Assembly (NCBI GenBank): GCA_030427445.1
Contig: JAUIBQ010000004.1
Location: 1 to 60,712 of the forward strand
DNA length: 60,712 nucleotides
Source: a bacterium
Lineage (GTDB): Bacteria > Patescibacteriota > Saccharimonadia > Saccharimonadales > SZUA-47
Direction of reading: 5' to 3'
Shown: one piece after another, positions 1 through 60,712 of the stretch
How the letters are laid out: each line of letters opens with the position of its first letter
How positions within the stretch are numbered: position 1 is the stretch's first letter
The notes under the pieces: generated by a model
What the model saw: only the letters and a program-made list of their open reading frames with translations
What the model was told of the DNA's origin: nothing
The model's database searches: none
Position numbers and translations under genes: made by a program

Positions 1-370
<370 letters not shown>

Positions 371-545
371 TTTTGATACTCAATGTAACGAGTAACTGGT
401 TTACCAGATACTGTTGCATTGAGAAACAATGAGTAAACTTGCGTAAATTCAATATTTTGACTAGTTTCTGGTGCATATCCAGTAGATTAGTTTGTAGTCA
501 GTCTAACAATCGTGCTTGAAGCCAATTGCCCTCCAAAAGAGGGAA

Positions 546-619
546 AAGAGCAGCCGACGAACGAATTCACTTCGTTCCTCGCGCGATGAGAAAAACCGTA
601 GGTTTGTCTCATTATGGTT
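546..619 (+). repeat. Structured spacer element, copy A
   Basis: AAGAGCAGCCG...CGCGCGATGAGAAA...TGTCTCAT shared with 775-850; same two-hairpin layout. Confidence 0.75.
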
Positions 620-683
620 ATCGAGATACGGACCATCTCCCACGCAAGTCTTTTCCTAAACTTAGAAAGAGAGATGGCCGGAT

Positions 684-701
684 CTCGGTGCCCATGACAT
701 G
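684..701 (+). pseudogene. Fragment matching the 5S rRNA 5' end
   Basis: CTCGGTGCCCATGACATG is 17/18 identical to 857-874. Confidence 0.65.
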
Positions 702-774
702 CACCATATTTAACAATCTAAGCCAGCTATCAATAGTAGATGGACATCGTTAGTTAAGCCAGACGTTGCTTGGG

Positions 775-850
775 AAGAGCAGCCGGTAGACATGATTTAT
801 TCATGGCTCCCGCGCGATGAGAAACCCGCTTGTGGGTGTCTCATAAGGCT
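775..850 (+). repeat. Structured spacer element, copy B, directly upstream of 5S
   Basis: Second copy of the 546-619 motif with different but still pairing stems. Confidence 0.75.
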
Positions 851-857
851 TGCCGCC

Positions 858-966
858 TCGGTGCCCATGGCATGAGGGAAACACCTGTAACCATTCCGAA
901 CACAGAAGTTAAGCCTCATAGCGGTTACTATACTGCGTTCTTCGTGGGAAAATAGCACGGTGCCGA
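858..966 (+). rRNA. rrf: 5S rRNA
   Basis: ACACCTGTAACCATTCCGAACACAGAAGTTAAGC core; ends pair (TCGGTGC/GTGCCGA). Confidence 0.95.
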
Positions 967-971
967 TTTAT

Positions 972-1004
972 AAAAAGAGAGTCCCTTCACGGGGCTCTTT
1001 TTTT
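972..1004 (+). terminator. rRNA operon intrinsic terminator 1
   Basis: GAGTCCC-TTCAC-GGGGCTC stem followed by T run. Confidence 0.85.
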
Positions 1005-1029
1005 ATGGATTGTATTCACACTGGGTTAG

Positions 1030-1084
1030 AGCACGGCCGTGTGCCGTAGTAGCCGAAGGCTTACTACTGGTATGCCGATTTATA
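1030..1084 (+). pseudogene. Fragment resembling the 5S 3' end, split by a 36-nt hairpin
   Basis: AGCACGG (1030-1036) and TGCCGATTTATA (1073-1084) together equal 954-972. Confidence 0.55.
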
Positions 1085-1088
1085 GAAC

Positions 1089-1118
1089 AAACCACCCTTA
1101 ACGGGTGGTTTTTCTTTT
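1089..1118 (+). terminator. Intrinsic terminator 2
   Basis: AAACCACCC-TTAAC-GGGTGGTTT plus T run. Confidence 0.8.
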
Positions 1119-1233
1119 AGTAAGGCGAGGATGATTTTCTCGCCTTAGACGCAGAGAAAAATCAGAGATTTTATCTCTGGTGATCCACTCCTCGGAACCT
1201 GTATAAATTTTTGCGGAATGAATCCGCAAAAAT

Positions 1234-1767
1234 TTATGGTTTTTTCGAGGCTATCGTCGTGGATGAATCCTTAAATTCTGCAGTGATTTTTGAAAACATT
1301 CCTGAAGGGTGTTTGTCTTTTGAACTTTTATCAAATCCAAGTCTCTCAGCCGGTAAATCAACAAATAATTGTACCTTCTTAGTTTTACTGTCCCTCTTAC
1401 CAACTTGAATCATTAATTCTAGGCCCTTTTGAGTATCTGATAGTTTTGATTCAATGAAGTACCTCGAATCTAGTTCATTTCTCTCCTTAGCAAGAACTCC
1501 CACTCCTTGCGAGTCAATACGAACAATTTTGTAATCTTTTATGTCTGGATTATCAATTATCTCTTTAACGTACTTTTTATAGTCTTGAATCTTAAATTTC
1601 AAGGTAAACCACTCATCTCCAATTGGACACTCCAATTCTTCGGACAATGGGTGTTCTTCATGAAGTGGCACTTTATGCTTTTCACAATATGCTTTAACAC
1701 TCAATTTTGTAGGTTTCCAAAATATGCCTTCTGGGTCACTTTCAATTTTATATACTTTTCTGTCCAT
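1234..1767 (-). CDS. Hypothetical protein (177 aa), AT-rich
   Basis: ATG start with GGA upstream, hydrophilic protein-like composition; no family recognised. Confidence 0.7.
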   Translation of the reverse strand: MDRKVYKIESDPEGIFWKPTKLSVKAYCEKHKVPLHEEHPLSEELECPIGDEWFTLKFKIQDYKKYVKEIIDNPDIKDYKIVRIDSQGVGVLAKERNELDSRYFIESKLSDTQKGLELMIQVGKRDSKTKKVQLFVDLPAERLGFDKSSKDKHPSGMFSKITAEFKDSSTTIASKKP

Positions 1768-1974
1768 TTTCGTATATCCTATTTATTAAATTAATCAGTT
1801 CACAAAGTAAACTGGTTATGAAGGTTTGTTTTTCATATTAAGTCTCCTGTCATGCGTTATGCAGATTTCTATAGGTCTCAGTATTTCTGCAAATTTTATA
1901 ATTACATAATTATTATCTCCTTGAAATCTAGCACTCGCAAATTTAAAAATACAACATTTGTGATTTTATGCAAG

Positions 1975-2097
1975 TTAAGATTTTATACTTAGATAACTTA
2001 AACCAAAAAAGATGAGCCAAATGGTTTGGAGGTGGGCGGTGATTCGTTCCATGCCTCCAGCACCTAGCCAGAGGTAGTTTCCTGTCGCAAAGAGCAC
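1975..2097 (-). pseudogene. Orphan 3' end of a DUF998-like gene
   Basis: Encodes VLFATGNYLWLGAGGMERITAHLQTIWLI, identical to the C-terminal part of 3303..3905; 78/81 nt identity (2017-2097 vs 3339-3419). Confidence 0.85.
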
Positions 2098-2152
2098 ATG
2101 GTTATTCTGCAGTTTAGGGGTTATAATCCATGGTATAAATTCAGGAGAAGAT

Positions 2153-2812
2153 ATGGGATTTAAAGAAATTGGATGCAGAGGAAAAACGGCCGTAATTGCT
2201 GGAGTTAGCGGAGCGATGTACGGTGGAAGTGAAATCGCAGAAAGAGGTGGCGCAACTGCAGAAGTACTCGGGATTATAAATGACCTGGGTAAGATTGGTT
2301 TAGCCTGGTCTGGGGTTCTTGTCGTCAGAATGGGTATCGACAAGATGGGCGTAAAAAATAAAGAACAACGGCGTAAAGACTTGCTAGCTAGACTCCCAGA
2401 TCTTAAAGACCCTGTGTCGCCACTCAGAATTACTTCAGCAGTAGATAGGCGTTTGGAAGAAAAGCCAAACACTGCTGGCATGTTAGATGCTTTCTCTTGG
2501 ACTAGATTCGCAGATGAGTGGGGTGTAAGCGACGGCGATGATCGTGCGTATGTCTCATTAGTCGAAGATGTGGATTATATAGTCGAGCAAATGGCAGAAG
2601 CTGAAAGAAATCCAGAAGCAGGGCCTGATGATTCCAGATATCTTTTAGCACATAGGGCAGCTTTGTTATTAGACCAAGCGGCCCCAATAAGCGACAACTG
2701 TACTAAGACACCTCAAAATATTGATAAGGATAAGACTTGGTACGATTACTTACATGATCGAGCTTTGAGTTTAAACGTAGCAAGAAACGAAGCTGAATCT
2801 GCTTGGATGTAG
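2153..2812 (+). CDS. Hypothetical protein with N-terminal hydrophobic segments (219 aa)
   Basis: AGGAG SD before ATG and TATAAT upstream. Confidence 0.7.
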   Translation: MGFKEIGCRGKTAVIAGVSGAMYGGSEIAERGGATAEVLGIINDLGKIGLAWSGVLVVRMGIDKMGVKNKEQRRKDLLARLPDLKDPVSPLRITSAVDRRLEEKPNTAGMLDAFSWTRFADEWGVSDGDDRAYVSLVEDVDYIVEQMAEAERNPEAGPDDSRYLLAHRAALLLDQAAPISDNCTKTPQNIDKDKTWYDYLHDRALSLNVARNEAESAWM

Positions 2813-2844
2813 CAGTGACTGTCAAGAGTGCTATACTCTTAATC

Positions 2845-3300
2845 ATGATGAAAAGAATTATCCAAAACAAAAATGTTAGAGCAACTTTAATCGTAGGGGT
2901 AATTACCTTGATACTTGGGCTCTTACAGGCAAATATCAGTGGGCCTTTGTGGCTGCTCTCACTTGCAGGGGTTTATTTAGGAACTTTCCTTACGATTATA
3001 TTAATTTGTGTGTCTTTGGTCTCCGTAATCAAAGATATGCGTAATTCTTCACGCGCTCTAGTTTTGAAACCAGAGGTTCTGCCTGGAACGGCAGCATACT
3101 ACAAAAGAGGTCTGCGATGGAGTCTGGTGATTGCATTCCCGGGATTATTTATGTGGCTTACATCTATTTGGGAAACAAGAGGTGGAAGAGGAGGCGGTGA
3201 AGCATTTATAATCTTTATACCCTTAATGTTTCTTTCTTTCGTTATGGTAATCCCGATACTATTTTATGGGTTTATGTATCTTTATAAACGTAGTAAATAA
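2845..3300 (+). CDS. Hypothetical 4-TM membrane protein
   Basis: Four hydrophobic helices; start moved to ATG 2845, 7 nt after TGcTATACT. Confidence 0.75.
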   Translation: MMKRIIQNKNVRATLIVGVITLILGLLQANISGPLWLLSLAGVYLGTFLTIILICVSLVSVIKDMRNSSRALVLKPEVLPGTAAYYKRGLRWSLVIAFPGLFMWLTSIWETRGGRGGGEAFIIFIPLMFLSFVMVIPILFYGFMYLYKRSK

Positions 3301-3302
3301 AA

Positions 3303-3905
3303 CTAATTCTTTATGTTATTTAGGCCAAAGGTGATTAACCAAATGGTTTGGAGGTGGGCGGTGATTCGTTCCATGCCTCCAGCGCCTAGCCAGAGGTAAT
3401 TTCCTGTCGCAAAAAGCACGAAGGCGAGTAGAGAAGTGTAGCCAGCGAATAGTGAGTAAGTTTTCAGCCACTTCGGCATCTCAAGCTGGCGTGCAAATAA
3501 AATCATACTGAAGTTACCAATCATAAATGGCAGAAATGCTCCGAATCCATGCAGAAAGCCATTGCCACCAAGAGGGAATAGCCCCACGAGAATCGTCCCT
3601 AGTCCACCGATACCCATCATGATAAACGCTAGCTTCGCTTGTTTGAAATGAGAATAGAGCAGGAGACAGCCGAGTATCATCGTCGTCCCGAGCACAATTA
3701 ATGACACATTAAACCACGTGTGCCACGGCGAGCAGATGTAGCGTCCAAACAGCTCTCCACACGTCGTTACACCTAAGTCACTAATCGTGTTATCTATTCC
3801 ATAGCCACTCGGCCACTGAAGCGCTACATAAGCCTGCACAATCAAAAACTGCACACTCAGGATCCACATCCACGCCCCAGCCTTGAGCTTATTCATTTTC
3901 ATCAT
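3303..3905 (-). CDS. DUF998-like multi-pass membrane protein
   Basis: NTISDLG...C...SP.H..FN, VGLFP, LHG and GGMER motifs; about 6 TM helices. Confidence 0.8.
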   Translation of the reverse strand: MMKMNKLKAGAWMWILSVQFLIVQAYVALQWPSGYGIDNTISDLGVTTCGELFGRYICSPWHTWFNVSLIVLGTTMILGCLLLYSHFKQAKLAFIMMGIGGLGTILVGLFPLGGNGFLHGFGAFLPFMIGNFSMILFARQLEMPKWLKTYSLFAGYTSLLAFVLFATGNYLWLGAGGMERITAHLQTIWLITFGLNNIKN

Positions 3906-3986
3906 ACTTTCAGTGTACAGCCATCTGCCGAGTTAGTGTAATTTGACAGCCAAGGTACAATAAAAACATAAATGAAAGGATAAACT

Positions 3987-4181
3987 ATGGCGAAAAAGCA
4001 AAAAGTAGAAGTAGTAAATGGAGCTCCTTGGGGCTATGTGTTGTTTATGGCATATGTCGGAGCGCTCGTGTATTTCCTCGAGAGAAATGAAGGATTTTGG
4101 GGAAACATCTTAGCATTCTTACAAGCGGCAGTCTGGCCAGCGTATGCGCTATACGAGACTTTAACAGGCTTAATGGTCTAA
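3987..4181 (+). CDS. Small membrane protein (64 aa)
   Basis: AAGGA SD; two hydrophobic segments, AAVWPAY. Confidence 0.75.
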   Translation: MAKKQKVEVVNGAPWGYVLFMAYVGALVYFLERNEGFWGNILAFLQAAVWPAYALYETLTGLMV

Positions 4182-4202
4182 AAAACTAATTAAACATAAG
4201 TA

Positions 4203-4231
4203 TTGACAAAAAAGCTATAGCGTGTTATACT
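4203..4231 (+). promoter_or_regulatory. Sigma70-type promoter
   Basis: TTGACA-17 nt-TATACT with extended TG. Confidence 0.75.
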
Positions 4232-4538
4232 GCTTATAGTTTCTAAAATAGAAACATTTAGAAGAAGAGGGTAATGCATCTTGTTTTTTAACAAGGCGCA
4301 GGATGAACCCTCTTTTTCTTTTTGTATAGGTGGGAGACTTATTAATAATTTATTCGGTAGCGATGGTAGGCGACGTATCATTACCACCGATAAGTGGCGA
4401 TTTTATCGCTAGACAGTTTTGTTCATCACGAGCAACGGACGCAGAGTCGTACTCTTACGTACGACGAAGCGCCACGTAGCACAGTGAGGGGCGAAAATGA
4501 CAGTGAGAAAACGACCACGCGAAACAAGGAGTCCAGTA

Positions 4539-4736
4539 ATGGCAGGTACAATAGACGGCGGCAAAAAAGCTGCAGCAAAGAACAAAGCTAAGTACGGTTC
4601 TGATTTTTACGCAAAAATCGGTGCTAAAGGCGGACAAAAGGGCACAACTGGTGGCTTTTTCGCTAACCGTGAGCTTGCTCGTGCAGCTGGCGCAAAGGGC
4701 GGACGCATTAGCAGACGCACAAAGAAATCTGCGTAA
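4539..4736 (+). CDS. KGG-repeat general stress protein (YciG/GsiB-like)
   Basis: IGAKGG and AGAKGG repeats; AAGGAG SD before ATG 4539. Confidence 0.8.
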   Translation: MAGTIDGGKKAAAKNKAKYGSDFYAKIGAKGGQKGTTGGFFANRELARAAGAKGGRISRRTKKSA

Positions 4737-4754
4737 TAACGTACGTTTCTTCTT

Positions 4755-4788
4755 AAAAAACAGTCTCGATTACAGGGGCTGTTTTTTT
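4755..4788. terminator. Bidirectional terminator
   Basis: AAAAAACAGTCTC...GGGGCTGTTTTTTT between convergent genes. Confidence 0.7.
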
Positions 4789-5237
4789 CTATATGGTCGA
4801 CAGAAGCGCTGCTTCGTAACGCTCCATTTGTTGTCACACATGATGCATTGATAGAGTCCAGACTCGATTTGTAAGCCTCCGCTATTGCACTCTGGGCAAA
4901 TCGATCGACGATACTGCCAGTCACGATAAGTGTCGATGCAGTCTTCGATGTAATCCTGGCTTGGAGCATCGATGTTGTAGACATCACATAGCTCAAGCGT
5001 CTTCTCCCAGGCTTGCGACTCTAGCTTTATCAAATGAAAATCACTCTTAAAATCAAAATGGTTTAGTAGGCCATGTGCTGTCTCGTGCAGCAATGTCGTG
5101 AGCTTTGGCTCATCAGAATCTTCGAGAGTGTAGTAGACTGTTTTATCCTGCGGTGACCAATAAAACAAATCGGCTTCTTGGAAGGAAATGTCTGGATAGT
5201 CAGCTATCAATCTGTCCAAAAGCGCCTGGAATGTCAT
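4770..5237 (-). CDS. ImmA/IrrE-like HEXXH metallopeptidase with C-terminal zinc ribbon
   Basis: LLHETAH plus downstream ESQAW; CPEC...CIMC; start at ATG 5237 just after the ROK stop. Confidence 0.75.
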   Translation of the reverse strand: MTFQALLDRLIADYPDISFQEADLFYWSPQDKTVYYTLEDSDEPKLTTLLHETAHGLLNHFDFKSDFHLIKLESQAWEKTLELCDVYNIDAPSQDYIEDCIDTYRDWQYRRSICPECNSGGLQIESGLYQCIMCDNKWSVTKQRFCRPYRKKQPL

Positions 5238-5238
5238 A

Positions 5239-6054
5239 CTACTTTGTCTCTTTGCTGGCGAGTAAATAACAGCCATAAATCACCGCTTCCTCAGGGTTCT
5301 TCGCTTGCCTGATATCCGGCAAATCTTGAATCATGCTGGATGTAAAAATCTCTAGCTCATTAAGTAACTGCTCTTTAAACTTCGGTAAATGAGCACCCAC
5401 ACCACCACCGATGACGATACATTCAGGGCCGAGCAGGGTAATGACGTCAGTGAGGCCTAAGGCGATGTTTCTTGAAACGACATACCACTCAGATGGTTCG
5501 GACAACTCACTCGCCATTTTACCAGTGCGAGCTACGAGCGCTTTACCACTTGCAAACTCTTCCCATGCTTGGATTTTGCCATCATGTTCGAGCTTGATAG
5601 CTTTGCCACCTGCATCGTGGATGCTGTGATCAAGCTTGCCATTAACCACCATGCCAAGCCCGATGCCGGTTGACACAGTCACATACAACACTCGTTTAAA
5701 CTCGTTTTTTACCTCATCTGCTTCAGCGACAGCTGCGGCTTTTGCGTCATTTTCAATAATGATTGGACAGGAGATAAACTTCTCTAGGTCCTGCTTTATT
5801 GGCACATTTTTCCATGGTAGGTTACCGAATGATTCGACTACTCCGGCTTTACGGTTAATCGTGCCTGGTAGTGCGATCGCGCATGCGGTCGGCTGCTTAT
5901 TTTTAATGAGCTCGTGAGTGGCTTTTGCAAGCTCTGCGATGAACTCTTCATAAATGTGTGGTGTTTTTATTTTGATGGAGGCAGTTTTGCGACCGCTTGG
6001 CGTAAAAGTTGCCAAGAGTACTTTTGTACCCCCAACGTCGATTGACAATATCAT
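5239..6054 (-). CDS. ROK family sugar kinase
   Basis: IDVGGTK, IENDAKAAA, STGIG, IVIGGG; ATG 6054 lies 7 nt after TGcTATAGT. Confidence 0.92.
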   Translation of the reverse strand: MILSIDVGGTKVLLATFTPSGRKTASIKIKTPHIYEEFIAELAKATHELIKNKQPTACAIALPGTINRKAGVVESFGNLPWKNVPIKQDLEKFISCPIIIENDAKAAAVAEADEVKNEFKRVLYVTVSTGIGLGMVVNGKLDHSIHDAGGKAIKLEHDGKIQAWEEFASGKALVARTGKMASELSEPSEWYVVSRNIALGLTDVITLLGPECIVIGGGVGAHLPKFKEQLLNELEIFTSSMIQDLPDIRQAKNPEEAVIYGCYLLASKETK

Positions 6055-6238
6055 GCTACTCACTATAGCAGAAATGATGCTTTTTACGCTCCCTAAACTT
6101 ACCCTTTACCACATCTGTTAGTACTGTTATAATAAACACTAAGTTTAGTGGATAAAACAATCTACGGATTGCCACAAATGATAGAAGGAGTCTTCTATCA
6201 GTAAGTCCCGATTGTCGGCTTGGTAGAAGGAAAGTAGT

Positions 6239-7294
6239 ATGTCTAAAGATATGACTATGGACGATTTGCTCGCGTCTGCAGAAATCCAGGAGCTAAAAGC
6301 AGGTGATATTGTCGAAGGAACAGTATTATCAGTAAAGAAACACGAAACATGGGTAGACCTCGGCGCTAATGGTGTCGGTGTTATCATGCGACGTGAAATC
6401 AACCGAGGCACAGACCTAGAAAAAGGCCAGACGGTGACACTTAGTGTTATCGAGCCTGAACTAGACGAAGGCCATGCATTGCTTAGCATGAAGCGAGCAG
6501 TGAAAGACAAAGGTTGGGAAGAGCTAGAACAGCTATTTGAACAAGGTGAAACAGTTGAGATTTCTCCATACGATGCGAATCGTGGTGGACTTCTCGTAGA
6601 ACTTCATGGTATCCGTGGATTCATGCCAGTGTCTCAGCTTTCTGCAGCGAATTACCCACGTGTAACTGGCGCAGATAAAGACGAGATCATGCAAAAACTT
6701 AATGCACTTGTCGGTAAGAAAATGACCGTCCGAATCTTGGACGTTAACCGCAAAGACAACAAGCTTATTTTCTCAGAAAAAGAAGCTGTGAAAGACGTTG
6801 TTGCCGAGCGAGTTGAAGGTCTTAAAGAAGGTGAAGTAGTAGAGGGCGTCGTCACTGGCGTTATCGACTTCGGAGCATTCGTCAACGTTGATGGTATCGA
6901 GGGTCTCATCCACATCTCAGAGATTTCTTGGGAGCGAGTTGAAGATCCACGTAAGTACATCAAAACTGGTGACAAGATCAAAGCGAAGATCATCTCAATC
7001 GATAAAGATCGCTTGAGTCTAAGTCTAAAGCAGATGCAAGAAGATCCATGGCTAAGTGAAGTCAAGAAGTTTGAGAAGGGCTCAAAAGTTGAAGGACGAA
7101 TCACGCGAATCACACCATTTGGTGCATTCGTACAGTTGTCTCCAGCGGTTGAAGCACTCGTTCACGTGAGTGAAATGAGCGACCAAGACGACACAGATCC
7201 AGAGAAAGTATTCATCGTGAATGAAACGAAAGAATTCACCGTTCTCGAGATCAACGAAGAAGAGCGCAAAATCGCTCTCAGTCTAAAATCATAA
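6239..7294 (+). CDS. rpsA: 30S ribosomal protein S1 (four S1 domains)
   Basis: Repeated S1 domains (DFGAFV...GLIHISEISW, PFGAFV...LVHVSE). Confidence 0.92.
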   Translation: MSKDMTMDDLLASAEIQELKAGDIVEGTVLSVKKHETWVDLGANGVGVIMRREINRGTDLEKGQTVTLSVIEPELDEGHALLSMKRAVKDKGWEELEQLFEQGETVEISPYDANRGGLLVELHGIRGFMPVSQLSAANYPRVTGADKDEIMQKLNALVGKKMTVRILDVNRKDNKLIFSEKEAVKDVVAERVEGLKEGEVVEGVVTGVIDFGAFVNVDGIEGLIHISEISWERVEDPRKYIKTGDKIKAKIISIDKDRLSLSLKQMQEDPWLSEVKKFEKGSKVEGRITRITPFGAFVQLSPAVEALVHVSEMSDQDDTDPEKVFIVNETKEFTVLEINEEERKIALSLKS

Positions 7295-7332
7295 GTTAGA
7301 CACAAGAAAAACTAAGGAAAGGAGAGGCAAGT

Positions 7333-9096
7333 ATGGCAACTACGATCGAAATCGAGAGTAATATAACTGTCGGGGATTTAGCTGAGCGCCTCTCCGTGCC
7401 AACTGCACAGCTCATTGGTGAGCTATTTAAAAACGGGATGATGGTGACGGTCAACGAGAAAGTTGACCTCGACACCGCACAGATTATCGTCGACGAACTT
7501 GGACTTGAAATCGAACTCAAGCAAAAAGAAGACGCATCCGAACAACCTGTTAAACGTGAGAAATCATCAAAAGATCCGAACGCTAAGGTGCGCCCTCCAG
7601 TTATCGCTGTGATGGGTCACGTGGATCACGGAAAGACAAGTTTGCTTGACTCAATCCGTGATGAAAAAGTCGCGGACGGTGAATCCGGTGGTATCACGCA
7701 GCACATCTCTGCGTATCAAATCCAGCATGGCGACCGAGCGATTACGTTCCTCGATACGCCAGGTCACGAGGCATTTGCAGCGATTCGTGAACATGGCGCT
7801 CACTTAACTGACCTCGCAGTTATCGTTATCGCTGCTGACGACGGCATCAAACCGCAGACGCTTGAAGCGATTCGTTTCGCGAAAAAAGCTGGCGTGAAGA
7901 TGATTATTGCTGCGAACAAAATCGATAAGCCAGAAGCAAACATCGACCGACTTAAGCAACAGCTTGCTGAGCAAAATATGCTTCCAGAAGACTGGGGTGG
8001 AGACACGGTTATCTTACCGGTTTCTGCTAAAACGAAAGCAGGTATCCCTGAGCTTCTTGAAATGATCCTACTCATGGCAGATGTTGAAGAGCTAAAAGCT
8101 GTCAACGAAGGTGCCGCAACAGGACTCGTTATCGAGTCGCATATGGAGCAAGGTCGTGGGTCTATCGCGGTCGCCCTTGTCGAGCATGGAACGCTGAACA
8201 AAGGTGACTTTGTCGTAGCGGGAAGCACATATGGCAAAGTTCGCACACTCGAAGACACGAGTGGAAATAGCGTCGACAGTGCTGGTCCATCGTCTCCTGT
8301 GGTTATTACAGGTTTTAAAGCATTGCCTGACTTTGGTGACACATTTGAAGTATGTGCATCAGAAAAAGAAGCTCGCACGAAAGCATCAACAGGCGCAAGC
8401 CGTAAGAAGAACTCATCTAAGTCGACTAATGTGTCTGACTCAGAGTTGCTTCGAATTATTTCTCAAAAAGGCAAGCTGCAAGAACTTAATGTTATCGTCA
8501 AAGCTGACGTACAAGGTTCATTGACAAGTGTTCTGGATTCACTCAAGACACTTGGAACGGATGAAGTAGCTGTACGTGTCGTTGGTTCTGGTGTCGGTGC
8601 GATTAACGATAACGATATCCACTTGGCAAACACATCTAACGCGATTATCTATGGATTTCATGTGTCAGCACAGCCAGGTATCCGACAAATGGCTTCTCGC
8701 GACAAAGTCGCAATTCGTGAATACAAAGTTATCTATGAACTTTTAGATGACGCAAAACAAGAACTCTCAGACCTACTTGCACCAGAAGTTATAGAGACAG
8801 AACTGGGACGTTTGAAAGTTAAGAAAGTATTTAAGACGACACAGAAAGAAGTTATCGTCGGCGGTGAAGTAACTGTTGGTGAACTTACGGCTCCAGCTTC
8901 AGTGAAAGTCGTTCGTGATAAAGAGACAATCGTAGAAGTGAAGGCATCTCGACTGCAGCGTGGACCGCAAGAAGTGAAAGTTGTACAGACAGGCGAGGAG
9001 TGTGGAGTCACGCTTGAAACTGACAATAAACTAAACCTACTCGAGGGTGATCATCTAGAATTCATCAAACGCGATGTGGTAGAACGCACGCTCTAA
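7333..9096 (+). CDS. infB: Translation initiation factor IF-2 (short form)
   Basis: RPPVIAVMGHVDHGKT, GGITQH, DTPGHEAF, NKID, KADVQGS. Confidence 0.97.
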   Translation: MATTIEIESNITVGDLAERLSVPTAQLIGELFKNGMMVTVNEKVDLDTAQIIVDELGLEIELKQKEDASEQPVKREKSSKDPNAKVRPPVIAVMGHVDHGKTSLLDSIRDEKVADGESGGITQHISAYQIQHGDRAITFLDTPGHEAFAAIREHGAHLTDLAVIVIAADDGIKPQTLEAIRFAKKAGVKMIIAANKIDKPEANIDRLKQQLAEQNMLPEDWGGDTVILPVSAKTKAGIPELLEMILLMADVEELKAVNEGAATGLVIESHMEQGRGSIAVALVEHGTLNKGDFVVAGSTYGKVRTLEDTSGNSVDSAGPSSPVVITGFKALPDFGDTFEVCASEKEARTKASTGASRKKNSSKSTNVSDSELLRIISQKGKLQELNVIVKADVQGSLTSVLDSLKTLGTDEVAVRVVGSGVGAINDNDIHLANTSNAIIYGFHVSAQPGIRQMASRDKVAIREYKVIYELLDDAKQELSDLLAPEVIETELGRLKVKKVFKTTQKEVIVGGEVTVGELTAPASVKVVRDKETIVEVKASRLQRGPQEVKVVQTGEECGVTLETDNKLNLLEGDHLEFIKRDVVERTL

Positions 9097-9137
9097 AGTA
9101 TTGCTTTATTAAATGAAAAGTGTTATAATTAAATTAT

Positions 9138-9674
9138 ATGAACACTCATCAGTTGCTTTTACCATATGAGACGTACAGACCTAGTGTCGCTGACGCACCT
9201 GACTTCTTGATTGACGAACTTACTTTTAGAGCTCCGGCCCAAAGCTTAGGAGCAGGTTCAAAAGTAGTATCTAGAGCATGGAATTCGCTAAATGAAGGTA
9301 GTGAGTCTTTTTTTGATGCAATACAAACGTTAACTGAGAGTAATATCAATCTGGAGTTATTAGATGGGGCGCCTTATTTAGGCTACGAATTTACTTCTGA
9401 TTTTTATCAGTTACCTAAAGATGAGCAAATTAAACTCAAAGAGACTATGGAAACTGTTAAAGGCAAAAGGTGTATCGGTAGAATGAAACCTGAGCTATGG
9501 GCAGGGAGAGGGTTATTGTCACATAATGTGTTGATGTACTGTGTGGAAATGAGTGAGGGCATGCTTGGAGCTGAGTTAGGAATTCGAGGATCAGGGTCGG
9601 TGAGGTATGCGCGTGCTGTGTCAAGATTTGTTGATGAGTTAAGACAGTATGAGTCAGAAAGTAGATCTCACTAA
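9138..9674 (+). CDS. Hypothetical protein (178 aa)
   Basis: Fills the gap; TTGCTT-17-TATAAT promoter 8 nt before ATG. Confidence 0.65.
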   Translation: MNTHQLLLPYETYRPSVADAPDFLIDELTFRAPAQSLGAGSKVVSRAWNSLNEGSESFFDAIQTLTESNINLELLDGAPYLGYEFTSDFYQLPKDEQIKLKETMETVKGKRCIGRMKPELWAGRGLLSHNVLMYCVEMSEGMLGAELGIRGSGSVRYARAVSRFVDELRQYESESRSH

Positions 9675-9706
9675 ACCGCAAGAGTTAAGATGATACAATA
9701 TAAATT

Positions 9707-10540
9707 ATGATAAAGCTCAACAACGACTTTTTGATAGAAATCGGCCTAGGTAGTCTACCTCCAGCTGAGAAAAACAAGATGCTTAACCACATCTACGAGA
9801 CTCTCGAGGGTCGTGTCGGTATGCATTTAGCAGAGCGGATGAGCGAACAGCAGTTGACTGAATTTGAAGGCTATATTAAGCGACAAGATCAGCAAGGTGC
9901 ATTGCAATGGCTTGAGTCTAACTTTCCTGATTATCGTCAGGTTGTTTCTGATGAGCTTGAAAAGCTAAAAGGGGAAATCAAGCAAGTTGCACCGAAGATT
10001 GTTGAACAATCTCAACAAGCTCAGCAGGCGATGCCACAGCAAGATGTAGCTTCACAACCACAGATGTCCCAGCAGCCTCAACCAATGCAACAACCAGTTG
10101 CACAACAGCCACAGTATACTCAACAGCCAACCACGCCACAGAGCCCAGCACCACAGGCGCAACCACAACCGAATTACGCGCCACAGCCACCGGCACCAGC
10201 TCCTCAATCGTATCAGCAGCCGCAGCAAGTTCCGGCTCAGCCTATGCAGCAACAACCACAATTCCAGCAGCAAAGCAGCCAACCGCAACAACCTCAATAT
10301 GCTGCACCGCAACAGCAGACTCCAGCTACACAACAGCCTTCAGACCAGCTTTTTGCAAATAACAATTCAAGCACACCTACACCTCCTCAACCACAGCAGC
10401 AACCTCAACCAACACAACAACCAACTGTTCAGCCTCAAAACGATACAACAGCTTGGTCTCAGTCAGCGCAAAATCAGCCACAACCAGAGGAAAACAATCA
10501 ACAAGCACCGCCTAAGTGGCAGCCACCAACGCAGCAGTAA
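9707..10540 (+). CDS. DUF5663-like protein with long Gln/Pro-rich tail
   Basis: YETLEGRVG...MSEQQLTEF...WLE.NFPDYRQVV..EL N-terminal domain followed by about 175 aa of Q/P low complexity. Confidence 0.75.
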   Translation: MIKLNNDFLIEIGLGSLPPAEKNKMLNHIYETLEGRVGMHLAERMSEQQLTEFEGYIKRQDQQGALQWLESNFPDYRQVVSDELEKLKGEIKQVAPKIVEQSQQAQQAMPQQDVASQPQMSQQPQPMQQPVAQQPQYTQQPTTPQSPAPQAQPQPNYAPQPPAPAPQSYQQPQQVPAQPMQQQPQFQQQSSQPQQPQYAAPQQQTPATQQPSDQLFANNNSSTPTPPQPQQQPQPTQQPTVQPQNDTTAWSQSAQNQPQPEENNQQAPPKWQPPTQQ

Positions 10541-10545
10541 ATATC

Positions 10546-11451
10546 TTAAACTAGTGGCAGCTTATTTGAGTAGCCAGCGAGAAATCCCTCTGCTGTCATA
10601 GATTTCTTACCATCAGGCTTAAGCTGGGTAATTGCATAGCTACCTTTTGGAGTATGAATGACAAGTACTTTAGCGCCGTCTTCCAACTTTGCTTTAGAGA
10701 GCATAGGTTTCGCGGATCCAGTATCTGGGTCTAGGATTATACCTTTTTCGATTGTCACTGGTATGTCTCCGAGCGTCATCCTTGCACCTGGCCATCCAGC
10801 GTAAGCTCGTACTTTACGGTCGATAGTCTTTGCAGTGTCATGATCACTTAACTCACCATCTGCTTTCGTAGTTTTATCGGCATATGTCGCTTCAACTGAG
10901 AACGAATCTTGGGGTACCAGAGTCACAGAACCATTGATGTACTCAGGTATGATTTGCTCTAGCATATTGTTGCTCAGCTCGATAAGTTCCTCGGTGAGCT
11001 CATCAATATATATATCCATTGGTACATTGACAATCGTTTGAGCTAAGATATCACCCGTGTCCATACCTGGATCGACAGCCATAAGGCTCACACCAGTTTC
11101 TGAGTGACCCTCCAAAATAGCGTACGTTATTGGGTCGGCACCACGAAGTTTCGGTAGCAGTGAAAAATGACTATTCACGATACCATGTGAAAAAGCATCT
11201 ATAGATTGAGCACTTATTATCACACCAAAATCTATCAATATTCCAATATTTTTTCCGCTTATGTTTGTAGCAGTAAAAACATCAACATCTGATTTTTTAT
11301 CTGCTAACACAAGCTCTTCATCTGTAATCAGAGGCTTAAAAAAATGAGCTGTTGTAGACTTAGTAACAACATACTTAAAGTTAAAAATTGTTCGCAATGT
11401 CTTAAAGGATTCGACAGCAACCGGTCCACTACCAAAGAATACGTACTGCAT
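10546..11451 (-). CDS. fmt: Methionyl-tRNA formyltransferase
   Basis: NSHFSLLPKLRGADPI, ETGVS, MDTGDI, RAYAGWPG. Confidence 0.93.
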   Translation of the reverse strand: MQYVFFGSGPVAVESFKTLRTIFNFKYVVTKSTTAHFFKPLITDEELVLADKKSDVDVFTATNISGKNIGILIDFGVIISAQSIDAFSHGIVNSHFSLLPKLRGADPITYAILEGHSETGVSLMAVDPGMDTGDILAQTIVNVPMDIYIDELTEELIELSNNMLEQIIPEYINGSVTLVPQDSFSVEATYADKTTKADGELSDHDTAKTIDRKVRAYAGWPGARMTLGDIPVTIEKGIILDPDTGSAKPMLSKAKLEDGAKVLVIHTPKGSYAITQLKPDGKKSMTAEGFLAGYSNKLPLV

Positions 11452-11998
11452 TAGTCAGTTCTTCGTCCTTAAGTTTCTTAATCTTTCCATTATCATCAAG
11501 CTTATAGAGCTTATCAGGCTGACCCTCAATGTGGTCAACAAACATCACGCCGTTGGTATGATCTATCTCATGTTGAAACACACGTGCTAGAAATCCTTCA
11601 GCCTTGATGCGAATTTCAGTGCCGTCGAGTGTCATAGCAGAGATACGCACTTTCGTGTGCCTCGGTACCTTACCGTATACATTTTTTATACTTAAACACC
11701 CCTCGAATTCCTCCTCGATATCACCTTCGTATTTCACAATCTTAGGGTTGATGAACACATCGAAATTTTTGTTAGATTTATCATTAAAATCTTCGCGAAT
11801 AATTACCACGCGAGTTAGTGAATCAATCTGTACAGCGGCAAGAGCAACACCAACTTCATGTTCACGAGACGCTTCCCAGTCAAGTGTTGCGTCACTCATG
11901 TCTTTGATCAATTTTTTAATATCTTCAGTAACGACATGTACTTTGCTCGATTTTTCGCGCAATGATTCATGTGGTAGGGTAATAATTTTTTTACTCAT
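11429..11998 (-). CDS. def: Peptide deformylase
   Basis: GVALAAVQ, EGCLS, QHEIDH. Confidence 0.96.
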   Translation of the reverse strand: MSKKIITLPHESLREKSSKVHVVTEDIKKLIKDMSDATLDWEASREHEVGVALAAVQIDSLTRVVIIREDFNDKSNKNFDVFINPKIVKYEGDIEEEFEGCLSIKNVYGKVPRHTKVRISAMTLDGTEIRIKAEGFLARVFQHEIDHTNGVMFVDHIEGQPDKLYKLDDNGKIKKLKDEELTNAVRILW

Positions 11999-12048
11999 AA
12001 ACTCCGTTTTTAGTTCTTTAAGGAGATATTATAAATGAAAATCACCTT

Positions 12049-14013
12049 TTAGAGTAGGGTGATAGGGTCAAAGTCGATATCGACGTACTTACTTCTGAGT
12101 GCAGTGAGCTTTAGTAGTTCATCCCGTTTTTTACTTTTACAGATAATTTGCCAGTAATACTTATTTTTACGTTTGTGATAAAACGCCTGGAATGGGTCAG
12201 TCGTCGAAACCCCATTCGGGATTTCATGTATGAGTTCTTGCGCGCGGTTTTTAGCGATCACTTCGCTGCTACCACTGACAGTAATTTTCGCCATAAATAC
12301 ATCGGGAGGGTAGTGATACTTTTTGCGACGTACAATTTCTTTCTCATACACCTCATGCCAGTTGTTGTGTTTCACCAGCTCAAACACAGGGTTATCTGCT
12401 TGCCGTGTCTGGATGTAGACTTCGCTTTTTCTGTGTCCTCTTCCGACCCGCCCAGCGACTTGGACGAGCTGTGCAAAGAGCCGTTCCTCGGTATTTACAT
12501 CAGGCAAGCTTAGTAAGGCATCAGCATTCAGAACTCCAACCGTAGATAGCTTCGGGAAATCAAATCCTTTTGCCATGAGCTGTGTGCCGATGATGATGTC
12601 GTAGCGGCCATCATGGACGTCATTGTAAAGTTCACCGATAGACTCCGATTTCTTGTTGGTACTGTCGAACCGAGCAATCTTCGCTGTTGGGAAAAGCTTC
12701 TGTGCCTCAACTTCAACTGATTTTATCGCGAGTGAACGTGATTTGAGTGCTCCACCACAGTCCGGACAGACATTTTCAGCTTTTTTGGCGGTATCACAGA
12801 CTGTGCATCGGTAACTGTGTGTGTCATGGTGGTAAATAAAGTTTGTGTCGCACTGTGGGCATGTTGCCTGCCAGCCACAATCACCGCACTCGATAATATG
12901 TGCACTTCCGAGCTTATTGATAAAAAGAAGAGTTTGTTCACTTCTGCTCAGTGCTTCGCCGATAGCTGAAGAGAGAGCAGAAGATATCAGTCTGCTTTTT
13001 GCTTTCTGCTTCTGGTCTTTGCTGACGTCAATCACAGAGAATGATGTTTCGTGCTCGGACGATTTCGCGATCGAATGCATACACACGATTTCAGCTCCTT
13101 TTTCGCTCATCATGTAGGTCTCTGGGATTGGTGGTGTTGCGCTTCCTATGATGAACTGTGCGCCATGAATTTTAGCCAGTGCTGCTGCAGAAAAAAGCCC
13201 ATGGTAGTGACTGTTTTCATGATCTTCTTTCAGACTATACTCATGCGCCTCGTCAATAATAACGACTCCAAGATTCTCAAACGGCAGAAAGAGAGACGAC
13301 CGTGTGCCGACAATTATTGTCGGGTGAGTAGATTGTGCTTGTTTCCATGTTTCTCTGTTATGTTTTGCAGTTTGTGATGAGTGGTAGGTAGCGATATGCG
13401 CATTCGGCAGAAGTTTACGCAGCGAGGAAGAAAGTTGAGATATCAATGATATTTCAGGAACGATGACGAGCGCATGATTACCCCTATCTAATTCATCCAA
13501 GATCCTACGTGCATACACTGCAGTTTTTCCTGAGCCTGTGATACCGTGCAGTATGATTGGCTTTGAGGTGTCATCTGTAATGCTACTATATGCTGCTTCC
13601 TGATCGGCTGTCAGTGATACGGCGAGTTTGTTATCGTCATCAACAGCCGACTCGTTAGCCTCCTGATCAAGTAATTCTTGCGATATAAAACCTGGTAGAA
13701 ATTTACTCAAGTGCCCAGAACCTGTCGAAGGATAATAGCTTTCAATCCATTGATAGAATTTCATAGTCGACGAGGTAAGTGAGTGGCCTGTAGGTGTAAT
13801 TTGTTTAAGGATGTTCAATAAATCATCAGATGGCTCTGTTGCTTCCACGACAACACCAAACACGGTTTTTTTACCTAGTGGTGCTAGGACAATAGCGCCG
13901 GAAGTAAGTTTTTCAGCAGAAGAATACGTAAGATTTTGTTTTGCCCAAGGAGTTGAAGACGCAAGAGCAACAGAATAGTAATAAATCTTACGGTTATCGC
14001 TCTCTGCTTTCAT
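12049..14013 (-). CDS. priA: Primosomal protein N'
   Basis: GITGSGKT, VPEISL, DEAH, SATP, four CxxC, QVAGRVGR; start ATG 14013 is 6 nt after TACAAT. Confidence 0.95.
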   Translation of the reverse strand: MKAESDNRKIYYYSVALASSTPWAKQNLTYSSAEKLTSGAIVLAPLGKKTVFGVVVEATEPSDDLLNILKQITPTGHSLTSSTMKFYQWIESYYPSTGSGHLSKFLPGFISQELLDQEANESAVDDDNKLAVSLTADQEAAYSSITDDTSKPIILHGITGSGKTAVYARRILDELDRGNHALVIVPEISLISQLSSSLRKLLPNAHIATYHSSQTAKHNRETWKQAQSTHPTIIVGTRSSLFLPFENLGVVIIDEAHEYSLKEDHENSHYHGLFSAAALAKIHGAQFIIGSATPPIPETYMMSEKGAEIVCMHSIAKSSEHETSFSVIDVSKDQKQKAKSRLISSALSSAIGEALSRSEQTLLFINKLGSAHIIECGDCGWQATCPQCDTNFIYHHDTHSYRCTVCDTAKKAENVCPDCGGALKSRSLAIKSVEVEAQKLFPTAKIARFDSTNKKSESIGELYNDVHDGRYDIIIGTQLMAKGFDFPKLSTVGVLNADALLSLPDVNTEERLFAQLVQVAGRVGRGHRKSEVYIQTRQADNPVFELVKHNNWHEVYEKEIVRRKKYHYPPDVFMAKITVSGSSEVIAKNRAQELIHEIPNGVSTTDPFQAFYHKRKNKYYWQIICKSKKRDELLKLTALRSKYVDIDFDPITLL

Positions 14014-14101
14014 ATACTTATTGTATCGCTTCATCACGACTATTGAATACAGCGAATAATATGGTTATAATAATTGTTGTCGGGAAAACAATGAGAGCAC
14101 A

Positions 14102-14389
14102 ATGTTAGATACATTCATTACATCAAGAGTACGCAGGAAAATCGTCGTTATATACGCGAAGTATCCAGATTTCAAGACCCATGTTCGAGGCTTAGCGAAG
14201 CTTATTAAAGAAGATGCAGGGAATATTCAGCGTGAGCTCAAGAAGCTTGAAAAAGTTGGTTTCCTCTTATCTGAGCGACAGGGAAACACGAAAGTGTACT
14301 ACACAAACAAGCATTTTATTATTTTTAAAGACCTCCAGAGTATTGTGCTGAAGTCTCAGCGCGCCGCACAGCAAAGACAACGTAAGTAA
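14102..14389 (+). CDS. Stand-alone winged-helix transcriptional regulator
   Basis: HVRGLAK...IQRELKKLEKVGFL...GNTKVY wHTH pattern. Confidence 0.8.
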   Translation: MLDTFITSRVRRKIVVIYAKYPDFKTHVRGLAKLIKEDAGNIQRELKKLEKVGFLLSERQGNTKVYYTNKHFIIFKDLQSIVLKSQRAAQQRQRK

Positions 14390-14433
14390 AATAACAGTTT
14401 ACATCTGTTATCAGCTCTAGTATAATAACCGTC

Positions 14434-14646
14434 ATGATACAAGTTACTAAAAAAGACGCAAAAGAATCACCAGAAAACTTAATCCGACGTTTCACACGTC
14501 GAGTTCAGCAGTCTGGCGTATTAGCTCAAGCTAAAAGTGAGCAGAATTTCGAAAAAGAAATCAGCAAGCGACAGCGACGAGAGCGAGCTATCCAGCGCAA
14601 CGAACGACGTTCAGAGAAATTCAAAAAAATTCGCCTAGGTAGGTAA
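14434..14646 (+). CDS. rpsU: 30S ribosomal protein S21
   Basis: ESPENLIRRFTRRVQQSGVL...FEK; precedes yqeY as usual. Confidence 0.85.
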   Translation: MIQVTKKDAKESPENLIRRFTRRVQQSGVLAQAKSEQNFEKEISKRQRRERAIQRNERRSEKFKKIRLGR

Positions 14647-14653
14647 TTTTATA

Positions 14654-15115
14654 ATGAACACAGAAGAAAAGCTGACTGCAGATATAAAGTCAGCAATGCT
14701 AGCACGTGATTCTGAAAAAACAGAAACGCTCAAAGGTCTCAAGAGCGCATTGCTGTATGAAAAAGTTGCCTTGGGTAAACGCGATGAAGGTTTAAGCGAA
14801 GAAGAAGTTCTCACTGTATTTAAACGAGAAGCTAAGAAGCGCAAAGATGCTATCGAACTTTATAAGCAAGGTGACAACGAAGCCTCAGCTCAAAAAGAGC
14901 AGACAGAACTTACTCTCATCGAACAGTACTTACCTGAAATGATGAGTGAGGAAGAAACTGAAAAACTCGTTACTAAAGTAATGAGTGACCTCGGTATCGA
15001 ATCTCCTCAGCGCTCGGACACAGGCCGAATCATCGGAGCCGTCAAAAAAGAGGCTGGCGCTTCCGCCGATCCAGCTACGATAGCAAAAATAGTCTCAAGC
15101 AAAGTGAGCCAGTAA
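14654..15115 (+). CDS. yqeY: GatB/YqeY domain protein
   Basis: REAKKRKDAIELY...E...IEQYLPEMMSEEE. Confidence 0.9.
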   Translation: MNTEEKLTADIKSAMLARDSEKTETLKGLKSALLYEKVALGKRDEGLSEEEVLTVFKREAKKRKDAIELYKQGDNEASAQKEQTELTLIEQYLPEMMSEEETEKLVTKVMSDLGIESPQRSDTGRIIGAVKKEAGASADPATIAKIVSSKVSQ

Positions 15116-15655
15116 ATGATAGTTATCATGGGTGTTGCCGGTGCTGGTAAGAGTATCCAAGGCCGCTGGCTGGCTGATGAGTTTGGCCTGCCATGGCTTT
15201 CGACTGGTGAATTTTTACGTATGATGGTCAGCGGTGAACGCCGCAAAGAGATGGTCAAGGGTAAATTGCTTGATGATGTCGAAATCATTCACATGGCAGA
15301 CAAAATTTTTCACTTACTCGATAAAGACGAGGAGTTTATCCTTGATGGCTTCCCTCGAACTCTAACTCAAGCACAGTGGTTATTAGCTCAGCACAAAGTT
15401 GGACTGCTAAATATTTCTCACGTGATTCACATCCAAGCAAGCGAAGAAGTTGTGATGGAGCGATTACTAAAACGAGGTCGTCCAGATGATACGGAACTAG
15501 CTATTAAGAAGCGTTTTGAAGAGTATCGTTCAACGACATTGCCTGTCATTGAAGACTTTGAAAAACAAGGAATCTCAGTGCTTCATGTAGATGGCGACAC
15601 AACCCCAGAAGAAGTTCACAGTTTAATCTCTCCAGTTATCAAAAACTATGTATAA
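15116..15655 (+). CDS. adk: Adenylate kinase family (short, no LID)
   Basis: GVAGAGKSIQ, STGEFLR, ILDGFPRT, RGRPDD. Confidence 0.88.
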   Translation: MIVIMGVAGAGKSIQGRWLADEFGLPWLSTGEFLRMMVSGERRKEMVKGKLLDDVEIIHMADKIFHLLDKDEEFILDGFPRTLTQAQWLLAQHKVGLLNISHVIHIQASEEVVMERLLKRGRPDDTELAIKKRFEEYRSTTLPVIEDFEKQGISVLHVDGDTTPEEVHSLISPVIKNYV

Positions 15656-16400
15656 CAAAGTAAAAACAGAAGAAGAGATCGCAGCAATACGCGAGAGTGG
15701 CAGAATTTTAGGAACTGTACTCAATGAGATAGTCTCAACGGTGAAGCCGGGTATGACAGGCCTTGATATAGATGCTCGAGCTCGAGCTATCTTGGAGGAG
15801 AACAATGCTACACCTGCGTTTCTGGGCTATCAGGGTTTTCCTGCAAGCATCTGCATTTCTGTGAATGATGCAGTTGTGCACGGTATTCCAAACGATATTC
15901 CATTTAAGGATGGCGACATAGTCGGATTTGATTTTGGAGTGCTATACGAAGGCATGATTACCGACGCAGCTCGAACAGTTATTATCGGTGACGATACACC
16001 AGAAAAACACGTGAAGTTACTGCAGCGAACACAGCGCGCATTGGACGAGGGTATCCAAGCCATAAAGTCCGGCGTGAAAGTCGGGGATGTGTCATTCGCA
16101 GTCGAGAACTACATTACACAGTTCGGCTACGGAAACGTGCGTGATTTAGTCGGTCATGGAGTTGGACACGCAGTGCACGAAGGGCCTGAAATCCCAAACT
16201 ATGGAATCGCTGGGCAAGGACCGGTACTTAAATCAGGCATGACAGTCGCTATTGAACCCATGATTACACTTGGTACACATAACGTAGTCGTTGACCCAGA
16301 CGGTTGGACGATTCGTACTCGTGACGGCTCACTCGCAGCGCACTTTGAAGATACGATACTTGTTACAGATGATGGTGCTGAGATTTTAACAAGAATCTAA
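15648..16400 (+). CDS. map: Methionine aminopeptidase type I
   Basis: CISVNDAVVHGIP, GHGVGHAVHE, AIEPMI, AHFEDT. Confidence 0.96.
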   Translation: MYNKVKTEEEIAAIRESGRILGTVLNEIVSTVKPGMTGLDIDARARAILEENNATPAFLGYQGFPASICISVNDAVVHGIPNDIPFKDGDIVGFDFGVLYEGMITDAARTVIIGDDTPEKHVKLLQRTQRALDEGIQAIKSGVKVGDVSFAVENYITQFGYGNVRDLVGHGVGHAVHEGPEIPNYGIAGQGPVLKSGMTVAIEPMITLGTHNVVVDPDGWTIRTRDGSLAAHFEDTILVTDDGAEILTRI

Positions 16401-16461
16401 ACTAGCTCTTTTATCAGAATAATGGTAGTATATTGACATTAGCAGTATTGTTTCTTTAGCT

Positions 16462-17703
16462 ATGGCAGAAAAATCAAACATTCCACATTTTGTAGGCATC
16501 GACGTCGGATCATCAATGGTCAGATGTGTTATTGGCACGATTGATGAGGAAGGCGTCCCTGAGATTATTGGACACAGTGAAGCGCCAGCTATTGGCATGC
16601 GCCGAGGAGTTGTTACGCAACCACAAGAAGTCGGAAGTGTTATTGCGGAAGTTGTTGAGGCTGCAAAACGACTCTCAGGTAAAAATATTACTGGAGCGAC
16701 AGTGAATATCAACGGAGCACATGTTGAAGGCATCGACTCTCGAGGAGTCGTGGCGATTAGTGCCGTCGACCGTGAAGTATCAATAGAAGATCGTTTGCGT
16801 GTTGAAGAAGCTGCTTCAGTCATGAAAATGCCAGCCAACAGAGAGATTATTCAGATTTTTCCTAAGGAATACAGCCTCGACGGCCAAGGAAGTATTAAAG
16901 ATCCGGTGGGAATGCAAGGCGTTCGTTTAGAAGTTGACACTCATATTGTTACGTCATCAGTACCGCATGTGCGAAGTCTTGAGCAGGCTATGGATTTTGC
17001 AAACCTTGACATCAAACACCGTAGTATCTCAAGTCTTGCGAGCGCTGAAGCGGTTCTAAACAGACAGCAACGTGAAGCCGGTACAGCAGTCGTCGATATT
17101 GGTGCTGGTACTACAAACGTTATCATTATCGAAGATGGAGAAGTGCAGTTCGTATCTGTTATTCCTGTAGGTGGTCGCCATATTACAAACGATCTCGCAA
17201 TTGGCCTGAAGACTGATTTAGATATAGCTGAAGATGTGAAGCTCCAGCATGCAACACTGCAAAACTCAGTTCATAGTGTTGTGTCAGTTAAAAAAGATAA
17301 AACCCAGCATACTTTCGATGCAGCTACAGTGAGAATGGTTGTTGAGGCACGAGTAGAAGAACTCTTAGAGATGGTAGACAAAGAGTTGAAAAAAGCAGGT
17401 AAAAGTAGAAAGCTTCCCGGTGGAGTTGTGTTTACGGGCGGAAGCAGCAAGATTAAAGGTCTGTCAGAATTTGCTAAGGAGCAACTTGAACTCCCAACAA
17501 AAGTAGCAAACCTACTTCCTGTAAGTGGTCTTTCAGACATTTCAAAAGACGTTTCATATGCAACTGTCATCGGATTGATGATGCTAGATATGCTTTTGGA
17601 AGGTGTTGACGACAGCAAGAGTAGCAATAGTGTTCATCAAATCGTTGAAAACCCAATGCTGAATAAAATCAGTGGCCTGCTCAAAAAAGCCAATCCTTTC
17701 TAA
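16462..17703 (+). CDS. ftsA: Cell division protein FtsA
   Basis: GIDVGSS, PVGMQGVRLE, DIGAGTT, VFTGG; upstream of ftsZ. Confidence 0.96.
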   Translation: MAEKSNIPHFVGIDVGSSMVRCVIGTIDEEGVPEIIGHSEAPAIGMRRGVVTQPQEVGSVIAEVVEAAKRLSGKNITGATVNINGAHVEGIDSRGVVAISAVDREVSIEDRLRVEEAASVMKMPANREIIQIFPKEYSLDGQGSIKDPVGMQGVRLEVDTHIVTSSVPHVRSLEQAMDFANLDIKHRSISSLASAEAVLNRQQREAGTAVVDIGAGTTNVIIIEDGEVQFVSVIPVGGRHITNDLAIGLKTDLDIAEDVKLQHATLQNSVHSVVSVKKDKTQHTFDAATVRMVVEARVEELLEMVDKELKKAGKSRKLPGGVVFTGGSSKIKGLSEFAKEQLELPTKVANLLPVSGLSDISKDVSYATVIGLMMLDMLLEGVDDSKSSNSVHQIVENPMLNKISGLLKKANPF

Positions 17704-17776
17704 GAAAACAATAGTTGCTCAAATCCCTGTATCTTCTGTATACTGTCAGGTATACGATAAGGGAGATATCATAATA

Positions 17777-19096
17777 ATGCCTCAAGTAGCACCAGCAATC
17801 GAAACATTCGCAATTATTAAAGTGGTAGGAGTCGGCGGGGCCGGTGGAGCAGCTTTGAATCGAATGATTGAAGCTGGTGTTGAAGGTGTCGAGTATATCG
17901 CCGTTAATACAGATGCTCAAGCTCTGCATCACTCTAAAGCAAACACCAAAATACACATCGGTAAAGATACAACTCGTGGACTTGGTGCTGGAGCAGATCC
18001 TACTGTAGGAGAAAAAGCTGCACAAGAATCTAAAGATGAAATCCTAAAAGCACTTAATGGTGCAGATATGGTTTTTGTGACTATCGGTGCCGGAGGTGGT
18101 ACAGGTTCTGGTGCAGGTCATGTCGTTGCTGAGATAGCTCGAGAGAGTGGAGCACTTGTAGTCGGATTTGCGACTAAGCCATTTGCATTCGAAGGACAAC
18201 GTCGTAAACAAAACGCGACACATGCGATAGACAGACTTTCACGCCAGGTAGATACACTTATAACCGTACCTAATGACAAGCTCCTTCAAACTATCGACCG
18301 TAAAACACCACTCCCTGAGGCATTTAAGGTAGCAGATGATGTACTTCGCCAAGGAGTACAAGGTATTTCAGACCTTATTACTGTCCATGGTCTTATTAAC
18401 TTAGACTTTGCCGATGTAAAAGCTGTGATGAAGGGTGCAGGTAACGCATTAATGGGAATTGGCCGAGCATCAGGTGATGATCGGGCAGTTGAAGCAGCAC
18501 GCCAAGCAATTGAATCACCACTTCTAGAAGTCACTATCGATGGAGCACGTGGTGTCCTCTTTAATGTCATCGGCGGCGCAGACATGTCTATGCATGAGAT
18601 TAACGCTGCCGCTGAAACAATTACTGCAGCAGCAGATCCAAATGCAAACGTTATTTTCGGTGCAACTATCAATGACGAGCTAGAAGGAGAAGTGATTGTA
18701 ACAGTGGTAGCCACTGGCTTTGACGCTTCGTACTATAATCGCGCCGACAACAATGGTCCGGCTACTAGTAGTAGTGAACCTGCTCCTACACAAGTAGCAA
18801 CTCCAGCTACAGAAGAGCCAAGTGAAGATGATATGGCTGAGCTCAATACAGACTTGGACGTTGATAGCGACGATAGTGCTGGTTTGGGTGAGTTTAAGCC
18901 AGAAAAATCAACTCCTTCAATCTGGACAATGGACTCAGACGAGACTGATTCATCGAATGATGAAACTAAGAAAGACGATGATAAAAAAGATGAATCGTCC
19001 GACAACGACAGCCAAGATAATGACGAAAACGAACTCGACAAACCTTCATTCTTACGACGATTCAAACGTAATAAATCTAAAGAAAATCAAGAATAA
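17777..19096 (+). CDS. ftsZ: Cell division protein FtsZ
   Basis: GGGTGSG signature, NTDAQ, INLDFADV, C-terminal LDKPSFLRR; start ATG 17777 after GGGAG. Confidence 0.97.
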   Translation: MPQVAPAIETFAIIKVVGVGGAGGAALNRMIEAGVEGVEYIAVNTDAQALHHSKANTKIHIGKDTTRGLGAGADPTVGEKAAQESKDEILKALNGADMVFVTIGAGGGTGSGAGHVVAEIARESGALVVGFATKPFAFEGQRRKQNATHAIDRLSRQVDTLITVPNDKLLQTIDRKTPLPEAFKVADDVLRQGVQGISDLITVHGLINLDFADVKAVMKGAGNALMGIGRASGDDRAVEAARQAIESPLLEVTIDGARGVLFNVIGGADMSMHEINAAAETITAAADPNANVIFGATINDELEGEVIVTVVATGFDASYYNRADNNGPATSSSEPAPTQVATPATEEPSEDDMAELNTDLDVDSDDSAGLGEFKPEKSTPSIWTMDSDETDSSNDETKKDDDKKDESSDNDSQDNDENELDKPSFLRRFKRNKSKENQE

Positions 19097-19152
19097 ACAC
19101 CTTAGAATTGCACGAGGTGTAAACTATATTACTACACAAAAAGTATAGAAAA

Positions 19153-19201
19153 ACGCTATTCATAGCGCTATAGTATATGGTGTGAACGCTATATATAGCG
19201 A
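19153..19201 (+). promoter_or_regulatory. Tandem NrdR boxes
   Basis: ACGCTATTCATAGCGC (19153-19168) and ACGCTATATATAGCGA (19186-19201), 33 bp apart, resemble acaCwAtATaTwGtg; upstream of nrdR-nrdJ. Confidence 0.65.
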
Positions 19202-19256
19202 TCATGAGACATTAACACAAAATATGTAAAATAAATGTGCCTAAAAGGGAGAAAAA

Positions 19257-19724
19257 ATGCGCTGTACACAATGTGGTACCACAGAAACAAAAGTTATCGA
19301 GTCACGAGAATCCTCAGAGGGTGAGTGTATTCGACGACGCCGTGAGTGTATCTCATGCGCAGCTCGCTTTACGACATATGAAAGAATAGAAAGACCTCAG
19401 CTAGTTGTTGTAAAAAACAACGGAAATCGTCAACTCTATAACAGGGATAAACTGCTAGCAGGAATCGTCCGTGCATGTGAAAAAACTTCCATGACCATGG
19501 TCGATATCGAGCGAGTAGTTGATAAGATAGAAGAACGACTTTATGGACTAGGTGAAGCCGAAGTTCCAGCGCGAAAAGTTGGAGAGGCGGCCATGGAGGT
19601 CTTGGCAGAAACGAACGAAGTCGCGTATGTCCGTTTTGCAAGTGTCTATCGACGCTTTAGGGACATCGCAAGTTTCGAACGTGAACTAGCACAAATTAAA
19701 AATCAACATTTAGCACAGAACTAG
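19257..19724 (+). CDS. nrdR: Transcriptional repressor NrdR
   Basis: CxxC...IRRRRECxxC..RFTTYE, ATP cone, VAYVRFASVYR. Confidence 0.97.
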   Translation: MRCTQCGTTETKVIESRESSEGECIRRRRECISCAARFTTYERIERPQLVVVKNNGNRQLYNRDKLLAGIVRACEKTSMTMVDIERVVDKIEERLYGLGEAEVPARKVGEAAMEVLAETNEVAYVRFASVYRRFRDIASFERELAQIKNQHLAQN

Positions 19725-20022
19725 TTATTTACTGTCGAGCAAACTCGTAGATGTTTGTTCGAGAGTGAAGAACTCTGACCTTCTTAGTGCGAGAGACATG
19801 AGAAGGTAAGCGTTTTTGGCTCGAAATCAAAATAAGTCATAGGTTAAGTAATTGATTTGCACATTCAAAAGTTTTAGATAGTGTTACAGCTACTGTTTTC
19901 TTGTGAGAAAGTGATGCTAAATGCATCAGTGACGAACAAAAAGCAGTAGATGTGCCTAGGTAGGACTTTTGAATCGCAAAAGAAATGCTTATCGTATGAC
20001 ATAAAAAAGTGAGGGGAACAAA

Positions 20023-22827
20023 ATGTCACAGACATCGACACTATCAGTGTCTCGCAAATTTACGAAACCAGGAGAGAAAGCTTACGACTTGCTCGAGTGG
20101 AAGAAGGTTGATTCGGTCTTAACGAATCCAATGACTAAAAAAACTGTATTTGAGCAGCTAGGGGTAGAGTTCCCGGAAAATTGGTCACTAAACGCAATTA
20201 ATATCGTCTCTCAAAAGTACTTTACTGGTACGCCAGGGTCAGATGATCGAGAAGGCTCGCTCAAGCAGCTTATTGACCGTGTCGCTGACACTATTACAGC
20301 TCACGGAAAACAAGAAGGCTACTTCGACACTGACGAAGAGGCTGAAACATATCGTGAAGAGTTGAAGTACATCCTTGCGACGCAGCGGGCTTCATTTAAC
20401 TCACCAGTATGGTTTAACATCGGTGCACCTGAACGATCACAGCAGGCGAGTGCTTGTTTCATTCTTGGTATTGAAGACACCATGGGTTCAATCCTTAACT
20501 GGTACAAAGATGAAGGTATGATTTTTAAAGGTGGTTCAGGCTCAGGTGTTAACCTCAGTCCGATTCGTTCGTCTTATGAATCACTTGGTAAGAGTGCAGG
20601 CACTGCATCTGGCCCACTCAGCTTCATGCGCGGAGCAGATGCTTCAGCTGGTGCTATCAAGAGTGGCGGTAAAACACGCCGAGCGGCTAAAATGGTTATC
20701 TTAGATGTATCTCACCCAGATGTAGAAGAATTTATCTGGTGTAAGGCTATCGAAGAGCGCAAAGCTCGTGTTCTTGAAGAAGCTGGCTTTGACATGAGCT
20801 TGGACGGGAAAGATATCTTCTCTGTTCAGTATCAAAATGCGAACAACTCAGTTCGCGTGACTGATGATTTCATGAAAGCTGTTGAAGAAGACAAAGACTG
20901 GGACCTTGTGGGTGTGAAAGACGGTAAAGCTCATAAGACAGTAAAAGCACGTGATATCTGGAGACAGATTGCAGAAGCTGCATGGGAGTGTGCTGATCCA
21001 GGCCTTCAGTTCGATACAACTATCAATGACTGGCACACAACACCAAACGCAGGTCGTATCAACGGCTCTAACCCGTGTTCAGAATACATGCACCTTGATA
21101 ACTCAGCGTGTAACCTCGCGAGTATCAACTTACTCAAGTTCCTCCGAGAGGACGGTACATTTAACGTTGATGAGTTCAAACACGCTGTAGAAGTTATTTT
21201 CATGGGCCAGGAAATCCTTGTCGGATACTCTGACTACCCACTTGAAACTATCGGCAAGAATGCACGTGCATATCGCGAGCTCGGTATCGGCTATGCAAAT
21301 CTTGGAGCACTTTTGATGGCTCAAGGCTTGCCATATGACTCAGACGAAGGTCGAGCTCAGGCAGCAGCTATTACAGCGCTTCTCACAGGCCACAGCTACG
21401 CTAAGAGTGCAAAGATGGCTCGTAAGGTTGGGCCATTCGCTGGATTTACAAAAGACCAAAAGGGCATGATACGAGTTCTTAAGAAGCATCGTGATGCTCT
21501 AACAGATATCGATGCATCGTTAGTGTCCGAAGAACTGCTTTCTGCTGCGTCAGCATCATGGGACGAAGCAGTTGAGCTTGGTGAGAAGTACGGTGTACGT
21601 AACTCACAAGCATCAGTACTTGCTCCAACAGGTACGATTGGTCTGATGATGGACTGCGACACTACTGGTATCGAGCCAGACCTCGGCCTAGTTAAAGTGA
21701 AGAAGCTTGTCGGTGGTGGAACGATGTCTATCGTGAACCGAACAGTGTCACGTGCACTCGACAACCTCGGTTACAACGCAAAGCAGGCGAAAGAGATTGT
21801 AGATTACATCGACGAAGAGAAAACAATCCTTGGTGCGCCACACTTAAAAGATGAGCACATCGCAGTGTTTGCTTGTTCAATGGGTGATAATCCGATTCAC
21901 TACCTCGGTCACGTGAAGATGATGGGTGCAGTGCAGCCATTCCTTTCAGGCGCGATTAGTAAGACAGTGAACATGCCGGAAGAAGCATCTGTTGAGGACA
22001 TCGAACAACTTCACATGGACTCATGGAAGCTTGGACTTAAGGCAGTTGCAATCTACCGAGACAACTGTAAAGTTGCTCAGCCACTTTCAATGGCGAAAAA
22101 AGAAGGTGCTGATAAGCCAGCTGAAACTGCAGCTCCTGCACCAACAGTCACCGCACCAGTTGAAACGATTACACAACAGCAAGTTTCAGGCGGAGCTGTG
22201 CGTCGAGGATTGCCAAAGATTCGTACTAGTAAGACATTCTCATTTACTATTGCAGATCTTCACGGATACCTCATCGTTGGAGAATACGAAGACGGCAAAC
22301 CAGGTGAAGTCTTCGTGAACACAGCAAAGATGGGTTCAACACTAGCTGGTCTTATGGACTCATTTGCTCGCTCAGTGAGTTATGGTCTCCAGCACGGTGT
22401 ACCACTTAAAGTGTATGTACGTGGGATGACTAATATTTCGTTTGCGCCAGCTGGTATCACAGATGACCCAGATATCCGTACAGCTCGTTCAATTATCGAC
22501 TACATATTCAAGCGACTCGCTAAGAGCTACTTGAGCTTCGATGACCAGTTAGAGCTTGGACTTGCAAGTATCGACGACATGCCTGATACACAAACAAGCC
22601 TCATGACTGATGACGAAATCGTGAGTGAAGCGCCTAAACAAGAGAGTGCGCCTGCACCTCAGCAACAAATGTTTGTACCTGAGACTCCAGCCTCAACTAC
22701 TGCTGAGGCCAAAAAACCAGGTACATCAGACGACGCTCCTATGTGCTATAGCTGTGGTAACCAAACACAACGCAGCGGCTCATGCTACGTATGTACAAGC
22801 TGCGGTAGTACAACTGGCTGTAGCTAG
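20023..22827 (+). CDS. nrdJ: Class II (B12-dependent) ribonucleotide reductase
   Basis: FNSPVWFN, SACFI, SNPCSEY, APTGTI, GAISKTVN, C-terminal TSCPD-like region and CxxC...CxxCG.TTGCS. Confidence 0.95.
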   Translation: MSQTSTLSVSRKFTKPGEKAYDLLEWKKVDSVLTNPMTKKTVFEQLGVEFPENWSLNAINIVSQKYFTGTPGSDDREGSLKQLIDRVADTITAHGKQEGYFDTDEEAETYREELKYILATQRASFNSPVWFNIGAPERSQQASACFILGIEDTMGSILNWYKDEGMIFKGGSGSGVNLSPIRSSYESLGKSAGTASGPLSFMRGADASAGAIKSGGKTRRAAKMVILDVSHPDVEEFIWCKAIEERKARVLEEAGFDMSLDGKDIFSVQYQNANNSVRVTDDFMKAVEEDKDWDLVGVKDGKAHKTVKARDIWRQIAEAAWECADPGLQFDTTINDWHTTPNAGRINGSNPCSEYMHLDNSACNLASINLLKFLREDGTFNVDEFKHAVEVIFMGQEILVGYSDYPLETIGKNARAYRELGIGYANLGALLMAQGLPYDSDEGRAQAAAITALLTGHSYAKSAKMARKVGPFAGFTKDQKGMIRVLKKHRDALTDIDASLVSEELLSAASASWDEAVELGEKYGVRNSQASVLAPTGTIGLMMDCDTTGIEPDLGLVKVKKLVGGGTMSIVNRTVSRALDNLGYNAKQAKEIVDYIDEEKTILGAPHLKDEHIAVFACSMGDNPIHYLGHVKMMGAVQPFLSGAISKTVNMPEEASVEDIEQLHMDSWKLGLKAVAIYRDNCKVAQPLSMAKKEGADKPAETAAPAPTVTAPVETITQQQVSGGAVRRGLPKIRTSKTFSFTIADLHGYLIVGEYEDGKPGEVFVNTAKMGSTLAGLMDSFARSVSYGLQHGVPLKVYVRGMTNISFAPAGITDDPDIRTARSIIDYIFKRLAKSYLSFDDQLELGLASIDDMPDTQTSLMTDDEIVSEAPKQESAPAPQQQMFVPETPASTTAEAKKPGTSDDAPMCYSCGNQTQRSGSCYVCTSCGSTTGCS

Positions 22828-22850
22828 TGTCAGCACTCAAAACAAACAGC

Positions 22851-22889
22851 AAAACCCGCCTAACTCAATAAATAGGCGGGTTTTTATTT
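22851..22889 (+). terminator. Terminator after nrdJ
   Basis: AAAACCCGCCTA...TAGGCGGGTTTTT. Confidence 0.8.
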
Positions 22890-23023
22890 GTAGTATAAAA
22901 TGCAACGATTGTTTCATATTTTCACGCCGTTTAATATTTTAACTTCTTACGATTTCACCGCATTTTACATAAGTACTATCACAATCCTTTACATACTGGT
23001 GGATTACATCTACACTTATCGTC

Positions 23024-23290
23024 ATGACCATAACCATTTTATATCGTAAAGATAGCGAGATGTACCGACCGGTACAAGAGTTTATAGAACTCTGCAGACG
23101 TAAATATCCAGGCAAAGAAATCCAAGAAATTGAACTCGATACACGTGAAGGTTCAGAGCTCAGCCGGATATATGATATAGATACATATCCAGGTGTTATC
23201 GTGAAAGCTGACAATGGTAACGTAGTCGGAACATGGAAAGGTTTACCTATGCCTCTTGTCGATGAAGTTGTGAGTGCGACACTTGCGTAA
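23024..23290 (+). CDS. Small thioredoxin-fold-like protein without CxxC
   Basis: IYDIDTYPGVIV cis-Pro-like motif; TTTACA-17-TACACT promoter. Confidence 0.65.
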   Translation: MTITILYRKDSEMYRPVQEFIELCRRKYPGKEIQEIELDTREGSELSRIYDIDTYPGVIVKADNGNVVGTWKGLPMPLVDEVVSATLA

Positions 23291-23311
23291 GGAGTGCTCT
23301 ATGACTATAAT
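23283..23311 (+). promoter_or_regulatory. Promoter of the T-box/ileS unit
   Basis: TTGCGT-17-TATAAT. Confidence 0.7.
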
Positions 23312-23324
23312 TACAGATAGAAAA

Positions 23325-23550
23325 AGCATTTGAGTGGCTATCAACCACGAGCTGGGAGAAGAACGAGCAATCAATTAGACCTCCCCGGACTCCTTCCGTA
23401 AGTAGAGTAATCAAGTAAAACATGAGATGGTACCGTCCTGTAGTGAGCTTTCGGTATTACCTCGGTCAAGTAGCCGAGGTAATCAATCGCAAAGCGATAA
23501 CCGAAATTCTACTACAGGACTCTCAGCTGGAAACAGCTGATTTTTTATTT
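23325..23550 (+). promoter_or_regulatory. Ile T-box riboswitch (ultrashort Stem I) with terminator
   Basis: GTGG-CTATCAA-CCAC with ATC specifier (23340-23342); GAAGAAC/TAGA Stem II; TGAGA-TGGTACC-GTCC antiterminator; TCAGCTG-GAAA-CAGCTGA-T6; upstream of ileS. Confidence 0.85.
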
Positions 23551-23572
23551 TAAGAAGAAAAGTAGATAATTT

Positions 23573-23917
23573 ATGGAAGAATTATTTAAAACACTACAGA
23601 CCATTGTCAATAATAATAGCGTGGTGATTGATAGACCTAAAAATTCACGCCATCCTAGATATGATGATTACGTATATCCTATGGACTACGGATATCTTGA
23701 GGGGACTAAGAGTCAGGATGGTGAAGGTATAGACGTCTGGTGCGGCGAAGCTAACAGAGATGAGGTTTCAGGTATATTAATCACAGCCGATGGATTAAAA
23801 AAAGATAGTGAAATCAAGATATTACTAGGCTGTGACAAGAAAGAAATGAAACTTGCTCATGCCATCAGCAACAGAGGTGGTATGACTGCTGCATTAATCA
23901 TGAGAGGAGATGTATAA
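23573..23917 (+). CDS. Short inorganic pyrophosphatase-like protein
   Basis: IDRPKNSRHP...YPMDYGYLEGT.SQDGEGIDVW resembles family I PPase YP.NYG...T...DGDPLD. Confidence 0.75.
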   Translation: MEELFKTLQTIVNNNSVVIDRPKNSRHPRYDDYVYPMDYGYLEGTKSQDGEGIDVWCGEANRDEVSGILITADGLKKDSEIKILLGCDKKEMKLAHAISNRGGMTAALIMRGDV

Positions 23918-26779
23918 ATGAAATTTAAACACGGGACACGTAGAAGAGCACTCGAATACGAAAAGTATTGGGTTGAACAATGGAAGAAAGACAAGACGTT
24001 CGAGAAGTCTGTCAATCAACGACCAGAAGATAACAGGTACGTATTCTATGATGGTCCGCCATTCATTACAGGAGTTCCTCATCACGGAACACTTCTCGTC
24101 TCTATGATTAAAGATGCGGTTCCTCGCTATCAGACGATGAAGGGTAAACGAGTAGAACGCGTGTGGGGCTGGGATACGCACGGACTACCTGCAGAGAGAT
24201 ATACAGAGAAAAAGCTCGGTCTAAAGTCACGTGAAGATGTCCTTAAATACGGTTTAGAGAACTACATAGAAAAATGTCGAGAAAACATGGTTCAGACTGG
24301 TAGTGAGTGGGAAGACACAGTAGACAGGATAGGTCGTTGGGTGGACTTTAAAGGTGCCTACAAGACGATGGATAAAGAGTACATGGAATCCATCTGGTGG
24401 GCATTCAAGACACTGTATGAGAAAGGGAAGATATACGAAGGTGAAAAGGTGCTCATGTACTGTACTCTCGACGGTACACCGCTTTCAAAAGCCGAAGTGA
24501 CGATGGATGCAGGAGCATACCAAGATATTACTGATCCGAGTGTCTACGTACGGTTTAAACTTGATGATGGGCGTACGATACTTGCATGGACAACAACTCC
24601 ATGGACGCTACCTGCAAATACTGCTCTAGCCGTTAATAAAGGTGTGGCTTACGTAGAGGTTGAGCTTGAAGATGAGACATTTGTCGTTGCTAAAGAGCTC
24701 GCTGAGAAGGTATTTACTGATGAAAAACACAATACTCTTGATTATGAGATAAAGAGAGAGTTTAAGGGCGAGGAGCTAGTAGGACTGAGCTATAAACCAT
24801 TGTTCGTTTATAGAGGTGAGAATGCTCACAAGGTGTGGCATGCCGACTATGTTGAAACTGAAGCAGGTACTGGTATCGTCCACCTCGCACCTACCTATGG
24901 TGAAGAGGACTTTGAGTTGGCTAAACAAGAAGGATTTCCAAGTGTACACGTGCTGGATCAAAACGGCGTGTTTACGGAAGGTGACTGGAAGGGCGAGAAT
25001 GTCTGGGAGATCAACAAGACAATAGCGAAAGACCTAAAAGAGCAAGGCATCGTTTGGAAGATTGACTATATTAGACACAGCTATCCGCACTGTCACCGCT
25101 GTGGCACAAAACTCATGTACAGAGCGCACCCAAGTTGGTTTATGGATATCGATTCTCAGCGCACAAAAATGCTGGAGAAAAACGAACCGATCAACTGGTT
25201 CCCTAATCACATAAAACATGGTCGGTTTGAAAATACTGTCAAACAAGCTCCAGACTGGAATATTTCACGCGATAGATTCTGGGCGACGGCCATGCCTGTA
25301 TGGAAAGGCGAGGATCAAAAGGGAGTTGTTCACACAAAAGTCGTAGGTAGTTATGAAGAGCTAAAGCAGCTCTCGGGAGTCGAGCTAGAGGACTACCACA
25401 GGCCTTATATTGACGATGTAACATTTACAATAGAAGGTATCACTTATAAGAGGATAGATAAGGTTATGGACAGCTGGTTTGAGGCAGGTTCGATGCCGTT
25501 TGCACAGTTCCATTATCCGTTTGAGAATAAGCAAAAGTTCGAACAAAATTTCCCTGGAGATTTCATTGTTGAGTATATCGCACAGACACGAGCTTGGTTC
25601 TATTACATGCACGCGATGAACGTTGCGTTGTTTGGTGAGAATAGCTTTAAGAATGTTATTGTAACGGGAACGTTGGCTGGTAATGATGGTCGTAAGATGA
25701 GCAAAAGTTACGGTAACTACACAGATCCTAACGAGCTCATGGATAAGTTTTCAGCTGATTCACTACGCTTTTTACTGTTATCTAGCCCGCTTCTCAAGGG
25801 TGAAGATTTTTCTTTGCAAGACAAAGAGGTCGGTGATGTTGCACGCAAACTGAGTATGATTTGGAACATGTATGACTTCTTCACTATGTATGCAGAGGTA
25901 GACGGATGGGAGTTTAATGGTGAAGTGACTGATCCTATAAATGATTGTGAAAACCCACTGGATATTTGGGTTATCTCCCGACTACATCAGTTAGTAGAAC
26001 AAGTTGAAGCAAACATGGATGGATATAACATACCAGATGCGATGAGCCCTATCTTAGAATTCATCGACGACGCAAGTAACTGGTACGTAAGAAGGTCTCG
26101 TAGACGTTTCTGGAAGTCAGAGGACGACCAAGACAAAGATATGGCTTACAAGACTCTTCACTACGTGCTCACACGTCTTTCATACGTGCTGGCTCCATTT
26201 ACTCCGTTCTTAAGTGAAGAGCTATATACAAAGCTTACTGGCGATGAGGAGTCGGTGCATCTCAAAGATTGGTGGAATGCTGGTCCGATAAATGAACTTG
26301 TAATGAACGATATGGACGCGGTTCGGGATACAGTAAAAGAAGGACTACGCATGCGTGCACAAAGCCAGATCAAAGTGCGCCAGCCTCTGCAGAGCGTCAC
26401 TGTAAAGAGCATCAGTGAACACTTTGATGTTGTAGAAATATTAACAGAAGAATTAAACGTTAAAGAAGTAAAAACAGGTGATTCAATCAGTATCGATGTA
26501 AATATAACACCAGAATTAGAACTCGAAGGTATCGCCCGTGAAGTGGTTAGACATATTCAATCAGCACGAAAAAATGCAGATTTACAAGTCGGAGATCGAA
26601 TACAATTATGTGTTTCAAGTGATCAGCCGAAGGTCCAAGAGGCTATAAAAGTCCACAAAGAATACATCGCAAATGAGACGCTTGTTGATCGTTGGATGGA
26701 CAATGCAGAGAGTCTGGATTATTCAGACTCTGTGAAGATTGGCGGTGATACACTCACAGTTTCTTTAAGAAAGGCATAG
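23918..26779 (+). CDS. ileS: Isoleucine--tRNA ligase (type 2)
   Basis: YDGPPF..G.PHHGT, GWDTHGLP, WTTTPWTLP, DWNISR, KMSKS, WYVRRSRRRFW; no C-terminal zinc finger. Confidence 0.96.
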   Translation: MKFKHGTRRRALEYEKYWVEQWKKDKTFEKSVNQRPEDNRYVFYDGPPFITGVPHHGTLLVSMIKDAVPRYQTMKGKRVERVWGWDTHGLPAERYTEKKLGLKSREDVLKYGLENYIEKCRENMVQTGSEWEDTVDRIGRWVDFKGAYKTMDKEYMESIWWAFKTLYEKGKIYEGEKVLMYCTLDGTPLSKAEVTMDAGAYQDITDPSVYVRFKLDDGRTILAWTTTPWTLPANTALAVNKGVAYVEVELEDETFVVAKELAEKVFTDEKHNTLDYEIKREFKGEELVGLSYKPLFVYRGENAHKVWHADYVETEAGTGIVHLAPTYGEEDFELAKQEGFPSVHVLDQNGVFTEGDWKGENVWEINKTIAKDLKEQGIVWKIDYIRHSYPHCHRCGTKLMYRAHPSWFMDIDSQRTKMLEKNEPINWFPNHIKHGRFENTVKQAPDWNISRDRFWATAMPVWKGEDQKGVVHTKVVGSYEELKQLSGVELEDYHRPYIDDVTFTIEGITYKRIDKVMDSWFEAGSMPFAQFHYPFENKQKFEQNFPGDFIVEYIAQTRAWFYYMHAMNVALFGENSFKNVIVTGTLAGNDGRKMSKSYGNYTDPNELMDKFSADSLRFLLLSSPLLKGEDFSLQDKEVGDVARKLSMIWNMYDFFTMYAEVDGWEFNGEVTDPINDCENPLDIWVISRLHQLVEQVEANMDGYNIPDAMSPILEFIDDASNWYVRRSRRRFWKSEDDQDKDMAYKTLHYVLTRLSYVLAPFTPFLSEELYTKLTGDEESVHLKDWWNAGPINELVMNDMDAVRDTVKEGLRMRAQSQIKVRQPLQSVTVKSISEHFDVVEILTEELNVKEVKTGDSISIDVNITPELELEGIAREVVRHIQSARKNADLQVGDRIQLCVSSDQPKVQEAIKVHKEYIANETLVDRWMDNAESLDYSDSVKIGGDTLTVSLRKA

Positions 26780-26882
26780 AGCCTCTTTACTTACAGAGGT
26801 AGAACTGGTATAATCTAACCTATTCGTCAAAATAATCTGACCTCTCGGGTACAAAGAGGGGTGAAAACAGGAGAATAAGACA

Positions 26883-27197
26883 ATGGCAAAAGCAGTTGTA
26901 GCATTAGGTGGGTCACAGTACCTTGTGAGTGAAGGTGATACTTTCTCAGTTAACAAAATCAGTGATGCAGAAAATAATAAGAAGATCGAAGTAACCCCTC
27001 TTATGGTGGTTGACGGTGCTTCTTCAAAAGTTGGTGCACCAGACGTAAAAGGCGCCAAGGTAACGCTTAGTGTAGTTCAGGCAGTAGAGAAAGACGACAA
27101 AGTTACGGCAATTCGTTACAAATCTAAGAAACGAGTGCACAAGCGCCGCGGTCACCGACAGCAACTTACGACATTAAAAGTCGATAAAATAGCTTAG
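26883..27197 (+). CDS. rplU: 50S ribosomal protein L21
   Basis: GGSQYLVSEGD, YKSKKR...GHRQ..T. Confidence 0.95.
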   Translation: MAKAVVALGGSQYLVSEGDTFSVNKISDAENNKKIEVTPLMVVDGASSKVGAPDVKGAKVTLSVVQAVEKDDKVTAIRYKSKKRVHKRRGHRQQLTTLKVDKIA

Positions 27198-27215
27198 AGG
27201 CGTATAGCTACAACA

Positions 27216-27246
27216 AATAGAGCCCCCAGTGGGCTCTATTTTATTT
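27216..27246 (+). terminator. Terminator after rplU
   Basis: AAATAGAGCCC-CCAGT-GGGCTCTATTT. Confidence 0.85.
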
Positions 27247-27343
27247 AATTGCAATTCATTGGTAGTGACACTAGGATCACTCTCATTTAGTGCGAAGTAT
27301 TAGGTGCTTGCAGTGTAGTACTCTCGTCAGAGAGTTACTACAC

Positions 27344-27409
27344 TGTGGAAAACTTTATGTAAAAGCGTAAGAAATATACTTGAAATATTGAACAAAATTA
27401 GTGTACACT
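27344..27409 (+). promoter_or_regulatory. Promoter of giant gene 1 with upstream DnaA-box consensus
   Basis: TGTGGAAAA (27344-27352), TTGAAA (27380), 18 nt, TACACT (27404). Confidence 0.6.
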
Positions 27410-27482
27410 AGGGTTGTATCAGAGTAAAAACTGATACAAAGGGCGCGGTTTCGAAGTTAGTCTCGCAACTCTTCGATTCAGC

Positions 27483-30400
27483 GTGTTGCCAACAAACAAC
27501 AAAAAGCAACACGTGAAATATTTAAAAAACAACAAACATAAAAACGTACTATTAAATATATGTACAGCACGGGATGGCAGAGCATCCCTTGCTGGCGTTA
27601 GAGGCCATATACAACGTGTATGGCCTCTTTTCTTTGGTCTAATTTTTCAGATCAGCCGTCGTTCAACCTCACGCGCCCGAGTGTTGAACGACGTTTGTTC
27701 TGAAAAAGTCGTCAACCGAACCCAGTCTTCAACCTCACGCGCCCGAGTGTTGAATGCTGGGTTTGGTTTGCGACGAGCAAAACTCAGTATTCTAGGTCAG
27801 ACCCAGTCTTCAACCTCACGCGCCCGAGTGTTGAATGCTGGGTTTGGCTTTGAATACGCACAACCATCATTGCAGTCAGGATTAACCTCACGCGCCCGAG
27901 TGTTAATCCTGGCTATAGTGATGATGTTGGTTGCCCCTATGGTTATGGCAGTTACTAACGTAGGTATTGCCTCCGCCGCTCCATCCGACACCCTTAACTT
28001 CCAGGGTCGACTCCTCGATGTAAGTGGGGGTCTTGTCTCAGACGGTTACTACAACATAGAGTTTAATCTCTACACTGCAGCAAGCGGTGGATCAAGCATT
28101 TGGACAGAAAGCAGAGAATATAACTCAGGCTCAGGATCATGTACTGGACCTATCAATGGCAATGACTGTCGTGTGAGAGTCTCTAATGGATACTTCTCAG
28201 TTTACCTAGGTGAGGTCACTGCACTACCAAACATAGACTACAGTCAGCAACTCTACCTCACCATGAACATTGACCAAAACGGTACAACAAGCGCAGGAGC
28301 AATTACATACGACGGAGAAATGAACCCTAGATTCAAACTCACTGCAGTACCATATGCTTTCCGGGCTGCTAATGTTGCAAGTGGAGATACAAATGCAGCA
28401 TCAACTGACTCAAGTGACGTAAGTATTACTACTGGTGATGCACTCGGTGCGACAAGTGACTCAGGTGATGTCACGATAGATTCTGGAACAGCAACAGGCA
28501 CTGCAGGTCAGGTACTACTTGGTACTACAAACGCATCAGGTGTCTTAATCGGTAACGCGGGCGCCACAACTACGATTCAAGGGAGTGTGTCGCTTACGGG
28601 TGCAGGCACAGCCCTCACGGTTACGAATGACGCACAGTTTAATGGGGATGTGACTATTGGCTCAGATACGAGCGATTCATTGACCGTAGAGGCTGACGCG
28701 ACGTTTAACGGCTCCCTCACAGTGAGTACCGGTGATGTATTCCAGAATGCAGGTGCGACACTATTTAGCGCGACTAGTATTTCAGATAGAGCCACTGGTG
28801 GCAACATAGGCACGGCAGCAGCTACTGTAGATATTGCTACGACATTCGATGTCAACCAGACGACAGCAGGTCAAACACTTACATTGCCAACTCCAACAAA
28901 TACGGCTTCTGGTCGAGTTGTTTATGTAAACAACGTAGGTTCTGAGAACTTCACGATGTACGGCGAGACGATTGAGACTGGTAGCAGTAGTACATTTATA
29001 TGGAATGGATCTAGTTGGACGACTTCAGTATCGTTCTCTAACACTGGTGTAGACACAGTAGGTGCGCTAGATGGAGTTGCTGCAGCTGCAAACGGTGCGA
29101 CGATTTCTGGTACAACTATTTATCTCCAGTCTGCATCAGCTACTGCTGCTGGATTAGTAAACACATCAGCTCAGACATTTGCTGGCACTAAGACGTTCAA
29201 TAACGGTATTGTATTAGCCGCGAATCAGACCCTCACTGTTACAGGTGGCACAACTGCCAACCGTCCAGGTTCACCAACGGCTGGTATGGTCTATTATGAC
29301 ACTGATACAAACACCCTTCTTACGTATAACGGTACTAAGTGGATCGCGGATCGTGGTGAATACATTATTGTTGCGGCCAATGACTCTACACAAGCTGAGA
29401 AAGACAGTGCTGACTACGTAGCCGATAACACCGATGACCATTTGACTATTAACTCTGCAATAGGTGCACTGAGTAGCGGCGGAGGTAAAGTGTTACTCTT
29501 ACCGGGTACGTTCACGGTAGACGGTTCAATAGAGATAGAAAGCAATGTGACGCTCGCTGGTTCTGGTCAGGAAGCTACGACTCTTATTGCTGAAGCAGGT
29601 GCTTTAGCTGCACAATACGACGTTATCGAAAATGCAAACCCAGGTTCAACTGATAACAACATAACGATCCGTGACCTAACAATCGATGGAAATAAAGATA
29701 ATGTAACTGGTAATGACGTAGAAGGTATCCTGTTTGACACAGTAGGTTCTGGCAGCGGCGCTACGTACGTACGAGGCTTCTTGATCGAGAACATCACAGT
29801 TACTGACACTGAAGGTAACGGTATAGATATCGATACATCCGCAAACGGTTCTATTAAAAACGTAACAGTAAAAGACTTTGGCGTTGCAAATGGTATCCGC
29901 TTGCTCGATTCTGACTACATTAGGGTAGAAGGTAGCGACATAATCGATGGCTTAGCCGACGGACTGTTTATAAGTGCTTCGGACAATAATATTGTGTACG
30001 GCAACTTTATCGATGACAATGGGAATAATGGTTTAGAACTAAATGGAGCAACTCGAGACAACGTTATAGATGGCAACAGGATTACAAATAGTGGTGATCA
30101 TGGTATTGAGCTTGCTGGTGTGGGAGCAAAACAATACAACATTATCAGTAACAACTATATAGGTAATAACACTGATCGAGGATTTACCTCCGTAAATTCA
30201 TATCACAACACTATAACTGGTAACCAATTCTATACAAATGACGCGTCAGGCGTTGATAGTCATATTAATCTTGGTGGATCAGGCGCTAATAACGTCATTA
30301 CTAATAACGTTATCCGTGAAAGCTCAAGTGACGGTTCGGTTTCTATTGCGATTGCGTCTGGCAACGCCACTACATATGTAGCAGATAACCTTATCGACAA

Positions 30401-33400
30401 TGTTGGAGCTGTAGCAGACTCTAGTACATCTACAATCTATGCGAACCAGATGGATGCGTCAGACAATCTTGTACTTCAAGCATCTGGTACGGCAGACGTA
30501 CTTATTAACTCAGACACAAGCATCACAGGAGCACTTGACGTGACTGGTGCAGCAACCTTCGACGGAAATGTCACAGTCGGCGACGCAGCTGGCGACACAC
30601 TCACCGTGAACGCTGGCTCTATCCAATTTGCTAATAACTTCACTAGTTGTACAGTCATTAACACTGATGCTTCAGGCAACTTAGGATGTGATACTAGTAC
30701 ATATTTGACATCAGCAACTGTCTCGTTGCAGGGTGCTTATGACGGTGGTAATACGGTCACTACAACTAATGCACGCGATATATTGTTCACTCTTGCAGAC
30801 ACTACGACCGATAGTGACTTTATCATTGATATAGCTAGTGGTTCTACAAGTGAATTTGCTATCAAAGGTGCGGGCACCAACTTCTTCACAGCTACCCAAA
30901 CAACATCTCAAGAAGGTCAAATAGCAATTAAGTCTAACAGTGACTATGCTTTTGCTATTACAAACTTCCCTAACCAAGAAGTCTTTACTGTAGACGCAAA
31001 CTATGCACAAACTTTAGTAAGTAATAATGCTAACACTGCAGGACGACCAGCACTATCATTTGCACAAGATACAGACACCGGAATATATCGCATAGGTGCT
31101 GATCAGATTGGCGTCTCGACAGGTGGTTCTTTGAGAGTATCAGTTACTGACGCAACGACGACCGTAACAAACGCTCTAACTGTCACTGGCCTCACCACCC
31201 TCAACGGTGGCCTCACTGTCGAAGCAGGTGATAACTTCACCTTTAACTCAGATGTTTTCACAGACTTCACTGGTGGAGGACTATACAACAACTCCGGAGT
31301 ACTTAGTGTCTCTAACACTGGCGCATCTGGCTTTTTCCAGAATGGTGGAAACTTATTTGGCACTACAGCTACCCTAGGAACTAATGACCTAAACCCACTA
31401 GTACTTAGAACTAACTCCACAACAGCATTAACCATTGATACTTCTCAGAACATTACTACCACAGGAAACTTAGACGTGGCTGGTCGCGGTGCGTTTGGTA
31501 ATACTGGTGGTATAGGGACTAACTTTAATTTACTCGGAATCTTGCAGGTTGATGCTGAGCTATCTGTGGAAGCTAGCATTACATCTGTTATAAACGATGC
31601 ATATCAAGCTGCATCGGCAAATATATTATCTGTCAACCCAGCATCAAACCCTGCATCTTCTGGAAATATTATAGGAGGATTTGATTACGCTGAGGTGAAT
31701 GCTGCCAACACTACAAATGTTAGTAACCTAAATCTTGTTGGAACCGCTGGATTCGCTGTTGCACAAGGTAGCGGTGACATAGGAAGTGTTTCAGGCGGTT
31801 CCTTCAGTACTACTAATCTCAGCACGGGTACAGTCGGAGTGCTCTCGGGCATAGAAGCAGTTGTTACAAGTGGTGGGAGTGTGTCGGAGGCCTATGGAGG
31901 TAATATCATCCTTGGCAATTCAGGCAGTGGGACAATCTCAAACGCCAGAGGACTGAGAATTGACGTATTTAACTCGGGCAGTAGTATAACAAATGCCGCG
32001 GGCATAGTTGTTGAGAGGGTTCAAGGCACTAATACTACCAACTTGCTACTAGGTACAGGCACAATCCCATCCGGCAACTACTCAATCTACAGTGCTTCAA
32101 CAGCAGCTAACTACTTCGCAGGAAACCTCACATTAAACCAAGCACTGTTAGTTAACGGCAACACTACAATCGGTAACGCGAATACCGACACCTTGACAAT
32201 AAACGCTGGTTCATCTGGAAGTGGCATTACATTTGGGGATAGCTCATTTGCAAACTGTACACTTACTACGGTTGCAGGCGTTCTAACGTGTGGTTCATCT
32301 GGCTCTGCTTCTGACTTACAGGGTGCTTACGTCGGTGGTAACACAATTGTGGCAACCAATGCCGAAGGCGACATTGATTTGACGGTATCTGAAGCAACGA
32401 ACTTTACTGTAGACATAACAGGTACTGGTAACTTCCAGGTGCAAGACGGGGGCACACCGGTATTTACAGTAGCTGACGGCGGGGCATCAACATTTGCTGG
32501 GACATTAGCCGTGAATGCAGGCACTATAACAAACAGCGGTGCTGCTCAGTTAATTAACTTTACTTTAGGTGATGACGCAGATCAGGATCAGGTGGTAGGT
32601 CTAGCTGTTCAGCCGACAAGTGTAAACGGTGGTGATTTCGACAATCTTGTAGCTATATATGCAGCGCCTATTACTGCCTATGCTAACACCTGGGAAGTTG
32701 CGTACGGAGTTGGAGCTGGGTACGATATCGACTTTATTGTTTCAGACTCAGACGCAGTCTTTGCAGTAAATGATGGTGGGGTGTACAACTTCAACTCATA
32801 TAATGGTGCAACATTTGATACGCTAGTCACAATTACTGATGTAGGTTCCGTTGGTAACGTCGGTATAACCGGCACATTGCAGGTTGATGGCCTCACCACC
32901 CTTAACGGTGGCCTCACTATCCAAGCGGGAGACACATTTAACTTCAACAGTGACGCGTTTAGTGACTTCACAGGGGGCGGTCTCTACAACAATGCCGGTG
33001 TATTAAGCGTCACGAACACTGGTGCAAATGGGTTCTTCCAAAATGGCGGGAACAGCTTCGGTGTAGCTACCACTATCGGCACTAATGATGCACAAGCCCT
33101 AGGTATAGAAACAGGTGGGACCACACGCTTCACAGTAGCAGCTGCAGCCTCGACCCTAACTGGTAACGGCGCTACAACAATATTTGGTGGAACTTCACTT
33201 TACTTAGGTACTACTGGGGCCAATTCACTAACATTGGCTACAAATGGTACTACGAGGTTTACAGTAGCTAATAATGCTTCAACCATAAGCGGAAACGGTG
33301 CGACAAGTCTTGTTGGTGGTACTACACTAACCCTCAACGCAGCAGCTACAAGTGCACTCAACTTAGGGACAACTCAAACAACTGGAATACTTACCATTGG

Positions 33401-36400
33401 AGGCACTGGTGCAGCAACAGGAGCTATCAACCTAGGTACAGGTACGGGAGACCAAACGATCAACCTGGCAACTGGAAGCGGGTCTGGCAATAAGACAGTT
33501 ACGCTTGGAGCAAATAACGGTTCTAGTTCTACGACAGTACGATCAGGTTCTGGTGGAATTTCTCTACAAGGTAATACATCTGTATCTGGTCAACTCACAA
33601 TCGGTCAGGCTGATACTACCGGTACACTGCTCGTTTTAGATACTAAAACAGATCTAGGTGATCCGTCTGGCGTAAATGGTGCCCTGTACTACAACTCTAA
33701 TATTGATAAGTTCCGATGCTATGAAAATGGTTCATGGGTTGATTGTATGGCTGTAGTTTCAAACGGGACAAACCTGTATGGAGGCACAGGTGCACTTAGC
33801 ACAAATACAACAGGGTACAGTAATGTGGCATTTGGACAGAATGCGTTAGGGGTAAGTACGACAGGTTGGCAAAATGTCGCGGTAGGTGTTGGATCACTTT
33901 TTTCATCAACAGGTAATGACAATATCGCAATTGGCTTTAATGCTGGAGATAACCTCACTTCTGGCAACGGCAACATAATTATTGGCTCTGATATAGATTT
34001 TGCCTCTGCAACTGGCTTTAATCAACTAAACATCGCAGGTCTCATAACAAGCTCAAACTACACATCAGGCGGGCAGTTTAATGGCACCCTATTAGTGACA
34101 GGTCTAACTACACTCAATGGTGGCCTCACTGTTGAAGCAGGCGACACATTCACATTTAACTCCGATGCATTCACAGACTTCACTGGCGGTGGGTTAGTAA
34201 ATACAGGCGGTGTTCTATCAGTTGATACAACATCTGCAGCTGGCTTCTTCCGTAATGGAGGAAATAGCTTCAGTGGTACTGCAACATTAGGCACAAACAA
34301 CGCTAACAGTTTAGTACTGGAAACTAACAATCAATCAGCGCTAACTATAGCTAATGGCGGTGCTATTACTCTCCAGAACGCATCTAACTCTACAAATGCG
34401 TTTCGTGTGAACACGTCAGGAGGGGCGTCACTACTTAACGTCGATACTACAAACTCACTCGTGACGGTAGCGACGCCAGTCTTCCAGACAGTGACAAACA
34501 CTAACTGTGGAGTGAACTGTACTATTACTCAAAGTAATGTAGACAACAATTCAGCAATCATTGTAAATGCTACAGCAGAAGAACTGGAGATCACTCTACC
34601 TGATCCTACTAATGCTACAGCTGGTCGTGTTGTGTATGTTACAGCAGCGAATGGTTCAAACGACTTCACATTGCTTGTAAATGGCGGTGGTCAAGGCAAC
34701 GAGATTGCGATGCGCGCTAATACTACAGCGACGATGATTTGGAATGGAAATGATTGGACAGCTGCTGGTGCATCTAGTTCTACAACTCTGCAGGCAGCAT
34801 ATGACAATACACTTACAAGTGCCGGTGGTGCAGAAATTGTACTAAGTGCCGCAGGAGGAAACGCAGACGGACTTACAGTTCGAAACAATGCTACTGCGCC
34901 TATTATTGGTGGTATATTTGAGGCTCAGACGTCTATAGGCTCTAACTTGTTCAGTGTGAACAACAATGCAACAGAATTTGCAACGAATGGTGGAGCAGAA
35001 ACCGACGGTGGTGGGGCAAGTACATTCCCAGTAAGTACTTGGGATACAACTACAGGCGGTACGGTCGATAGATACACTACAGCTGGCGACAACGTCGCTA
35101 CAGGACAGGCTTCTGTACGAGTTCAGACTACAGGTGTTAATCACGGCGCTCGAAATAGAATAAGCACCGCACTGACATCAGGTCTTACATACACCGTGTC
35201 ATTTGCTGTCAGAGCTACTTCAAGCTTCTCAACGTTAGATGTTCTTTACTCTCCTGATGGCTCTACTTCCGGCACGACTAACTGTGCAACTGGACAACGA
35301 GTAACTAGTGGCCAGTGGACTCGCATCACCTGTACGTTTGTAGCTGGTGGTAGTATCAACTCAAATAATTCAATATTGATAAGACAGTCAGATGGAACAT
35401 CAAGGACATTCTATATAGACAACTTGAGTATCAACGTGAACGCTTCGGCTTCGTTCGCGGCAGATGGTAGCGTAGATGTAGCACTTGGCAGTAATTGGAC
35501 TGCATTCGGTACGCTAGACTCACTTACAAGAGAGACAAGCGTTATCTATGACACAAGTGGAAGTGTTGCTGTTGATACTCCTAACGCTGCTAACAGGGGC
35601 GTACGAAACAACCTATCGATTACTCCAGATACAGATACTCAATACCTCGTCAGTTTCTATGCGAGAAGCACAAACACATTCAATGACATTCGGGTCAGAT
35701 ACTCACGTAACGGAGGTTCAAACTTCGTAACTTGTGAAGACTACAATACTCAGAGCATATCGACGACTGGCTTTACAAAAGTAACGTGTCTCTTCACGAC
35801 AGACGGTACGACTGCATCTAACCCCGACTTGATTATTGATCAACCAACGGGCTCTAACCGTATCTTCTACATCGATGCGCTCACTGTGACACTTAACAGC
35901 GATACATCTAACAATGTTCAGATTGGTGGTGGTAATAGAGGTGGTCCCGTTACACTGTTCACCCTCGACAGATCAGCTGGTGCTCCGATAGCAGACAACA
36001 ACGAAGCATATCTCGGCTCTATGTACTATGACACCACAACAGGACGCATCCAATGTTATGAAGCTGATGGATGGGGTGCATGTGGTGCTCCACCTGACAA
36101 CGTAGTTAACCTAAACCCTGAGTATGCTGGTTCTGTGCTTAACGGCTCTGGTGTGGGTACTATGACTGCAGACTTCTGTTCAAATGGTACTGACCTTACT
36201 GTGAACACCAGTTTCTGTGATACAGGTGAAGCGCGTAACTTCTACAACTGGACATCTCCTCAAGCTACAGAACAGACATATAGCATCTATGTGACGTATC
36301 AATTACCTGAAACCTTTAACGGCTTTAGTAGCGATGACACTGTTCAGCTTGTGGGTCGTGTCGACAATACATCTAATGCATCTGTAACTTACGAAATGTT

Positions 36401-36638
36401 CCACTCAACTGGATCCGATGTAACTCAGTGTGGTACTGGTGAAACGAATGTTATTACAGGTGGTGGGGGCTCTGCAGATACGTGGTATAGCTACGGTATT
36501 AACGGCAACGAATCTACAGGCTGTGCGTTAAACGCGAGCGCAGCAGGAGATTTCATCATCTTCAAGATCAACTTGAAGGCACAAAGTAATGCTAACGCCT
36601 ATGTCTCAACCTTAAGCTTTGTTACTACTGGTAGATAG
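27483..36638 (+). CDS. Giant exported fibre/adhesin-like protein 1 (up to 3051 aa; start uncertain, alternative TTG 27870)
   Basis: Signal peptide ending IASA; TLNFQGRLLD domain; right-handed beta-helix (~29360-30450); three LNGGLT..AGD repeats; two CBM4/9-like domains (~34960-35900). Confidence 0.88.
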   Translation: MLPTNNKKQHVKYLKNNKHKNVLLNICTARDGRASLAGVRGHIQRVWPLFFGLIFQISRRSTSRARVLNDVCSEKVVNRTQSSTSRARVLNAGFGLRRAKLSILGQTQSSTSRARVLNAGFGFEYAQPSLQSGLTSRARVLILAIVMMLVAPMVMAVTNVGIASAAPSDTLNFQGRLLDVSGGLVSDGYYNIEFNLYTAASGGSSIWTESREYNSGSGSCTGPINGNDCRVRVSNGYFSVYLGEVTALPNIDYSQQLYLTMNIDQNGTTSAGAITYDGEMNPRFKLTAVPYAFRAANVASGDTNAASTDSSDVSITTGDALGATSDSGDVTIDSGTATGTAGQVLLGTTNASGVLIGNAGATTTIQGSVSLTGAGTALTVTNDAQFNGDVTIGSDTSDSLTVEADATFNGSLTVSTGDVFQNAGATLFSATSISDRATGGNIGTAAATVDIATTFDVNQTTAGQTLTLPTPTNTASGRVVYVNNVGSENFTMYGETIETGSSSTFIWNGSSWTTSVSFSNTGVDTVGALDGVAAAANGATISGTTIYLQSASATAAGLVNTSAQTFAGTKTFNNGIVLAANQTLTVTGGTTANRPGSPTAGMVYYDTDTNTLLTYNGTKWIADRGEYIIVAANDSTQAEKDSADYVADNTDDHLTINSAIGALSSGGGKVLLLPGTFTVDGSIEIESNVTLAGSGQEATTLIAEAGALAAQYDVIENANPGSTDNNITIRDLTIDGNKDNVTGNDVEGILFDTVGSGSGATYVRGFLIENITVTDTEGNGIDIDTSANGSIKNVTVKDFGVANGIRLLDSDYIRVEGSDIIDGLADGLFISASDNNIVYGNFIDDNGNNGLELNGATRDNVIDGNRITNSGDHGIELAGVGAKQYNIISNNYIGNNTDRGFTSVNSYHNTITGNQFYTNDASGVDSHINLGGSGANNVITNNVIRESSSDGSVSIAIASGNATTYVADNLIDNVGAVADSSTSTIYANQMDASDNLVLQASGTADVLINSDTSITGALDVTGAATFDGNVTVGDAAGDTLTVNAGSIQFANNFTSCTVINTDASGNLGCDTSTYLTSATVSLQGAYDGGNTVTTTNARDILFTLADTTTDSDFIIDIASGSTSEFAIKGAGTNFFTATQTTSQEGQIAIKSNSDYAFAITNFPNQEVFTVDANYAQTLVSNNANTAGRPALSFAQDTDTGIYRIGADQIGVSTGGSLRVSVTDATTTVTNALTVTGLTTLNGGLTVEAGDNFTFNSDVFTDFTGGGLYNNSGVLSVSNTGASGFFQNGGNLFGTTATLGTNDLNPLVLRTNSTTALTIDTSQNITTTGNLDVAGRGAFGNTGGIGTNFNLLGILQVDAELSVEASITSVINDAYQAASANILSVNPASNPASSGNIIGGFDYAEVNAANTTNVSNLNLVGTAGFAVAQGSGDIGSVSGGSFSTTNLSTGTVGVLSGIEAVVTSGGSVSEAYGGNIILGNSGSGTISNARGLRIDVFNSGSSITNAAGIVVERVQGTNTTNLLLGTGTIPSGNYSIYSASTAANYFAGNLTLNQALLVNGNTTIGNANTDTLTINAGSSGSGITFGDSSFANCTLTTVAGVLTCGSSGSASDLQGAYVGGNTIVATNAEGDIDLTVSEATNFTVDITGTGNFQVQDGGTPVFTVADGGASTFAGTLAVNAGTITNSGAAQLINFTLGDDADQDQVVGLAVQPTSVNGGDFDNLVAIYAAPITAYANTWEVAYGVGAGYDIDFIVSDSDAVFAVNDGGVYNFNSYNGATFDTLVTITDVGSVGNVGITGTLQVDGLTTLNGGLTIQAGDTFNFNSDAFSDFTGGGLYNNAGVLSVTNTGANGFFQNGGNSFGVATTIGTNDAQALGIETGGTTRFTVAAAASTLTGNGATTIFGGTSLYLGTTGANSLTLATNGTTRFTVANNASTISGNGATSLVGGTTLTLNAAATSALNLGTTQTTGILTIGGTGAATGAINLGTGTGDQTINLATGSGSGNKTVTLGANNGSSSTTVRSGSGGISLQGNTSVSGQLTIGQADTTGTLLVLDTKTDLGDPSGVNGALYYNSNIDKFRCYENGSWVDCMAVVSNGTNLYGGTGALSTNTTGYSNVAFGQNALGVSTTGWQNVAVGVGSLFSSTGNDNIAIGFNAGDNLTSGNGNIIIGSDIDFASATGFNQLNIAGLITSSNYTSGGQFNGTLLVTGLTTLNGGLTVEAGDTFTFNSDAFTDFTGGGLVNTGGVLSVDTTSAAGFFRNGGNSFSGTATLGTNNANSLVLETNNQSALTIANGGAITLQNASNSTNAFRVNTSGGASLLNVDTTNSLVTVATPVFQTVTNTNCGVNCTITQSNVDNNSAIIVNATAEELEITLPDPTNATAGRVVYVTAANGSNDFTLLVNGGGQGNEIAMRANTTATMIWNGNDWTAAGASSSTTLQAAYDNTLTSAGGAEIVLSAAGGNADGLTVRNNATAPIIGGIFEAQTSIGSNLFSVNNNATEFATNGGAETDGGGASTFPVSTWDTTTGGTVDRYTTAGDNVATGQASVRVQTTGVNHGARNRISTALTSGLTYTVSFAVRATSSFSTLDVLYSPDGSTSGTTNCATGQRVTSGQWTRITCTFVAGGSINSNNSILIRQSDGTSRTFYIDNLSINVNASASFAADGSVDVALGSNWTAFGTLDSLTRETSVIYDTSGSVAVDTPNAANRGVRNNLSITPDTDTQYLVSFYARSTNTFNDIRVRYSRNGGSNFVTCEDYNTQSISTTGFTKVTCLFTTDGTTASNPDLIIDQPTGSNRIFYIDALTVTLNSDTSNNVQIGGGNRGGPVTLFTLDRSAGAPIADNNEAYLGSMYYDTTTGRIQCYEADGWGACGAPPDNVVNLNPEYAGSVLNGSGVGTMTADFCSNGTDLTVNTSFCDTGEARNFYNWTSPQATEQTYSIYVTYQLPETFNGFSSDDTVQLVGRVDNTSNASVTYEMFHSTGSDVTQCGTGETNVITGGGGSADTWYSYGINGNESTGCALNASAAGDFIIFKINLKAQSNANAYVSTLSFVTTGR
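27600..27635 (+). terminator. Terminator-like hairpin inside the 5' part of gene 1
   Basis: AGAGGCCATATAC-AAC-GTGTATGGCCTCT-TTTCTTT. Confidence 0.7.
27643..27914 (+). repeat. Array of four hairpins with an invariant 21-nt cap
   Basis: AACCTCACGCGCCCGAGTGTT at 27665, 27731, 27812 and 27884, each closed by a complementary stem. Confidence 0.95.
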
Positions 36639-36790
36639 CACATAACGTTGTACATAAATCTACACTCAAAGTAAGTTAAAATCCATAGATTAATCGAATA
36701 CTATTAGTGTTCTAAAACTACTGTTACATATGTTCTGGTTATGCTAAAATAAGCTATAGAATTATAGAGATAAACATTCTAAGGGCGTGG

Positions 36791-39700
36791 ATGAAAAGAT
36801 TCAGAGGGTATTCTAAATCGAGCAGGAGCGGCAAGATGGTCGCAAGTGGATACTATGCTTTAAGTGATATAGGCTTATTTATTCTCGACCGAGTAGAGAG
36901 GCTTACTAGATCATTTTCTCATTCAAGACGGCTTAGTTTTTTGTTTTTGGCAGTCTTGTTTTCTTTCTCGATTTTTAGTGAGGCATTACTGTTTTTAAGC
37001 AAAGTTGATGCTTCTGACAGAATTACAGGGCAAGTCGAACAACTCTTGGTTGAGAAAATATCTAGCTATGGGAATTTTTTGAGTTTGAGCGAAGACGGAT
37101 CGCATTATGAATACAACAAGGGGTACCAAACCGGCAACAGTACGCTCGGAACGAAAGCATCGCCAAAGTTTAGCGGTCAATTCCCAGTCGATGGCTCAGA
37201 AGGTGTAACGGTCAACGATCCTTCCAGTGGTGTATCGATAAAGATTATCCCGCAGTTTAGGGTTGGAGACGCGTCCAAAGACGAAAATCGACTTGTATAT
37301 CCTCTCCTGGGCAGAGATGCCCTAAAAGTCGTCTCTCTCGGAGGAATCGGTTACAAAGAAGATATCGTTCTCAACACCTACCAGGGGAGGAGTCTTGAAT
37401 TTGACTATGAGTTAGATATACCAAACGGCATTGAGGCTAGACTCGAAGCTGACGGGTCGGTTGCGTTCTATGGCGTCAGAGATGAACTATTGGGTGATGT
37501 CACGACTGCAACCGAACAAGATTTACAGCTACTCGAGAGCGCAAAAGAAAATGGTGAGAAAACAAATTTATTGTTCAGGATACCAGCCCCATACACGCTT
37601 GAATACGCTAGGGAAGTGAGTGTCGTTGATACGTATTTCAAGCTTGACGGTACGACGTTAACCACAGTTGCAACGAACCTCGCTGAGGCGAAATATCCTT
37701 TAACCATCGATCCAAGTGTGTATGTAGAAACTGCACGGAAATTTCTACGTGGTAATGAAGAAACGAACGTCGACTTTGATGTCGACAATGAATTAATTCA
37801 GAAAGGCACCACCACAGGTGCTCGGTTCAATAATTGGTCGAGCACGCTAGCTTTAAACGAAGGACTATACGATGGCGGCAGTGCAGTAGCTGGTGGATAT
37901 GTCTACTACGTAGGGGGCCACACAGGTGCAGGTGGCACAACAGTCGAAACATTTACGTCTGATGGTACGTTTAACGTCCCGGCAGGAGTTACATCGGTAA
38001 CTGTAGAGATGTGGGGCGGTGGCGGCGGTGGCGGCGGCGGCGGTACGAACGCCGGCAGTAATGGCGGTGATGGCGGCGGCGGCGGCTACGCACGTTCAAC
38101 TGTGTCTGTGACACCTGCAGAAAACCTGAATGTTCTTGTTGGCGGCGGTGGTGGCGGCGGTGAAGTAAGTGGTATCTCAGGATCAGGCGGCGGTGGCGGC
38201 GGTCACTCAGAAGTCAATCGCGGTGGTTCACCTTTGGTTATAGCGCCAGGCGGCGGCGGTGGTGGCGGCGGTGATAACTCAGGCGGTGCTGTAGCTGGAG
38301 GTGATGGTGGTGCAGGTGGAGATTCTTCTGGCGGCCTTCCCGGTGATAGCTCAGGATCAGCAGGCGGCGGTGGCGCTGCAACATCTTCTAGCGGTGGCTC
38401 AGGAGGTAATGGTCCTAATAGTGATGGTGAAGCAGGTGGGTCTGAGTTTGGTGGCGACGGTGCAGACGGTCGTGATACCGAAGATAATTCAGATGGCTCT
38501 GCGGCAAATGGCGGATCAAATGGCGGCGGTCCAGGTGGTTTAGCGAACGAGAGCGCTGCGGGTTTTGGTGCTGGCGGTGGCGGTGGTAGCGGATATTATG
38601 GCGGCGGTGGTGGCGCTGGTTCGCAGTCTGGTGGTGATGGTGGTGGCGGTGGTGGTAGTGGTGTTGCGTATTTTGGTGCAGGTACGTCTTCCACGACATC
38701 CACTGGTGGAAGTGGCGCTACACCGGGTAACAGTGGCGACCTTGATCGTGCTGGTGCTGCAGATGGCGGTTCAGGCGGAAACTCAGGAGGCTCTCAGTCA
38801 GCCGGTAGTGTAGGGGACGACGGTATCGTAATTATTTCTTATACAGTATCAGCTTCAAACACAACCAATACTACAGTCTACTGGGCAAATATCGATGATA
38901 ACAGCGGTGGCGTTAGCTCAGCCAACCCAGGAAATGGTGCATGTGCATCATGGTGTACCAATACTGACTACGACCTACCAGAAGAACGACGATCGTTTAG
39001 TTTAGTGGCATATAATGGGTTTCTTTATGCAATAGGGGGTGAAGACGACAGCGGTAACTTCGAAAGTACAGTTTATATAGCGAAGATAGGCGCCAATGGA
39101 GAGCCGAGTTTATGGCACCCTACTGATGACAACAAGGCAAACTGGGTATATTGGTATGAAGATACCAGCGGAGCTTTATCGACCCCAACCCGCTATGGTG
39201 CTGCAAAGGCCTTTAACAACAGACTCTACTTTTTAGGCGGTGAAACATCTGGCGGCGTTGTATCAACAGTGCAATATACTGACTTCGAACCAACTGGCAC
39301 TTTGTCTGGATGGACAACATCTGGAACATCATCCATGTCCACGCCTCGTTACATGCATTCAGTCGAAGCATACAATGACTATCTCTATGTAATAGGCGGA
39401 GATGCGAACACTAGTGGTTCTTTATTGAATACTGTCGATTATGTAAAGCTTGCGAACGATGGGACTTTTGATGGATCCTGGGAATCCACGAGCGCTTTTA
39501 GTAGTGCAAGGCGTACAAATGGCGGTAAATTTACAGCAGTGTACGGAGCATATATTTATTTAACAGGTGGGTGTGTCTCTGTAAGCAGTGGGTATTGTCA
39601 GTCTGTGGGGGATGAAATACAGATTGCTAGCATCTTTGCCGACGGCAGTCTGGGTGATTGGTCTACTGACAGTAATGAAACCAACAATAGAGTAGGGTAC

Positions 39701-42700
39701 GGCTTACATACATGGCAGGGTCATGTGTATCGAGTTGGTGGTTGTACGTCAGTGTCCCCAGGCAGCCATGATTGCTCGACTGCGCTAAGTGGTGTTGACT
39801 TCGGTACAATCAATCCTCCTGGAGAAGTATCTACAGTCAATATCACTGAGTCGTATGGTAGTGGTAATTGTACTGGTGCGACTCCAAATGATTGCGATTT
39901 ACCAGCGACTGGAGACGGGTCAGGACAAGGAGGGCAGATGCTCTCTATGTCAGTGATACTTAATGGATATTTGTATGTTATCGGAGGCTGTACTAACTTT
40001 GGTTGTAGTGATTCTTCTGGCAACGTTTCTTATGCTCAAGTGAGTTCAGATGGCAGCTTAGTCCAAGAAAGCACTTGTGTTGCAAACGGGAACTCATACG
40101 CAAATAGCGGTAATAGCACATGGTGTGTTGATTCGACTAATAGGGTCAACGGCACCAGCGGTATCTCAGCTGCAGGAGTGACAGTGTTTGAGAACAGAAT
40201 CTATTTGGTTGGAGGTATTGACGGAACAGCGACTGGTACGCAGAGTATCTATTGGAATACGATTAATTCTGATGGTAGTTTGTCAGGTGCATGGTCTTCG
40301 ACATCTTTGAACGCAGCAGGGATCACTGCATATACAGAATTATCGTATACGTACGCTTACGCACGAGCAAATCCACAAGCCGCGGGTACGAATCCAGGTA
40401 ATCTGTATGTGCTTGGCGGATGTACCTCGTTTTCTGCCTCTGCTGGGTGTTCAAGTAGCTACGCTTCGGAAGTTTACAAATGTAACATCACTACGTCTGG
40501 TGCGGTTAGCGGCTGTACGACTTCAGGGCAATTGCAAATTGACTCTGAATTAGCGAGTGAATCTAATGAAGGTCTTGGACTGCATTCAGGAACTGTATAC
40601 GCAAATTACATTTATCTTATTGGTGGGTATAGCGACAATGTAGGTGACCGTGACACTGTATTTTATGCAAGGTTTGATGACAGTAATAATATCGTGGATG
40701 TAGAAAGTGGTACCGCTGTGCTTGGCGACCCTGATGATGATTGGATACAGTCTGCTAATGATCTTGATGTGGGTAGACGACGTGGCTGGGCATTCGGATA
40801 TAACGGACATATATACGCGGTCGGAGGATATGATGATACTGGTACAGGAATTATTCCATTTATTGAGTGGGGTAAGCTCAATGTTAGTGATGGTAGTCTT
40901 GATACTTTTGTAACATCTTCTATTACGATTAACCAACGCTGGGGACTGTCTATGGTAGTGTCTAACTCGTTTGCCTACGTTGTCGGAGGTTGTGATGTTG
41001 GCCCAAGCCCAGGTGGATGTAGTAGTTTCGAACCCTCTGTCCAGACATTCCAGCTTTATAACAATGACTCTGGAGCTCAAGCTAACTACACGGAACAGAT
41101 TGGTAATTTCGCTACGAACAATGATCGAATTGGCTCAAGTGCGGCAATTTTAGACGGATATATATATGTTGCAGGTGGTGATACATCTGGAACTGCTACG
41201 AACAATGTCCAATATGCAAAGCTTAATGCTAATGGGACTATCGGCTCTTGGTCTGATACTACAGCAAGCCTTCCATCTGCTAGGTCATATGGTCAACTCG
41301 AGGTGTCAGGCGGAACACTATATTATGTAGGAGGTGAAGATACTGCTGGTGACGAGAAGAGTGAAGTATACTACGCTACTCCTACGACAACATCTGCAGC
41401 TAATGATACGATTCGCTCAACCACGTATAAGCTTAATTCCAATGAATTTAGTGGTGTTAATTATACGCTCTCACTCAATAACAACTTAGAATCTGACTAC
41501 TACGTAATGGTCGCGGGTGCCGATGATACTAACGGTACTAGTGGCCCAGATAGCTCCCATGTAAGAGTTGATGGTGACCCTTTTGGTAATCTCACAGCTA
41601 CCACTGCAGCAGATGAAATCCGTCTTGAACGTGGAAGTTCTGACGACAACTGGAATGGCACAGTAACTGTTGTCGAATGTATAGACAATTGTGCTACTGA
41701 TGGTTTTCAGTTGAGAGAGGTTATTGACGGAACATTGCAGAGCGGAGATACGAGTGAAGATTTTACTCTCAGTTCTGCGCACGATACTAACACAGTACCT
41801 TTTGGAGGATATTTAGGAGGTGGCTTGTCTACTACTGATACAAATCAAAATAACTTCAATGCGACTGCTGGTGTGCGGGTGCGAAAAAATAGTACCAACC
41901 AAATACGTGTTGAGAGAAACGACACACAGGGTACGGCTTCCGCCGCTGATATAACGATATATGTTGTAGAGTGGGGTTCTAGCTGGAATGTACAAGAAGT
42001 AAATGTAGATAACTGGAGCGAGGGTGGGGCTGGTGTAGACGCGACAGGAGAATATCATCAAGAGAGTATTTCGTCAGTAACGGGCGCAAATACGTGGGTC
42101 TGGAAATCTCCAGGTACATCAGAGCAAAATGGCTTAGGTGATGGCGCTTTTGGTAAGGTGTTGACGCTTGGTGACGGAGTTGCTGATCCAACTGGAACCG
42201 TCACACAAATATCTTTAGGGTCAAGATATAGCGATGCTGCAGACGTTAGGGATGACACAGTGTACGTTATGGAGCATTCAAGCCTGGCTGTTGATTATCG
42301 TTTTCATACTGAGAGCGGAACAATTACATTCACAGAGACTGTTGATAGTTCAATTGAGCCAGAGACTGTTTCAACAATAGGTAACGTTACAAGCTCTGAA
42401 GGCTATAGGGTGCCCCTATTCTACTATTCGTCGACTGGTACAGGTACCGCATACACGCGTGTAGCCGGTTATTCTCACTACTATACGAACGATACAACAG
42501 TATCAATCTCTAGAGACTACAATGGTCAGGATAATGCTGGTTGGTTACAATCAGTAGATTTTGGTAATCTTGCAGGATCAGGCGGTGGAGCAGGTGACAT
42601 ATCTACGTGGTCAACCGCGAGCAATGGTCTTCCTGGTGATAGAACTAAGCATGGTGCTGCGGTGTGGAACGACCGAATATATGTAGTTGGTGGACTGAAT

Positions 42701-44503
42701 GATAGTGCAAGCCCTACAAACACTGTGTACATCTCACCTAAGTTAAGTGGAGGTGGAAATATTACAACAGCATGGGCGACTGATGCGGACGTGCCAGATG
42801 TTGCAAGGAGCGGTGCAACAGTTATCTCATATGCCAACAACCTGTATTTCTTAGGAGGAAACGACGGAACAAACTATCTTTCTGATGTGCAGTTTACAAC
42901 AATAGGTTATAAAACAGGCACTATTAGTCAGTCAGGTACGACTTTGACCGGTACTGGTACCACATGGACATCTAGTATGGTTGGGAGTGTTGTTCAGTAC
43001 GCTGATGGTTCCTATGCTAATGTCACTGGGTTCACAAATGCTACCACGCTAACTGTTGATGCTAGTAAAACCGTGGACCCAGGCACAAGATACCTCATTG
43101 ACGATGGATCAGTAGGGAACTGGACGTATACTACTAACCTAACACGACAAGTAAGTGACGCAGATGGATTTGCAGTAAATGGTTTTATCTATCTATTTGG
43201 CGGTAGGTCTTCTGATTTTGAATGCACAAACAATAGTTATGTAGCACCAATAAGCGCTAATACCACAATCGACTCTGGAAACAATCCAACAGGTATAGGT
43301 GAATGGTACCAGACTAACGTAGAATTTTCAGGAGCCCGTCGCAGCCCTGCAGTTGCGTATAGTGAAGGTAAGGTTTATATATCAGGAGGAGGATGCGATA
43401 CCGGTACTATACAATACGGTCAATACACATTCGATTCAGATAATGACTCTGATGAATCAGCGTGGACTTTTGTCTCGGATAACGGTTCTAATGGTCTAAA
43501 CCCAGCAAATACTGGGCGCGCATGGTCTCACGATACCAATGATACTTCTTCAGGCAATGTGGGTCCGACTTCTGGACAGGGGGGCAATCCTGACGGTTAC
43601 GTGTATACAGAAGCTTCAAACCCGGCGAGTGGGGGCGATACGTTTACTATGACCTTAAATAATACATTAAATGCATCTACACATGACTGGGAGGTCGACT
43701 TCTTCTGGAATCAACGCGGTGATGACAATACTGCAATCGTACGAGTGCAGACAAATGAAGGCGGTGGAGGTTGGGTCACACGGGGGACGTACGGTAGCGG
43801 AGGACCAGATGTCGCATCTGGCGGAACTCAGGTGTGGAATGGTGAGACGCTAGACTTAGCTTCAGCAATAAGTAACTCATCAACTCAGGTAAGATTCCAA
43901 GTAACCTTAGGGTCTACAGGAAATATATGGCATAACGACTTTGGGCTGGACTCGATCACCATTACGGGTACAGCTCCATCAGTGTATCCTGAGCTAACTT
44001 CAAGTCAGCACTATATAGGTACGCTTCGAGCTCAACCTCAAGTGGCCCGGTACTCATATTTCGTAGATGCAGATAGTGATGTGTTCCCGAACTCATGGTT
44101 GCTTAACGGTCTGGATAATAACATTGGTGCACGGTGGCAGTTTGCATATCGTTCGTCTACAGATGCTGCAAATACATGGGGGCTTGATACGGACTTTGGT
44201 GATGTTCAGCTGGGACGAGTTGAACCGTATATCCCGAAAGATGGAGCAGGCGTAGACACTGAGTTCGCTAGGTACTTCTATGTCACAGTGTCAATCGACG
44301 CATCTCAAACATTCGGGTACCCAGACGATGTTGCGAGAGGCCCTACGGTGACAGATATGTCCCTCTTCTTCGTGTCTGATCCGAATAAACGGTTACGTCA
44401 TGGTAAGACGTTTATACAAGGGCTTGAACAGCCTCTGGACACGCCATGTAGAGTTAGTGGTGCAAGTCCCGCTGGAAGTCAGCCTAACTGTCCTATCCCT
44501 TAG
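36791..44503 (+). CDS. Giant Kelch-repeat surface protein with Gly-rich and MAM-like domains (2570 aa)
   Basis: N-terminal TM; KEDIVL...IPAP...YPLTIDP domain; Gly-rich domain (~37950-38850); many YxxGG Kelch blades; GPTSG...GYVYTEAS MAM-like segment (~43420-43970). Confidence 0.88.
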   Translation: MKRFRGYSKSSRSGKMVASGYYALSDIGLFILDRVERLTRSFSHSRRLSFLFLAVLFSFSIFSEALLFLSKVDASDRITGQVEQLLVEKISSYGNFLSLSEDGSHYEYNKGYQTGNSTLGTKASPKFSGQFPVDGSEGVTVNDPSSGVSIKIIPQFRVGDASKDENRLVYPLLGRDALKVVSLGGIGYKEDIVLNTYQGRSLEFDYELDIPNGIEARLEADGSVAFYGVRDELLGDVTTATEQDLQLLESAKENGEKTNLLFRIPAPYTLEYAREVSVVDTYFKLDGTTLTTVATNLAEAKYPLTIDPSVYVETARKFLRGNEETNVDFDVDNELIQKGTTTGARFNNWSSTLALNEGLYDGGSAVAGGYVYYVGGHTGAGGTTVETFTSDGTFNVPAGVTSVTVEMWGGGGGGGGGGTNAGSNGGDGGGGGYARSTVSVTPAENLNVLVGGGGGGGEVSGISGSGGGGGGHSEVNRGGSPLVIAPGGGGGGGGDNSGGAVAGGDGGAGGDSSGGLPGDSSGSAGGGGAATSSSGGSGGNGPNSDGEAGGSEFGGDGADGRDTEDNSDGSAANGGSNGGGPGGLANESAAGFGAGGGGGSGYYGGGGGAGSQSGGDGGGGGGSGVAYFGAGTSSTTSTGGSGATPGNSGDLDRAGAADGGSGGNSGGSQSAGSVGDDGIVIISYTVSASNTTNTTVYWANIDDNSGGVSSANPGNGACASWCTNTDYDLPEERRSFSLVAYNGFLYAIGGEDDSGNFESTVYIAKIGANGEPSLWHPTDDNKANWVYWYEDTSGALSTPTRYGAAKAFNNRLYFLGGETSGGVVSTVQYTDFEPTGTLSGWTTSGTSSMSTPRYMHSVEAYNDYLYVIGGDANTSGSLLNTVDYVKLANDGTFDGSWESTSAFSSARRTNGGKFTAVYGAYIYLTGGCVSVSSGYCQSVGDEIQIASIFADGSLGDWSTDSNETNNRVGYGLHTWQGHVYRVGGCTSVSPGSHDCSTALSGVDFGTINPPGEVSTVNITESYGSGNCTGATPNDCDLPATGDGSGQGGQMLSMSVILNGYLYVIGGCTNFGCSDSSGNVSYAQVSSDGSLVQESTCVANGNSYANSGNSTWCVDSTNRVNGTSGISAAGVTVFENRIYLVGGIDGTATGTQSIYWNTINSDGSLSGAWSSTSLNAAGITAYTELSYTYAYARANPQAAGTNPGNLYVLGGCTSFSASAGCSSSYASEVYKCNITTSGAVSGCTTSGQLQIDSELASESNEGLGLHSGTVYANYIYLIGGYSDNVGDRDTVFYARFDDSNNIVDVESGTAVLGDPDDDWIQSANDLDVGRRRGWAFGYNGHIYAVGGYDDTGTGIIPFIEWGKLNVSDGSLDTFVTSSITINQRWGLSMVVSNSFAYVVGGCDVGPSPGGCSSFEPSVQTFQLYNNDSGAQANYTEQIGNFATNNDRIGSSAAILDGYIYVAGGDTSGTATNNVQYAKLNANGTIGSWSDTTASLPSARSYGQLEVSGGTLYYVGGEDTAGDEKSEVYYATPTTTSAANDTIRSTTYKLNSNEFSGVNYTLSLNNNLESDYYVMVAGADDTNGTSGPDSSHVRVDGDPFGNLTATTAADEIRLERGSSDDNWNGTVTVVECIDNCATDGFQLREVIDGTLQSGDTSEDFTLSSAHDTNTVPFGGYLGGGLSTTDTNQNNFNATAGVRVRKNSTNQIRVERNDTQGTASAADITIYVVEWGSSWNVQEVNVDNWSEGGAGVDATGEYHQESISSVTGANTWVWKSPGTSEQNGLGDGAFGKVLTLGDGVADPTGTVTQISLGSRYSDAADVRDDTVYVMEHSSLAVDYRFHTESGTITFTETVDSSIEPETVSTIGNVTSSEGYRVPLFYYSSTGTGTAYTRVAGYSHYYTNDTTVSISRDYNGQDNAGWLQSVDFGNLAGSGGGAGDISTWSTASNGLPGDRTKHGAAVWNDRIYVVGGLNDSASPTNTVYISPKLSGGGNITTAWATDADVPDVARSGATVISYANNLYFLGGNDGTNYLSDVQFTTIGYKTGTISQSGTTLTGTGTTWTSSMVGSVVQYADGSYANVTGFTNATTLTVDASKTVDPGTRYLIDDGSVGNWTYTTNLTRQVSDADGFAVNGFIYLFGGRSSDFECTNNSYVAPISANTTIDSGNNPTGIGEWYQTNVEFSGARRSPAVAYSEGKVYISGGGCDTGTIQYGQYTFDSDNDSDESAWTFVSDNGSNGLNPANTGRAWSHDTNDTSSGNVGPTSGQGGNPDGYVYTEASNPASGGDTFTMTLNNTLNASTHDWEVDFFWNQRGDDNTAIVRVQTNEGGGGWVTRGTYGSGGPDVASGGTQVWNGETLDLASAISNSSTQVRFQVTLGSTGNIWHNDFGLDSITITGTAPSVYPELTSSQHYIGTLRAQPQVARYSYFVDADSDVFPNSWLLNGLDNNIGARWQFAYRSSTDAANTWGLDTDFGDVQLGRVEPYIPKDGAGVDTEFARYFYVTVSIDASQTFGYPDDVARGPTVTDMSLFFVSDPNKRLRHGKTFIQGLEQPLDTPCRVSGASPAGSQPNCPIP

Positions 44504-44525
44504 TGTGCGATAATGAGAGTGCAGT

Positions 44526-45344
44526 ATGAGTGATGATATAAAAAACAGGTTTAAATCAGTTCAGAGAAATGACGAAGAAACTACTGATGATATTTTCTCA
44601 ATTTGGAAAAAACAAGATGAAATGCAGAAAGAAGACAAAAAGCTCAATGAAGAGTTACTTGAAGCGAAAAAGAAAGCTAAGGAGCTGAAAAAGACGCTTC
44701 GAAAGCATCAGTATGGAAAGAGTAAAGAGGCAGTTAATACCGCTCTATATCGACGAAAAGTAGCTAACTTCATAAAAGATGTAAGCGAATTTATTAGCAG
44801 GCTTACTTCAAGATTGAAGATAGTGTCGAGGCGTCAAAGCGTGTATGCTTTGACCGCTATAATAGGTGTAGTTATGATTGGTTTTATTATTACTGCACAA
44901 GGTGGTAAAGAAGATTCTAGGGATACTCTAGGAGATAGCTCTTCTTCAGTAAATACTTCTGTAGAGCTGCCTCGTGAAACACCTTCAGATTTCGACTTAT
45001 TGTTGCCAGATGGGTCAGCCGACTCAGAGTATGAAATCGTACGAATTAGCCCCGAAGGAGCTGAGCCTTCTTATACATACCTTGATAAGTTCTCCTCAAA
45101 CAGCAATCTTTTTCGTGTAACTCAACAAAAAGTTCCTGAGGGGTTTGACCTTAATGCCACTGCTACAGGCTTTCAGGCTACTGACATTATCCAGTTAGAC
45201 GATACAAAAATTTATCATGGGTATTCAGAAGAAGGAAATATTCAATCACTTTTATTAGTTAAAGAAGATGTTTTGATCACTATACGAAGTAACGGCAAAT
45301 TCAGCGATGATCTGTGGGTCTCATATATTACTTCTCTACAATAG
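44526..45344 (+). CDS. Single-pass membrane protein with N-terminal coiled coil (272 aa)
   Basis: Charged helical N-terminus, TM VYALTAIIGVVMIGFIIT, external C-terminal domain. Confidence 0.8.
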   Translation: MSDDIKNRFKSVQRNDEETTDDIFSIWKKQDEMQKEDKKLNEELLEAKKKAKELKKTLRKHQYGKSKEAVNTALYRRKVANFIKDVSEFISRLTSRLKIVSRRQSVYALTAIIGVVMIGFIITAQGGKEDSRDTLGDSSSSVNTSVELPRETPSDFDLLLPDGSADSEYEIVRISPEGAEPSYTYLDKFSSNSNLFRVTQQKVPEGFDLNATATGFQATDIIQLDDTKIYHGYSEEGNIQSLLLVKEDVLITIRSNGKFSDDLWVSYITSLQ

Positions 45345-45428
45345 AATTTAACACTTAATAAAGTAAATTTTAGTTGTTATATTCACAACGAAAAATTACA
45401 TAATAAAGTCTACACAATATTGTTTGCT

Positions 45429-45492
45429 TGTGGATAAGTATCCATAATAATAATTAAGTTTTATTGATTTTTGCATACAAAATTTATACAAT
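45429..45492 (+). promoter_or_regulatory. Promoter of giant gene 3 with perfect DnaA box
   Basis: TGTGGATAA (45429-45437), TTGATT (45464), 17 nt, TACAAT (45487). Confidence 0.65.
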
Positions 45493-45547
45493 TACGGCAG
45501 ATCTAAAAAAATAAAAAAGATCAAAACAAAAAAACAAAAGGCTACAA

Positions 45548-48500
45548 ATGCACTATTCGGGAAGGGACGCCCGTAAAGCGTTTAAAGTAAAGAAAAAAGC
45601 ATTACTAGAGAATCATAGCTCTGGTAATGCTTTTTTTATTGCTTTTAAAGATTTAGGTAGCACACTAAGAATTAAATGGATACTATTCGCATGTATCTGT
45701 TTAGTCGTCCCATTTAGTGTGCTTCCTAGTTCTTTAACTGGTCAGATTGCAGAAGCGGCTCCTGCGGATACATTAAATTTCCAAGGACGCCTCCTCGATT
45801 CATCAGGTGGTCTCACTTCTGATGGTTTCTACGACATAGAATTTAATCTCTATGACAATGCTTCTGGTGGCTCTTCTCTCTGGACAGAAACATGGAACAC
45901 GGGAACAAGCCAAGTGAGAATAGCTAATGGTTACTTCTCTGTCTATCTTGGTACTCATACTTCTTTCCCTTCTCTGGATTGGACGGATGATAAGTTTCTC
46001 ACTATGAATGTCGAAGGAGACGGAGAAATGAATCCTCGTTTCCGGCTCACAGCAGTACCGTATGCCTTTGCAGCCCAGCAAGCTACTGAATTGGTAGCTT
46101 CTGACTCTGGTTTCACGACAAACGTCACTGTAGATACTCCAACTCAGAACAACAGCATAACTCTGCCAGATGAGTCAGGTGAGGTCTGTCTGACAAGTGG
46201 CAACTGTGCCGGTGTAGGTGGAGTGGGAGATATACTTGATGGTGGTCAAACAGGAGCTATATCCATTGGTACTACGAATGACACAACACTCACGTTACTC
46301 CAGAACAACAATGCAGCATTGACGGTAAACTCGTCTCAGCTCCTCCAGTTCAATGCCTACAGCTGTTCCACATTTGCTAACGGCGGTACACTTACCACAG
46401 ACGCAAGTGGTAACGTCATCTGTGCTGATGATGATGGTGGTGGGGGAGGTTCAGGAGTTACGACGATAGGTACTATCGACGGAGGAACGTTAAGCTCAAA
46501 CGGCGCTTCAATAAGTGGTACTACATTATATCTTCAAGCTGCTTCTACTCTGTATCCTGGGCTTGTTACAACAGGTTCGCAAACGTTTGCAGGAAGTAAG
46601 ACATTTAATTCACCTGCAGTATTTCAAGATTTGACTATTTCTGCAGGGGAAAGCCTACAGATTAATAGTGAGTGGTTTGGTGACTTAACTGGCAATGGTC
46701 TTACAAATTCAGGAAGTGCACTAACCGTTCTTGTGCAAGCAAACAAAGGTCTTGAAGTTGACAGCAATGGAATATCACTAATAGATTGTGCTGACGGCCA
46801 AATACTGCAGTACGCTACTGGTTCAAGCTCATGGGCGTGCGCAGATACGGCAGGTACTGGCTCAGATGAAATCATCACTGTAGCTGCAGTTGATTCTACA
46901 GCAACCCAAAAAGCAGCAGCCGACTATGTTGCTGATGGTACAAGCGACGAAACTGAAATCAACAATGCGCTAACAGAGGCCTACAACTCTGGAGTTGGTG
47001 GCGAAGTTATTCTGCTTGGCGGAACTTTCACAGTTGATGGGTCTATCTCGATTCCGAATAACACTACACTATCTGGTGAAGGGTCGGGTACAGTTATTGA
47101 GCTCGATAACCTTGATAGCGATATAAATTTAATTACTAACACCGACACTTCAGGCGGTACTGGTGTTGTTGTTCGCGATTTAACCCTTGATGGACGAAGT
47201 GATCTAAACACAGCAGGTAATCAATTTGCGATACTTTTTAGCGGTATGGGTAGTGTTTCAGCCGATAGAGCTGGGGGCCTGATAGAGAATGTAAGTATTG
47301 TTGATTTTAGCCCTGCTGGAGGGTTTTTCTACGGAGGTATAGCGCTAAATGGATCCGATAATAATGTTATAAGTGGCAACACGCTTGAAGGAAATGGGTT
47401 TGGTGTGTATGTCGGTGGATCTTCCAAGAACAAAATAACAGATAATTATATATCCGGAGGCAACTTGGGTATATATGCGCAGTTAACATCAAATGACAAC
47501 GTCATAGCTGACAACACTATTTCTGAACATTCTTTACATGGTATTCACTTTGATAGTAGCGGCACTGGTACTGCAATTACGGGTAACACTATAGAGAATA
47601 ATGATCAATTTGGCGTGTATCTTGAAAATGGATTTTATTATGCCTCTATAGTAGGCAACACTATTACCAGTAATGATTACGGTGGTATTTATCTAGATAT
47701 TGCTCATGGTAGCACGATTGCAGGTAATACATTTGATGGTAACGCCGGTGCCGTAAGCACCTATGCAGCAACCGATAATACTATTGTCGGAAATACTATA
47801 ACGAATAGCAGTATTGGTGGTGTCTATTTAGAGCAAAGCGACACCAACATAGTTTCTGATAACATTTTTACTAACAACGCAGGTGATAACATATATCTCG
47901 AGTCTGACAGTAATAATAATACGATTTCCAACAACATAATTACTGACTCAGCAGCTAGTGGGTTTGCGATAGAGATCAATGGAGCTACCAATGACAATAA
48001 CTATCTTTCAAACAACACATACTCTGGTACAGGGGCAGCTGGGATTAATGATTCCGGTACAAATACTATTTATGCAGGCCAAGTCGATACTTCTGGAAAT
48101 TATGATATACAACCTACAGGTACTGTTGAGCTTCTGGCAAATACAAATCTTACAGGAGATTTTGATGTCACAGGAACAACATCATTTGACGGTGCTGTTA
48201 CTATCGGTGATGCAGTTGGTGATACGCTTACTGTTAATGCAGGGTCTATTCAGTTCGCAAATAACTTTGTTAGTTGTACGGCCATTAATTCTGATGCTTC
48301 TGGTAACTTAGGTTGCGATACAAACACTTATCTTACAGCAGGAACTATATCATTACAGGGTTCCTATGACGGGGGTAATACAATCCTTGCAGATAATGCA
48401 GGAGGCGACATAGACTTTACGGTGTCTGAAGCAACCAGCTTTACAGTTGACATCACTGGTACAGGTTCTTTCCAAGTTCAAGACAGTGGTGTTGCTGTTT

Positions 48501-51500
48501 TTACAATTGCAGATGGTGGTGCCGTAACTGCTACACAGCTCGTTACACTCAATGGCGGTCTTACGGTAGAAGCTGGCGATACATTCACGTTTAACAATGA
48601 TGCATTTACGGATCTTACCGGTACAGGATTACAGATTAACTCTGGTAGCTTAGAAACAACTCTTGGCACAACAATCGAGACTTCAGAAATAACAGATGCT
48701 AATGTAACGAACTCAAAACTTGCTAATAGTCAGCTGGCGGTAAATACAGGCTCAGGGTTAGCGGGTGGTGGCAATATCTCATTGGGTGGTTCAAGAACGT
48801 TAAGTCTTGGTGACTTGTCATCTGATTGGACGCAAGCTGGTGGTTACGACATTATCCTCGACAACGCAGGCAGTGAGCTCCGGATTGTTGAAGCTTCTGG
48901 TGGAATATATTATGGCGAATTTGATGTCACGGATTTAAATGCAGACAGACTGTACACTTTTCCTGATGCATCAGGTGAGGTATCTGTTCTCGGTCAGATA
49001 ATTGAGAATGGCGAACTTCAAAACAGTAATGTAACAATTACAGCGGGTACAGGGCTGTCTGGAGGTGGGCTTGTCGCGTTGGGTGGAAGTGTGAGTCTTA
49101 CAAGCACACTAGGGTCATCTATTGATGGCACAGAAATCGATAACGGCACAATAGAAGCAATTGATTTTGAAGTGACAGCTGCTCCTACAGATAATTACGT
49201 ACTAAGTTATGATTCCGCGACAGGAGGGTTTACTTGGGTTGATCCGGGGGCTGTAGGTACACAATTGACAGAAGCAGAGGTTGAAGACTACATTTTCGAC
49301 GCTGATAATGGTGTAAAGGTTTTAAGCTCAGGACAGTTAGCGTTAAATTCATTGACTTATACTGGTCAACTCGAGAATGCAAATATCAGCGACACTCTTA
49401 CTATAGGCTCATCATCGACTGTTGACGACGGTGCGTTAAGTACTAACGTTTCATTACTCGGTAGTTCAATCGCATTGGGTTCAGAAACTACAGGCAACTA
49501 CGTACAATCGATTTCTACAGGTAACGGTATTCAAGGCGGTGTTAGTGGTGTGGGCAGCACCCCTGCTTTGTCTCTTAGTGATTTAACGGCGAACTGGAAC
49601 CAAACAGCCGCATTTGATTTAGTGTTGGATAACACTGATAGCCAACTTCGTATCTTAGATGATGCGGGTACATACTACGGTGAATTCAATGTTACAGGTA
49701 TAGGGTCTGACCAGGTCTATAACTTCGGTACTGGCGGAGTGATACTATCGTCTGGAAATATTGCATCATACGCAACAACAGGAGTTACTGCAGGCGCAGG
49801 TTTAGTTAACGGAGGTACGACCGGAACTATTACGTTAGATGTCGGGGCGGGTAATGGTCTTACGGTAAATGCTAACGATATAGAAGTAGATTATGGCTCA
49901 AGTGCTAACACGGCTGTCGAAGGAAATACAACGATAACTATATCTGCTGGTACAGGTCTTTCAGGGGGTGGACTATTAACTCTCGGAGCAGGAGGTACAG
50001 TAACATTAAATAGCAATCTTGGAGACACAATAGATAGCTCAGAGATAGTAAATGGTACTATTCAAGGTGCTGATCTGGAGTCTACTAATAGTGCGACCGA
50101 CACATATGTATTAACTTATGATAGTGCAACAGACGGGTTTACATATGTTTCTCAAGCTGCAGTAGGTAGCGCAGGTGGTAGTGGCGTAACATCTCTTAAC
50201 TCGCTCACAGGAGCCCTATCTATAAACGGGAATTCTCAAATTTCCGTTGCACCATCTGGGACAGACATAGATCTAAGTATCGCAACAGGCAGCATAGGCG
50301 CAACTCAGCTCGGTTCAACCGCAGTTACTGCAAGTAGTTATGGTTCAGCTAGTCAAGTAGCAACATTTACTGTAGACGGTGATGGTCGTCTGACTGCCGC
50401 CGGAAACACTTCAATCTCTATAGCCGCTACTCAAGTCACCAGCGGTACATTATCTGTTTCGCGTGGCGGTACTGGCGTAGGGTCTCACACGTCAGGAGGA
50501 ATCTTGCTTGGTAACGGCACAAGTGCAATACAAAATACAGGCGTGTTAACGAATGGTCAATTACTTATTGGTGATGGATCAGGAGCACCTACAGTAGCAA
50601 CATTAAGCTCGGGTTCAGGTATAAATATCACAAATGGTTCGGGTAGTATAACGATCGCATCTACACTAGGAACTGCCGTAGACGGAAGTGAAATCGTTAA
50701 CGGTAGTATAGAGGCTGTTGATATTGAATCTACAAATGTTGCGGGTGCCGGAACTGACAACTATTTGTTGTCATATGACAATGCTACAGGTGGCTTCACC
50801 TATGTAGATGGAGGAAGCGTTGGAACGACTCTGACTGAGGCTCAAGTCGAAGCTTACATCTTCGATGGCGACAACTCAGGGATACTTAGTTCTGGTACAT
50901 TAGCCCTCAACTCATTAAGCTACACAGGTAGCTTAGGAGTAAGTAATGGTGGCACTGGACTAACAAGTGCTGGTGCAGCAGGTGGTGTGTATTATTCTAC
51001 GGGAACAGCATTCGCCAATAGTGGAGTGGGAACTTCGGGCCAATGTTTACTTAGTAGTGGAGCAGGTGCGCCAACCTGGGGTAATTGTGGTGGGTCTGGT
51101 GCAGGAGCAGTGACACTGCAGGTAGCATATGATCAAGGAAATACAATTACTACTACGAACGCAAGAAACATAGCATATACTCTTGCAAACACAGCAACAG
51201 ATAGTGATTTTGTTGTTAATATTGCATCGGGTTCTTCAAGTGAAGTTGCATTTCAATTTAACGGTTCGTCATTATTACGAATAGATAGCGGTGGAATTGA
51301 CCTTATTGATGTCGATGTAGCTGATTTCAGCGGAGCGACTGTTACATTTGATGCTGGAGAAATTTTAGAAACAGAAATAGCTCAAAATTCTCTTGATGAT
51401 TCAGAGATTGAAGACGATAGTCTGACTTCTAGTAGTTTGGCGGCTAACTCTGTTGACTCATCAGAACTCTCAAGTACCACCGTCGGTGCTGGAAGTTATG

Positions 51501-54500
51501 GTACCGCTAGTTCAGTAAGTTCATTCACGGTTGACGCAGATGGCAGGTTGACTGCTGCGAGCAATACTCCTATAGCAATAGCAGCTACGCAAATTACTTC
51601 TGGTCAACTTAACGATGCTCGATTAAGTGCAAATGTGGCATTACTAGATCGTTCCGGTCAAACATTCACCGGAGCAAATACTTTTAGTGCTGCCGGAACT
51701 GCATTAACTGTAACGAATAATGTTAGTATCGGTGGATCACTTAGTCTTGCAGGTTCAGTAGTAAGGAGCTGGAGTGCATCTGATACAGATGTGGATAGTC
51801 TTGTCACTGGCACAACTTCTTCAGGTACACTTGTTGAATCACCTGAAAATGCACACTTTACAATCGGATTACGTGAAAACGGAGCTGATGATTCATTCAG
51901 TATTATTAGCGGTGATGGCAACTATAGTTCAGACACAACATACGATAAAGTGGTGTTGCGAGTAAATGCGAATGGCGCAACTACTTTAGGCGGCAACACA
52001 ACTATCCAGGGAGATTTAACAGCTACTGGAGCTAACCTTATACTCGGTACAACAGATCTTAGTGAGGCAGATCTCGACGCGCTTGACGACGGAGTCATTA
52101 ATTTAAATACTGAAACTACTGGAACACTTTCAGTAGGGAATGGTGGTACAGGTACAACAACACTGGCTTCTGGTGTGCTGTTCGGTAACGGCACTAGTGC
52201 GATAACATCAACAGGAACCCTTAGTAATGGACAGCTTCTAATTGGTGATGGTTCCGGCGCTCCAAGCCTTGCTACATTAACACAAGGATCTGGTGTAACT
52301 ATAACGAATGGTGCAGGATCGATCTCGATTGCGTCTACATTAGGCACAAGCATAGACAGCAGTGAGATAACTAATGGATCAATCGCAGAAGTAGATCTTA
52401 GTATTTCAAACTCTCAGGCATCTGGATGGGTTCTAACATCTGATGGCTCTGGTGGCTTTACATGGGTAGACCCGGGAACCGTCGGTTCGACTCTAGATGA
52501 GGCAACTGTAGAGAGTTATATCTTCGACGGCGACAATTCAGGTACTCTTAGCTCTGGCACTCTTGCTCTTGACTCATTAAGCTACACTGGAGACTTAAAC
52601 GATGCTCAGATTAGCAATTCGCTAACAATCACAGCTGGGAGTGTGAATGGTTCGGTGTTGACTGCAGGCAGTGTGGCGAATGGGTCATTAGCCAATAGCT
52701 CGATTACTGTTACGACTGGGAATGGTTTAACTGGTGGAGGCGGTGTCTCACTTGGTGGGTCACTTGGCCTATCGTTATCAGCACTTACTGCTAACTGGGA
52801 TCAAACTGGGGCCTACGATATCGTGCTTAACAATGCTGCAAGTGAGTTGCAGATCTTGGAGAGCGTAGGGGGCACATATTATGGTACGTTTGACGTGGGC
52901 AACCTAAGTAGTAACCAGACATTTACTTTCTTGAATGGTGGCACAGTTGTTACTAGCAGCAATACATCCACGTACGCTACAACAGGAGTAACTGCTGGGA
53001 GTGGTCTTACTGGTGGTGGCACTACAGGGGTTCTTGGAGTAAACGTTGGTGCTGGTACCGGTATTACTGTTAATGCTGATGATATTGAAGTCGACTATGG
53101 CAATACAGCCGGTACAGCTGTTGAAGGTAATACTTCTATATCTGTTACGGCGGGAACAGGTCTTTCTGGGGGAGGAAGTATTACCCTAGGATCAGGTGGT
53201 TCAGTCTCATTACAGAGTACGCTTGGTACTAATATAGATTCAAGTGAAATAGTTAACGGAACAATTCAAGAAGTTGACTTAGAAGTTACGAACGCAGGTA
53301 CAGACAATTACTTATTAAGCTACGATTCTGCGACAGGCGGATTTACCTGGGTAGACCCAACTGGTGTTGGAGTAAACGAAGCAACAGTCGAAGCCTACAT
53401 CTTCGATGGCGACAACTCAGGGACACTTAGTTCTGGTACACTAGCCCTCAACTCATTAAGCTACACAGGTAGCTTAGGAGTAAGTAATGGTGGCACTGGA
53501 CTAACAAGTGCTGGTGCAGCAGGTGGTGTGTATTATTCTACGGGAACAGGTTTTGCTAATAGCGGAGCAGGCACAAGTGGAAATTGTCTCGTAAGCAATG
53601 GCGCAGGAGCTCCTAGTTGGGGTGCATGTGGTGGTGGTGCCGGCTTAACCACTCTGCAGGTTGCCTACGATAATGGTAGTAATTTAACAACAACAAACAA
53701 TCGCGATATCGAGTTTGTACTTGCAGACACGACGACCGACTCTTCATTCATCATTAATTTACAGGGCACAGGCAACTTATTTGACGTTCAAGATGCTGGC
53801 ACTAGCAAGCTGACTGTTGACGGTGCTGGTAATGTGGGAATTAATGATGCTTCACCAGGCTATAATCTTGATGTAAACGGTACATTTAGAGTCGTTGGAG
53901 CATCTTATTTTAACGGGCATATTGATTTAGGTAATGCGACTACTGACAATATTAGTTTTATCGGTCAAGTTGATAGTGACATTTTGCCCGCTACTAACGA
54001 TACGTATTCATTAGGCTCTTCTACACTTCGGTGGCAAGATCTATATCTTGGGCCAGCGAGCTTACACATTGGGGCCGATGGCGATGAAGGTGTATTGAGT
54101 TACAATACGGGAACTAACCAGTTCAACTTTGATAAAACAGTTAGAATTGATGCTGGTAGCGACACAAATGGAGGCTTACTTGTTAATGGTACTTCACAGC
54201 CGAATATTATGATTGCAAATGCTGGAACGATTAGAGCTCGTCTCGCGGTGGCCACTGTTGGCGGGGGCTACTCAAGCGATTCGAGTGTAAATGATGTCAT
54301 ATTGCGCTCTGAAGGAACGCGATTATTGTTCAATACTAACGGTGGCGGTGCATCTAGCTTAGCGGTAAACGGAGCGGACGTAGGAATCGGTACGCAAAAC
54401 CCTAATGCACGACTGCAAGTAAACGTTAATAATTCCGGTGTATCAGGAGACTTGAACACTACTGGAGTTGTTTCAGACTTAGACTCTAGAGATGGAGTTA

Positions 54501-56722
54501 TAGAGATCACAAATGATGTAGATAGTATCTTTGCTGGAATCCGTTTTGCTGCATTCAACGCCGAAGCAGCTATCGGTGCATCGTATGATTCCACAAATAA
54601 CTCATCACTAATATTTGGTACCGAAAGCTCAGCTAGTGCGGGAAGCATAACAGAGCGCATGCGTATCCAGTCTTCAGGCGATGTAGGTATCGGCACTGCA
54701 TCTCCTACCAACGCGCTGCATGTGTATAGGACTGGTTTTAGTCCTACGTCAAATGACGACACAGCGTTTCGGGTTGAAGGTAGCTGGGGTGGAGGAATCA
54801 CATTTAGTGAAAACGCCAATCGAGCGATGATTTGGTCGCCTGCTGGTAATTCTCTAGCATTTGGTACTGGTTGTAGCGCTAGTGGCTGCTCAAGTCAGAG
54901 CGGTAATCTGCAAATAGAATCAGGAGGAGATATTGTTGCCGGCAGCACTTCGAACGGTACTACAAATGTCAGACAGTTCAAGTTGCAGAGTGAAGGGTTT
55001 GCAGTGGTTAACCTAAAAGGCGATACTGAAAATTCAGCTGGTGAGCCAGGTGGAGCAGGTATTAAGCTGTCTGTAGATAATAATACCGATTCGAGTTATA
55101 ACGGGCTGTTCTCAATGATAAATTCTGCAGGTACAGATGGAGTGGGCGGCACGTATACTGGTACAGCAAGTAACAGCTTGCTACTCGGAACAGTCAATAA
55201 CTATCCACTTCAGTTCGGTGTGAATTCTAGTGTTGCACTAACACTCGAGAACTCAGGGACTCTCCAGTTCCCAAACAATACACAAGCTAAGATTAATCTT
55301 TACAGTACTACGTATGGACTAGGCGTAAGTGGCAACACATTGCAAGTTTATTCAGATAGGTATGTCGACTTCAACTCACTTGGTTATAACGGAACGACTC
55401 GAGTAGTATTTGACCTCGACAACGGTAACGCGACCTTTAACGGTACACTGCGTGCAGATAACGGCTTCGTTGCAGATGGCAATACTGTCATTGATAACGG
55501 CGGTGGCTGGCACCGCGCTCATGGTGACACAGGGTTTTATATCCAAGACTATACAGCAGGTATTCGAGCACTTGATGTACGTGTTCTTGATACCTACGAG
55601 AACAACGATTTTGATGTTAATGGTGGTGATCTCTATGTTCGAAACAGCGGTACATCTGTCGCAACGAACGGTAGTAACGGTGACTATACACGAATTCATC
55701 ATAACGGAACTAGTGGTTATATCGATGCGACCGGTGCTATAGTTTTAAGATCAAACGGAGGATCGGGAGGATTTACTGCTACCCTTGCAACAAACGGTAA
55801 TTTCACTGTCGGTTCCGGGTCACTGTTTGCTGATAACTTCGTGCCTACTGCAACAGGTTTCCCATATGTCGGAGCTTCAGCAGCGACGCAGAGCGCAGGA
55901 TCGGCATGCCGTTCAGGTAGTACAGGGCTTGGTTATGCGATTGGACGATGTTCATCTCTTCAGCAATATAAAGACTATACGACAGATATACCTTACGGGT
56001 TAGACACTCTTAGAGACTTGCGTCCTGTTAAGTATAAGTGGAACATCGATAGCATGGAGTGGGATATTGGATTTATCGCGGAAGAAGTTAATGCAGTAAA
56101 TCCAATCTTTAATGAGTATGCAGATGGTGAGCTTTCTGGTGTTAAGTACAGTCACTTAACTGCTTTGATTACTAAAGCCGTTCAGCAACTTGATGTTCAG
56201 GTGCAATCACACGACACACGTCTCTCTGCGCTAGAATCTTCCACTACAAACTTAACAAAGAAAAACATCACTGTTACAAATCAAACTACTACTGGTAAGT
56301 TATCTGTTACTGGCACTGCAACACTAACTAATCTCAAAGTAACAGGCGCTACTGAGGTTGCAGACCTTAAAGTAAACGGGAAGATTATCTCTGCAGGAAG
56401 TACCCCAACAGCAGTGTTGGGAGTGTCAACAACAGGAAATGGCTCGACATATTCAATTAGTGGCAACGATACAGCAGGAAGTGTAGAGATTACTACTGGT
56501 ACCGACACGCCTGCTAACCCACTTGCTTCTGGAGTGCAGGCATCGATTACATTTACCGAAGCATACAGTTCAGCACCGAGGGTAACGCTAACCCCAACAA
56601 GTGAAGCTGCTGCAGAGATTGGATATTACATTACTAAAACAACGTCTGGATTTAAGATACGATTTACTCAACAACCTCAGGCGAATACAACGTATAGCTT
56701 CGATTACCAGACCATCCAATAG
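45548..56722 (+). CDS. Giant exported tail-fibre-like protein (3724 aa) with beta-helix and peptidase S74 chaperone
   Basis: Signal peptide ending AEA; TLNFQGRLLD domain; beta-helix (~46870-48080); AGTGLSGGG and GGTG fibre repeats; SSLQQYK...LRPVKYKW...GFIAEEV...Y..L plus coiled coil. Confidence 0.9.
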   Translation: MHYSGRDARKAFKVKKKALLENHSSGNAFFIAFKDLGSTLRIKWILFACICLVVPFSVLPSSLTGQIAEAAPADTLNFQGRLLDSSGGLTSDGFYDIEFNLYDNASGGSSLWTETWNTGTSQVRIANGYFSVYLGTHTSFPSLDWTDDKFLTMNVEGDGEMNPRFRLTAVPYAFAAQQATELVASDSGFTTNVTVDTPTQNNSITLPDESGEVCLTSGNCAGVGGVGDILDGGQTGAISIGTTNDTTLTLLQNNNAALTVNSSQLLQFNAYSCSTFANGGTLTTDASGNVICADDDGGGGGSGVTTIGTIDGGTLSSNGASISGTTLYLQAASTLYPGLVTTGSQTFAGSKTFNSPAVFQDLTISAGESLQINSEWFGDLTGNGLTNSGSALTVLVQANKGLEVDSNGISLIDCADGQILQYATGSSSWACADTAGTGSDEIITVAAVDSTATQKAAADYVADGTSDETEINNALTEAYNSGVGGEVILLGGTFTVDGSISIPNNTTLSGEGSGTVIELDNLDSDINLITNTDTSGGTGVVVRDLTLDGRSDLNTAGNQFAILFSGMGSVSADRAGGLIENVSIVDFSPAGGFFYGGIALNGSDNNVISGNTLEGNGFGVYVGGSSKNKITDNYISGGNLGIYAQLTSNDNVIADNTISEHSLHGIHFDSSGTGTAITGNTIENNDQFGVYLENGFYYASIVGNTITSNDYGGIYLDIAHGSTIAGNTFDGNAGAVSTYAATDNTIVGNTITNSSIGGVYLEQSDTNIVSDNIFTNNAGDNIYLESDSNNNTISNNIITDSAASGFAIEINGATNDNNYLSNNTYSGTGAAGINDSGTNTIYAGQVDTSGNYDIQPTGTVELLANTNLTGDFDVTGTTSFDGAVTIGDAVGDTLTVNAGSIQFANNFVSCTAINSDASGNLGCDTNTYLTAGTISLQGSYDGGNTILADNAGGDIDFTVSEATSFTVDITGTGSFQVQDSGVAVFTIADGGAVTATQLVTLNGGLTVEAGDTFTFNNDAFTDLTGTGLQINSGSLETTLGTTIETSEITDANVTNSKLANSQLAVNTGSGLAGGGNISLGGSRTLSLGDLSSDWTQAGGYDIILDNAGSELRIVEASGGIYYGEFDVTDLNADRLYTFPDASGEVSVLGQIIENGELQNSNVTITAGTGLSGGGLVALGGSVSLTSTLGSSIDGTEIDNGTIEAIDFEVTAAPTDNYVLSYDSATGGFTWVDPGAVGTQLTEAEVEDYIFDADNGVKVLSSGQLALNSLTYTGQLENANISDTLTIGSSSTVDDGALSTNVSLLGSSIALGSETTGNYVQSISTGNGIQGGVSGVGSTPALSLSDLTANWNQTAAFDLVLDNTDSQLRILDDAGTYYGEFNVTGIGSDQVYNFGTGGVILSSGNIASYATTGVTAGAGLVNGGTTGTITLDVGAGNGLTVNANDIEVDYGSSANTAVEGNTTITISAGTGLSGGGLLTLGAGGTVTLNSNLGDTIDSSEIVNGTIQGADLESTNSATDTYVLTYDSATDGFTYVSQAAVGSAGGSGVTSLNSLTGALSINGNSQISVAPSGTDIDLSIATGSIGATQLGSTAVTASSYGSASQVATFTVDGDGRLTAAGNTSISIAATQVTSGTLSVSRGGTGVGSHTSGGILLGNGTSAIQNTGVLTNGQLLIGDGSGAPTVATLSSGSGINITNGSGSITIASTLGTAVDGSEIVNGSIEAVDIESTNVAGAGTDNYLLSYDNATGGFTYVDGGSVGTTLTEAQVEAYIFDGDNSGILSSGTLALNSLSYTGSLGVSNGGTGLTSAGAAGGVYYSTGTAFANSGVGTSGQCLLSSGAGAPTWGNCGGSGAGAVTLQVAYDQGNTITTTNARNIAYTLANTATDSDFVVNIASGSSSEVAFQFNGSSLLRIDSGGIDLIDVDVADFSGATVTFDAGEILETEIAQNSLDDSEIEDDSLTSSSLAANSVDSSELSSTTVGAGSYGTASSVSSFTVDADGRLTAASNTPIAIAATQITSGQLNDARLSANVALLDRSGQTFTGANTFSAAGTALTVTNNVSIGGSLSLAGSVVRSWSASDTDVDSLVTGTTSSGTLVESPENAHFTIGLRENGADDSFSIISGDGNYSSDTTYDKVVLRVNANGATTLGGNTTIQGDLTATGANLILGTTDLSEADLDALDDGVINLNTETTGTLSVGNGGTGTTTLASGVLFGNGTSAITSTGTLSNGQLLIGDGSGAPSLATLTQGSGVTITNGAGSISIASTLGTSIDSSEITNGSIAEVDLSISNSQASGWVLTSDGSGGFTWVDPGTVGSTLDEATVESYIFDGDNSGTLSSGTLALDSLSYTGDLNDAQISNSLTITAGSVNGSVLTAGSVANGSLANSSITVTTGNGLTGGGGVSLGGSLGLSLSALTANWDQTGAYDIVLNNAASELQILESVGGTYYGTFDVGNLSSNQTFTFLNGGTVVTSSNTSTYATTGVTAGSGLTGGGTTGVLGVNVGAGTGITVNADDIEVDYGNTAGTAVEGNTSISVTAGTGLSGGGSITLGSGGSVSLQSTLGTNIDSSEIVNGTIQEVDLEVTNAGTDNYLLSYDSATGGFTWVDPTGVGVNEATVEAYIFDGDNSGTLSSGTLALNSLSYTGSLGVSNGGTGLTSAGAAGGVYYSTGTGFANSGAGTSGNCLVSNGAGAPSWGACGGGAGLTTLQVAYDNGSNLTTTNNRDIEFVLADTTTDSSFIINLQGTGNLFDVQDAGTSKLTVDGAGNVGINDASPGYNLDVNGTFRVVGASYFNGHIDLGNATTDNISFIGQVDSDILPATNDTYSLGSSTLRWQDLYLGPASLHIGADGDEGVLSYNTGTNQFNFDKTVRIDAGSDTNGGLLVNGTSQPNIMIANAGTIRARLAVATVGGGYSSDSSVNDVILRSEGTRLLFNTNGGGASSLAVNGADVGIGTQNPNARLQVNVNNSGVSGDLNTTGVVSDLDSRDGVIEITNDVDSIFAGIRFAAFNAEAAIGASYDSTNNSSLIFGTESSASAGSITERMRIQSSGDVGIGTASPTNALHVYRTGFSPTSNDDTAFRVEGSWGGGITFSENANRAMIWSPAGNSLAFGTGCSASGCSSQSGNLQIESGGDIVAGSTSNGTTNVRQFKLQSEGFAVVNLKGDTENSAGEPGGAGIKLSVDNNTDSSYNGLFSMINSAGTDGVGGTYTGTASNSLLLGTVNNYPLQFGVNSSVALTLENSGTLQFPNNTQAKINLYSTTYGLGVSGNTLQVYSDRYVDFNSLGYNGTTRVVFDLDNGNATFNGTLRADNGFVADGNTVIDNGGGWHRAHGDTGFYIQDYTAGIRALDVRVLDTYENNDFDVNGGDLYVRNSGTSVATNGSNGDYTRIHHNGTSGYIDATGAIVLRSNGGSGGFTATLATNGNFTVGSGSLFADNFVPTATGFPYVGASAATQSAGSACRSGSTGLGYAIGRCSSLQQYKDYTTDIPYGLDTLRDLRPVKYKWNIDSMEWDIGFIAEEVNAVNPIFNEYADGELSGVKYSHLTALITKAVQQLDVQVQSHDTRLSALESSTTNLTKKNITVTNQTTTGKLSVTGTATLTNLKVTGATEVADLKVNGKIISAGSTPTAVLGVSTTGNGSTYSISGNDTAGSVEITTGTDTPANPLASGVQASITFTEAYSSAPRVTLTPTSEAAAEIGYYITKTTSGFKIRFTQQPQANTTYSFDYQTIQ
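45593..45640 (+). terminator. Terminator-like hairpin inside the 5' part of gene 3
   Basis: GCATTACTAGAG-AATCATAG-CTCTGGTAATGC-T7. Confidence 0.75.
50845..51008 (+). repeat. 164-bp intragenic repeat, copy 1
   Basis: 161/164 identical to 53386-53549. Confidence 0.9.
53386..53549 (+). repeat. 164-bp intragenic repeat, copy 2
   Basis: 161/164 identical to 50845-51008. Confidence 0.9.
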
Positions 56723-56819
56723 TCTAGTGGTGTCATGTACAGAAAGAGACTAGATGACTAACTTACGGCACCAACTTTAGTGGTAAATGAGGGATCCAAA
56801 AAGCAAGATAGGTTAAGAG

Positions 56820-58007
56820 TTACTTAGACTCAGGTAGGCCGGTAGTTGTTGCACGATGGAGCAGGTCACTTACAGCCTGGCCTATCTTAAGGTGTCCGTC
56901 GCTGTCAGGGTGTAGGGAGTCTGCGCCACCACCATTAAAGTTGGGGTTATTATAATTGTCGAAGAATTGTTCGTCGCCTTTGCCATCGAGGTCAGTATCC
57001 ATACCATAGTCAACAGGAGTTAGGATACCTCGAGCTAGTAGCTCATCATTTAAACTAGCAATTTCATTAAATACTTCTGGATTTTGCGAAAAGTACCCCC
57101 AAGCAGAAGCTACAGGAGGGGTGGGCAATACAATAACATTCTCTACTCCCATGCTTTTCATGTAGTGAACTGCTGCGTTAATATCATCAGCTGCTTTTAC
57201 AATCTTTTCCTGTGAAGGTAGTTTCGAACTGTTGATTTCATTAATCGAGGGAGTCAAAAGTACTGTATCCGGAGTGTTATCGCCACCTAAGAAATAGTCC
57301 TGAACCTGGTCTAGTAGCCTACTATTTGCACTGTTACTGAGTGGGTTTTCTGTACCTATAGTTTGGCCTGGTACAGCAAGATTTTCTACCGTTACATGTG
57401 ATGTTACAGGGTCGTTGTGTAATGATTGTTCTACGATATCAACCCAGCCTGGTGTTTCATTGCCGTGGTTTGCGACGATTGAGTCACCTAATATTACGAT
57501 TTTGTTCATGTTTATAGGAGATGTTGTTTCTACAGCCGAGCTTCCATCTCGTCCTTCTATTGTTGTTGAATGCGACGAGTTAGTAGGTTGTGCTACCGTA
57601 GTGCTAGCTATAGAGCTTTGGGGGGAATTCGTTTCGTGAAGAGGTGTGCCTGTGTCTGTTTTGGTCGGCGTGTCAGCTAGTTCACCCGTAGGGTAATAAT
57701 CTAAGTAGTTAGTGTCATGAAGTGGTTCTGACGATGCTGGTAATGTCGTAGAAGGCAAGGGTGCTGCAATAACATCATTTGGCCCGATATCATCCTGTGT
57801 AACTAGAGTCTGCTCTATAGTAGGTTCTTCCCGAACATTAGGAAGCATAAAAGTAGCAATTGTCGCGAGGGTGACTAGGGCACCACCTTTTCTAATTAAT
57901 GACCGTCTGCGCACCTCAGGAGCGGGAGCGTTATTTTGAGCAGAGGAGCCTTCACTAGTCTCTAGTAAGGTATCAATATACGTAAAATCTTCGGTGGGAC
58001 TGTTCAT
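56820..58007 (-). CDS. Membrane-anchored SGNH/GDSL hydrolase
   Basis: TM, Thr/Pro/Ser linker, LGDSI block I, DSLHP block V; ATG 58007 is 6 nt after TGtTATAAT. Confidence 0.85.
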   Translation of the reverse strand: MNSPTEDFTYIDTLLETSEGSSAQNNAPAPEVRRRSLIRKGGALVTLATIATFMLPNVREEPTIEQTLVTQDDIGPNDVIAAPLPSTTLPASSEPLHDTNYLDYYPTGELADTPTKTDTGTPLHETNSPQSSIASTTVAQPTNSSHSTTIEGRDGSSAVETTSPINMNKIVILGDSIVANHGNETPGWVDIVEQSLHNDPVTSHVTVENLAVPGQTIGTENPLSNSANSRLLDQVQDYFLGGDNTPDTVLLTPSINEINSSKLPSQEKIVKAADDINAAVHYMKSMGVENVIVLPTPPVASAWGYFSQNPEVFNEIASLNDELLARGILTPVDYGMDTDLDGKGDEQFFDNYNNPNFNGGGADSLHPDSDGHLKIGQAVSDLLHRATTTGLPESK

Positions 58008-58131
58008 GGTTTCATTATAACACTTATGTATAAAAATGTAAAGGGGGGAGTAAACTGTATATCCTTTTAATAGTAGTATCATACTGCTAGCAATGAAATA
58101 CTAAATTATACTATGGCTGTCTTTCGGTGAA

Positions 58132-58195
58132 TGTGGAAAAATTAAAGATTTCACAGTAGCGAAATATTGCTTTTTACAACAGATGTCGTTACAGT
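58132..58195 (+). promoter_or_regulatory. Promoter of giant gene 4 with DnaA-box consensus
   Basis: TGTGGAAAA (58132-58140), TTGCTT (58167), 17 nt, TACAGT (58190). Confidence 0.6.
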
Positions 58196-58317
58196 GTTAG
58201 GTAGATCTGACTGACAAACAAAAAACGAAAAACAAACAGATCACAAGAACCAACTGAGAGGCAGGGTGAAACCTGCTACTTTTGGTAAAAACACAAAACT
58301 AAAACCAAAGGCAAAAA

Positions 58318-60712
58318 TTGCTGTCAACGCTCCACAATAAGCAAAGGCATGCTGTATGGCAAAAGAGGACATACGTCTACTTACTTTTGCCAATTTTTAT
58401 TTTGGTTTCAGTTTTTGCAGGTTTGGCAATCAGTCAGCAATCAGCTTCAGCCGCCACGTCTAGCACGTTGAACTTCCAAGGAAGGCTACTCGATATCGAC
58501 GGAGGGCTTGTAAGTGACGGGTCGTACAATATCCAGTTCAAGATTTACGACTCAGCAAGCTCAGGTCAAAGTGCGGCTGGTGTTTGTTCGCTCGATTCAA
58601 GCACGGATGATTGTTGGTGGATTGAAAACAGAACTGTCACTGTACGAAACGGTTATTTCTCGGTGTATTTGGCAGATGTGGCAAACGGTGGAACTGCGTT
58701 TACGGCAGGTATCCCGTGGGATCAAGAGCTTTGGCTAACAATGAACGTGAACAGTGATGGCGAGATGTCTCCAAGATTTAAGCTCACCGCAGTACCGTAT
58801 GCATTTCGTGCTGGTGCTCTCGTCGATGCTAGTGGCGCTGAAAAGACAGCTGATGACTTTGCTCAGCTCGCTCCAGTATCAGTACAAGCAGTCAATGCTG
58901 CAAACGCTGCACTTCGCTTGAACCAAACGGGAACAGGAAACTTGCTACAGCTTCAAGGCGATGGTTCAGACGTGTTTGTCGTCGACAAGTCTGGTAATAC
59001 GACAATCGGCGGTGGTTTGACTCTTGGTAGCTCGACATCAACGACGGCCGGAACCATACGCTGGACGGGCACTGACTTCGAAGGGTTTAACGGTTCAAGC
59101 TGGGATTCATTGACCAGTGGAGGAGGTGGTGGGGGCGGTGGTTTGTCAACGCCGGCTGCAGCGACGTTCTACGATGGCACAGGTGGTGCAACGGTGGTCT
59201 CTGGTTCTTTTTCGACGATTAACATCGATTCGACACTTAGCAACTCCGAACCTGGAGTAATAACACTTTCAGGAGATGAAGTGACTATTGGAGAGGACGG
59301 TTACTACGAAGTCAGTTACGATGTGACCGCTCGACTGAGCTCAGGTACTCGATCAGGGTTTAACGCAAAGCTACAGCTCGACTCTGGCGGAGGATACGTC
59401 GACGTGTCTGGTTCTGAAGGGTATCACTATGGACGAATCACGAGTGAAACCCAAGGCACATCGTCAGCGTCAGTCGTCTTAAATCTCACAGCTGGTGATA
59501 AAGTTCGTATTCAGGCAAGCGGAACGTCCCAATCGTTCACTACCATTAGCAATGGTAGTCGATTGTCCGTCGTACGACTTGCTGCGGGAGGCGCAAGCAG
59601 CGGAGACTCGTTCGTGAATAACGGCAACACATTCAACTCACTCGCCATACTTGGTACCACAGATACCTACGGTCTTCAACTTATAACTGATGGCAATCCC
59701 GTCCTTGATATCACTGCAACTGGTGACTCTACCTTCACAGGAGCTCTCGATGTAGACGAGCTACTGACTGCTAACAATGGACTCACACTTACTTCTGGTG
59801 ACCTAGATCTAAGTGGAGGAGATATTCTTAACGCAGGAAGTATCACTGCTACTTCATTCGCTGGTGATGGCTCAGGGTTAACAGCTCTTAATGCTGGTCA
59901 AATAACCACAGGCACACTAGATGATCTCAGGCTATCGTCAAATGTTGCGCTGTTGGATACGGCGCAGACTTATAGTGCACTTCAGAACTTTAGTACTGCT
60001 CTACGCGTCGGCAATACCGCAGACACAACAGCCGGTAATATACGTTGGACCGGAGCTGACCTCGAAGTATATGATGGCACTGATTGGGTCAGCCTTACGA
60101 GCGGAGGGTCGGTTGATCCGCCGGGTGATTACATTAGCGTGACTACAACGAGTAACTCTAATGCGGCTGCTGGGCCGTATGATGCTTTTGAGTCAGGAAA
60201 CTATGGTTCATATACAAGCACAACAAATGCCTCAAATGGAATTACTTATACGCCTGCAAATGGTAGGTTCACTATTGCAGAAGATGGTACATATAATATA
60301 GCGAGCACAATGCAGGTAGAGACAAGTAGCAACGCTTTGGTTAACTTTATTGTTCGAGTTAATGGTGTGAGTGTTTATACGCACGATACGTTTATACATA
60401 CAGCTGTAGACCCTGCCGAGCGAAGCATATCACTATTGCAAGATCTTACGGCTGGTGATTACGTTGAGTTCCTTGTACAGGGCCCTTCGGGTAATGTTAC
60501 TGTTCACGGGGGCACAACTGCGACGCTTGTTCCGGTGTCATCTGCTGGTGGTCTTGGCGGTGGGGGCGGTGGCGGCACCGCGTTTGAACAAGGTGGCAAC
60601 ACATTCAACTCACTCGCCATACTTGGTACCACAGATACCTACGGTCTTCAACTTATAACTGATGGCAATCCCGTCCTTGATATCACTGCAACTGGTGACT
60701 CTACCTTCACAG
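58318..60712 (+). CDS. Giant exported protein 4, paralogue of genes 1 and 3 (partial; absent from the ORF track)
   Basis: Manual translation from TTG 58318 (AAAGG upstream): MLSTLHNKQRHAVWQKRTYVYLLLPIFILVSVFAGLAISQQSASA-ATSSTLNFQGRLLD...PRFKLTAVPYAF; two C1q/BclA-like domains (~59160-59580, ~60130-60540); runs off window. Confidence 0.9.
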   Translation, partial: MLSTLHNKQRHAVWQKRTYVYLLLPIFILVSVFAGLAISQQSASAATSSTLNFQGRLLDIDGGLVSDGSYNIQFKIYDSASSGQSAAGVCSLDSSTDDCWWIENRTVTVRNGYFSVYLADVANGGTAFTAGIPWDQELWLTMNVNSDGEMSPRFKLTAVPYAFRAGALVDASGAEKTADDFAQLAPVSVQAVNAANAALRLNQTGTGNLLQLQGDGSDVFVVDKSGNTTIGGGLTLGSSTSTTAGTIRWTGTDFEGFNGSSWDSLTSGGGGGGGGLSTPAAATFYDGTGGATVVSGSFSTINIDSTLSNSEPGVITLSGDEVTIGEDGYYEVSYDVTARLSSGTRSGFNAKLQLDSGGGYVDVSGSEGYHYGRITSETQGTSSASVVLNLTAGDKVRIQASGTSQSFTTISNGSRLSVVRLAAGGASSGDSFVNNGNTFNSLAILGTTDTYGLQLITDGNPVLDITATGDSTFTGALDVDELLTANNGLTLTSGDLDLSGGDILNAGSITATSFAGDGSGLTALNAGQITTGTLDDLRLSSNVALLDTAQTYSALQNFSTALRVGNTADTTAGNIRWTGADLEVYDGTDWVSLTSGGSVDPPGDYISVTTTSNSNAAAGPYDAFESGNYGSYTSTTNASNGITYTPANGRFTIAEDGTYNIASTMQVETSSNALVNFIVRVNGVSVYTHDTFIHTAVDPAERSISLLQDLTAGDYVEFLVQGPSGNVTVHGGTTATLVPVSSAGGLGGGGGGGTAFEQGGNTFNSLAILGTTDTYGLQLITDGNPVLDITATGDSTFT
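59623..59740 (+). repeat. Perfect 118-bp repeat, copy 1
   Basis: Identical to 60595-60712. Confidence 0.92.
60595..60712 (+). repeat. Perfect 118-bp repeat, copy 2 (cut by window end)
   Basis: Identical to 59623-59740. Confidence 0.92.

Follow-up and report, generated by a model that had tools for sequence, protein, structure and literature searches.

Phased DnaA-type boxes upstream of giant fibre, pilin and division genes in Saccharimonadales

Gene control by DnaA has been described in several bacteria, and these systems offer the closest comparison for the promoters considered here. Caulobacter uses it to activate ftsZ, gcrA and podJ, and in B. subtilis the protein binds at the promoter of ftsL (PMC8203912). 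The Caulobacter crescentus regulon (gcrA, ftsZ, podJ and mipZ) exemplifies the same use of the initiator that is proposed below, since there it activates genes for division and polar development, in an organism with a non-replicating swarmer stage (PMC8203912), but the predicted targets here are giant fibres, Pam pilins and mraZ/dcw, with single boxes at whole-turn spacing across an order. The sites described for DnaA of B. subtilis and of E. coli (the ftsL promoter, sda, nrdAB, polA and proS; PMC8203912, PMC11317965) share with the present set the same 9-mer and a division-gene box, and each set includes an aminoacyl-tRNA synthetase gene, proS as a target there and thrS as a candidate here; in the portions of those papers cited, however, the sites are clusters or double boxes, and no helical-phase rule is noted. 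A 2024 ChIP study called the mechanism of activation by DnaA poorly understood (PMC11317965), and a 2024 perspective described cell-cycle regulation and the mother/swarmer switch in Patescibacteria as virtually or completely unknown (PMC11665869). In promoter layout, class I activation by MarA, SoxS and Rob at the marbox likewise relies on a non-palindromic site upstream of the -35 element, in a window from -56 to -85 (PMC12052159).

The genes themselves also have described relatives. A fibre-like role is suggested by S74, C1q and BclA domains, and the likeness to the mosaic adhesive trimer (MAT) fibres of Bdellovibrio (NF053851) consists of these domains together with weak MAT_N matches, the Bdello_MAT_N profile scoring 19-29 bits on the fibre proteins, below its curated cut-off of 60. 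In the Pam pili of CPR bacteria (NF058579/81; PMC13278184) the possible parallel is a putative pilin gene that here follows a pamT-like gene; both matches again fall under the curated cut-offs (233.8 bits versus 240 for the pamT-like neighbour, 31 versus 55 for the pilin C-domain). Neither "DnaA" nor "promoter" occurs in the main text of the Pam paper (PMC13278184). In the largely open-access literature covered, we found nothing on DnaA boxes in Saccharibacteria or on DnaA as a promoter transcription factor in Patescibacteria, and for the candidate phyla radiation only a Peribacteria genome paper came up in connection with the DnaA box.

The window, i.e., the whole stretch of 60,712 nucleotides that was analysed, comes from a tiny parasitic bacterium and contains three giant fibre genes (Table 1). 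A preliminary description had noted a DnaA-type box in each of their promoters, and this observation is confirmed: all three boxes are on the plus strand, their last bases being separated from the predicted -35 elements by 27, 26 and 26 bp, and each precedes one of the three ORFs that alone in this genome encode a TLNFQGRL domain. The pattern is, moreover, wider than these three promoters. The kelch-repeat gene between the first two fibre genes is not a TLNFQ paralogue, and no box was found upstream of it.

Table 1. Coordinates of boxes, predicted promoters, genes and RNA features in the window
Feature	Position	Strand	Remark
DnaA-type box TGTGGAAAA, fibre promoter 1 (type A)	27344..27352	+	kept in 13/13 type-A loci, 17/31 family genomes
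Predicted sigma-70 promoter 1: TTGAAA (27380), 18 bp, TACACT (27404-09)	27380..27409	+	
Structured leader RNA: 5' hairpin, GGGCGC stretch, start-codon hairpins	27414..27636	+	z = -6.6
Giant fibre-like gene 1, 3041 aa from conserved GTG, TLNFQGRL domain at aa 160	27513..36638	+	
Intrinsic terminator within gene 1 leader	27600-27628	+	terminator scan
Giant kelch-repeat secreted protein, 2570 aa	36791..44503	+	
DnaA-type box TGTGGATAA, fibre promoter 2 (type B)	45429..45437	+	box in 5/6 type-B loci
Predicted promoter 2: TTGATT (45464), 17 bp, TACAAT (45487-92)	45464..45492	+	
Giant fibre gene 2, 3724 aa: beta-helix, C-terminal S74 chaperone	45548..56722	+	
Terminator-like hairpin inside gene 2 5' end	45592-45637	+	
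DnaA-type box TGTGGAAAA, fibre promoter 3 (type C)	58132..58140	+	10/12 type-C loci, gap 24-29
Predicted promoter 3: TTGCTT (58167), 17 bp, TACAGT (58190-95)	58167..58195	+	
Giant fibre gene 3, open at contig end: BclA_C/C1q domains	58318..60711	+	

The predicted promoters are credible because their -35 and -10 elements are conserved in orthologues, across 14 aligned sequences for promoter 1 and in the TTGAxx/TACACT promoters of 10 orthologues with which promoter 3 aligns, and because a 5' hairpin begins 4-7 nt past each of the three -10 elements. A generic promoter scan recovers promoters 1 and 2 at a score of 9/12 and does not detect promoter 3. The GTG start of gene 1 is in frame and open in 13/13 type-A loci; its leader shows compensatory change in 8 of 35 pairs, and the leaders match no Rfam family. 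One metatranscriptome, in which the organism makes up a small share, yielded only a 158-nt contig over 27426-27557; its loose end extends across the predicted -10, which may reflect DNA or read-through, and contigs cannot show starts. In the type-A spacer, a LexA operator was considered and rejected, as one query found no lexA in genome G000 and no paper was found; CTTATGCT as a second operator was also rejected, since it reads as extended -10 context.

Among DnaA-type motifs, it is the strict form TGTGGAWAA (= TTWTCCACA) that stands out. It occurs 21 times in the 966 kb genome, with 14 intergenic copies where 2.3 are expected, which rules out chance for this motif, and 7 coding copies where 17 are expected, a depletion that fits a tight binder. 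The other TTWT[AGT]CACA variants show no intergenic excess in the genome (14 versus 13.4). Only 12 of 338 intergenic regions of at least 100 bp hold a strict box, so that its presence at 3/3 fibre promoters corresponds to a post hoc p of about 3e-5.

Across the order, 45 of 62 fibre-gene loci are preceded by the exact box, the window's three included, compared with 0/30 loci for the rpsA control. The positional enrichment in orthologues whose absence had been named as grounds for abandoning the proposal was found, and the comparative data lend good support to a DnaA-type site in a constrained promoter position; the proposed regulon is not fibre-specific, however, as mraZ/dcw, Pam pilin genes, thrS, a conserved 170-aa gene, dnaA and a dif-like site share the box. 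An open-gap scan across the order places it upstream of mraZ in 217 of 301 genomes, and the question is thus not tied to the uncultured source genome. Pam pilin genes carry it at 19/27 loci (gaps 4, 13-17 and 24-26), the 170-aa gene at 28/30 (gaps 15-18, 26-28, 39 and one of 20) and thrS at 17/30, with a gap of 15-16 in 12/15; the thrS promoter predictions score low, and thrS does not fit a surface and division theme. Outside the order the box was found in 5 of 26 fibre-domain loci, at other distances, and a phylum scan gave 40 matches versus 4 control matches with diffuse gaps, the geometry not being found in other Patescibacteria.

When spacing was left open, the gaps between box and promoter fell into bands one helical turn apart, at about 4, 14-19, 24-29 and 34-39, and whole-turn jumps between lineages recur, with at least 4 changes of gap class on the tree of the 170-aa gene. 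For mraZ, lengths among the 150 matches listed were 47 (3), 55-57 (22) and 64-69 (125), with none elsewhere in the allowed 39-70. A reverse box combined with TTGACW and an extended -10 occurred in 129 of 201 genomes, its 133 matches having lengths of 42 (2), 48-54 (122) and 60-63 (9). At fibre type A, 16 genomes have a distance of 49-52 from box to -10 and a single genome has 41, and type-C-leader promoters in metagenomes (n=18) show 36-38 (5), 48-51 (12) and 58 (1), a fibre N-terminus lying within 400 bp in only 9/18 of these loci, all of the 48-49 class. Related genomes are not independent of each other, and a test of ortholog-by-gap units gave p = 0.016 for 14 units and p = 0.053 for all 29. 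The single fixed position first described thus needs correction: the distances differ by whole turns, and the orientation varies by gene, being forward at fibres, pilins, mraZ and thrS but reversed at two fibre loci and upstream of the 170-aa gene. In 16 fibre loci of types B, D and E the best promoter is mostly 160-220 bp from the box, including 4 of the 5 boxed type-B loci, and the spacer of such far-box promoters is rich in TTACAAC; for the second promoter (box at 45429), the orthologous boxes are mostly about 170-190 bp away from the best promoter, and among the six type-B loci only that of this genome has its box near the promoter.

Whole-turn bands of this kind are characteristic of proteins in contact with RNA polymerase, and relative to the predicted promoters the boxes would lie on the same face of the helix, as expected for class I activation. 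Marbox class I spacings are about 15-16 and 26-27 bp from the -35 element, which resembles the gap classes here. The fixed orientation per class known from the marbox does not apply, as both orientations are found here, and the candidate binder is not of the AraC family.

This candidate is DnaA itself. The RQ.AM, P and DHTT..H residues seen in solved DnaA structures are all retained in its domain IV, and it should therefore bind these boxes. The box matches those at dnaA of the same organism, exact copies of the same strict motif clustering upstream of dnaA in 8/8 genomes. We consider it probable, at roughly 0.6, that DnaA binds the single phased box upstream of the predicted promoters and activates through contact with RNA polymerase in a class I-like manner; the alpha-CTD, which the genome encodes, would be the contact. 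DnaA would then likely let fibre, pilin and division genes switch on together. Active DnaA in replicating, attached mother cells may turn on mraZ/dcw along with pilins and fibres, and budded progeny would thus leave equipped for attachment. That DnaA is a master switch over the life cycle of Saccharibacteria, directly driving one programme that unites mraZ/dcw division with pili and giant attachment fibres and so arms swarmer progeny, with the whole-turn series as the first natural rule for DnaA activation, is a more tentative idea that we regard as possible. What emerges is a candidate regulator with a short list of putative targets and a precisely defined promoter geometry. Some features do not sit easily with DnaA: forward and reverse boxes share almost the same phase, which is unusual for an asymmetric activator, and a second box is mostly absent (two offsets give at best 11 and 14 of 101 sites), so that a model of double boxes 2-3 bp apart is not supported, whereas E. 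coli DnaA prefers double boxes at this spacing and bound 13 of 32 perfect single boxes (PMC11317965), a preference of E. coli and no universal rule.

A lineage-specific protein other than DnaA could instead use a DnaA-like 9-mer as a phased activator site, candidates being a conserved sigma4/delta-like HTH protein and the product of the 170-aa gene. In E. coli a single box is a poor predictor of DnaA binding (PMC11317965), no variant other than the C-containing one is in use here, its C/T+T flank is conserved, and a protein with sigma4 and HARE-HTH parts is present, its gene boxed upstream in 2/8 genomes. The identical motif clusters at dnaA, the canonical recognition residues and the coding depletion nevertheless argue against such a protein, which we regard as unlikely.

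It would also be conceivable that DnaA binds but represses, by blocking, from its face of the helix, access of the alpha-CTD to the AT-rich DNA ahead of the -35, trapping the polymerase or nucleating an ATP-DnaA filament, so that the genes are on in non-replicating swarmer cells. DnaA represses many targets and can switch sign with its nucleotide state (PMC8203912). Free cells are those that need attachment fibres most, and the DNA from box to -35 at the window promoters is 73-85% AT. Steric repressors usually overlap the core promoter, however, and it is activators that typically tolerate whole-turn shifts reaching about -76; here the box is clear of the core promoter in the main gap classes (gaps of 13-39 on predicted promoters). 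In addition, mraZ/dcw should be on in dividing cells, and the -35 hexamers are mostly non-consensus. Repression seems improbable.

Much less probable is that the boxes are titration sites or transcription roadblocks or insulators in intergenic DNA. Roadblock termination by DnaA has been described (PMC11317965), many boxes follow an upstream terminator, and one occurs without a gene (see below), but the helical steps are tied to the downstream -35 and not to the upstream gene, from which the box is a variable 4-325 bp or so away, the upstream neighbours at promoter 3 and thrS are divergent, and titration loci are clusters whereas the boxes here are single. Chance matches in AT-rich intergenic DNA, a reading in line with the lack of any excess of the loose TTWTNCACA consensus in the window (5 matches against 7.3 expected), are refuted by the degree of conservation compared with the rpsA and reversed-pattern controls.

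The box without a gene is conserved and lies beside the dif-like site, where no Rfam family was found. At the origin, no other box cluster of equal quality was found in genomes G007 or G000; the skew minimum of G007 is about 22 kb from dnaA, which makes the oriC label approximate, and the skew change in G000 (contig C29) is about 38 kb from dnaA. Finally, the product of the 170-aa gene has no Pfam, NCBIfam or PDB match, and its atlas neighbours are CPR clusters auto-labelled L7/L12, a label that probably reflects the adjoining gene.

The genome of the window comprises 966 kb in 43 contigs, and its contig C34, the window itself, carries the core genes rpsA, infB, priA, ftsA/Z, nrdR, nrdJ, ileS and rplU together with four giant secreted-protein genes. 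In three of these four, and in no other gene of the genome, a hydrophobic signal stretch is followed by an N-terminal TLNFQGRL domain; beta-helix, S74-chaperone and BclA/C1q domains are present in this trio, and its matches to the N-terminus of the Bdellovibrio MAT fibre are weak and below the cut-off. Pam-pilus-like genes are also present in the genome, in keeping with its probable placement in Saccharimonadales. On re-inspection, the 9-mers ahead of the three fibre promoters proved to be as the preliminary description had them, in a shared orientation and with gaps of 27, 26 and 26 bp to the predicted -35. The loose consensus TTWTNCACA is not enriched within the window. The strict form TTWTCCACA occurs at 21 sites genome-wide, 14 of them intergenic (2.3 expected) and 7 coding (17 expected), and the genome-wide count gives no enrichment of non-C variants. 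Three of the 14 intergenic boxes lie upstream of dnaA, and one lies inside what we take to be 16S rRNA sequence. Because only 12 of 338 intergenic regions carry a box (11/295 in a second count, which gave 12/381 for the relative G007), its presence at all three fibre promoters has a post hoc p of about 3e-5.

Locations of features in the window and elsewhere in its genome (G000; C, contig; L, locus)
Feature	Location	Remark
Fibre gene 1 (leader type A)	window 27513-36638	box 27344-27352 (+); predicted promoter 27380-27409
Fibre gene 2 (type B)	window 45548-56722	box 45429-45437 (+); predicted promoter 45464-45492
Fibre gene 3 (type C)	window 58318-60711	box 58132-58140 (+); predicted promoter 58167-58195; open at contig end
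Giant gene 4, kelch repeats	window 36791-44503	own predicted extended -10, no box
GAACAcAtTTGTT element	window 27386-27403	between -35 and -10
Type-A leader	window 27414-27900	conserved structured RNA
Invariant GGGCGC(A/G)	window 27441-27447	
YGCGCCCG-loop hairpins	window 27670, 27736, 27817, 27889	5' coding region
Intrinsic terminator	window 27600-27628	within open frame of fibre gene 1
Terminator-like hairpin, fibre gene 2	window 45592-45637	U-tract; inside 5' coding end
Terminator-like hairpin, fibre gene 3	window 58357-58400	U-tract; inside 5' coding end
mraZ promoter (L173)	C4:20590-20700	
dif-like site (L174)	C4:28600-29150	gene-free, between convergent genes
170-aa gene (L178)	C21:48721-49230	after rplL
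Rfam LOOT RNA	L179:1339-1454 (C23)	adjoins a DnaA box

The box pattern is real and conserved. Among TLNFQ-domain loci of relatives and the window with at least 600 bp of upstream DNA, an exact box is found in 45 of 62, a set that counts the window's three, excludes four loci of genomes G006/G019 and one mis-parsed locus, and includes some near-copies. By leader type the box is present in 13/13 A, 10/12 C, 5/6 B and 17/31 other loci, and six of the 17 boxless loci have an upstream gene no more than 235 bp from the domain and appear operon-internal. In the type-A and type-C alignments, the box, TTG and TACACT form three conserved islands, and the DNA between box and -35 is variable.

The box had been described as holding a fixed position in these promoters; its conservation upstream of fibre genes is well supported, but the gaps form whole-turn bands and not one distance. 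With promoters chosen by a score whose gap distribution is flat at random intergenic positions, gaps cluster at about 4, 13-19, 24-29 and 34-39 bp, placing box centres near -44, -56, -66 and -76 when the -35 hexamer is taken to start at -35. Open-gap scans, in which the gap is free over 30 bp and promoters are unscored, confirm these bands. For mraZ (one row being from genome G459), the 150 listed of 219 matches have lengths of 47 (3), 55-57 (22) and 64-69 (125), and none of 39-46, 48-54, 58-63 or 70; the class one turn shorter was seen in six families, and that two turns shorter in a seventh. Reverse boxes ahead of TTGACW promoters (133 matches) fall at 42 (2), 48-54 (122) and 60-63 (9). Type-A fibre promoters have 49-52 bp from box to -10 in 16 genomes and 41 in one, and type-C-leader promoters in metagenomes have 36-38 (5), 48-51 (12) and 58 (1), the nine with a fibre N-terminus within 400 bp all being at 48-49. 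On the tree of a conserved 170-aa gene, gap classes of 16, 27 and 39 plus one off-phase 20 require at least four changes. Because kin share states, ortholog-by-gap units served as a conservative phase test, computed ahead of the open-gap scans (p = 0.016 for the 14 units with at least two members; p = 0.053 for all 29).

When all boxes of eight genomes were enumerated and adjacent genes named, the recurring neighbours were dnaA, mraZ (which opens the division cluster), fibre genes, Pam-type pilin genes, thrS, the 170-aa gene and a dif-like gene-free site. The mraZ promoter carries a box in 217 of 301 genomes of the order, the reversed-pattern control giving 0 in every row; several genomes have, just 5' of this DnaA box, what we take to be an NrdR-operator-like box, and the GTGGG repeats inside this promoter are presumably MraZ-type. 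Targeted upstream searches found the box at 19/27 Pam pilin, 17/30 thrS and 28/30 170-aa genes, counts that each take in two G006/G019 loci, with one pilin region counted twice. The 170-aa protein, present in 58 of 61 genomes at 69-89% identity, has no match in Pfam, NCBIfam or PDB, and its gene has the most conserved reverse-orientation box. At the dif-like site, seven aligned genomes share a near-invariant palindrome with central TGTATA, flanking GTTC-N7-GTTC repeats and a DnaA box about 165 bp off; in the 988-kb genome of G007 the site, at 43 kb, does not lie opposite dnaA, at 392 kb. In addition, 2 of 8 genomes have a box ahead of the gene for a conserved protein that fuses sigma-70 region 4 to an RNA polymerase delta-like (HARE-HTH) domain.

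In 8/8 genomes the DNA ahead of dnaA carries repeats of this box motif, and in the one single-contig genome examined dnaA lies at 392 kb and the GC-skew minimum near 370 kb. Domain IV of DnaA, aligned to solved DnaA structures, retains the recognition residues, and the RNA polymerase has an alpha-CTD. A one-face site upstream of -35 that is movable by whole turns is a mark of polymerase contact (class I activation); the box lies on one helix face and shifts by whole turns, and contact with polymerase is therefore indicated. Given this phasing, the motif identity, the canonical domain IV and the alpha-CTD, DnaA-dependent activation of the box promoters is favoured, with a probability of about 0.6. 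The class I window reported for the marbox is -56 to -85 (PMC12052159). DnaA is already known as a transcription factor: it activates ftsZ, gcrA and podJ in Caulobacter, and in B. subtilis it binds at the promoter of ftsL (PMC8203912); in the literature searched, no Saccharibacteria DnaA regulon, appendage-gene target or whole-turn spacing series was found. Motile swarmers of Saccharibacteria bud from attached mother cells (PMC10633639), and coupling of division genes with fibres and pilins could equip such progeny.

Escherichia coli DnaA prefers double boxes, with 13 of 32 perfect single boxes bound (PMC11317965), whereas double boxes are mostly absent at Saccharimonadales promoters, which counts against the favoured reading. 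Set beside the shared dnaA motif, binding by another protein is nonetheless unlikely; repression by DnaA at the box, an idea that the whole-turn bands do not favour, is just as improbable. At 16 fibre loci, 4 of the 5 type-B loci with a box among them, the box mostly lies 160-220 bp upstream of the best promoter; such loci would need a further factor, DNA looping or an additional promoter that has escaped notice upstream. Their spacers are AT-rich, with TTACAAC at 11 occurrences versus 1.5 expected (10 of 15 spacers) and TATTACA likewise enriched, and these motifs may be sites of a second regulator. Both box orientations stand at nearly equal helical phase, a further point against the favoured reading. 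Titration or roadblock sites are a distinctly poor explanation of boxes spaced in whole turns from the promoter. Coincidence is hardly credible, the 750 bp upstream of rpsA holding a box in 0 of 30 control cases. Outside Saccharimonadales the spacing rule weakens: the box occurs at 6 of 23 mraZ loci in other orders of the class and, at differing distances, at 5 of 26 fibre-domain loci in other Patescibacteria, and a phylum scan gave 40 matches versus 4 in the control, without clear gap bands.

The type-A leader, single-copy in its genome and matching no Rfam family, shows compensatory change in 8 of 35 pairs. Its invariant stretch is complementary to the loops of two to six repeated hairpins, G-type leaders having C loops in 5/5 cases and A-type leaders T loops in 8/11, and the leader is a candidate kissing-loop antitermination or attenuation element of the 9-kb gene. 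The type-C terminator-like hairpin is kept in 11 aligned loci. GAACAcAtTTGTT, conserved in type-A promoters (L009, L013 and L016 among other loci), is a putative repressor site; one query found no lexA in the genome. Two repeats were also seen there, the core CAAA(C/T)GGCGTG in 30 copies (21 intergenic) and TAACAGAT in 66 (34 intergenic), the latter also between dnaA boxes.

Follow-up and report, generated by a model that had tools for sequence, protein, structure and literature searches.

Terminator-like hairpins inside the reading frames of giant fibre-like genes in a Saccharibacteria bacterium: a possible ribosome-gated checkpoint

Three leader classes with one layout

Why should the largest genes of a cell carry, within their first 40 codons, elements shaped like intrinsic terminators? 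The question is raised by the window analysed here (the whole stretch of DNA, 60,712 nucleotides), in which genes 1, 3 and 4 encode paralogous giant fibre-like proteins of a Saccharibacteria (CPR) bacterium and together account for ~3% of the genome. To our knowledge, how CPR bacteria control their genes is almost entirely unexplored. All three genes follow one plan, namely a DnaA-type box, a promoter, a folded A/C-rich leader and, 75-116 nt past the start codon, a hairpin followed by a U-tract. The first-pass annotation had described a leader shared by each paralogue: the plan is indeed common to genes 1, 3 and 4, but the sequence is not, falling into three separately conserved classes, A (gene-1 type, 23 leaders), B (gene-3 type) and C (gene-4 type), and kelch gene 2 (36791) lacks the plan, with no such hairpin in the recoding test (p = 0.5). 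The hairpins with T-runs were recovered where they had been placed (27600-27635, 45592-45637 and, weaker, 58357-58403), the giant ORF is uninterrupted across all three, and the opening hairpins likewise lie where claimed (TTGTATCAG 27414-22 with CTGATACAA 27431-39; GATCT 45500 with AGATC 45518; GATCTG 58204 with CAGATC 58237). The GATCT/AGATC stem is present in genes 3 and 4 as proposed but invariant only in the gene-4 class, six gene-3 orthologues having other first hairpins. The 9-mers at 27344, 45429 and 58132, which we take to be DnaA-type boxes from their consensus, also occur upstream of dnaA on contig C29 and, judged by sequence, likely set the promoter activity of the fibre genes.

Gene 1 (class A):
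27344..27352 (+), DnaA-type box TGTGGAAAA, 60 nt before the -10 start
27380..27409 (+), predicted promoter TTGAAA-18-TACACT, conserved in class A
27414..27439 (+), P1, the opening hairpin, loop A-rich; helix 1 (94.6% paired) has one pair changed on both sides
27441..27447 (+), GGGCGCG linker, single-stranded and with its complement in the repeat loops; GGGCGC invariant in 23/23
27450..27476 (+), P2 hairpin, CTCGCA loop; both sides changed in 4/9 pairs
27482..27513 (+), P3 hairpin with an A/C-rich loop; its last base is also the first of the start codon
27513..36638 (+), gene 1, encoding a giant fibre-like protein; GTG 27513 is its probable start
27565..27594 (+), P5 hairpin, downstream of the start codon and upstream of T1; helix 6, 4/11 pairs changed on both sides
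27600..27635 (+), T1, in-frame terminator-shaped hairpin and TTTTCTTT, U-tract at +115
27643..27708 (+), repeat hairpin R1, loop ACGCGCCC at 27671-27678, -33.7 kcal/mol
27709..27777 (+), repeat hairpin R2, loop at 27737-27744, -38.1 kcal/mol
27787..27857 (+), repeat hairpin R3, loop at 27818-27825, -39.5 kcal/mol
27861..27933 (+), repeat hairpin R4, loop at 27890-27897, -35.3 kcal/mol

The start of gene 1 had been put at 27483, which we revise to GTG 27513 as the most likely, with a leader region of ~155 residues ahead of the mature TLNFQG domain. Each of the 23 class-A leaders has TACACT and, at an identical distance from it, TTG, and their helices are 97.4% paired, with 11 pairs changed on both sides (0/500 shuffles; slid controls, 31-44%); the invariance of P3 is by construction, as P3 served as the search pattern. 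The last P3 pair covaries with the start codon, being T-A in the 15 leaders with ATG and C-G in the 8 with GTG. T1 equivalents of unrelated sequence, with TTTT at +115..139, were found in 15/23 leaders. Among the 22 leaders having TTTT, 13 leave the U-run mostly free of pairing, and in 7/23 it forms part of a repeat hairpin's lower stem; one leader (L118) has no early U-tract, and an out-of-family one (L335) keeps the hairpins and loops with the U-tract absent altogether. The gene-1 leader is single-copy in 17/31 family genomes.

Gene 3 (class B):
45429..45437 (+), DnaA-type box TGTGGATAA, 58 nt before the -10 start
45464..45492 (+), predicted promoter TTGATT-17-TACAAT, consensus match only
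45500..45547 (+), GATCT/AGATC opening hairpin and A/C-rich tract with AAGG ahead of the ATG (folding, alignment)
45548..56722 (+), gene 3, 3724-aa fibre-like protein with beta-helix and C-terminal S74 chaperone
45558..45573 (+), small conserved hairpin CGGG-AAGGGACG-CCCG, codons 4-9; GGG/CCC invariant in 7/7
45592..45637 (+), terminator-shaped 19-bp hairpin and T7, U-tract at +88

ATG 45548, proposed earlier as the start of gene 3, is corroborated by the lack of any in-frame ATG/GTG/TTG until GTG 45719 and by an ATG at this place in 7/7 class-B leaders. Six orthologues have hairpins of unrelated sequence with the U-tract at +83..+96. Because the class-B U-tract lies ~15-20 codons ahead of the hydrophobic core, codon bias of the signal peptide does not account for its T-run; a point against the terminator reading is that this T-run is able to pair with A residues running upstream of it. 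Of the 34 in-ORF sites resembling terminators (dG <= -12) across 732 kb of coding DNA, the gene-3 hairpin is the strongest; the list misses gene 1, whose ORF call began at a later ATG, and gene 4, which the contig end truncates. The hairpin at codons 4-9 is a candidate pause or protein site.

Gene 4 (class C):
58132..58140 (+), DnaA-type box TGTGGAAAA, 58 nt before the -10 start
58167..58195 (+), predicted promoter TTGCTT-17-TACAGT, conserved in class C
58204..58309 (+), 5'-UTR hairpins, GATCTG/CAGATC around an A/C loop and two further ones
58318..60711 (+), gene 4, cut by the contig end, probable start TTG 58318
58339..58352 (+), nucleotide-invariant element AAGCAAAGGCATGC, codons 8-12 (12 aligned leaders)
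58357..58403 (+), weaker terminator-shaped hairpin and ATTTTTATTTT, U-tract at +75

All 10 class-C leaders listed have TTGA-17-TA(C/A)A(C/G)T at the equivalent place. The start codon aligns as TTG/GTG in 8/12 leaders, the other 4 having an ATG within the next few codons, and the AAGCAAAGGCATGC element shows almost no synonymous change. The class-C hairpin has dG <= -12.7 in 11/13 loci.

Hairpin statistics and linker-loop complementarity

Leader folding was far stronger than in shuffled sequences (z = -8.2, -6.9 and -3.8 for genes 1, 3 and 4; 0/200 shuffles each), and synonymous recoding matched the hairpin energy in only 27, 2 and 20 of 2000 trials, respectively. The recoding test gave p<=0.05 for 34/54 homologues, which are kin and not independent, versus 51/851 genome genes. 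Of the 20 homologues failing this 150-nt test, 6 are class-A leaders with a first site past the length tested; the hairpin with U-tract is not universal, as L118 and L335 also illustrate. Among homologues, the frames stay open through hairpins of mutually unrelated sequence, and the distance from start to domain, 97-214 codons in class A and 70-80 in class B, is always in frame. There is no sign of an alternative RNA fold or antiterminator in the three genes, the cost of removing the terminator being equal with real and shuffled upstream RNA (18.6/18.6, 24.2/24.2 and 13.0/13.2 kcal/mol for genes 1, 3 and 4).

Gene 1 further carries four in-frame 25-30-bp hairpins, the last overlapping its hydrophobic signal core; like the DnaA-type boxes, they had escaped the first-pass annotation. 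Their loop ACGCGCCC is the complement of GGGCGCR, the invariant linker in the 5'-UTR. Loop copies number 1-6 per class-A leader; the arms diverge with compensation around an invariant loop, with G-U pairs biased to the sense strand. GGGCGC/GCGCCC is the sole complementary pair among the 4 UTR and 2 coding 6-mers present in at least 22/23 leaders, the seventh pair is G:C in 8, A:U in 11 and A:C in 4 of them, and a flanking C-G is replaced by A-U in L335. The predicted 7-bp duplex has a computed energy of ~-17 kcal/mol. Rfam yielded no match for the window or for 6 homologue loci and, for the gene-1 leader at E<=5, sub-threshold hairpin hits only.

A proposed ribosome-gated checkpoint and its alternatives

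We give about an even chance to the reading, drawn from sequence, that the translated hairpin and U-tract form a ribosome-gated checkpoint of the pyrBI kind, built into the structural gene and standing in for Rho polarity. The elements would likely act as intrinsic terminators early in the fibre-gene messages, and the long message would be completed only if ribosome loading is fast and the ribosome follows the polymerase over the hairpins. The pyrL terminator is suppressed by the advancing ribosome (PMC5021804); in E. coli, translation does little to suppress terminators within the first 100 nt except where a pause brings about coupling to the ribosome (PMC4824070), and a pause must therefore be assumed. 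The small hairpin between start and terminator, P5 being the candidate in gene 1, would pause the polymerase for ribosome loading as in pyrBI. Slow or failed initiation would end transcription after ~140-220 nt, and tmRNA, which is present along with NusA and RNase III, would clear the non-stop product of the aborted message. The outcome would be a gene-specific polarity checkpoint, downstream of the DnaA-type box, on the costliest transcripts of a Rho-less cell. Translation-coupled attenuation, as already suggested in the first-pass annotation, fits the anatomy (translated, structure and U-tract conserved, no RNA antiterminator) and is what we infer. As an indirect proxy for coupling, 7/45 predicted terminators genome-wide lie <=12 nt from a stop (median 24), distances which, given crude gene and terminator calls, only tentatively speak against uncoupled transcription.

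The predicted linker-loop pairing of gene 1 would most plausibly tune this gate, either by holding the start region closed until the first ribosome melts the array or by delaying repeat-hairpin folding. More tentatively, as a possibility that we consider minor but worth stating, the gene-1 leader could represent a new class of cis-regulatory RNA spanning UTR and CDS, in which the UTR linker docks onto a variable-length array of 2-6 translated hairpins, the first ribosome to pass acts as a switch gating how a giant host-attachment fibre is transcribed and translated, and copy number serves as a tuning dial, with in-frame terminators being the way in which Rho-less CPR bacteria police their largest genes.

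The hairpins might instead act post-transcriptionally, repressing or pacing translation or protecting or opening the mRNA to RNase III, with incidental U-runs and linker-loop pairing closing a loop over the start codon. The gene-1 leader is folded almost throughout 550 nt (-238 kcal/mol), most of its repeat stems measure 23-37 bp, the covarying foot of P3 holds the start codon, L335 retains the structure without U-tracts, and SRP54/FtsY were sought and not found, so that export timing may need other control. We regard this as unlikely, given that in classes A and B the U-tracts lie directly 3' of unrelated stems outside the hydrophobic core, and that the hairpins precede or overlie the signal core, too early for a ribosome pause with the signal exposed.

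It is rather improbable that the 5'-UTR is an EAR- or put-like cis-acting RNA antiterminator, whose linker captures nascent loops and prevents the array from terminating independently of the ribosome. The unique 6-mer complementarity, its seventh pair, the flanking change in L335, the duplex energy and U-rich tracts after many repeats would suit it; however, the variation amounts to about two changes on the leader tree with 4/23 mismatched, the loop is missing from T1, the best terminator, no such complement was seen in classes B and C, and several loops cannot share one linker simultaneously.

Constitutively leaky terminators, fixing a low giant-mRNA output and releasing a short leader RNA that might pair in trans with full-length loops, seem quite improbable. 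Within the first 100-125 nt, E. coli terminators function whether or not the RNA is translated (PMC4824070), and multiple loop copies suit a trans partner, but in-frame placement brings no gain and makes non-stop mRNA, and such loss from strong conserved promoters would look wasteful. The gene-1 leader RNA would here be ~215 nt long and carry GGGCGCG.

Processive antitermination by a dedicated NusG paralogue of the RfaH/LoaP/UpxY type loading at the leader, as first proposed, is very unlikely. Long surface-protein genes are typical targets (PMC7819879) and the invariant 14-nt class-C element is a possible loading site; yet one NusG was found in this genome and in 28/31 family genomes and two in none (E <= 0.1), tblastn with the genome's own NusG detected no paralogue, Rho, which such a factor would counter, occurs in 0/31, and the gene bodies hold few terminator-like sites (1 in gene 1, 1 in gene 3 and 0 in the portion of gene 4 on the contig). 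This version is largely refuted, and an unrelated RNA-binding antiterminator may act instead. Chance or signal-peptide codon bias, with A-rich lysine codons facing T-rich hydrophobic ones, was ruled out for genes 1 and 3 and has a negligible probability overall, for although N-terminally hydrophobic genes reach p<=0.05 at about twice the background rate (23/240 vs 28/611) and the class-C T-run, coding FFIL, doubles as the beginning of the hydrophobic core, the recoding null, covariation and class-wide conservation counter it.

The ribosome-gated checkpoint, if true, would show by what means a minimal cell without Rho is spared the transcription of 9-11 kb that cannot be translated; its place in signal-peptide codons would allow CPR transcription-translation coupling to be tested at precisely known nucleotides, and the linker-loop array would be a new RNA architecture suited to compensatory mutation.

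Comparison with known systems

The products of genes 1, 3 and 4 resemble host-recognition fibres. Like the Bdellovibrio MAT fibres (PMC10769870), they have a conserved ~130-aa domain right behind the signal peptide and a mosaic body, with an S74 chaperone in gene 3. The MAT domain model (Bdello_MAT_N, NF053851) scored 19.7, 30.4 and 25.0 bits for genes 1, 3 and 4 against a cut-off of 60, with matches spanning only half the model, and PF13884 (S74) exceeded its cut-off in gene 3 only. Rickettsia palindromic elements and REP sequences are likewise palindromic units repeated in frame within coding sequence, but the gene-1 repeats have only four genomic copies (<=2 mismatches), all in gene 1 and not dispersed, with compensated arms and a constant loop. 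Another counterpart is the put RNA of phage HK022, a cis antiterminator. Like EAR of the B. subtilis eps operon (PMC7858274), the gene-1 leader is a conserved cis RNA that precedes long surface-related transcription and is followed by terminators; it shares with EAR and put a conserved covarying structure upstream of terminators, and differs from what is described of them in lacking an Rfam match, in entering the ORF and in its repeated loops complementary to the leader. The RfaH/ops, LoaP and UpxY systems (PMC7819879) also combine long surface-protein genes with conserved leader elements and weak Shine-Dalgarno signals, but here there is no NusG paralogue, no Rho and few internal terminators. 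Unlike riboswitch and T-box leaders, genes 1, 3 and 4 have no mutually exclusive antiterminator fold.

The closest likeness is to pyrBI (pyrL) of E. coli (PMC5021804, PMC4824070), in which a terminator-shaped element also lies within a translated frame with no RNA antiterminator, read-through is expected when the ribosome trails the polymerase, and an upstream pause is needed. In the Saccharibacteria genes, unlike pyrBI as described there, no nucleotide-sensing pause was identified, the organism lacks Rho, the frame is the signal-peptide region of the giant ORF itself, with no separate leader ORF, and three sequence classes reach the same layout.

The fibre locus and its promoters

The host genome of the window (contig C34), 966 kb and 97% complete, carries four giant ORFs downstream of rplU. 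Three of them (genes 1, 3 and 4) encode paralogous fibre-like proteins that share an N-terminal domain of ~115 aa (50–56% identity), with no further copies in the genome; gene 2 has kelch repeats and neither this domain nor the leader plan of the other three.

Ending at 36638: gene 1, fibre-like protein
36791-44503: gene 2, secreted 2570-aa kelch-repeat protein
44526-45344: gene for a 272-aa membrane-anchored protein
45548-56722: gene 3, fibre-like protein with a C-terminal S74 chaperone
58318 to window end: gene 4, fibre-like protein
27344, 45429 and 58132: DnaA-type 9-mers preceding the fibre promoters

The domain is present in 26 of 31 genomes of the family and 204 of 401 of the order. Its resemblance to the N-domain of the Bdellovibrio MAT fibre is weak, with a score below the cut-off, and no relative was found in the PDB. 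The Pam pilus preprint (PMC13278184) describes proteins different from these fibres. Gene 2 has its own promoter-like site (36723-36750), no leader terminator, and a glycine-rich stretch of 58% GC near 38000-39000. In relatives (L010, L018, L029, L041), the frames directly 5' of fibre genes of class B (gene-3-type) and of other kinds encode C-termini that resemble that of the 272-aa protein. At the end of contig C5 of the same genome, an open frame of 1047 codons (34672-31532 on the minus strand) has repeats in common with gene 4 and is probably its C-terminal part; no overlapping sequence joins C5 to the window contig.

The DnaA-type 9-mers, missed in the first-pass annotation, lie 60, 58 and 58 nt 5' of the -10 hexamers of genes 1, 3 and 4, and are the only exact copies in the window. 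Within 900 nt of the domain, the 9-mer occurs in the same orientation at 56 of 65 loci (51/60 without unpublished genomes) and in reverse at 2, the 65 including two window loci; the genome background, counted over a different span, is 17 of 826 genes with a 9-mer within 400 nt of the ATG. Three further boxes lie upstream of dnaA (contig C29 promoter), and single boxes at C4:20622, C14:15661 and C39:23962 each precede a gene, the N-termini of these genes resembling mraZ, ftsH and thrS.

Leader hairpins and their three classes

Every leader element that the first-pass annotation had described for genes 1, 3 and 4 was recovered. The leaders fold far more stably than shuffled sequences (z = -8.2, -6.9 and -3.8 for genes 1, 3 and 4), and synonymous recoding that kept the protein matched the energy of hairpin plus U-tract in only 27, 2 and 20 of 2000 trials, respectively. 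This test gave p ≤ 0.05 for 51 of 851 genes in the genome, among them 23 of the 240 with a hydrophobic N-terminus, as against 34 of 54 homologues, 21 of which reached p ≤ 0.01 (33/49 at p ≤ 0.05 upon omission of L014, L016, L039, L047 and L076, from genomes flagged unpublished). The 54 were drawn from 66 loci, the best-scoring part of domain matches in the family (31) and order (401) genome searches, after removal of two window duplicates and ten loci without an assignable start. Judged by sequence comparison, the leader hairpins and U-tracts are real and conserved. Among the remaining homologues of the order, a long hairpin ahead of T-rich codons is also frequent, though less consistent than in the three classes described here.

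Class A (gene 1) was collected by a pattern scan of public collections; most of the 261 matches were due to chance, a filter blind to both linker and loops let 42 through, 25 of them were distinct, and 23 were kept after L092 and L132, chance matches with short closed frames, had been removed by eye. All 23 have a TTG..TACACT promoter, the leader parts P1, linker (GGGCGCR), P2 and P3 in this order, and P5; the start codon sits at the base of the P3 stem. In the helices, 97.4% of cells are paired (31–44% in slid controls), 11 of 38 pairs show two-sided change, a large share of this covariation being the difference between two clades, and none of 500 shuffles was as good. The 18 leaders that extend to the domain all do so in frame, over 97–214 codons. 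A dedicated terminator-shaped hairpin, T1, of variable sequence and with its U-tract at +115..139 from the start codon, is present in 15 of 23; in seven the first TTTT lies inside the first repeat hairpin, and L118 lacks an early TTTT. Beyond the family, a model search of 150 genomes (three weak matches, one genuine) and a pattern search of 401, judged among the matches listed, placed the leader in one genome only. One weak match, L336 (G121:C11), has a hairpin-rich leader, a CTCGCA loop and a terminator, all 5' of an infC-like frame, and probably represents another kind of element; several Saccharibacteria hairpins have CTCGCA loops as well.

The seven class-B loci (gene 3) have an aligned ATG and an invariant GGG/CCC mini-hairpin, followed by stems of unrelated sequence and a U-tract at +83..+96. 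In class C (gene 4), 13 loci carry AAGCAAAGGCA, 12 of them in frame; the hairpin reaches -12.7 kcal/mol or lower at 11 of 13 and is absent from the broken locus L027, and six of 17 consensus pairs show two-sided change. A reading of class C in which the ATG of GGCATGC, itself out of frame, would start translation ahead of a -1 frameshift was rejected, since conserved TTG/GTG/ATG starts lie in frame upstream of it. The mostly unpaired word AAGCAAAGGCATGC (58339-58352) has almost no synonymous variation among class-C loci, and similar words, GCAAGGGATGG in class A and GGAAGGGACGC in class B, occupy a similar place; a protein or anti-SD contact is possible. AAGGGA/AAAGGC words are also conserved in the leaders, and an ACC(C/T)CTG / CAGGGGT word recurs just 3' of the -35 and within signal-peptide codons of many homologues (e.g. 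L029, L059, L068, L056, L073).

Repeat hairpins and the loop-linker module of gene 1

27643-27933: four in-frame repeat hairpins in gene 1, -34 to -40 kcal/mol

In each of these hairpins, likewise overlooked before, an 8-nt loop (AYGCGCCC) caps an upper stem of 3 bp, followed by a 1-nt bulge and then a long lower stem. Such loops number 76 across the 23 class-A leaders, one to six per leader, and 69 of them are closed in the local fold. The upper stem covaries (n = 74: CTC/GAG 48, TCC/GGA 13, ACC/GGT 3, CAC/GTG 2, and others). In 74 hairpins, sense-strand G-U exceeds A-C by 26 to 4, pointing to action as sense RNA, and the sense fold is the stronger in 54 of 73; the same strand bias counters an attC/REP identity, which was rejected since the arms covary away from attC ends and copies occur in one gene only. 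In this genome the repeat is confined to gene 1, and 17 of 31 family genomes have the class-A element in a single copy. DNA contigs from four sequencing runs had no joint skipping a repeat, and two runs span the repeats without differences. Rfam gave no match above threshold for the window or leaders.

Six 6-mers occur in at least 22 of 23 class-A leaders, four in UTRs (two fixed by the search pattern) and two in coding parts, and among them GGGCGC (UTR) and GCGCCC (coding) are complementary; we estimate the chance of such a pair at roughly 0.2% for uniform composition and a few percent among G/C words only. A seventh pair is G:C in 8 leaders, A:U in 11 and A:C in 4, changes that the leader tree reduces to about two events, and the domain tree resolves too little to polarise them. 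The out-of-family L335 keeps both words, with the flanking C-G replaced by A-U and no U-tracts. The predicted linker-loop pairing is backed more by invariance than by covariation. The array is possibly a new RNA module of putative function. Of 52 homologues outside class A, 18 (L019, L021, L045, L056, L060, L073, L077, L078 and others) carry a C/G-rich word resembling the loop, (T)ACGCGC(G), in the codons of the signal-peptide c-region, 11–63 nt before the mature domain; it mostly encodes Tyr-Thr-Arg in identical codons, is doubled in some homologues and is occasionally in another frame. The exact loop word ATGCGCCCG occurs within early codons of the non-class-A fibre leader L041 (G004:C1).

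Candidate mechanisms of read-through

A ribosome-gated checkpoint at the predicted in-frame terminators has, in our estimate from sequence, about an even chance of being correct. Post-transcriptional action of the hairpins is unlikely; it would fit the presence of RNase III and the failure to find an SRP54/FtsY family match in the 97% complete genome, which exports 3000-aa proteins. RNA-based antitermination through the linker is doubtful, and fixed leaky termination that yields a short leader RNA slightly more doubtful still. No upstream RNA was found to compete with the predicted terminators of genes 1, 3 or 4, which excludes riboswitch or T-box logic, and no RNA antiterminator was found. 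CsrA, prompted by AGGGA loops, was not found in the 97% complete genome. Antitermination by an RfaH/LoaP/UpxY-like NusG paralogue, for which the first-pass annotation had proposed a search, is highly improbable, having neither actor nor target: 28 of 31 family genomes encode exactly one NusG, the genome's own NusG as query found no paralogue in the 97% complete genome, Rho was found neither in this genome nor in any of the 31 family genomes (both family tallies take in two unpublished genomes), and terminator-like sites number 1, 1 and 0 in the bodies of genes 1, 3 and 4, as against four in gene 2. The ribosome is the candidate that remains.

For ribosome gating, the E. coli literature (PMC4824070; PMC5021804) reports that the ribosome reaches the polymerase only after about 100–200 nt, that terminators within the first 100 nt function, and that pyrBI requires a pause for coupling. 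On this basis the sites at +75 to +116 lie where ribosome and polymerase would race each other, and the speed of translation initiation would decide on read-through; each class has, between its start codon and the terminator, a small conserved element that could supply the pause. NusA and tmRNA are both present. In the literature covered on CPR/Saccharibacteria RNA, termination and giant adhesins, at the level of titles and abstracts and mostly outside subscription journals, no description of such leaders was found. The predicted mode is probably ribosome-gated attenuation in a form not known before. Predicted terminators after genes begin a median of 24 nt from the stop codon (≤12 nt in 7 of 45), so that the spacing is mostly at least 13 nt here, in contrast to uncoupled B. 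subtilis, whose terminators are reported in a review (PMC7858274) to lie only a few nucleotides from the stop.

Follow-up and report, generated by a model that had tools for sequence, protein, structure and literature searches.

An apparently undescribed, conserved RNA element at the start of a giant Saccharibacteria gene, with coding-sequence hairpin loops complementary to a motif in its own leader

In the MS2 maturation gene, a 5′ structure hides the initiation site and a transient helix confines translation to nascent RNA (PMC3695514). The same source covers ribosome-mediated attenuation in the trp leader, in which the translating ribosome decides whether the terminator forms (PMC3695514). 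A third kind of control is represented by IS10 RNA-OUT, the pT181 attenuator, R1, and ColIb-P9, where a GC-rich loop on a stem with an upper bulge recognizes a short target, and this recognition switches translation or termination (PMC3753616). Saccharibacteria genomes of less than 1 Mb keep clusters of genes for proteins of 2,500 to 3,700 amino acids (aa), which raises the question of how the expression of such costly genes is metered. Here we describe an RNA element of ~520 nt at the start of one such gene and compare it with these systems.

The window analyzed (60,712 nt; contig C34 of a 966-kb assembly, genome label G000) carries rplU and then four co-oriented genes whose products are 3,041, 2,570, 272, and 3,724 aa long; all window features below are on the plus strand. 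Gene 1 (27513..36638; 3,041 aa) has a conserved GTG/ATG start and encodes a giant low-complexity protein with a hydrophobic, signal-peptide-like segment (27900..27977, judged by inspection), after which a conserved LNFQGRL domain begins at 27993. A Pfam search with gene 1 returned no match. Its homologs contain beta-helix, CBM_4_9, or S74 chaperone domains, and these domains together with the hydrophobic N-terminal segment suggest that the product is probably surface exposed. Another open frame (58300-60712), whose N-terminal domain is of the same LNFQ type, is cut by the end of the contig, so the cluster of giant genes extends further. The N-terminal coding region of gene 4 is also structured (45548-45760): an invariant 16-nt small hairpin with codons GRDAR (45558-45573), present in genomes G001 and G025 as well, is followed by a U-tract hairpin and long hairpins, all before a signal-like segment. 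One gene of the G025 giant-gene cluster (G025:C34, L161), located ~29.8 kb downstream from its leader, has a YHIYNRG motif and resembles REP-associated Y1 transposases; none was found in G000. SRP54 and FtsY were not found in G000 either, and SRP loss is reported for Parcubacteria (PMC4508563). Hairpin pausing as a stand-in for SRP was rejected as an explanation of the structures in gene 1, since the hairpins precede the hydrophobic segment and pausing there would come too early for such a role.

A covariance model matched 17 of 30 family members (16 of 30 after G028 was dropped on inspection), and BLAST matched 17 of 60 relatives; G006 and G058 match in the coding domain only, and G006 is counted in denominators only. 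In another family, the complete element is present in G129 and a leader in G161; the leaders of G161 and G014 are cut off by contig edges, and no array was found for either. Biofloc and marine metagenomes contain the DNA. A metagenome search with a pattern that specified neither motif nor loop returned 13 loci, and the motif was present in all 13 and loops were present in all 11 that were long enough. When relatives with a changed core were sought by covariance models in 151 genomes of the order and 160 further genomes, G129 and G161 alone came up, and neither differs in its core; five weak matches (G096, G109, G117, G139, and G177; E values of 0.017 to 0.043) are outside this count, and the 160 further genomes yielded no homolog. 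Two scans of viral contigs detected no element, and six matches from outside Saccharibacteria, among 21 genome-contig matches, were inspected and none was homologous. Rfam 15 assigned no family to the element at gathering score, one scan returning only rRNAs for the window and another returning six weak matches far below the cut-off. Literature searches on Saccharibacteria, Patescibacteria, CPR, and coding-region loop pairing returned no description, although supplementary motif catalogues and subscription journals could hold one. TM7x is described as having no validated small RNAs (10.1101/2022.03.25.485537). The RNA element is real and conserved, and it appears to be undescribed.

A candidate sigma70-type promoter (27380..27409; −35 TTGAAA, −10 TACACT) predicts a transcription start at ~27416. 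It has 9 of 12 consensus matches, which is not above shuffled sequences, and a similar −10 region precedes the leaders of relatives. Its spacer contains TGAACA...TGTT (27389-27409), which is kept among homologs and could be an operator; a scan of G000 for this pattern gave no clear regulon. Upstream of the promoter lies TGTGGAWAA (27344-27352), which is found again at ~45430 and in most metagenome homologs and presumably resembles a DnaA box. No minus-strand promoter-like site was found in 27150-28000. The one piece from an RNA run (158 nt) includes the −10 box and is thus uninformative on where the transcript starts or ends.

Folding places a variable 5′ hairpin, P1, at 27414..27439, just before the motif GGGCGCG (27441..27447; core GGGCGC), which complements the array loops described below and, more weakly, the 5′ strand of P3. 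The core is present in all 28 distinct leaders compared, which were chosen by this motif after motif-blind searches. The region 27400-27945 as a whole folds far more stably than shuffled sequences (z = −14). The first-pass annotation described the motif as unpaired between leader hairpins, and this was not confirmed: five of its seven bases are paired in the minimum-energy fold of the region, and the 6-nt core has a mean unpaired probability of 0.21 in the window leader (0.10 to 0.70 over the 28 leaders), rising to ~0.7 in the window only just after P3 has formed. The next hairpin, P2 (27451..27476), shows two-sided pair changes beneath a CUCGCA loop (27462-27467) that is invariant in alignments, and is a candidate protein-binding module. 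P3 (27482..27513; A-rich loop; arms 27482-27489 and 27506-27513) ends, at its 3′ arm, on the first base of the start codon (27513), and CAC-RTG-AAA stands at its foot in every leader. The P3 pair that involves this base (82:113) is U-A in 10 of 15 sequences and C-G in 5 of 15; this two-sided change, together with a start region predicted to be paired, is what is looked for in a hairpin that sequesters an initiation site, as in the MS2 maturation gene.

CUCGCA-loop hairpins like that of P2 also occur away from the element. Several Saccharimonadales families have a separate conserved unit (in G000 at C39, ~33800-34000, minus strand, L194; elsewhere L185, L186, L187, L188, and L081) in which a promoter, an inverted repeat, CAAAAAC, the hairpin, an A-rich stretch, and a terminator follow one another, mostly before a comM/YifB-like gene. 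We take the inverted repeat to resemble CIRCE, the HrcA operator, and one possibility is that the unit is a heat-shock small RNA acting to titrate a CUCGCA-binding protein. Additional hairpins with a CUCGCA loop and A-rich flanks occur close to large or secreted genes, either in leaders or between genes (L148, L149, L080, L175, and L079).

Downstream of the start codon, folds and the consensus fold place a hairpin, P5, at 27565..27594, and an intrinsic-terminator-like hairpin with a U tract follows at 27600..27635 (approximately codons 30 to 41). By a lenient rule devised for this analysis, 25 of 26 loci have a terminator-like element at most 260 nt from the start, compared with 0 of 60 control windows taken from the gene 1 body; several loci owe theirs to the first loop hairpin, which has a U tract after it. 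All 21 leaders that have the whole region (six more reach a contig edge) show an uninterrupted reading frame between the conserved start and the LNFQ domain, over extensions of 97 to 214 codons; P5, the terminator-like hairpin, and the array are therefore translated. A leader-peptide attenuator would have a short open reading frame that ends before the terminator, and here the frame crosses the terminator in 21 of 21 complete loci. The motif does lie upstream of the terminator, as had been claimed, whereas the ~220-nt attenuated RNA of that claim is not a non-coding species: it contains the start codon and ~40 codons. That annotation also lacked the start codon hidden in P3, the placement of the terminator-like hairpin and the array within the frame, and the P3 5′ strand as another partner of the motif.

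After the terminator-like hairpin, four long hairpins stand within the reading frame: hairpin 1 at 27643..27707 (26 pairs; loop core 27672-27678; −33.0 kcal/mol), hairpin 2 at 27708..27774 (27 pairs; 27738-27744; −39.7 kcal/mol), hairpin 3 at 27787..27857 (29 pairs; 27819-27825; −39.5 kcal/mol), and hairpin 4 at 27858..27931 (30 pairs; 27891-27897; −35.2 kcal/mol), the 3′ arm of which encodes the beginning of the hydrophobic segment. Across loci the array has two to six hairpins, the first loop lies 124 to 211 nt downstream of the start codon, and the loop spacing is a multiple of three, one degenerate copy excepted. GCGCCC occupies the apex of 69 of the 75 hairpins with at least 18 pairs, the other six being mostly terminator-like or downstream hairpins and one degenerate copy, and loop cores are fully unpaired when folded in 79 of 85 cases. 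The stems average 26 positions and include bulges and numerous G-U pairs. Counted over a fixed stretch of 18 positions, the sense strand shows 1,166 Watson-Crick, 145 G-U, 20 A-C, and 99 other oppositions, and the ratio of G-U to A-C points to RNA. In the loop codons, silent third positions are kept while Arg changes to Cys; these cores were selected by hexamer, and the hairpin census is the unbiased figure. Taken together, the stem oppositions, loop census, and loop codons indicate that selection is acting on the RNA of the array. One further hairpin with a ACGCGCCC loop stands alone in the spacer between genes 1 and 2 of G002, just after the gene 1 stop (L147), and is the sole loop hairpin seen outside an array.

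Because in-frame palindromes inside genes are known, we considered whether the array might be a tolerated mobile palindrome, like the Rickettsia palindromic elements, with a chance complement in the leader. Those elements likewise place long hairpins in frame within a protein gene. The element differs from them in being confined to one locus per genome, at a fixed position, with divergent stems and constant loops. RPE, REP, and MITE families are recognized by dispersed copies, and a search of G000 for the 21-nt loop unit, allowing up to four mismatches, found only the four copies at the array; PF01797, the family of the Y1 (RAYT) transposase, was also absent from that genome. In addition, a loop complement would arise in the leader by chance with a probability of 0.002 to 0.01, and the motif is kept across two families. 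We regard this explanation as largely refuted and highly improbable.

The matches that drew attention to the locus were confirmed, namely, GGGCGCG at 27441-27447 and CGCGCCC at 27672, 27738, 27819, and 27891. Motif and loop could form the seven G-C pairs proposed, with −14.1 kcal/mol for the free duplex, and the complementarity is limited to 6 to 8 nt over the loci and cannot be extended. The additional GGGCGCG noted at 43514 in coding DNA is indeed there, as the sixth match in the window (2.24 expected; 2 of 100 shuffles as high). This copy is within chance, the heptamer occurring 19 times genome-wide; from the genome-wide frequency, the probability of GGGCGCG in a given 220-nt stretch is 0.002. 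The six core pairs are invariant and thus carry no covariation information. Over 25 loci, which are related and so not independent, the seventh pair is G-C in 9, A-U in 11, a C-A mismatch in 5, and G-U in none: all 11 loci with a U in the loop have an A in the leader, none of the 9 loci with a leader G has a loop U, and the base is the same in all copies within a locus, with one exception. The flanking pair is C-G in 20 loci, A-U in G129, U-G in one, and A-G in three, including the window. The changes at position 7 represent a single event or a few, on a tree of poor resolution (stars on 4 of 24 inner branches). The outgroup G129 has a mismatch at the seventh pair, so that this pair may have arisen along two routes, and the leader G/A follows the change in P3 and the start codon better than it follows the loops. 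The seventh and flanking pairs fit pairing between loop and motif; a single DNA site present in two orientations would fit them also. Of the proposed long-range pairing, then, conservation and RNA-type stems speak for it and covariation does so weakly; the independent variation of loop and leader that would have counted against it was not seen, the core being invariant. We consider the loop-motif pairing itself probable.

A reading with no RNA-RNA pairing at all would have a protein bind GGGCGC as double-stranded DNA in both orientations, or would make the hairpins DNA recombination sites. An inverted copy of a DNA site would by its nature show the same conservation and the same position 7 correlation, and the variation in hairpin number would suit recombination. 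Against both versions stand the excess of G-U oppositions on the sense strand (145 versus 20) and the cores placed at hairpin apices, and the orientation is identical at all loci. The genome G000 (97% complete) has no IS110 or Y1 transposase; PF01548, the DEDD recombinase that would accompany an IS110 bridge RNA, is absent. The hairpins are adjacent in one frame with no cassettes between them, as they would not be in an integron attC array. Contigs of eight runs contained no joint inside the array, which is weak evidence, since contigs lose rare variants. We think this reading quite unlikely.

The motif is also predicted to capture a second partner, the 5′ strand of P3, with G-U pairs at positions 2, 3, and 5 (all energies here are nearest-neighbor computations without pseudoknots). 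In 27 of 27 leaders, G2, G3, and G5 of the motif face U in this strand yet stay G, as pairing with the loop C's would require, and the seventh pair between motif and strand is G-C or A-U. The in-register helix is within 0.4 to 3.5 kcal/mol of P3 in 17 leaders and 4 to 9 kcal/mol weaker in 10, including the window; its probability on the nascent transcript is correspondingly 0.73 to 0.92 in the 17 and 0.00 to 0.22 in the 10, which belong to the window's clade. When transcripts ending 30 nt after the start were folded with the motif blocked, the cost of opening positions −13 to +13 rose by 2.4 to 6.8 kcal/mol (median, 5.4) in 28 of 28 leaders, and in the window from 4.9 to 11.0 kcal/mol. Blocking the P2 loop shifted the cost by no more than 0.3 kcal/mol, while blocking the 7 nt upstream also raised it in many leaders, by up to 3.3 kcal/mol; in 27 of 28 leaders, the real motif did better than 20 shuffled motifs did on average. 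The loop duplex, at −14 to −16.5 kcal/mol, compares with approximately −7 kcal/mol for the duplex with the P3 strand. At every length tested, even in the absence of the loops, the start was predicted to be mostly closed (unpaired probability in the window, 0.11 to 0.28), so some further opener may be needed.

These computations bear on a further reading, in which the loop-motif pairing is real and its effect is structural or opposite to repression (activation or compaction of the 5′ end), or in which the stems serve as RNase III sites. For activation, loop capture would free the motif from a helix after P5: the consensus fold puts motif positions 5 to 8 in a 4-bp helix there, and in longer folds the stretch after P5 is the main predicted partner of the motif in most leaders. 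At each position of that helix the pair is broken in 1 to 3 of the 15 sequences, no pair has changed on both sides, and the rise in opening cost with the motif blocked, in every leader, runs against activation. In the RNase III version, cleavage would stop translation and release small loop-bearing RNAs. RNase III is present in G000, the stems are long, and in several loci the first loop hairpin has its own U tract; the bulges and many G-U pairs of the stems argue the other way. We judge this family of explanations rather unlikely.

The model that we consider best is a strand-exchange relay, to which we assign a probability of roughly 45%. On a short transcript, GGGCGC(R) would pair with the P3 5′ strand through the predicted G-U-rich helix and so lower the barrier to opening the start. 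A ribosome loaded in this early period would cover the in-frame terminator, so that the 9-kb gene would be transcribed only with a committed ribosome, and unloaded transcripts would end at ~220 nt. Once made, the first loop would capture the motif by 6 to 8 mostly G-C pairs; the P3 5′ strand would be released, P3 would shut, the start would be hidden, and initiation would fall. With multiple loops, at least one could stay folded while a ribosome unwinds another, and in some lineages spare loops may bind the motif at the start of gene 2 or gene 3. The net result would be that each giant-protein message is limited to its first few ribosomes. The relay assumes tight coupling of transcription and translation in Saccharibacteria. 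The Rho N-terminal domain was absent from all five genomes searched, so the intrinsic terminator could serve polarity. If the relay is real, it would be a natural example of hairpin loops that are both translated and in control of their own start codon, hairpin copy number being the tunable part, and its pairing step needs no known protein. More speculative, and in our view doubtful, is the broader idea of a protein-free rationing of ribosomes, in which the coding sequence is its own multicopy antisense and a terminator, a loop array, and spare loops acting on partner-gene starts work together; if that were true, an ultra-small cell would produce each of its giant proteins in very small numbers and in coordination. 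Two other factors were considered and set aside. A NusG paralog was rejected because G000 has a single NusG. A tRNA as partner of the motif was rejected after the tRNA list, which includes two tRNA-Arg genes with a GCG anticodon, was checked by eye; the Rfam search showed no T-box.

A second copy of the motif, AAGGGCGTGG (36781..36790), abuts the ATG of gene 2 (36791..44503; Kelch-repeat protein of 2,570 aa with an N-terminal hydrophobic segment), as first reported, and could pair with the loop at −15.2 kcal/mol with one G-U. It overlaps a Shine-Dalgarno-like AAGGG, which lies 5 nt before the ATG; no 16S 3′ end was found in the assembly. The pattern AAGGGCG[CT]GG occurs in the 966-kb assembly only in the leader and at this start. 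An extended −10-like element ~40 nt before gene 2 (36740..36750), with similar elements before several gene 2 homologs, suggests that gene 2 has a separate short-leader transcript. An altered anti-Shine-Dalgarno sequence was rejected, as G000 uses AGGAG (85 of 733 starts).

Such copies are the basis of a model in trans, an idea of the first-pass annotation, in which the array is a multivalent dock or sponge that co-regulates the giant proteins or co-localizes their messages; its targets would be new nascent leaders (as copy number feedback), the terminated 220-nt RNA, and the starts of genes 2 and 3. The motif is found at −8 to the ATG in gene 2 of G000, G020, and G025 and in the unrelated gene 3 of G025, and each of these starts can form seven pairs with the loops of its own genome. 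The background frequency is low (GGGCG[CT] lies close to 2 of the 733 first-ATG starts of G000), and the motif is absent from the gene 2 homolog starts of G007, G017, and G026, where the leader was not found. Judged by eye, 6 of the 13 WAGGGCGYRNATG matches in element-bearing genomes resemble real starts, against none of the 7 in other genomes, and the lone G002 hairpin after gene 1 would also suit an action in trans. Against this, 6 of 10 gene 2 and gene 3 starts in element-bearing genomes are without the motif (gene 2 of G001, G002, and G129; gene 3 of G000, G001, and G129; G016, whose start could not be placed, is omitted), and the three gene 2 cases are close orthologs and thus share one origin. 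AAGGG stands at normal Shine-Dalgarno spacing, the pairing cannot exceed 6 to 8 bp, and Hfq was not found in any of five genomes searched; across the family, WAGGGCGYRNATG gave 20 matches overall and the reversed control gave 8. In G000, a third possible target (C29:58512) was dropped because it is kept in 0 of 5 orthologs, and a wider regulon through a C16 gene was rejected, as that gene has no homolog in five genomes. We consider the model in trans unlikely. Of the suggested coordination of genes 1 and 2, what stands is the motif abutting the ATG at 3 of 6 gene 2 starts and 1 of 4 gene 3 starts; the gene 2 copy is more than chance would give but patchy, and any coordination is lineage limited at most. 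It is possible that the gene 2 copy is a lineage-specific add-on and not a core part of the element. In G129, GGGCGCAA stands directly before an ATG at C1 ~414790 (L164), 23 kb from the element, and may be there by chance.

To return to the relay and its closest relatives, the likeness to the MS2 maturation gene lies in the hidden initiation site and in the computed transient helix that would compete with P3; the element differs in that its proposed lock is a set of tandem hairpin loops in the coding sequence of a chromosomal 9-kb gene with an in-frame terminator. As in IS10, pT181, R1, and ColIb-P9, a GC-rich hairpin loop on a stem with an upper bulge would recognize a short linear target, to which it is complementary here with conservation and weak covariation. 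Unlike the IS10/pT181 type, it has no separate antisense gene: an antisense regulator in the usual sense is a separate RNA with extended complementarity, and the element has 6 to 8 bp, repeated two to six times in the reading frame of the same transcript. As in trp attenuation, a translating ribosome would govern an intrinsic terminator, but there is neither a leader peptide nor a set of control codons; what is translated is the giant gene, and initiation would be the point of decision. The zipper-type attenuator of pLS20 is similar in that a very long transcription unit is preceded by a structured leader containing a long stem and a terminator, and it differs in being untranslated, in working by stem extension, and in having no loop array described in the abstract of its report (PMC13401043). 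By analogy, the element would work like an MS2-type window, loop-linear antisense control, and ribosome-dependent termination combined.

Follow-up and report, generated by a model that had tools for sequence, protein, structure and literature searches.

Three genes of a Saccharimonadales bacterium (g1, g3, and g4, on the 60,712-nucleotide stretch of contig JAUIBQ010000004.1 that was analysed, here called the window) encode, with a probability of roughly 80%, secreted mosaic fibres that are built on the base domain of the MAT fibres of Bdellovibrio and likely stand on the surface as trimers, gripping host glycans through exchangeable heads. Profile comparison indicates that the N-terminal domain of the three proteins is homologous to the MAT N-terminal domain, so the family is not new. 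The S74 and C1q/BclA_C families are trimer-associated, and it is from domain families and from Bdellovibrio that we infer trimer formation and host binding. The sequence-only reading had proposed modular, interchangeable host-recognition fibres docked via the common domain, perhaps with a neighbouring Kelch protein and a 272-residue membrane protein; the chromosomal, non-prophage, secreted mosaic family on a common N-terminal domain stands, and a role of these neighbours as the general dock is not supported.

Table 1. Features of the fibre cassette and its left flank (window positions)
Feature	Position	Strand	Remarks
Left housekeeping flank, which we take to be ileS and rplU	23918..27197	+	names from sequence recognition
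g1, MAT-type fibre	27483..36638	+	at most 3051 aa: long leader, hydrophobic segment, N-domain, beta-helix, repeated shaft modules, two CBM4/9, jelly-roll tip
g1 start candidates	GTG 27483; GTG 27513; ATG 27921	+	start uncertain; 27513 by similarity to orthologue leaders
Hairpin-forming repeats x4 in g1 leader	27655..27912	+	in frame
g1 MAT N-terminal domain	27990..28361	+	aa 170-293
g1 right-handed beta-helix	29658..30245	+	PF13229 E 1.5e-19; PF05048
g1 CBM4/9 carbohydrate-binding-type domains x2	35034..35843	+	PF02018 E 6.6e-9, 1.9e-5; second slightly below cut-off
g1 C-terminal tip	36060..36635	+	predicted galactose-binding-like jelly roll, pLDDT 86
g2, secreted Kelch-propeller protein	36791..44503	+	2570 aa; Gly-rich domain; without MAT N-domain
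272-aa single-pass membrane protein	44526..45344	+	DUF4367-like lead only (27% of nearest Atlas cluster)
g3, MAT-type fibre	45548..56722	+	3724 aa: N-domain, beta-helix, internally repeated shaft, S74 chaperone, then ~200 residues more
g3 MAT N-terminal domain	45770..46069	+	aa 75-174; predicted beta-sandwich plus C-terminal helix, pLDDT 85.6
g3 right-handed beta-helix	47321..48070	+	PF13229 E 4.4e-30
g3 S74 intramolecular chaperone	55955..56104	+	PF13884 above cut-off; Ser3470 and Lys3475 at catalytic spacing; Leu replaces consensus Asp
GDSL/SGNH-hydrolase-like gene	56820..58082	-	opposite-strand insertion in cassette
g4, MAT-type fibre	58318..>60712	+	798 aa open frame, cut by contig end
g4 MAT N-terminal domain	58465..58806	+	aa 50-163
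g4 BclA_C/C1q-like domains x2	59215..60528	+	PF18573 E 1.4e-14 for whole protein
Internal repeat of g4, 100% identical	59623..60712 (59623-59740 = 60595-60712)	+	breaks assembly

As first read, g1, g3, and g4 carry a common domain of 100-125 residues directly behind a signal-peptide-like segment, followed by differing shafts and heads. The g1 and g4 copies are 57-67% identical to that of g3, and a profile of the three, run over the genome's 4042 six-frame ORFs, retrieved only these, with the next best match at E 0.7. One hydrophobic stretch lies right ahead of the domain in each fibre (residues 140-158 in g1, 45-63 in g3, and 20-38 in g4) and is followed by A-x-A, signal peptides being called by hydropathy and motif only, without SignalP. 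The domains of g1 are missed by whole-length Pfam scans and become visible only when the protein is scanned piecewise. Three shaft motifs that had been attributed to all three fibres are present in g1 and g3 only, and are absent both from the window part of g4 and from its continuation. g4 is broken off at the contig end, within a 100%-identical internal repeat; its most likely continuation is contig C5 of the same genome (G000:C5:34672-31532, minus strand), for a total of ~1900 residues, with a small membrane protein (173 residues), parA, and parB downstream. The Kelch protein g2 has one module in common with this continuation (53%) and one with a 1895-residue protein on contig C18 (45%). Repeats similar to those of the g1 leader occur in four orthologous leaders, and their loose core is found once each at six further genome sites; a riboswitch in such leaders was considered and dropped, Rfam having returned zero matches over 26700-60712, leader repeats included.

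The N-terminal domain belongs to no family in Pfam, NCBIfam, or PHROG, and its g3 model has no match among PDB folds at E<=0.001, a PDB sequence search being likewise blank. Other fold searches with the model gave a best VIA Z of 6.9 (none >=8) and weak viral matches with a TM of about 0.5; such blank searches with a predicted model do not show that the fold is new. A complex prediction of three copies scored 0.00 with its controls not folded, and speaks neither for nor against a trimer. At their other ends the fibres have neither a C-terminal hydrophobic segment nor a terminal LPXTG, which sets them apart from trimeric autotransporters and sortase-anchored adhesins, and no C-terminal beta-barrel anchor is found among the Pfam and NCBIfam matches of the cassette proteins. 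The earlier statement that no LPXTG is visible needs one amendment, an internal LPATG at residue 1037 of g2, which is not a C-terminal sorting signal.

MATs were defined by a beta-rich domain of ~130 residues behind a signal peptide and by adhesive tips, whether S74, TNF-like, or of another kind; in Bdellovibrio, tips have been shown to be trimeric, and MATs to be displayed on the surface and to bind glycans (Caulton et al., 2024; PMC10769870). A profile built from 47 Patescibacteria N-terminal domains and run over five Bdellovibrio genomes, of strains other than the MAT-defining HD100 and reached via a published 16S primer, returned 41 rows at E<=1, the best at 2e-6, with 40 of them in frames of 522-1695 residues. 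In the two genomes examined for this, the matches cover 9 of 13 and 8 of 12 S74-bearing frames, each directly behind a signal-peptide-like segment. From these genomes 29 domains were found, 26 aligned, and eight placed in the tree; alignment A2 leaves out four of the 49 N-terminal domain references (L012 and L016 from unpublished genomes, L039 and L043 as near-duplicates). In hhalign, the Patescibacteria domains match the 26 Bdellovibrio domains end to end over 109 columns (probability 98.1%, E 1.2e-13), although the match is distant, with 25% consensus identity. At the adhesive end, g3 has an S74 domain with S3470/K3475 (Ser-x4-Lys), g1 a CBM-like tip, and g4 C1q/BclA_C domains. On whether the domain is one characterised with another role, profile comparison leads to a described domain, that of the MATs, and the role proposed for it agrees with the sequence-only guess: it would keep the fibre on the cell while the variable tips point away from it (PMC10769870).

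Both groups of fibres have a signal peptide, the homologous beta-rich domain, and a long mosaic shaft, lack a transporter domain, occur as several paralogues, and include S74 and non-S74 members with C1q/TNF-like and lectin-like heads. The differences lie in arrangement and detail. The cassette holds three copies together, of ~1900-3724 residues, whereas the Bdellovibrio MATs are 21 scattered genes of 626-1959 residues; the Patescibacteria domain is shorter and lacks both the central insertion and the conserved cysteines of its Bdellovibrio counterpart; and the cassette fibres have internal beta-helix, CBM, and tandem C1q domains and ~200 residues behind S74. The carrier is a Patescibacterium, a group absent from Tables S1, S3, and S4 of PMC10769870, and no literature linking MAT fibres to Patescibacteria was found among openly accessible papers.

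The census across the CPR that had been suggested places the domain in 103 of the 301 genomes sampled from the phylum and in 26 of 41 relatives; as it was not found in the other 198 of the 301, the CPR lifestyle does not depend on it. At E<=0.001 it occurs in 23,074 clusters, and clusters of Myxococcota and Bacteroidota carry it too, a spread so wide that predation or parasitism need not be its purpose; a non-predator is also listed among MAT carriers (PMC10769870). Named homologues are mostly from Patescibacteria/Saccharibacteria. Of the best 150 representatives, 102 have at least 1000 residues, and the last 130 residues of these fall into 29 clusters, some genes possibly being truncated; the g1 tip recurs in 36 of the 150, its beta-helix in 15, and its CBM pair in 21. 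The three cassette fibres themselves have three different C-terminal ends. In the tree of the domain an order-level clade is kept (97/90) and g1 pairs with g3 (100/98). Cassette GC resembles genome GC. The tip comparisons show a mosaic body, with a conserved base and diversified tips.

The following course of events would fit these data. The fibres would be exported by Sec and cut at A-x-A, leaving the N-terminal domain as the mature N-terminus. The trimer would fold from its C-terminal end, in g3 with help from its S74 domain, which may cleave itself. The conserved domain, by extension of the MAT paper, would then hold the fibre on the cell through a surface partner, for which the head of a Pam-tip-pilin-like protein is the best candidate. 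The beta-helix, CBM-like, and C1q-like heads would bind the host, a putative role for domains that are themselves observed, and specificity would shift by module exchange inside the fixed rplU-parA cassette, in which both mosaicism and synteny are seen. Weighing against this reading, the loss of individual MATs in Bdellovibrio had slight effects or none (PMC10769870).

PMC10769870 names no partner of the MAT N-terminal domain. Pam are chaperone-assembled pili of Ca. Mycosynbacter amalyticus, and the accessible part of the preprint (bioRxiv 2026; PMC13278184) mentions an unnamed "tail fibre-like protein" that co-localises with pam, without identifying it as a MAT; it could instead correspond to a 339-residue protein (C42:4524-5540). 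This genome and many relatives carry membrane-anchored two-domain chaperones, pilin-like genes, and a single-domain tip-like gene of ~250 residues, adjoining an ATP-synthase-like gene; the putative assignment to Pam rests on gene architecture, and a PDB search with a pilin-like homologue gave no relative. The fibres are probably not pilins: their C-termini are heads, where a Pam subunit would be expected to have a truncated Ig domain that takes up a donor strand, and similarity between the N-terminal domain and the tip-like protein is nil (profile probability 0.4). A possible connection is a head of ~55 residues with which the Pam-tip-pilin-like protein begins (G000:C42:3352-3534); this head has no Pfam, NCBIfam, or PHROG family and whose named homologues are Patescibacteria or unassigned hypothetical proteins. 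Of the 301 genomes, 71 carry it; 62 of these also have a MAT, and in 40 of the 62 the head lies <=10 kb from a MAT. Among chaperone-positive genomes, MATs are found in 57 of 63 with the head versus 26 of 93 without it, and the association persists with one genome per family (median 26/1/15/28). Chaperone-MAT distances were counted among 150 of the 318 chaperone matches, covering 66 of the 83 genomes with both. The head is thus a candidate docking partner, and the MAT fibres of Patescibacteria might be mounted on the Pam pilus with their base domain docked on it, a tentative reading with odds well short of even.

Somewhat below an even chance is also given to anchoring of the same fibres without Pam, either through a signal anchor that stays uncleaved or through small single-pass neighbours (the 272- and 173-residue proteins), the Pam link then reflecting the clustering of surface genes in islands. 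All nine matches of the 272-residue family (two in the unpublished G006 and G019) adjoin a MAT or Kelch gene, and the 173-residue family lies <=12 kb from a MAT in 17 of 32 tabulated genomes. Among MAT-positive genomes, 41 of 103 have no head match and 20 of 103 no chaperone match; the Pam-like genes of this genome are, among the matches listed, on contigs other than that of the cassette; and the within-family permutation of head and MAT is not significant (54 observed versus 51.9 expected, p 0.095). In five Bdellovibrio genomes, the only ones checked for this linkage beyond Patescibacteria, MATs are present and neither Pam-like chaperone nor head was found, unlike in Patescibacteria. However, the head-MAT correlation also holds in relatives that bear the head on another contig, and 38 of the 47 aligned rows have [AV]-x-A ahead of the domain, which favours cleavage over an uncleaved anchor. 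The 173-residue family co-occurs weakly with MATs (33/71), and the 272-residue and Kelch proteins are each found in 9 of 41 relatives in single-query searches, far fewer than the N-terminal domain, so neither resembles a general dock. Within the limits of such searches, this distribution rules them out as obligatory partners and marks them as optional neighbours.

A main role in degrading or clinging to matrix polysaccharide, as tailspike-like depolymerases or floc adhesins that select no host cell, is improbable, and would be compatible with host selection. It draws on the right-handed beta-helices of g1 and g3, on the GDSL/SGNH-like gene inside the cassette, and on the g1 tip, whose model is closest in fold to CBM61 (Z 11.1, rmsd 2.9, 139 aligned) and resembles the C-terminal modules of the phage tailspikes K2-2, CBA120 TSP4, and Kp7 gp52; among public runs, those with the best coverage bear the label biofloc or aquaculture metagenome, the top two possibly being the source of this DNA, and none of the 18 runs comes from RNA. 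However, the closest PDB sequence to the g3 beta-helix is NosD, of a non-catalytic type (E 9e-6), no catalytic residues were identified, and many homologues lack a beta-helix, with 15-17 of the best 150 matching the g1/g3 helices.

Host-recognition fibres encoded on the chromosome fit the setting of the cassette, which in relatives lies between ileS-rplU and parA-parB, with rplU-fibre adjacency in G001, G005, G013, and G033, fibre-parA adjacency in G004, G005, G007, G013, and G322, and housekeeping flanks kept across family and order. Like S74 phage tail fibres and tailspikes, the cassette fibres have S74, a beta-helix, and a CBM-like C-terminal tip, but they are secreted, chromosomal, and without linked virion genes. 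The idea that they are left over from a prophage, tailocin, or other phage-tail machine is largely refuted. It draws on these phage-type modules, on a weak match between the phi29 capsid fibre and the C5 part (E 0.0017), and on PHROG matches, a single short one in g1 and two of unknown function in g4. Against it, the flanks are conserved, the fibre genes bear signal-peptide-like segments, the 97%-complete genome has no Terminase_6N match and its single PF00589 (integrase-family) match on contig C39, and the queries used found the N-terminal domain neither among 50,697 phage records and 72,556 plasmids nor in IMG/VR contigs, so the locus is not within a prophage.

On host choice by epibiotic Patescibacteria, studies of strains in culture have concentrated on type IV and Pam pili; the accessible literature on cultivated oral Saccharibacteria credits type IV pili and other adhesins, which weighs against the MAT reading. 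Patescibacteria are monoderm and have no outer membrane, and the presence of the MAT domain in them therefore argues against an anchor restricted to outer membranes. The domain had already been described; sequence comparison adds its optional Kelch and 272-residue neighbours and a pilin head that appears to track MATs. A MAT-homologous family in about one third of the sampled genomes of the phylum, held in a fixed but variable cassette, offers candidate specificity determinants, and its Bdellovibrio homologues are proven prey-recognition fibres. The co-occurring pilin head and MAT domain are two small domains suited to a binding test. If mounting on Pam were true, it would provide the first named binding partner of the MAT N-terminal domain, join two separately described systems, and describe a pilus with swappable phage-like host-recognition tips.

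The giant fibre genes g1, g3 and g4 encode, with a probability that we put at about 0.8, surface adhesins of the mosaic adhesive trimer (MAT) family known from Bdellovibrio. In the accessible text of the paper describing that family, 21 Bdellovibrio MAT fibres are defined by a beta-rich domain of ~130 residues directly after the signal peptide and carry S74, TNF-like, C-type-lectin or other tips, while the binding partner of the N-terminal domain is left unidentified there (PMC10769870). The five open reading frames and the common N-terminal domain of g1, g3 and g4, described in the sequence-only reading, are real, and a search of 4042 six-frame ORFs found exactly three copies of the domain in the genome, each preceded by the sole hydrophobic segment of its protein and then an A-x-A site. 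The shaft motifs quoted in that reading are common to g1 and g3, but only to those two.

The family assignment was obtained with a profile of 47 Patescibacteria domains, which matched 41 rows at E ≤ 1 across five Bdellovibrio genomes (located via a published 16S primer, and of strains other than HD100), 40 of them within frames of 522-1695 residues. The matched proteins have a signal segment followed by the domain, and their frames cover 9 of 13 and 8 of 12 S74-bearing frames in the two genomes checked. A profile of the Bdellovibrio domains aligned end to end with the Patescibacteria profile (98.1%, E 1.2e-13); the reference proteins were recognised as MATs by architecture and by lengths near those of Table S1, HD100 not being among the strains. 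The N-terminal domain is predicted to fold into a beta-sandwich plus a terminal helix. A literature search found no paper connecting MATs with Patescibacteria, and no such link came from passages of PMC10633639, PMC13689555 and PMC13059738 or from a term search of 10.64898/2026.10.06.756255.

Features of the fibre cassette and of related loci (window, contig C34; C5, C18 and C42, other contigs of the same genome; L numbers, extracted loci, those of the last row in relatives)
Feature	Location	Strand	Description
95-base duplicate	window 2003-2097 and 3325-3419		92%; 3' end of membrane-protein gene 3303-3905
g1	window 27483-36638		heads: beta-helix; two CBM4/9 domains; C-terminal tip, predicted CBM-like jelly roll
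g1 leader	window 27655-27912	+	four hairpin-forming repeats, frame kept open for ~130 codons
g2	window 36791-44503		Kelch and Gly-rich protein; shared domain absent
272-aa protein	window 44526-45344		single-pass membrane protein
g3	window 45548-56722		heads: beta-helix; S74 chaperone with Ser3470/Lys3475
g3, 5' end	window 45574-45655	+	long inverted repeat within the gene, hairpin of 30-bp scale
GDSL/SGNH-like protein	window 56820-58082	-	membrane segment; opposite strand, between g3 and g4
g4	window 58318->60712		heads: two BclA_C/C1q-like domains
g4 continuation	C5:31532-34672 (L153:3532-6672)	-	~200-residue module common with g2, 53%
1895-aa secreted protein	C18:10170-15854 (L154:5170-10854)	-	PA14, Fn3 and H-lectin-like matches; 400-residue module common with g2, 45%
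ORFs at contig end	C18:18700-19804		GC-rich amino-acid composition, unlike the remaining genome
339-aa protein	C42:4524-5540 (L194)		single-pass membrane protein beside Pam-like genes
~210-aa gene	L022:13949-14587, L025:17789-18430, L026:15751-16368, L028:6605-7219		within the fibre cassette of four relatives

Patescibacteria supply most of the named homologues of the shared domain, with Saccharibacteria/Saccharimonadales the closest of these; together with the Atlas cluster of the 272-aa protein described below, these matches lead us to treat the organism as a Saccharibacterium. The domain occurs in 26 of 41 near relatives (tallies that include the unpublished genomes G006 and G019) and in 87 (narrow profile) or 103 (broad profile) of 301 genomes of the phylum; a 1.84-billion library yielded 23,074 clusters with the domain, Myxococcota and Bacteroidota clusters being among the matches. 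In the domain tree, rooted only at its midpoint and with one long Bdellovibrio branch, an order-level clade is retained and g1 groups with g3. Mosaicism is broad, with 102 long homologues falling into 29 tip clusters. For the g1 tip, the model (pLDDT 86) matched CBM61 best (Z 11.1 and rmsd 2.9 over 139 aligned residues), and the C-terminal modules of tailspikes ranked only slightly lower. The g1 leader has orthologues (loci L004, L011/L023, L030 and L027) with similar in-frame repeats and a common basic N-terminal peptide; the repeats have no match in Rfam and may represent REP-like inserts, an RNA element with a regulatory function or an extension of the signal peptide.

To judge from the sequences, g4 most likely continues into contig C5, because its end in the window is a 118-base repeat identical to 59623-59740, the first 65 bases of C5 match 59902-59966 perfectly and keep its reading frame, contigs from runs that are a possible source of the assembly span both the end of C34 and C5, and both parts match a database protein of 1857 residues in the same order. 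A 173-aa membrane protein and then parA-parB follow. The C5 part contains a domain weakly like the N-terminus of the phi29 capsid fibre (E 0.0017), for which Pfam gave no match, and ahead of it a D-x-A-E motif that we take to be of the kind found in peptidase-G2-type chaperones.

How such fibres might be anchored is addressed by their neighbours. The Kelch protein and the 272-aa protein, put forward earlier as possible docking partners, are too rare to be a general anchor, since each family was found in 9 of 41 relatives, always adjoining fibres or each other; the Atlas cluster closest to the 272-aa protein occurs most often in Saccharimonadota. In other Patescibacteria, fibre genes adjoin genes with the operon architecture of Pam, the chaperone-assembled pili of Ca. 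Mycosynbacter amalyticus, our Pam labels being drawn from this architecture. The accessible part of the Pam preprint mentions a "tail fibre-like protein" co-localising with pam (PMC13278184). Of the 301 genomes, 156 have chaperone-like genes; among the 103 that bear MAT, 83 do. Among the matches listed, a chaperone lies within 10 kb of MAT in 39 of 66 genomes (33 upstream on the same strand) and on a different contig in 18; leaving out the present genome and the four that seeded the profile, the count within 10 kb is 35 of 61 among the matches listed, where chance would give, by our own arithmetic, a few per cent.

Compared with the chaperone, MAT is tracked more tightly by the head, a segment of ~55 residues that directly follows the signal peptide in a tip-pilin-like protein of ~250 aa (C42:2872-3621 in the present genome). 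MAT is found in 62 of 71 head-positive genomes, at 10 kb or less in 40 of these 62 and on other contigs in 14, and chaperone-positive genomes carry it in 57 of 63 cases with the head versus 26 of 93 without. When each family is represented by a single genome (70 families), the association persists, with a median table of 26/1/15/28, but permutation within families does not reach significance (p 0.095). One family, f42, has eight MAT-positive genomes with no head match, and 16 relatives from other families divide into five with both, one with MAT only, one with the head only and nine with neither. The five Bdellovibrio genomes gave no match to the chaperone or the head, and the Pam-like genes of the present genome lie on C42, C33 and C18, away from the cassette contig, which disfavours a universal Pam/head role. 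That the fibres dock on this head at the Pam tip is possible though less likely than not, and an anchor other than the Pam tip is somewhat more plausible, if still short of even odds. A mainly matrix-directed role has a rather low probability and, like a different anchor, is compatible with the MAT-family assignment.

Two further proteins are encoded beside Pam-like genes. The gene for the 1895-aa protein adjoins two chaperone-like genes and one pilin-like gene, and its product may be a Pam-type tip adhesin, because its C-terminus is like the pilin-like ends. A homologue of the 339-aa protein in a relative (G167) matches the C-terminal domain after the g3 S74 (36%), and the 339-aa protein is an alternative candidate for the "tail fibre-like protein" in the accessible part of the preprint (PMC13278184).

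The genome comprises 966 kb in 43 contigs and is 97% complete. Within its family, the fibres lie 3' of ileS-rplU and 5' of parA-parB, with variable content, and the cassette resembles the genome in GC. Window positions 1-27200 hold ordinary genes, which sequence recognition names as ftsA, ftsZ, a ribonucleotide reductase, ileS and rplU. A phage remnant is highly improbable, and the prophage location raised in the sequence-only reading does not apply, given the conserved ileS-rplU/parA-parB flanks, no Terminase_6N match in the genome, a single integrase-family gene located outside the cassette, and no match of the N-terminal domain, with these queries, in phage, plasmid or IMG/VR collections. 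The ~210-aa cassette gene of four relatives, presumably a REP-associated tyrosine transposase, might have a link with the hairpin repeats and with turnover of the cassette; none was seen in the window. The end of C18 is possibly foreign or mis-joined DNA.

The MAT-type fibres combine a shared base, varied heads, a fixed chromosomal cassette and co-occurrence with Pam-like genes. They would be exported by Sec with subsequent signal cleavage and assemble as trimers, g3 probably with S74 self-cleavage; the base domain would retain them at the surface, where their heads may bind host glycans.

Follow-up and report, generated by a model that had tools for sequence, protein, structure and literature searches.

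At the start of a 9-kb gene in the DNA analysed here, a stretch of 60,712 nucleotides from a bacterium of the Saccharimonadales (hereafter the window), four hairpins that present the same loop follow one another within the reading frame. This raises the question of what a repeated RNA structure can do in a sequence that is also translated. The first-pass annotation of the window took the hairpins for an undescribed multivalent element, acting as a protein-binding, antitermination or translation switch. They are the 3' part of a conserved leader of about 550 nucleotides, which belongs to a giant secreted-protein gene and reaches about 300 nucleotides further upstream than the array first noticed (Table 1).

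Table 1. Positions in the window of the leader features and of the gene that follows.
Feature	Position	Strand	Details
DnaA-box-like 9-mer	27344..27352	+	upstream of promoter
Sigma-70-like promoter	27380..27409	+	-35 at 27380-27385, -10 at 27404-27409
P1, 5' hairpin	27416..27437	+	from folding; just past inferred transcription start; sequence differs between loci
Strand a (GGGCGC + purine)	27441..27447	+	candidate docking strand; complement of cap loops; alternative pairing with strand b
P2 hairpin	27450..27476	+	loop motif CTCGCA at 27462-27467
P3 hairpin	27482..27513	+	paired strands b (27482-27489) and c (27506-27513); A-rich loop
Conserved start codon	27513..27515	+	GTG here, ATG in 19/29
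Giant predicted surface protein, 3041 aa	27513..36638	+	N-terminal beta-sandwich domain common to two other giant genes in the window
P5, conserved hairpin	27567..27592	+	codons ~19-27
P6, intrinsic-terminator-like hairpin with U-rich tail	27600..27636	+	hairpin at 27600-27628; inside reading frame
Cap hairpin 1	27643..27707	+	from folding; loop d at 27671-27678
Cap hairpin 2	27708..27774	+	from folding; loop d at 27737-27744
Cap hairpin 3	27787..27857	+	from folding; loop d at 27818-27825
Cap hairpin 4	27865..27923	+	loop d at 27890-27897; overlaps start of hydrophobic signal segment
Hydrophobic core and predicted Ala-X-Ala signal-peptidase site	27900..27977	+	hydropathy and loose motif test, 20/20 loci

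Hairpins inside a reading frame

The repeated unit carries a 21-mer, the cap, whose four identical copies lie at 27665, 27731, 27812 and 27884, as had been annotated; 100 shuffles gave 0 matches to it. Elsewhere in the 966-kb, 43-contig genome, the cap is absent at up to four mismatches. Folding of 27590-27940 yields the four cap hairpins and the terminator-like hairpin (-177.7 kcal/mol; z = -16 relative to shuffles), and hairpins 1 and 4 folded alone give z = -7.95 and z = -5.04, respectively. Each unit consists of a long stem, a one-base bulge on the 3' side, three pairs and an eight-base loop. These are the only clustered hairpins among the 29 of the genome that have at least 20 pairs. The array directly follows the terminator-like hairpin (27600-27628) and its T-rich tail, in agreement with the annotation. 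The lower stems were also said to differ and still pair. They do pair, but copies 2 and 3 are identical at 49 of 50 nucleotides, so that only three stems are independent.

Comparison of 71 distinct caps substantiates the fold. Over 14 pairs, 95% of the 994 cells are paired, against 21-41% in slid controls, and double changes occur in 12 of the 14 pairs. The hexamer GCGCCC of the loop, by contrast, never varies (71/71). On the plus strand, G-U pairs outnumber A-C juxtapositions by 33 to 10, a modest lean toward a plus-strand RNA; of the two natures first proposed, RNA is thus retained and single-stranded DNA is less favoured. Complete loci hold two to six caps, the number differing between species. 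Within a locus, all caps share the same base at one flank of the loop, a single degenerate case aside, and concerted evolution is thereby implied.

The array was annotated as in frame, and this extends to relatives. In the window, spacings of 66, 81 and 72 nucleotides place all four caps in the frame of the 9-kb ORF, each encoding TSRARVL; among the loci, 55/55 spacings are divisible by 3 and the phase of the loop is identical in 81/81 cases. The gene frame has no stop in 3025 codons (241 and 164 in the other two frames), and the frame from the conserved ATG or GTG is open to the mature domain in 20/20 complete loci. The Ala codon of the loop is GCC in 71/71 caps, whereas the adjacent residues vary (R/C/S and R/L), which indicates that the constraint on the loop acts at the nucleotide level. 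On these comparative grounds, the array is translated, yet RNA is its conserved layer. Arrest peptides of the SecM, MifM and RAPP type were defined by residue-level conservation of the arrest motif; in the caps, the codon is fixed and the residues on either side of it change. A regulatory leader peptide ending at its own stop, as in attenuators, was not found either, no stop preceding the mature domain in the 20 complete loci.

Where translation starts was revised. An in-frame GTG had been noted in the cap; as a start it was rejected, this triplet being kept in only 5 of the 71 caps (GCG in 37). The conserved ATG or GTG lies upstream, at 27513. The start chosen by the ORF finder, 27483, falls within strand b; in relatives whose loop differs in length, it is not in frame.

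The hydrophobic core begins 3-14 residues past the last cap in 19/20 loci, and a loosely defined Ala-X-Ala site follows it in 20/20. The last copy abuts the signal-peptide core, in line with the annotation, which had it supply the basic n-region. The 98-215 residues ahead of the mature domain (about 155 here) are predicted to be cut off, and the hairpins would be free to evolve in coding sequence because the part of the signal peptide that they encode is expected to be discarded.

A conserved leader ahead of a giant gene

Of 30 other genomes of this Saccharibacteria family, 11 have the cap, always at a single locus; among 30 genomes from other families, 0 have it. Reading of these cap-bearing loci revealed the conserved upstream part of the leader. 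Patterns containing neither strand a nor the loop then matched in 16 of the 31 family genomes and in one genome of a second family (G130). Applied to metagenomes, the same patterns gave at least 15 genuine loci among at least 120 matches. A pattern including strand a added G014, and a covariance model added G163, also of that second family, on a contig that stops short of any cap. The element is thus present at 29 distinct loci, in 17 of 31 genomes of this family and in 2 of 5 of the second. All 29 distinct 5' modules were analysed (26 loci with caps, 20 complete loci for the frame tests). Patterns not containing GGGCGC found 27 of the 29, and G019 and G006 enter the tallies solely as misses. 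In a scan of a genome collection with a loose pattern, one genuine locus (L245) occurred among the 80 matches listed of at least 120, the others being judged chance matches; order-wide pattern matches in G172, G372 and G273 were false. Across 151 genomes of the order, the covariance model with strict filters returned known loci only (5/151). The element is absent from G022 and from the complete genome G007. In the sister genera represented by G028, G026 and G016, the giant gene still comes after rplU; its leader is of another kind there, and the array is missing.

Several loci deserve a separate mention. At L312, L313 and L322, in the sister genera, the place of the array is taken by a spacer of about 1 kb between rplU and the giant gene, which has hairpins of its own and a conserved small ORF, predicted to encode a membrane protein. 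Possible relics exist in G007 (L335, L336), where one giant gene has the P2 loop motif in its leader and another a single cap-like loop sequence in its n-region; strand a is absent there. At the end of its contig (L024), the array of G024 finishes in a tandem repeat of 69 bases, near-exact and probably an assembly artefact; several contigs break in or near the array. The ORF upstream of the leader at L041 and L170 is presumably RAYT/Y1-transposase-like, and a four-helix-bundle-like ORF is found at L104.

Searches of known families gave little. Against Rfam 15, positions 26500-28500 of the window returned eight weak matches (best 24.5 bits, for a gathering threshold of 104) and five relative loci none. 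No prior description was found among the papers listed by literature searches; the supplements of large RNA-motif screens could hold one. The annotated idea of an undescribed repeated element with a single loop thus stands, and the element is a genuine structured RNA, restricted to one clade and not described before, whose mechanism can be tested.

The same distribution bears on a DNA-level origin, either as a relic of REP/MITE sequences or as inverted recombinase sites, strand a and the caps lying on opposite strands, that would serve phase variation. Strand a does correspond to the minus-strand sequence of the cap core, copy number differs between loci, and the putative RAYT-like gene lies upstream in two loci. 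REP and MITE elements are repeated hairpins with a conserved core, dispersed in the genome. Here, the four copies form one locus, with one locus in each of 11 relatives, neither dispersed nor intergenic and always in frame in one gene, which answers the annotation's own check for a dispersed element. No inverted or frame-broken version was seen in the 20 complete loci, and the excess of G-U over A-C given above also speaks against DNA. A joint across the array was likewise not found in DNA contigs of four runs over 27150-28500, a weak result as contigs drop rare variants and two runs seem to be one data set. Integron arrays consist of attC-length sites separating gene cassettes, whereas AAC and GTT are here 15 nucleotides apart and no genes lie between copies. 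A DNA-level element is very improbable.

Upstream of strand a, a DnaA-box-like 9-mer that was part of no search pattern is found at 83-107 nucleotides in 29/29 loci. The sigma-70-like promoter scores 9/12 in a consensus scan, by itself chance level, and is conserved in alignments A1 and A2. The minus strand of 27100-28100 gave neither promoter nor terminator in such a scan. The genome has 21 DnaA-like boxes, of which three precede a gene that we take, from sequence likeness, to be dnaA-like (C29) and one precedes each of three related giant genes. In the window, the giant genes that share an N-terminal domain have their boxes at 27344, 45429 and 58132, which suggests, at the level of motifs, a DnaA regulon of surface proteins. 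A second leader motif recurs, in which a short stem containing GATC encloses a long, A-rich loop. In the window, at about 45495-45520 and 58200-58245, it lies ahead of giant genes 3 and 4; in relatives (loci L312, L313, L322 and L336), it lies ahead of the small membrane ORF that follows rplU in G028, G026 and G016 and of a giant gene in G007.

The array stands after ileS and rplU and heads a series of giant genes (of 3041, 2570, 3724 and over 798 residues), three of which have the N-terminal domain in common. No Pfam or NCBIfam family was obtained for the 3041-residue protein. The model of its N-terminal domain (pLDDT 71) gave no Foldseek match at E <= 0.001, and the best structural comparison (VIA) had Z 6.5 (rmsd 3.2, 88 aligned); as modelled, the domain would be a generic beta-sandwich, only generically Ig/FnIII-like and of no specific family. 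The 2570-residue protein (36791-44503) has Kelch repeats, and the 3724-residue protein (45548-56722) beta-helix and Peptidase_S74 chaperone domains; both are adhesin- or tail-fibre-like. The signal n-region of gene 3 contains, at 45583-45646, a single 28-pair hairpin without the cap loop, and G022 (L337) has one too; structured signal n-regions may be general in this giant-gene family.

Hairpin P2, next to strand a, shows double changes in 5 of its 7 pairs. Its loop motif CTCGCA is invariant, which the search pattern partly imposed, yet it is also present in G163, found by the model, and is repeated past the start codon in G130 and G163. No pairing partner was found for it, and the P2 loop probably binds a factor that sets the switch. 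By eye, the loop is complementary to five anticodon-loop bases of tRNA-Arg(GCG). The tRNA calls include two tRNA-Arg(GCG) genes (C23, C29), two tRNA-Glu(CTC) genes (C12, C32) and no tRNA-Ile(GAT). Mimicry of tRNA acceptor stems, considered from a likeness to tRNA-Arg ends, was rejected, no called tRNA of the genome having the sequence. A nutrient-sensing attenuator could be imagined from the P2 complementarity, all the more as each cap has at least one Arg codon: ribosomes stalled at these codons would melt the caps and turn the gene on, with a possible reading of tRNA-Arg by the P2 loop. The Arg content, however, is a consequence of the G/C-rich loop. Cys replaces one Arg in 24/71 caps and Leu the other in G130, and all caps would need to melt together. 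T-box features (stem I, the T-box antiterminator motif) were absent from the Rfam results. We regard an arginine attenuator as scarcely credible.

Strand a, the cap loops and the start codon

What was newly recognised in the leader is an invariant upstream strand that is complementary to the cap loops and that can also pair with an arm of the hairpin burying the start codon. GGGCGC is invariant in 29/29 loci, about 65-72 nucleotides upstream of the start, and is the exact complement of the loop GCGCCC (-13 to -14 kcal/mol for the duplex). Strand a and the loop are both invariant, single-stranded segments. As the core never varies, it gives no covariation, and only the flanks can be compared. 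At the first flank, the loop has U only where strand a has A (10 loci) and in 0 of the 9 cap-bearing loci where strand a has G; the flank pair is an A-C mismatch in 5 of the 26 cap-bearing loci. At the other flank, C:G is the pair in most of the family and A:U the one in G130, and three loci, including the window, have an A-G mismatch; the register of G130 differs at the first flank. From these complementarities, strand a probably pairs with a cap loop. The likeliest ligand of the loop would be RNA in cis, because its conserved complement is in the same leader. Among the functions first annotated, the translation switch fits, while protein gives way to cis RNA as the likeliest ligand.

The pairing with strand a would be incidental or secondary if the hairpins were protein-binding or ribosome-pausing aids to export in a cell devoid of SRP, or substrates of RNase III. 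No SRP54-family match was found in the 97%-complete genome, where RNase III is present, and SRP is described as absent in many CPR (PMC8080830). The fixed geometry of 3 bp, bulge and 11 bp, the position of the last cap against the hydrophobic core and the capless 28-bp hairpin of gene 3 agree with such a role. Pausing, on the other hand, requires no invariant loop, a perfect six-base complement between two invariant strands is left unexplained, and the loss of SRP appears, from the account in PMC8080830, common to relatives that have no array. We consider this reading quite unlikely.

P3 buries the first base of the start codon in the 29 loci (100% of cells paired). A U-A to C-G change is tied to the choice of ATG or GTG, 5/29 loci having a U-G wobble, and in G163 the start is still buried by a P3 of different sequence. 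Strand b of this hairpin can also pair with strand a in 29/29 loci (6-8 pairs, G-U-rich). Such a competition would account for the freezing of a, b, c and the loop. In the GTG group, to which the window belongs, the preferred a:b register is shifted by two, so that fixed-register covariation is weak there. On the rplU tree, which leaves out 6 loci without rplU or caps, the A/ATG group is one clade (100/98) inside a G/GTG grade, and the loop U arises within the clade. Flank and start changes are thus few events; the linked change of a, b and start being a single one, the split of 19 versus 10 is no replication.

Before strand c is transcribed, a:b would form with P >= 0.98 in 29/29 loci, whatever the register, but shuffled versions of a also pair with b (mean P 0.61-0.80). 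The pseudoknot of a with the loop, which ViennaRNA cannot fold, was mimicked by masking strand a. With a masked, opening of the start costs 9.6 instead of 4.2 kcal/mol in 18 ATG loci and 12.1 instead of 5.8 in 9 GTG loci. Shuffled a gives about half of this gain (2.5-3.3 of 5.4-6.3 kcal/mol), and the best shuffle often equals the native strand. At the locus of the window, the cost is 4.3 kcal/mol with a free and 11.3 with a masked. Relative to 400 of the 524 crudely called start regions of this genome (median 6.5 kcal/mol), the start passes from easier than 77% to the hardest 8%.

Between start and caps, a terminator-like site is found at +113 to +139 in 17 of the 18 loci with a late first cap, and a U run accompanies the first cap in 6 of 8 early-cap loci, in a permissive and uncalibrated scan. 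No match to Rho was found in the genome, making intrinsic termination the route; NusG is present. This position, between a and the caps, lends itself to pairing between molecules: terminated leader RNAs, having strand a without caps, could titrate the loops of mRNAs, copy number setting a threshold, or mRNAs could be cross-linked into multivalent assemblies. One donor for N acceptors is a natural design for action in trans. Against this, cis pairing over 190-450 nucleotides should win over trans, and early-cap loci would release an RNA containing its own loop. Pairing between molecules thus appears distinctly unlikely.

A putative lock and its relation to known switches

It can be proposed, tentatively and at slightly less than even odds, that the conserved leader is a self-locking translation switch in which the cap loops capture strand a. 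In the ON state, a would pair with b and the start would be freed; in the OFF state, b would pair with c and a with a cap loop, the start being buried. Strand a would thus first help to open the hairpin that hides the start. Once transcribed, the cap loops would capture it and P3 would lock initiation off, ribosomes loading solely in the seconds that pass after the start is made and before the first cap is. If no ribosome were loaded, the U-tailed hairpin would stop transcription of the gene of about 9 kb. As a translating ribosome would unfold about one hairpin at a time, two to six copies would keep one loop free, the extra copies maintaining the lock. A lock persisting in translation would limit each transcript to a short burst, or a few copies, of a very costly protein, and the DnaA box would couple transcription to the cell cycle.

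Further findings count against the lock. In the sister genera, the orthologous gene does without the element, and with strand c present and no cap, P3 is already 84-100% formed at equilibrium. Because P3 is closed anyway, the sign of the a:loop pairing is the main doubt. The same complementarity would serve if docking activated the gene: it could keep the start region open to ribosomes, protect the 5' end or assemble an antitermination complex that serves the 30-kb cluster, the repeats keeping a docked during ribosome passage. A further lock seems redundant on a closed P3, three more giant genes lie downstream on the same strand, and a precedent exists in an activating GGCG/CGCC pseudoknot (as reported for it in PMC4705826). 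Docking would, however, remove the only strand found to compete with P3, and the terminator-like hairpin precedes the caps, which cannot prevent it. Genes 3 and 4, moreover, each come with a DnaA-like box, and probably a promoter, of their own. Activation by docking is unlikely, and the lock remains our preferred, if tentative, reading.

Two systems come close to it. In repZ of ColIb-P9 and the IncI complex, a GUG start is masked by a hairpin, and pairing of a loop with a distant strand (GGCG/CGCC) decides initiation, according to the description in PMC4705826. From that description, the masked start (here P3) is common to both, and the pairing of a loop with a distant G/C strand and the remodelling of RNA by ribosome movement would be. 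In repZ, by contrast, the loop is single and upstream and its pairing activates, with a separate leader peptide and an antisense RNA (PMC4705826). Here, the strand is upstream and the loops, two- to sixfold, are downstream in the same reading frame. The stable hairpin is present at the start codon, and the G/C segments are complementary and invariant, with partly compensatory flanks, as judged from sequence. No antisense gene or uORF was found at the leader. In place of an upstream leader peptide on a plasmid rep gene, one continuous frame belongs to a chromosomal gene after rplU.

The maturation-protein gene's 5' UTR in Levivirus (MS2), as presented in PMC4615214, folds transiently so that nascent RNA is translated before an inhibitory long-distance pairing forms, giving few protein copies. 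A kinetic permissive window ahead of inhibition and a low output would be shared, whereas in the phage RNA a single inhibitory UTR strand pairs straight with the SD sequence (PMC4615214). The lock proposed here would be indirect, capturing an opener, and is repeated and coding. A comparable window could lie in the computed formation of a:b before c in 29/29 loci, shuffled a pairing too. Ribosome-mediated attenuators of the trp-leader type rely on mutually exclusive pairings of four strands, with a U-tailed hairpin within reach of the ribosome. The leader would resemble them in both respects, the terminator-like site having been located with an uncalibrated scan. Unlike them, it lacks a separate leader peptide and a series of regulatory codons, keeps its terminator-like hairpin within the reading frame of the gene itself and has an array as its fourth strand. 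By analogy, the element would work most like the repZ pseudoknot switch and the MS2 window, while belonging to neither, nor to attenuators.

Giant surface proteins of Patescibacteria are thought to mediate attachment to the host, as put forward for Vampirococcus (PMC8080830). In the present case, a bolder and more doubtful possibility, read from the arrangement of the locus, is that of a countable array of locks in a disposable signal peptide, which would capture one upstream key strand and survive ribosome transit by redundancy. It would restrict the synthesis of a giant adhesin to a burst of a single molecule, or a few, for each transcript timed by DnaA, the number of locks, two to six, being an evolvable dial, and would represent a new class of mRNA control. 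The predicted cleavage of the signal peptide would make it free coding space for RNA structure, and tandem repetition is a suggested way for an in-frame RNA structure to keep working during translation. The RNA family, absent from Rfam 15, has variation enough for a seed alignment. To our knowledge, regulation in Patescibacteria has barely been charted, and the element offers a concrete, mutable handle on how an epibiont with a 1-Mb genome rations a protein of 3,000 residues.
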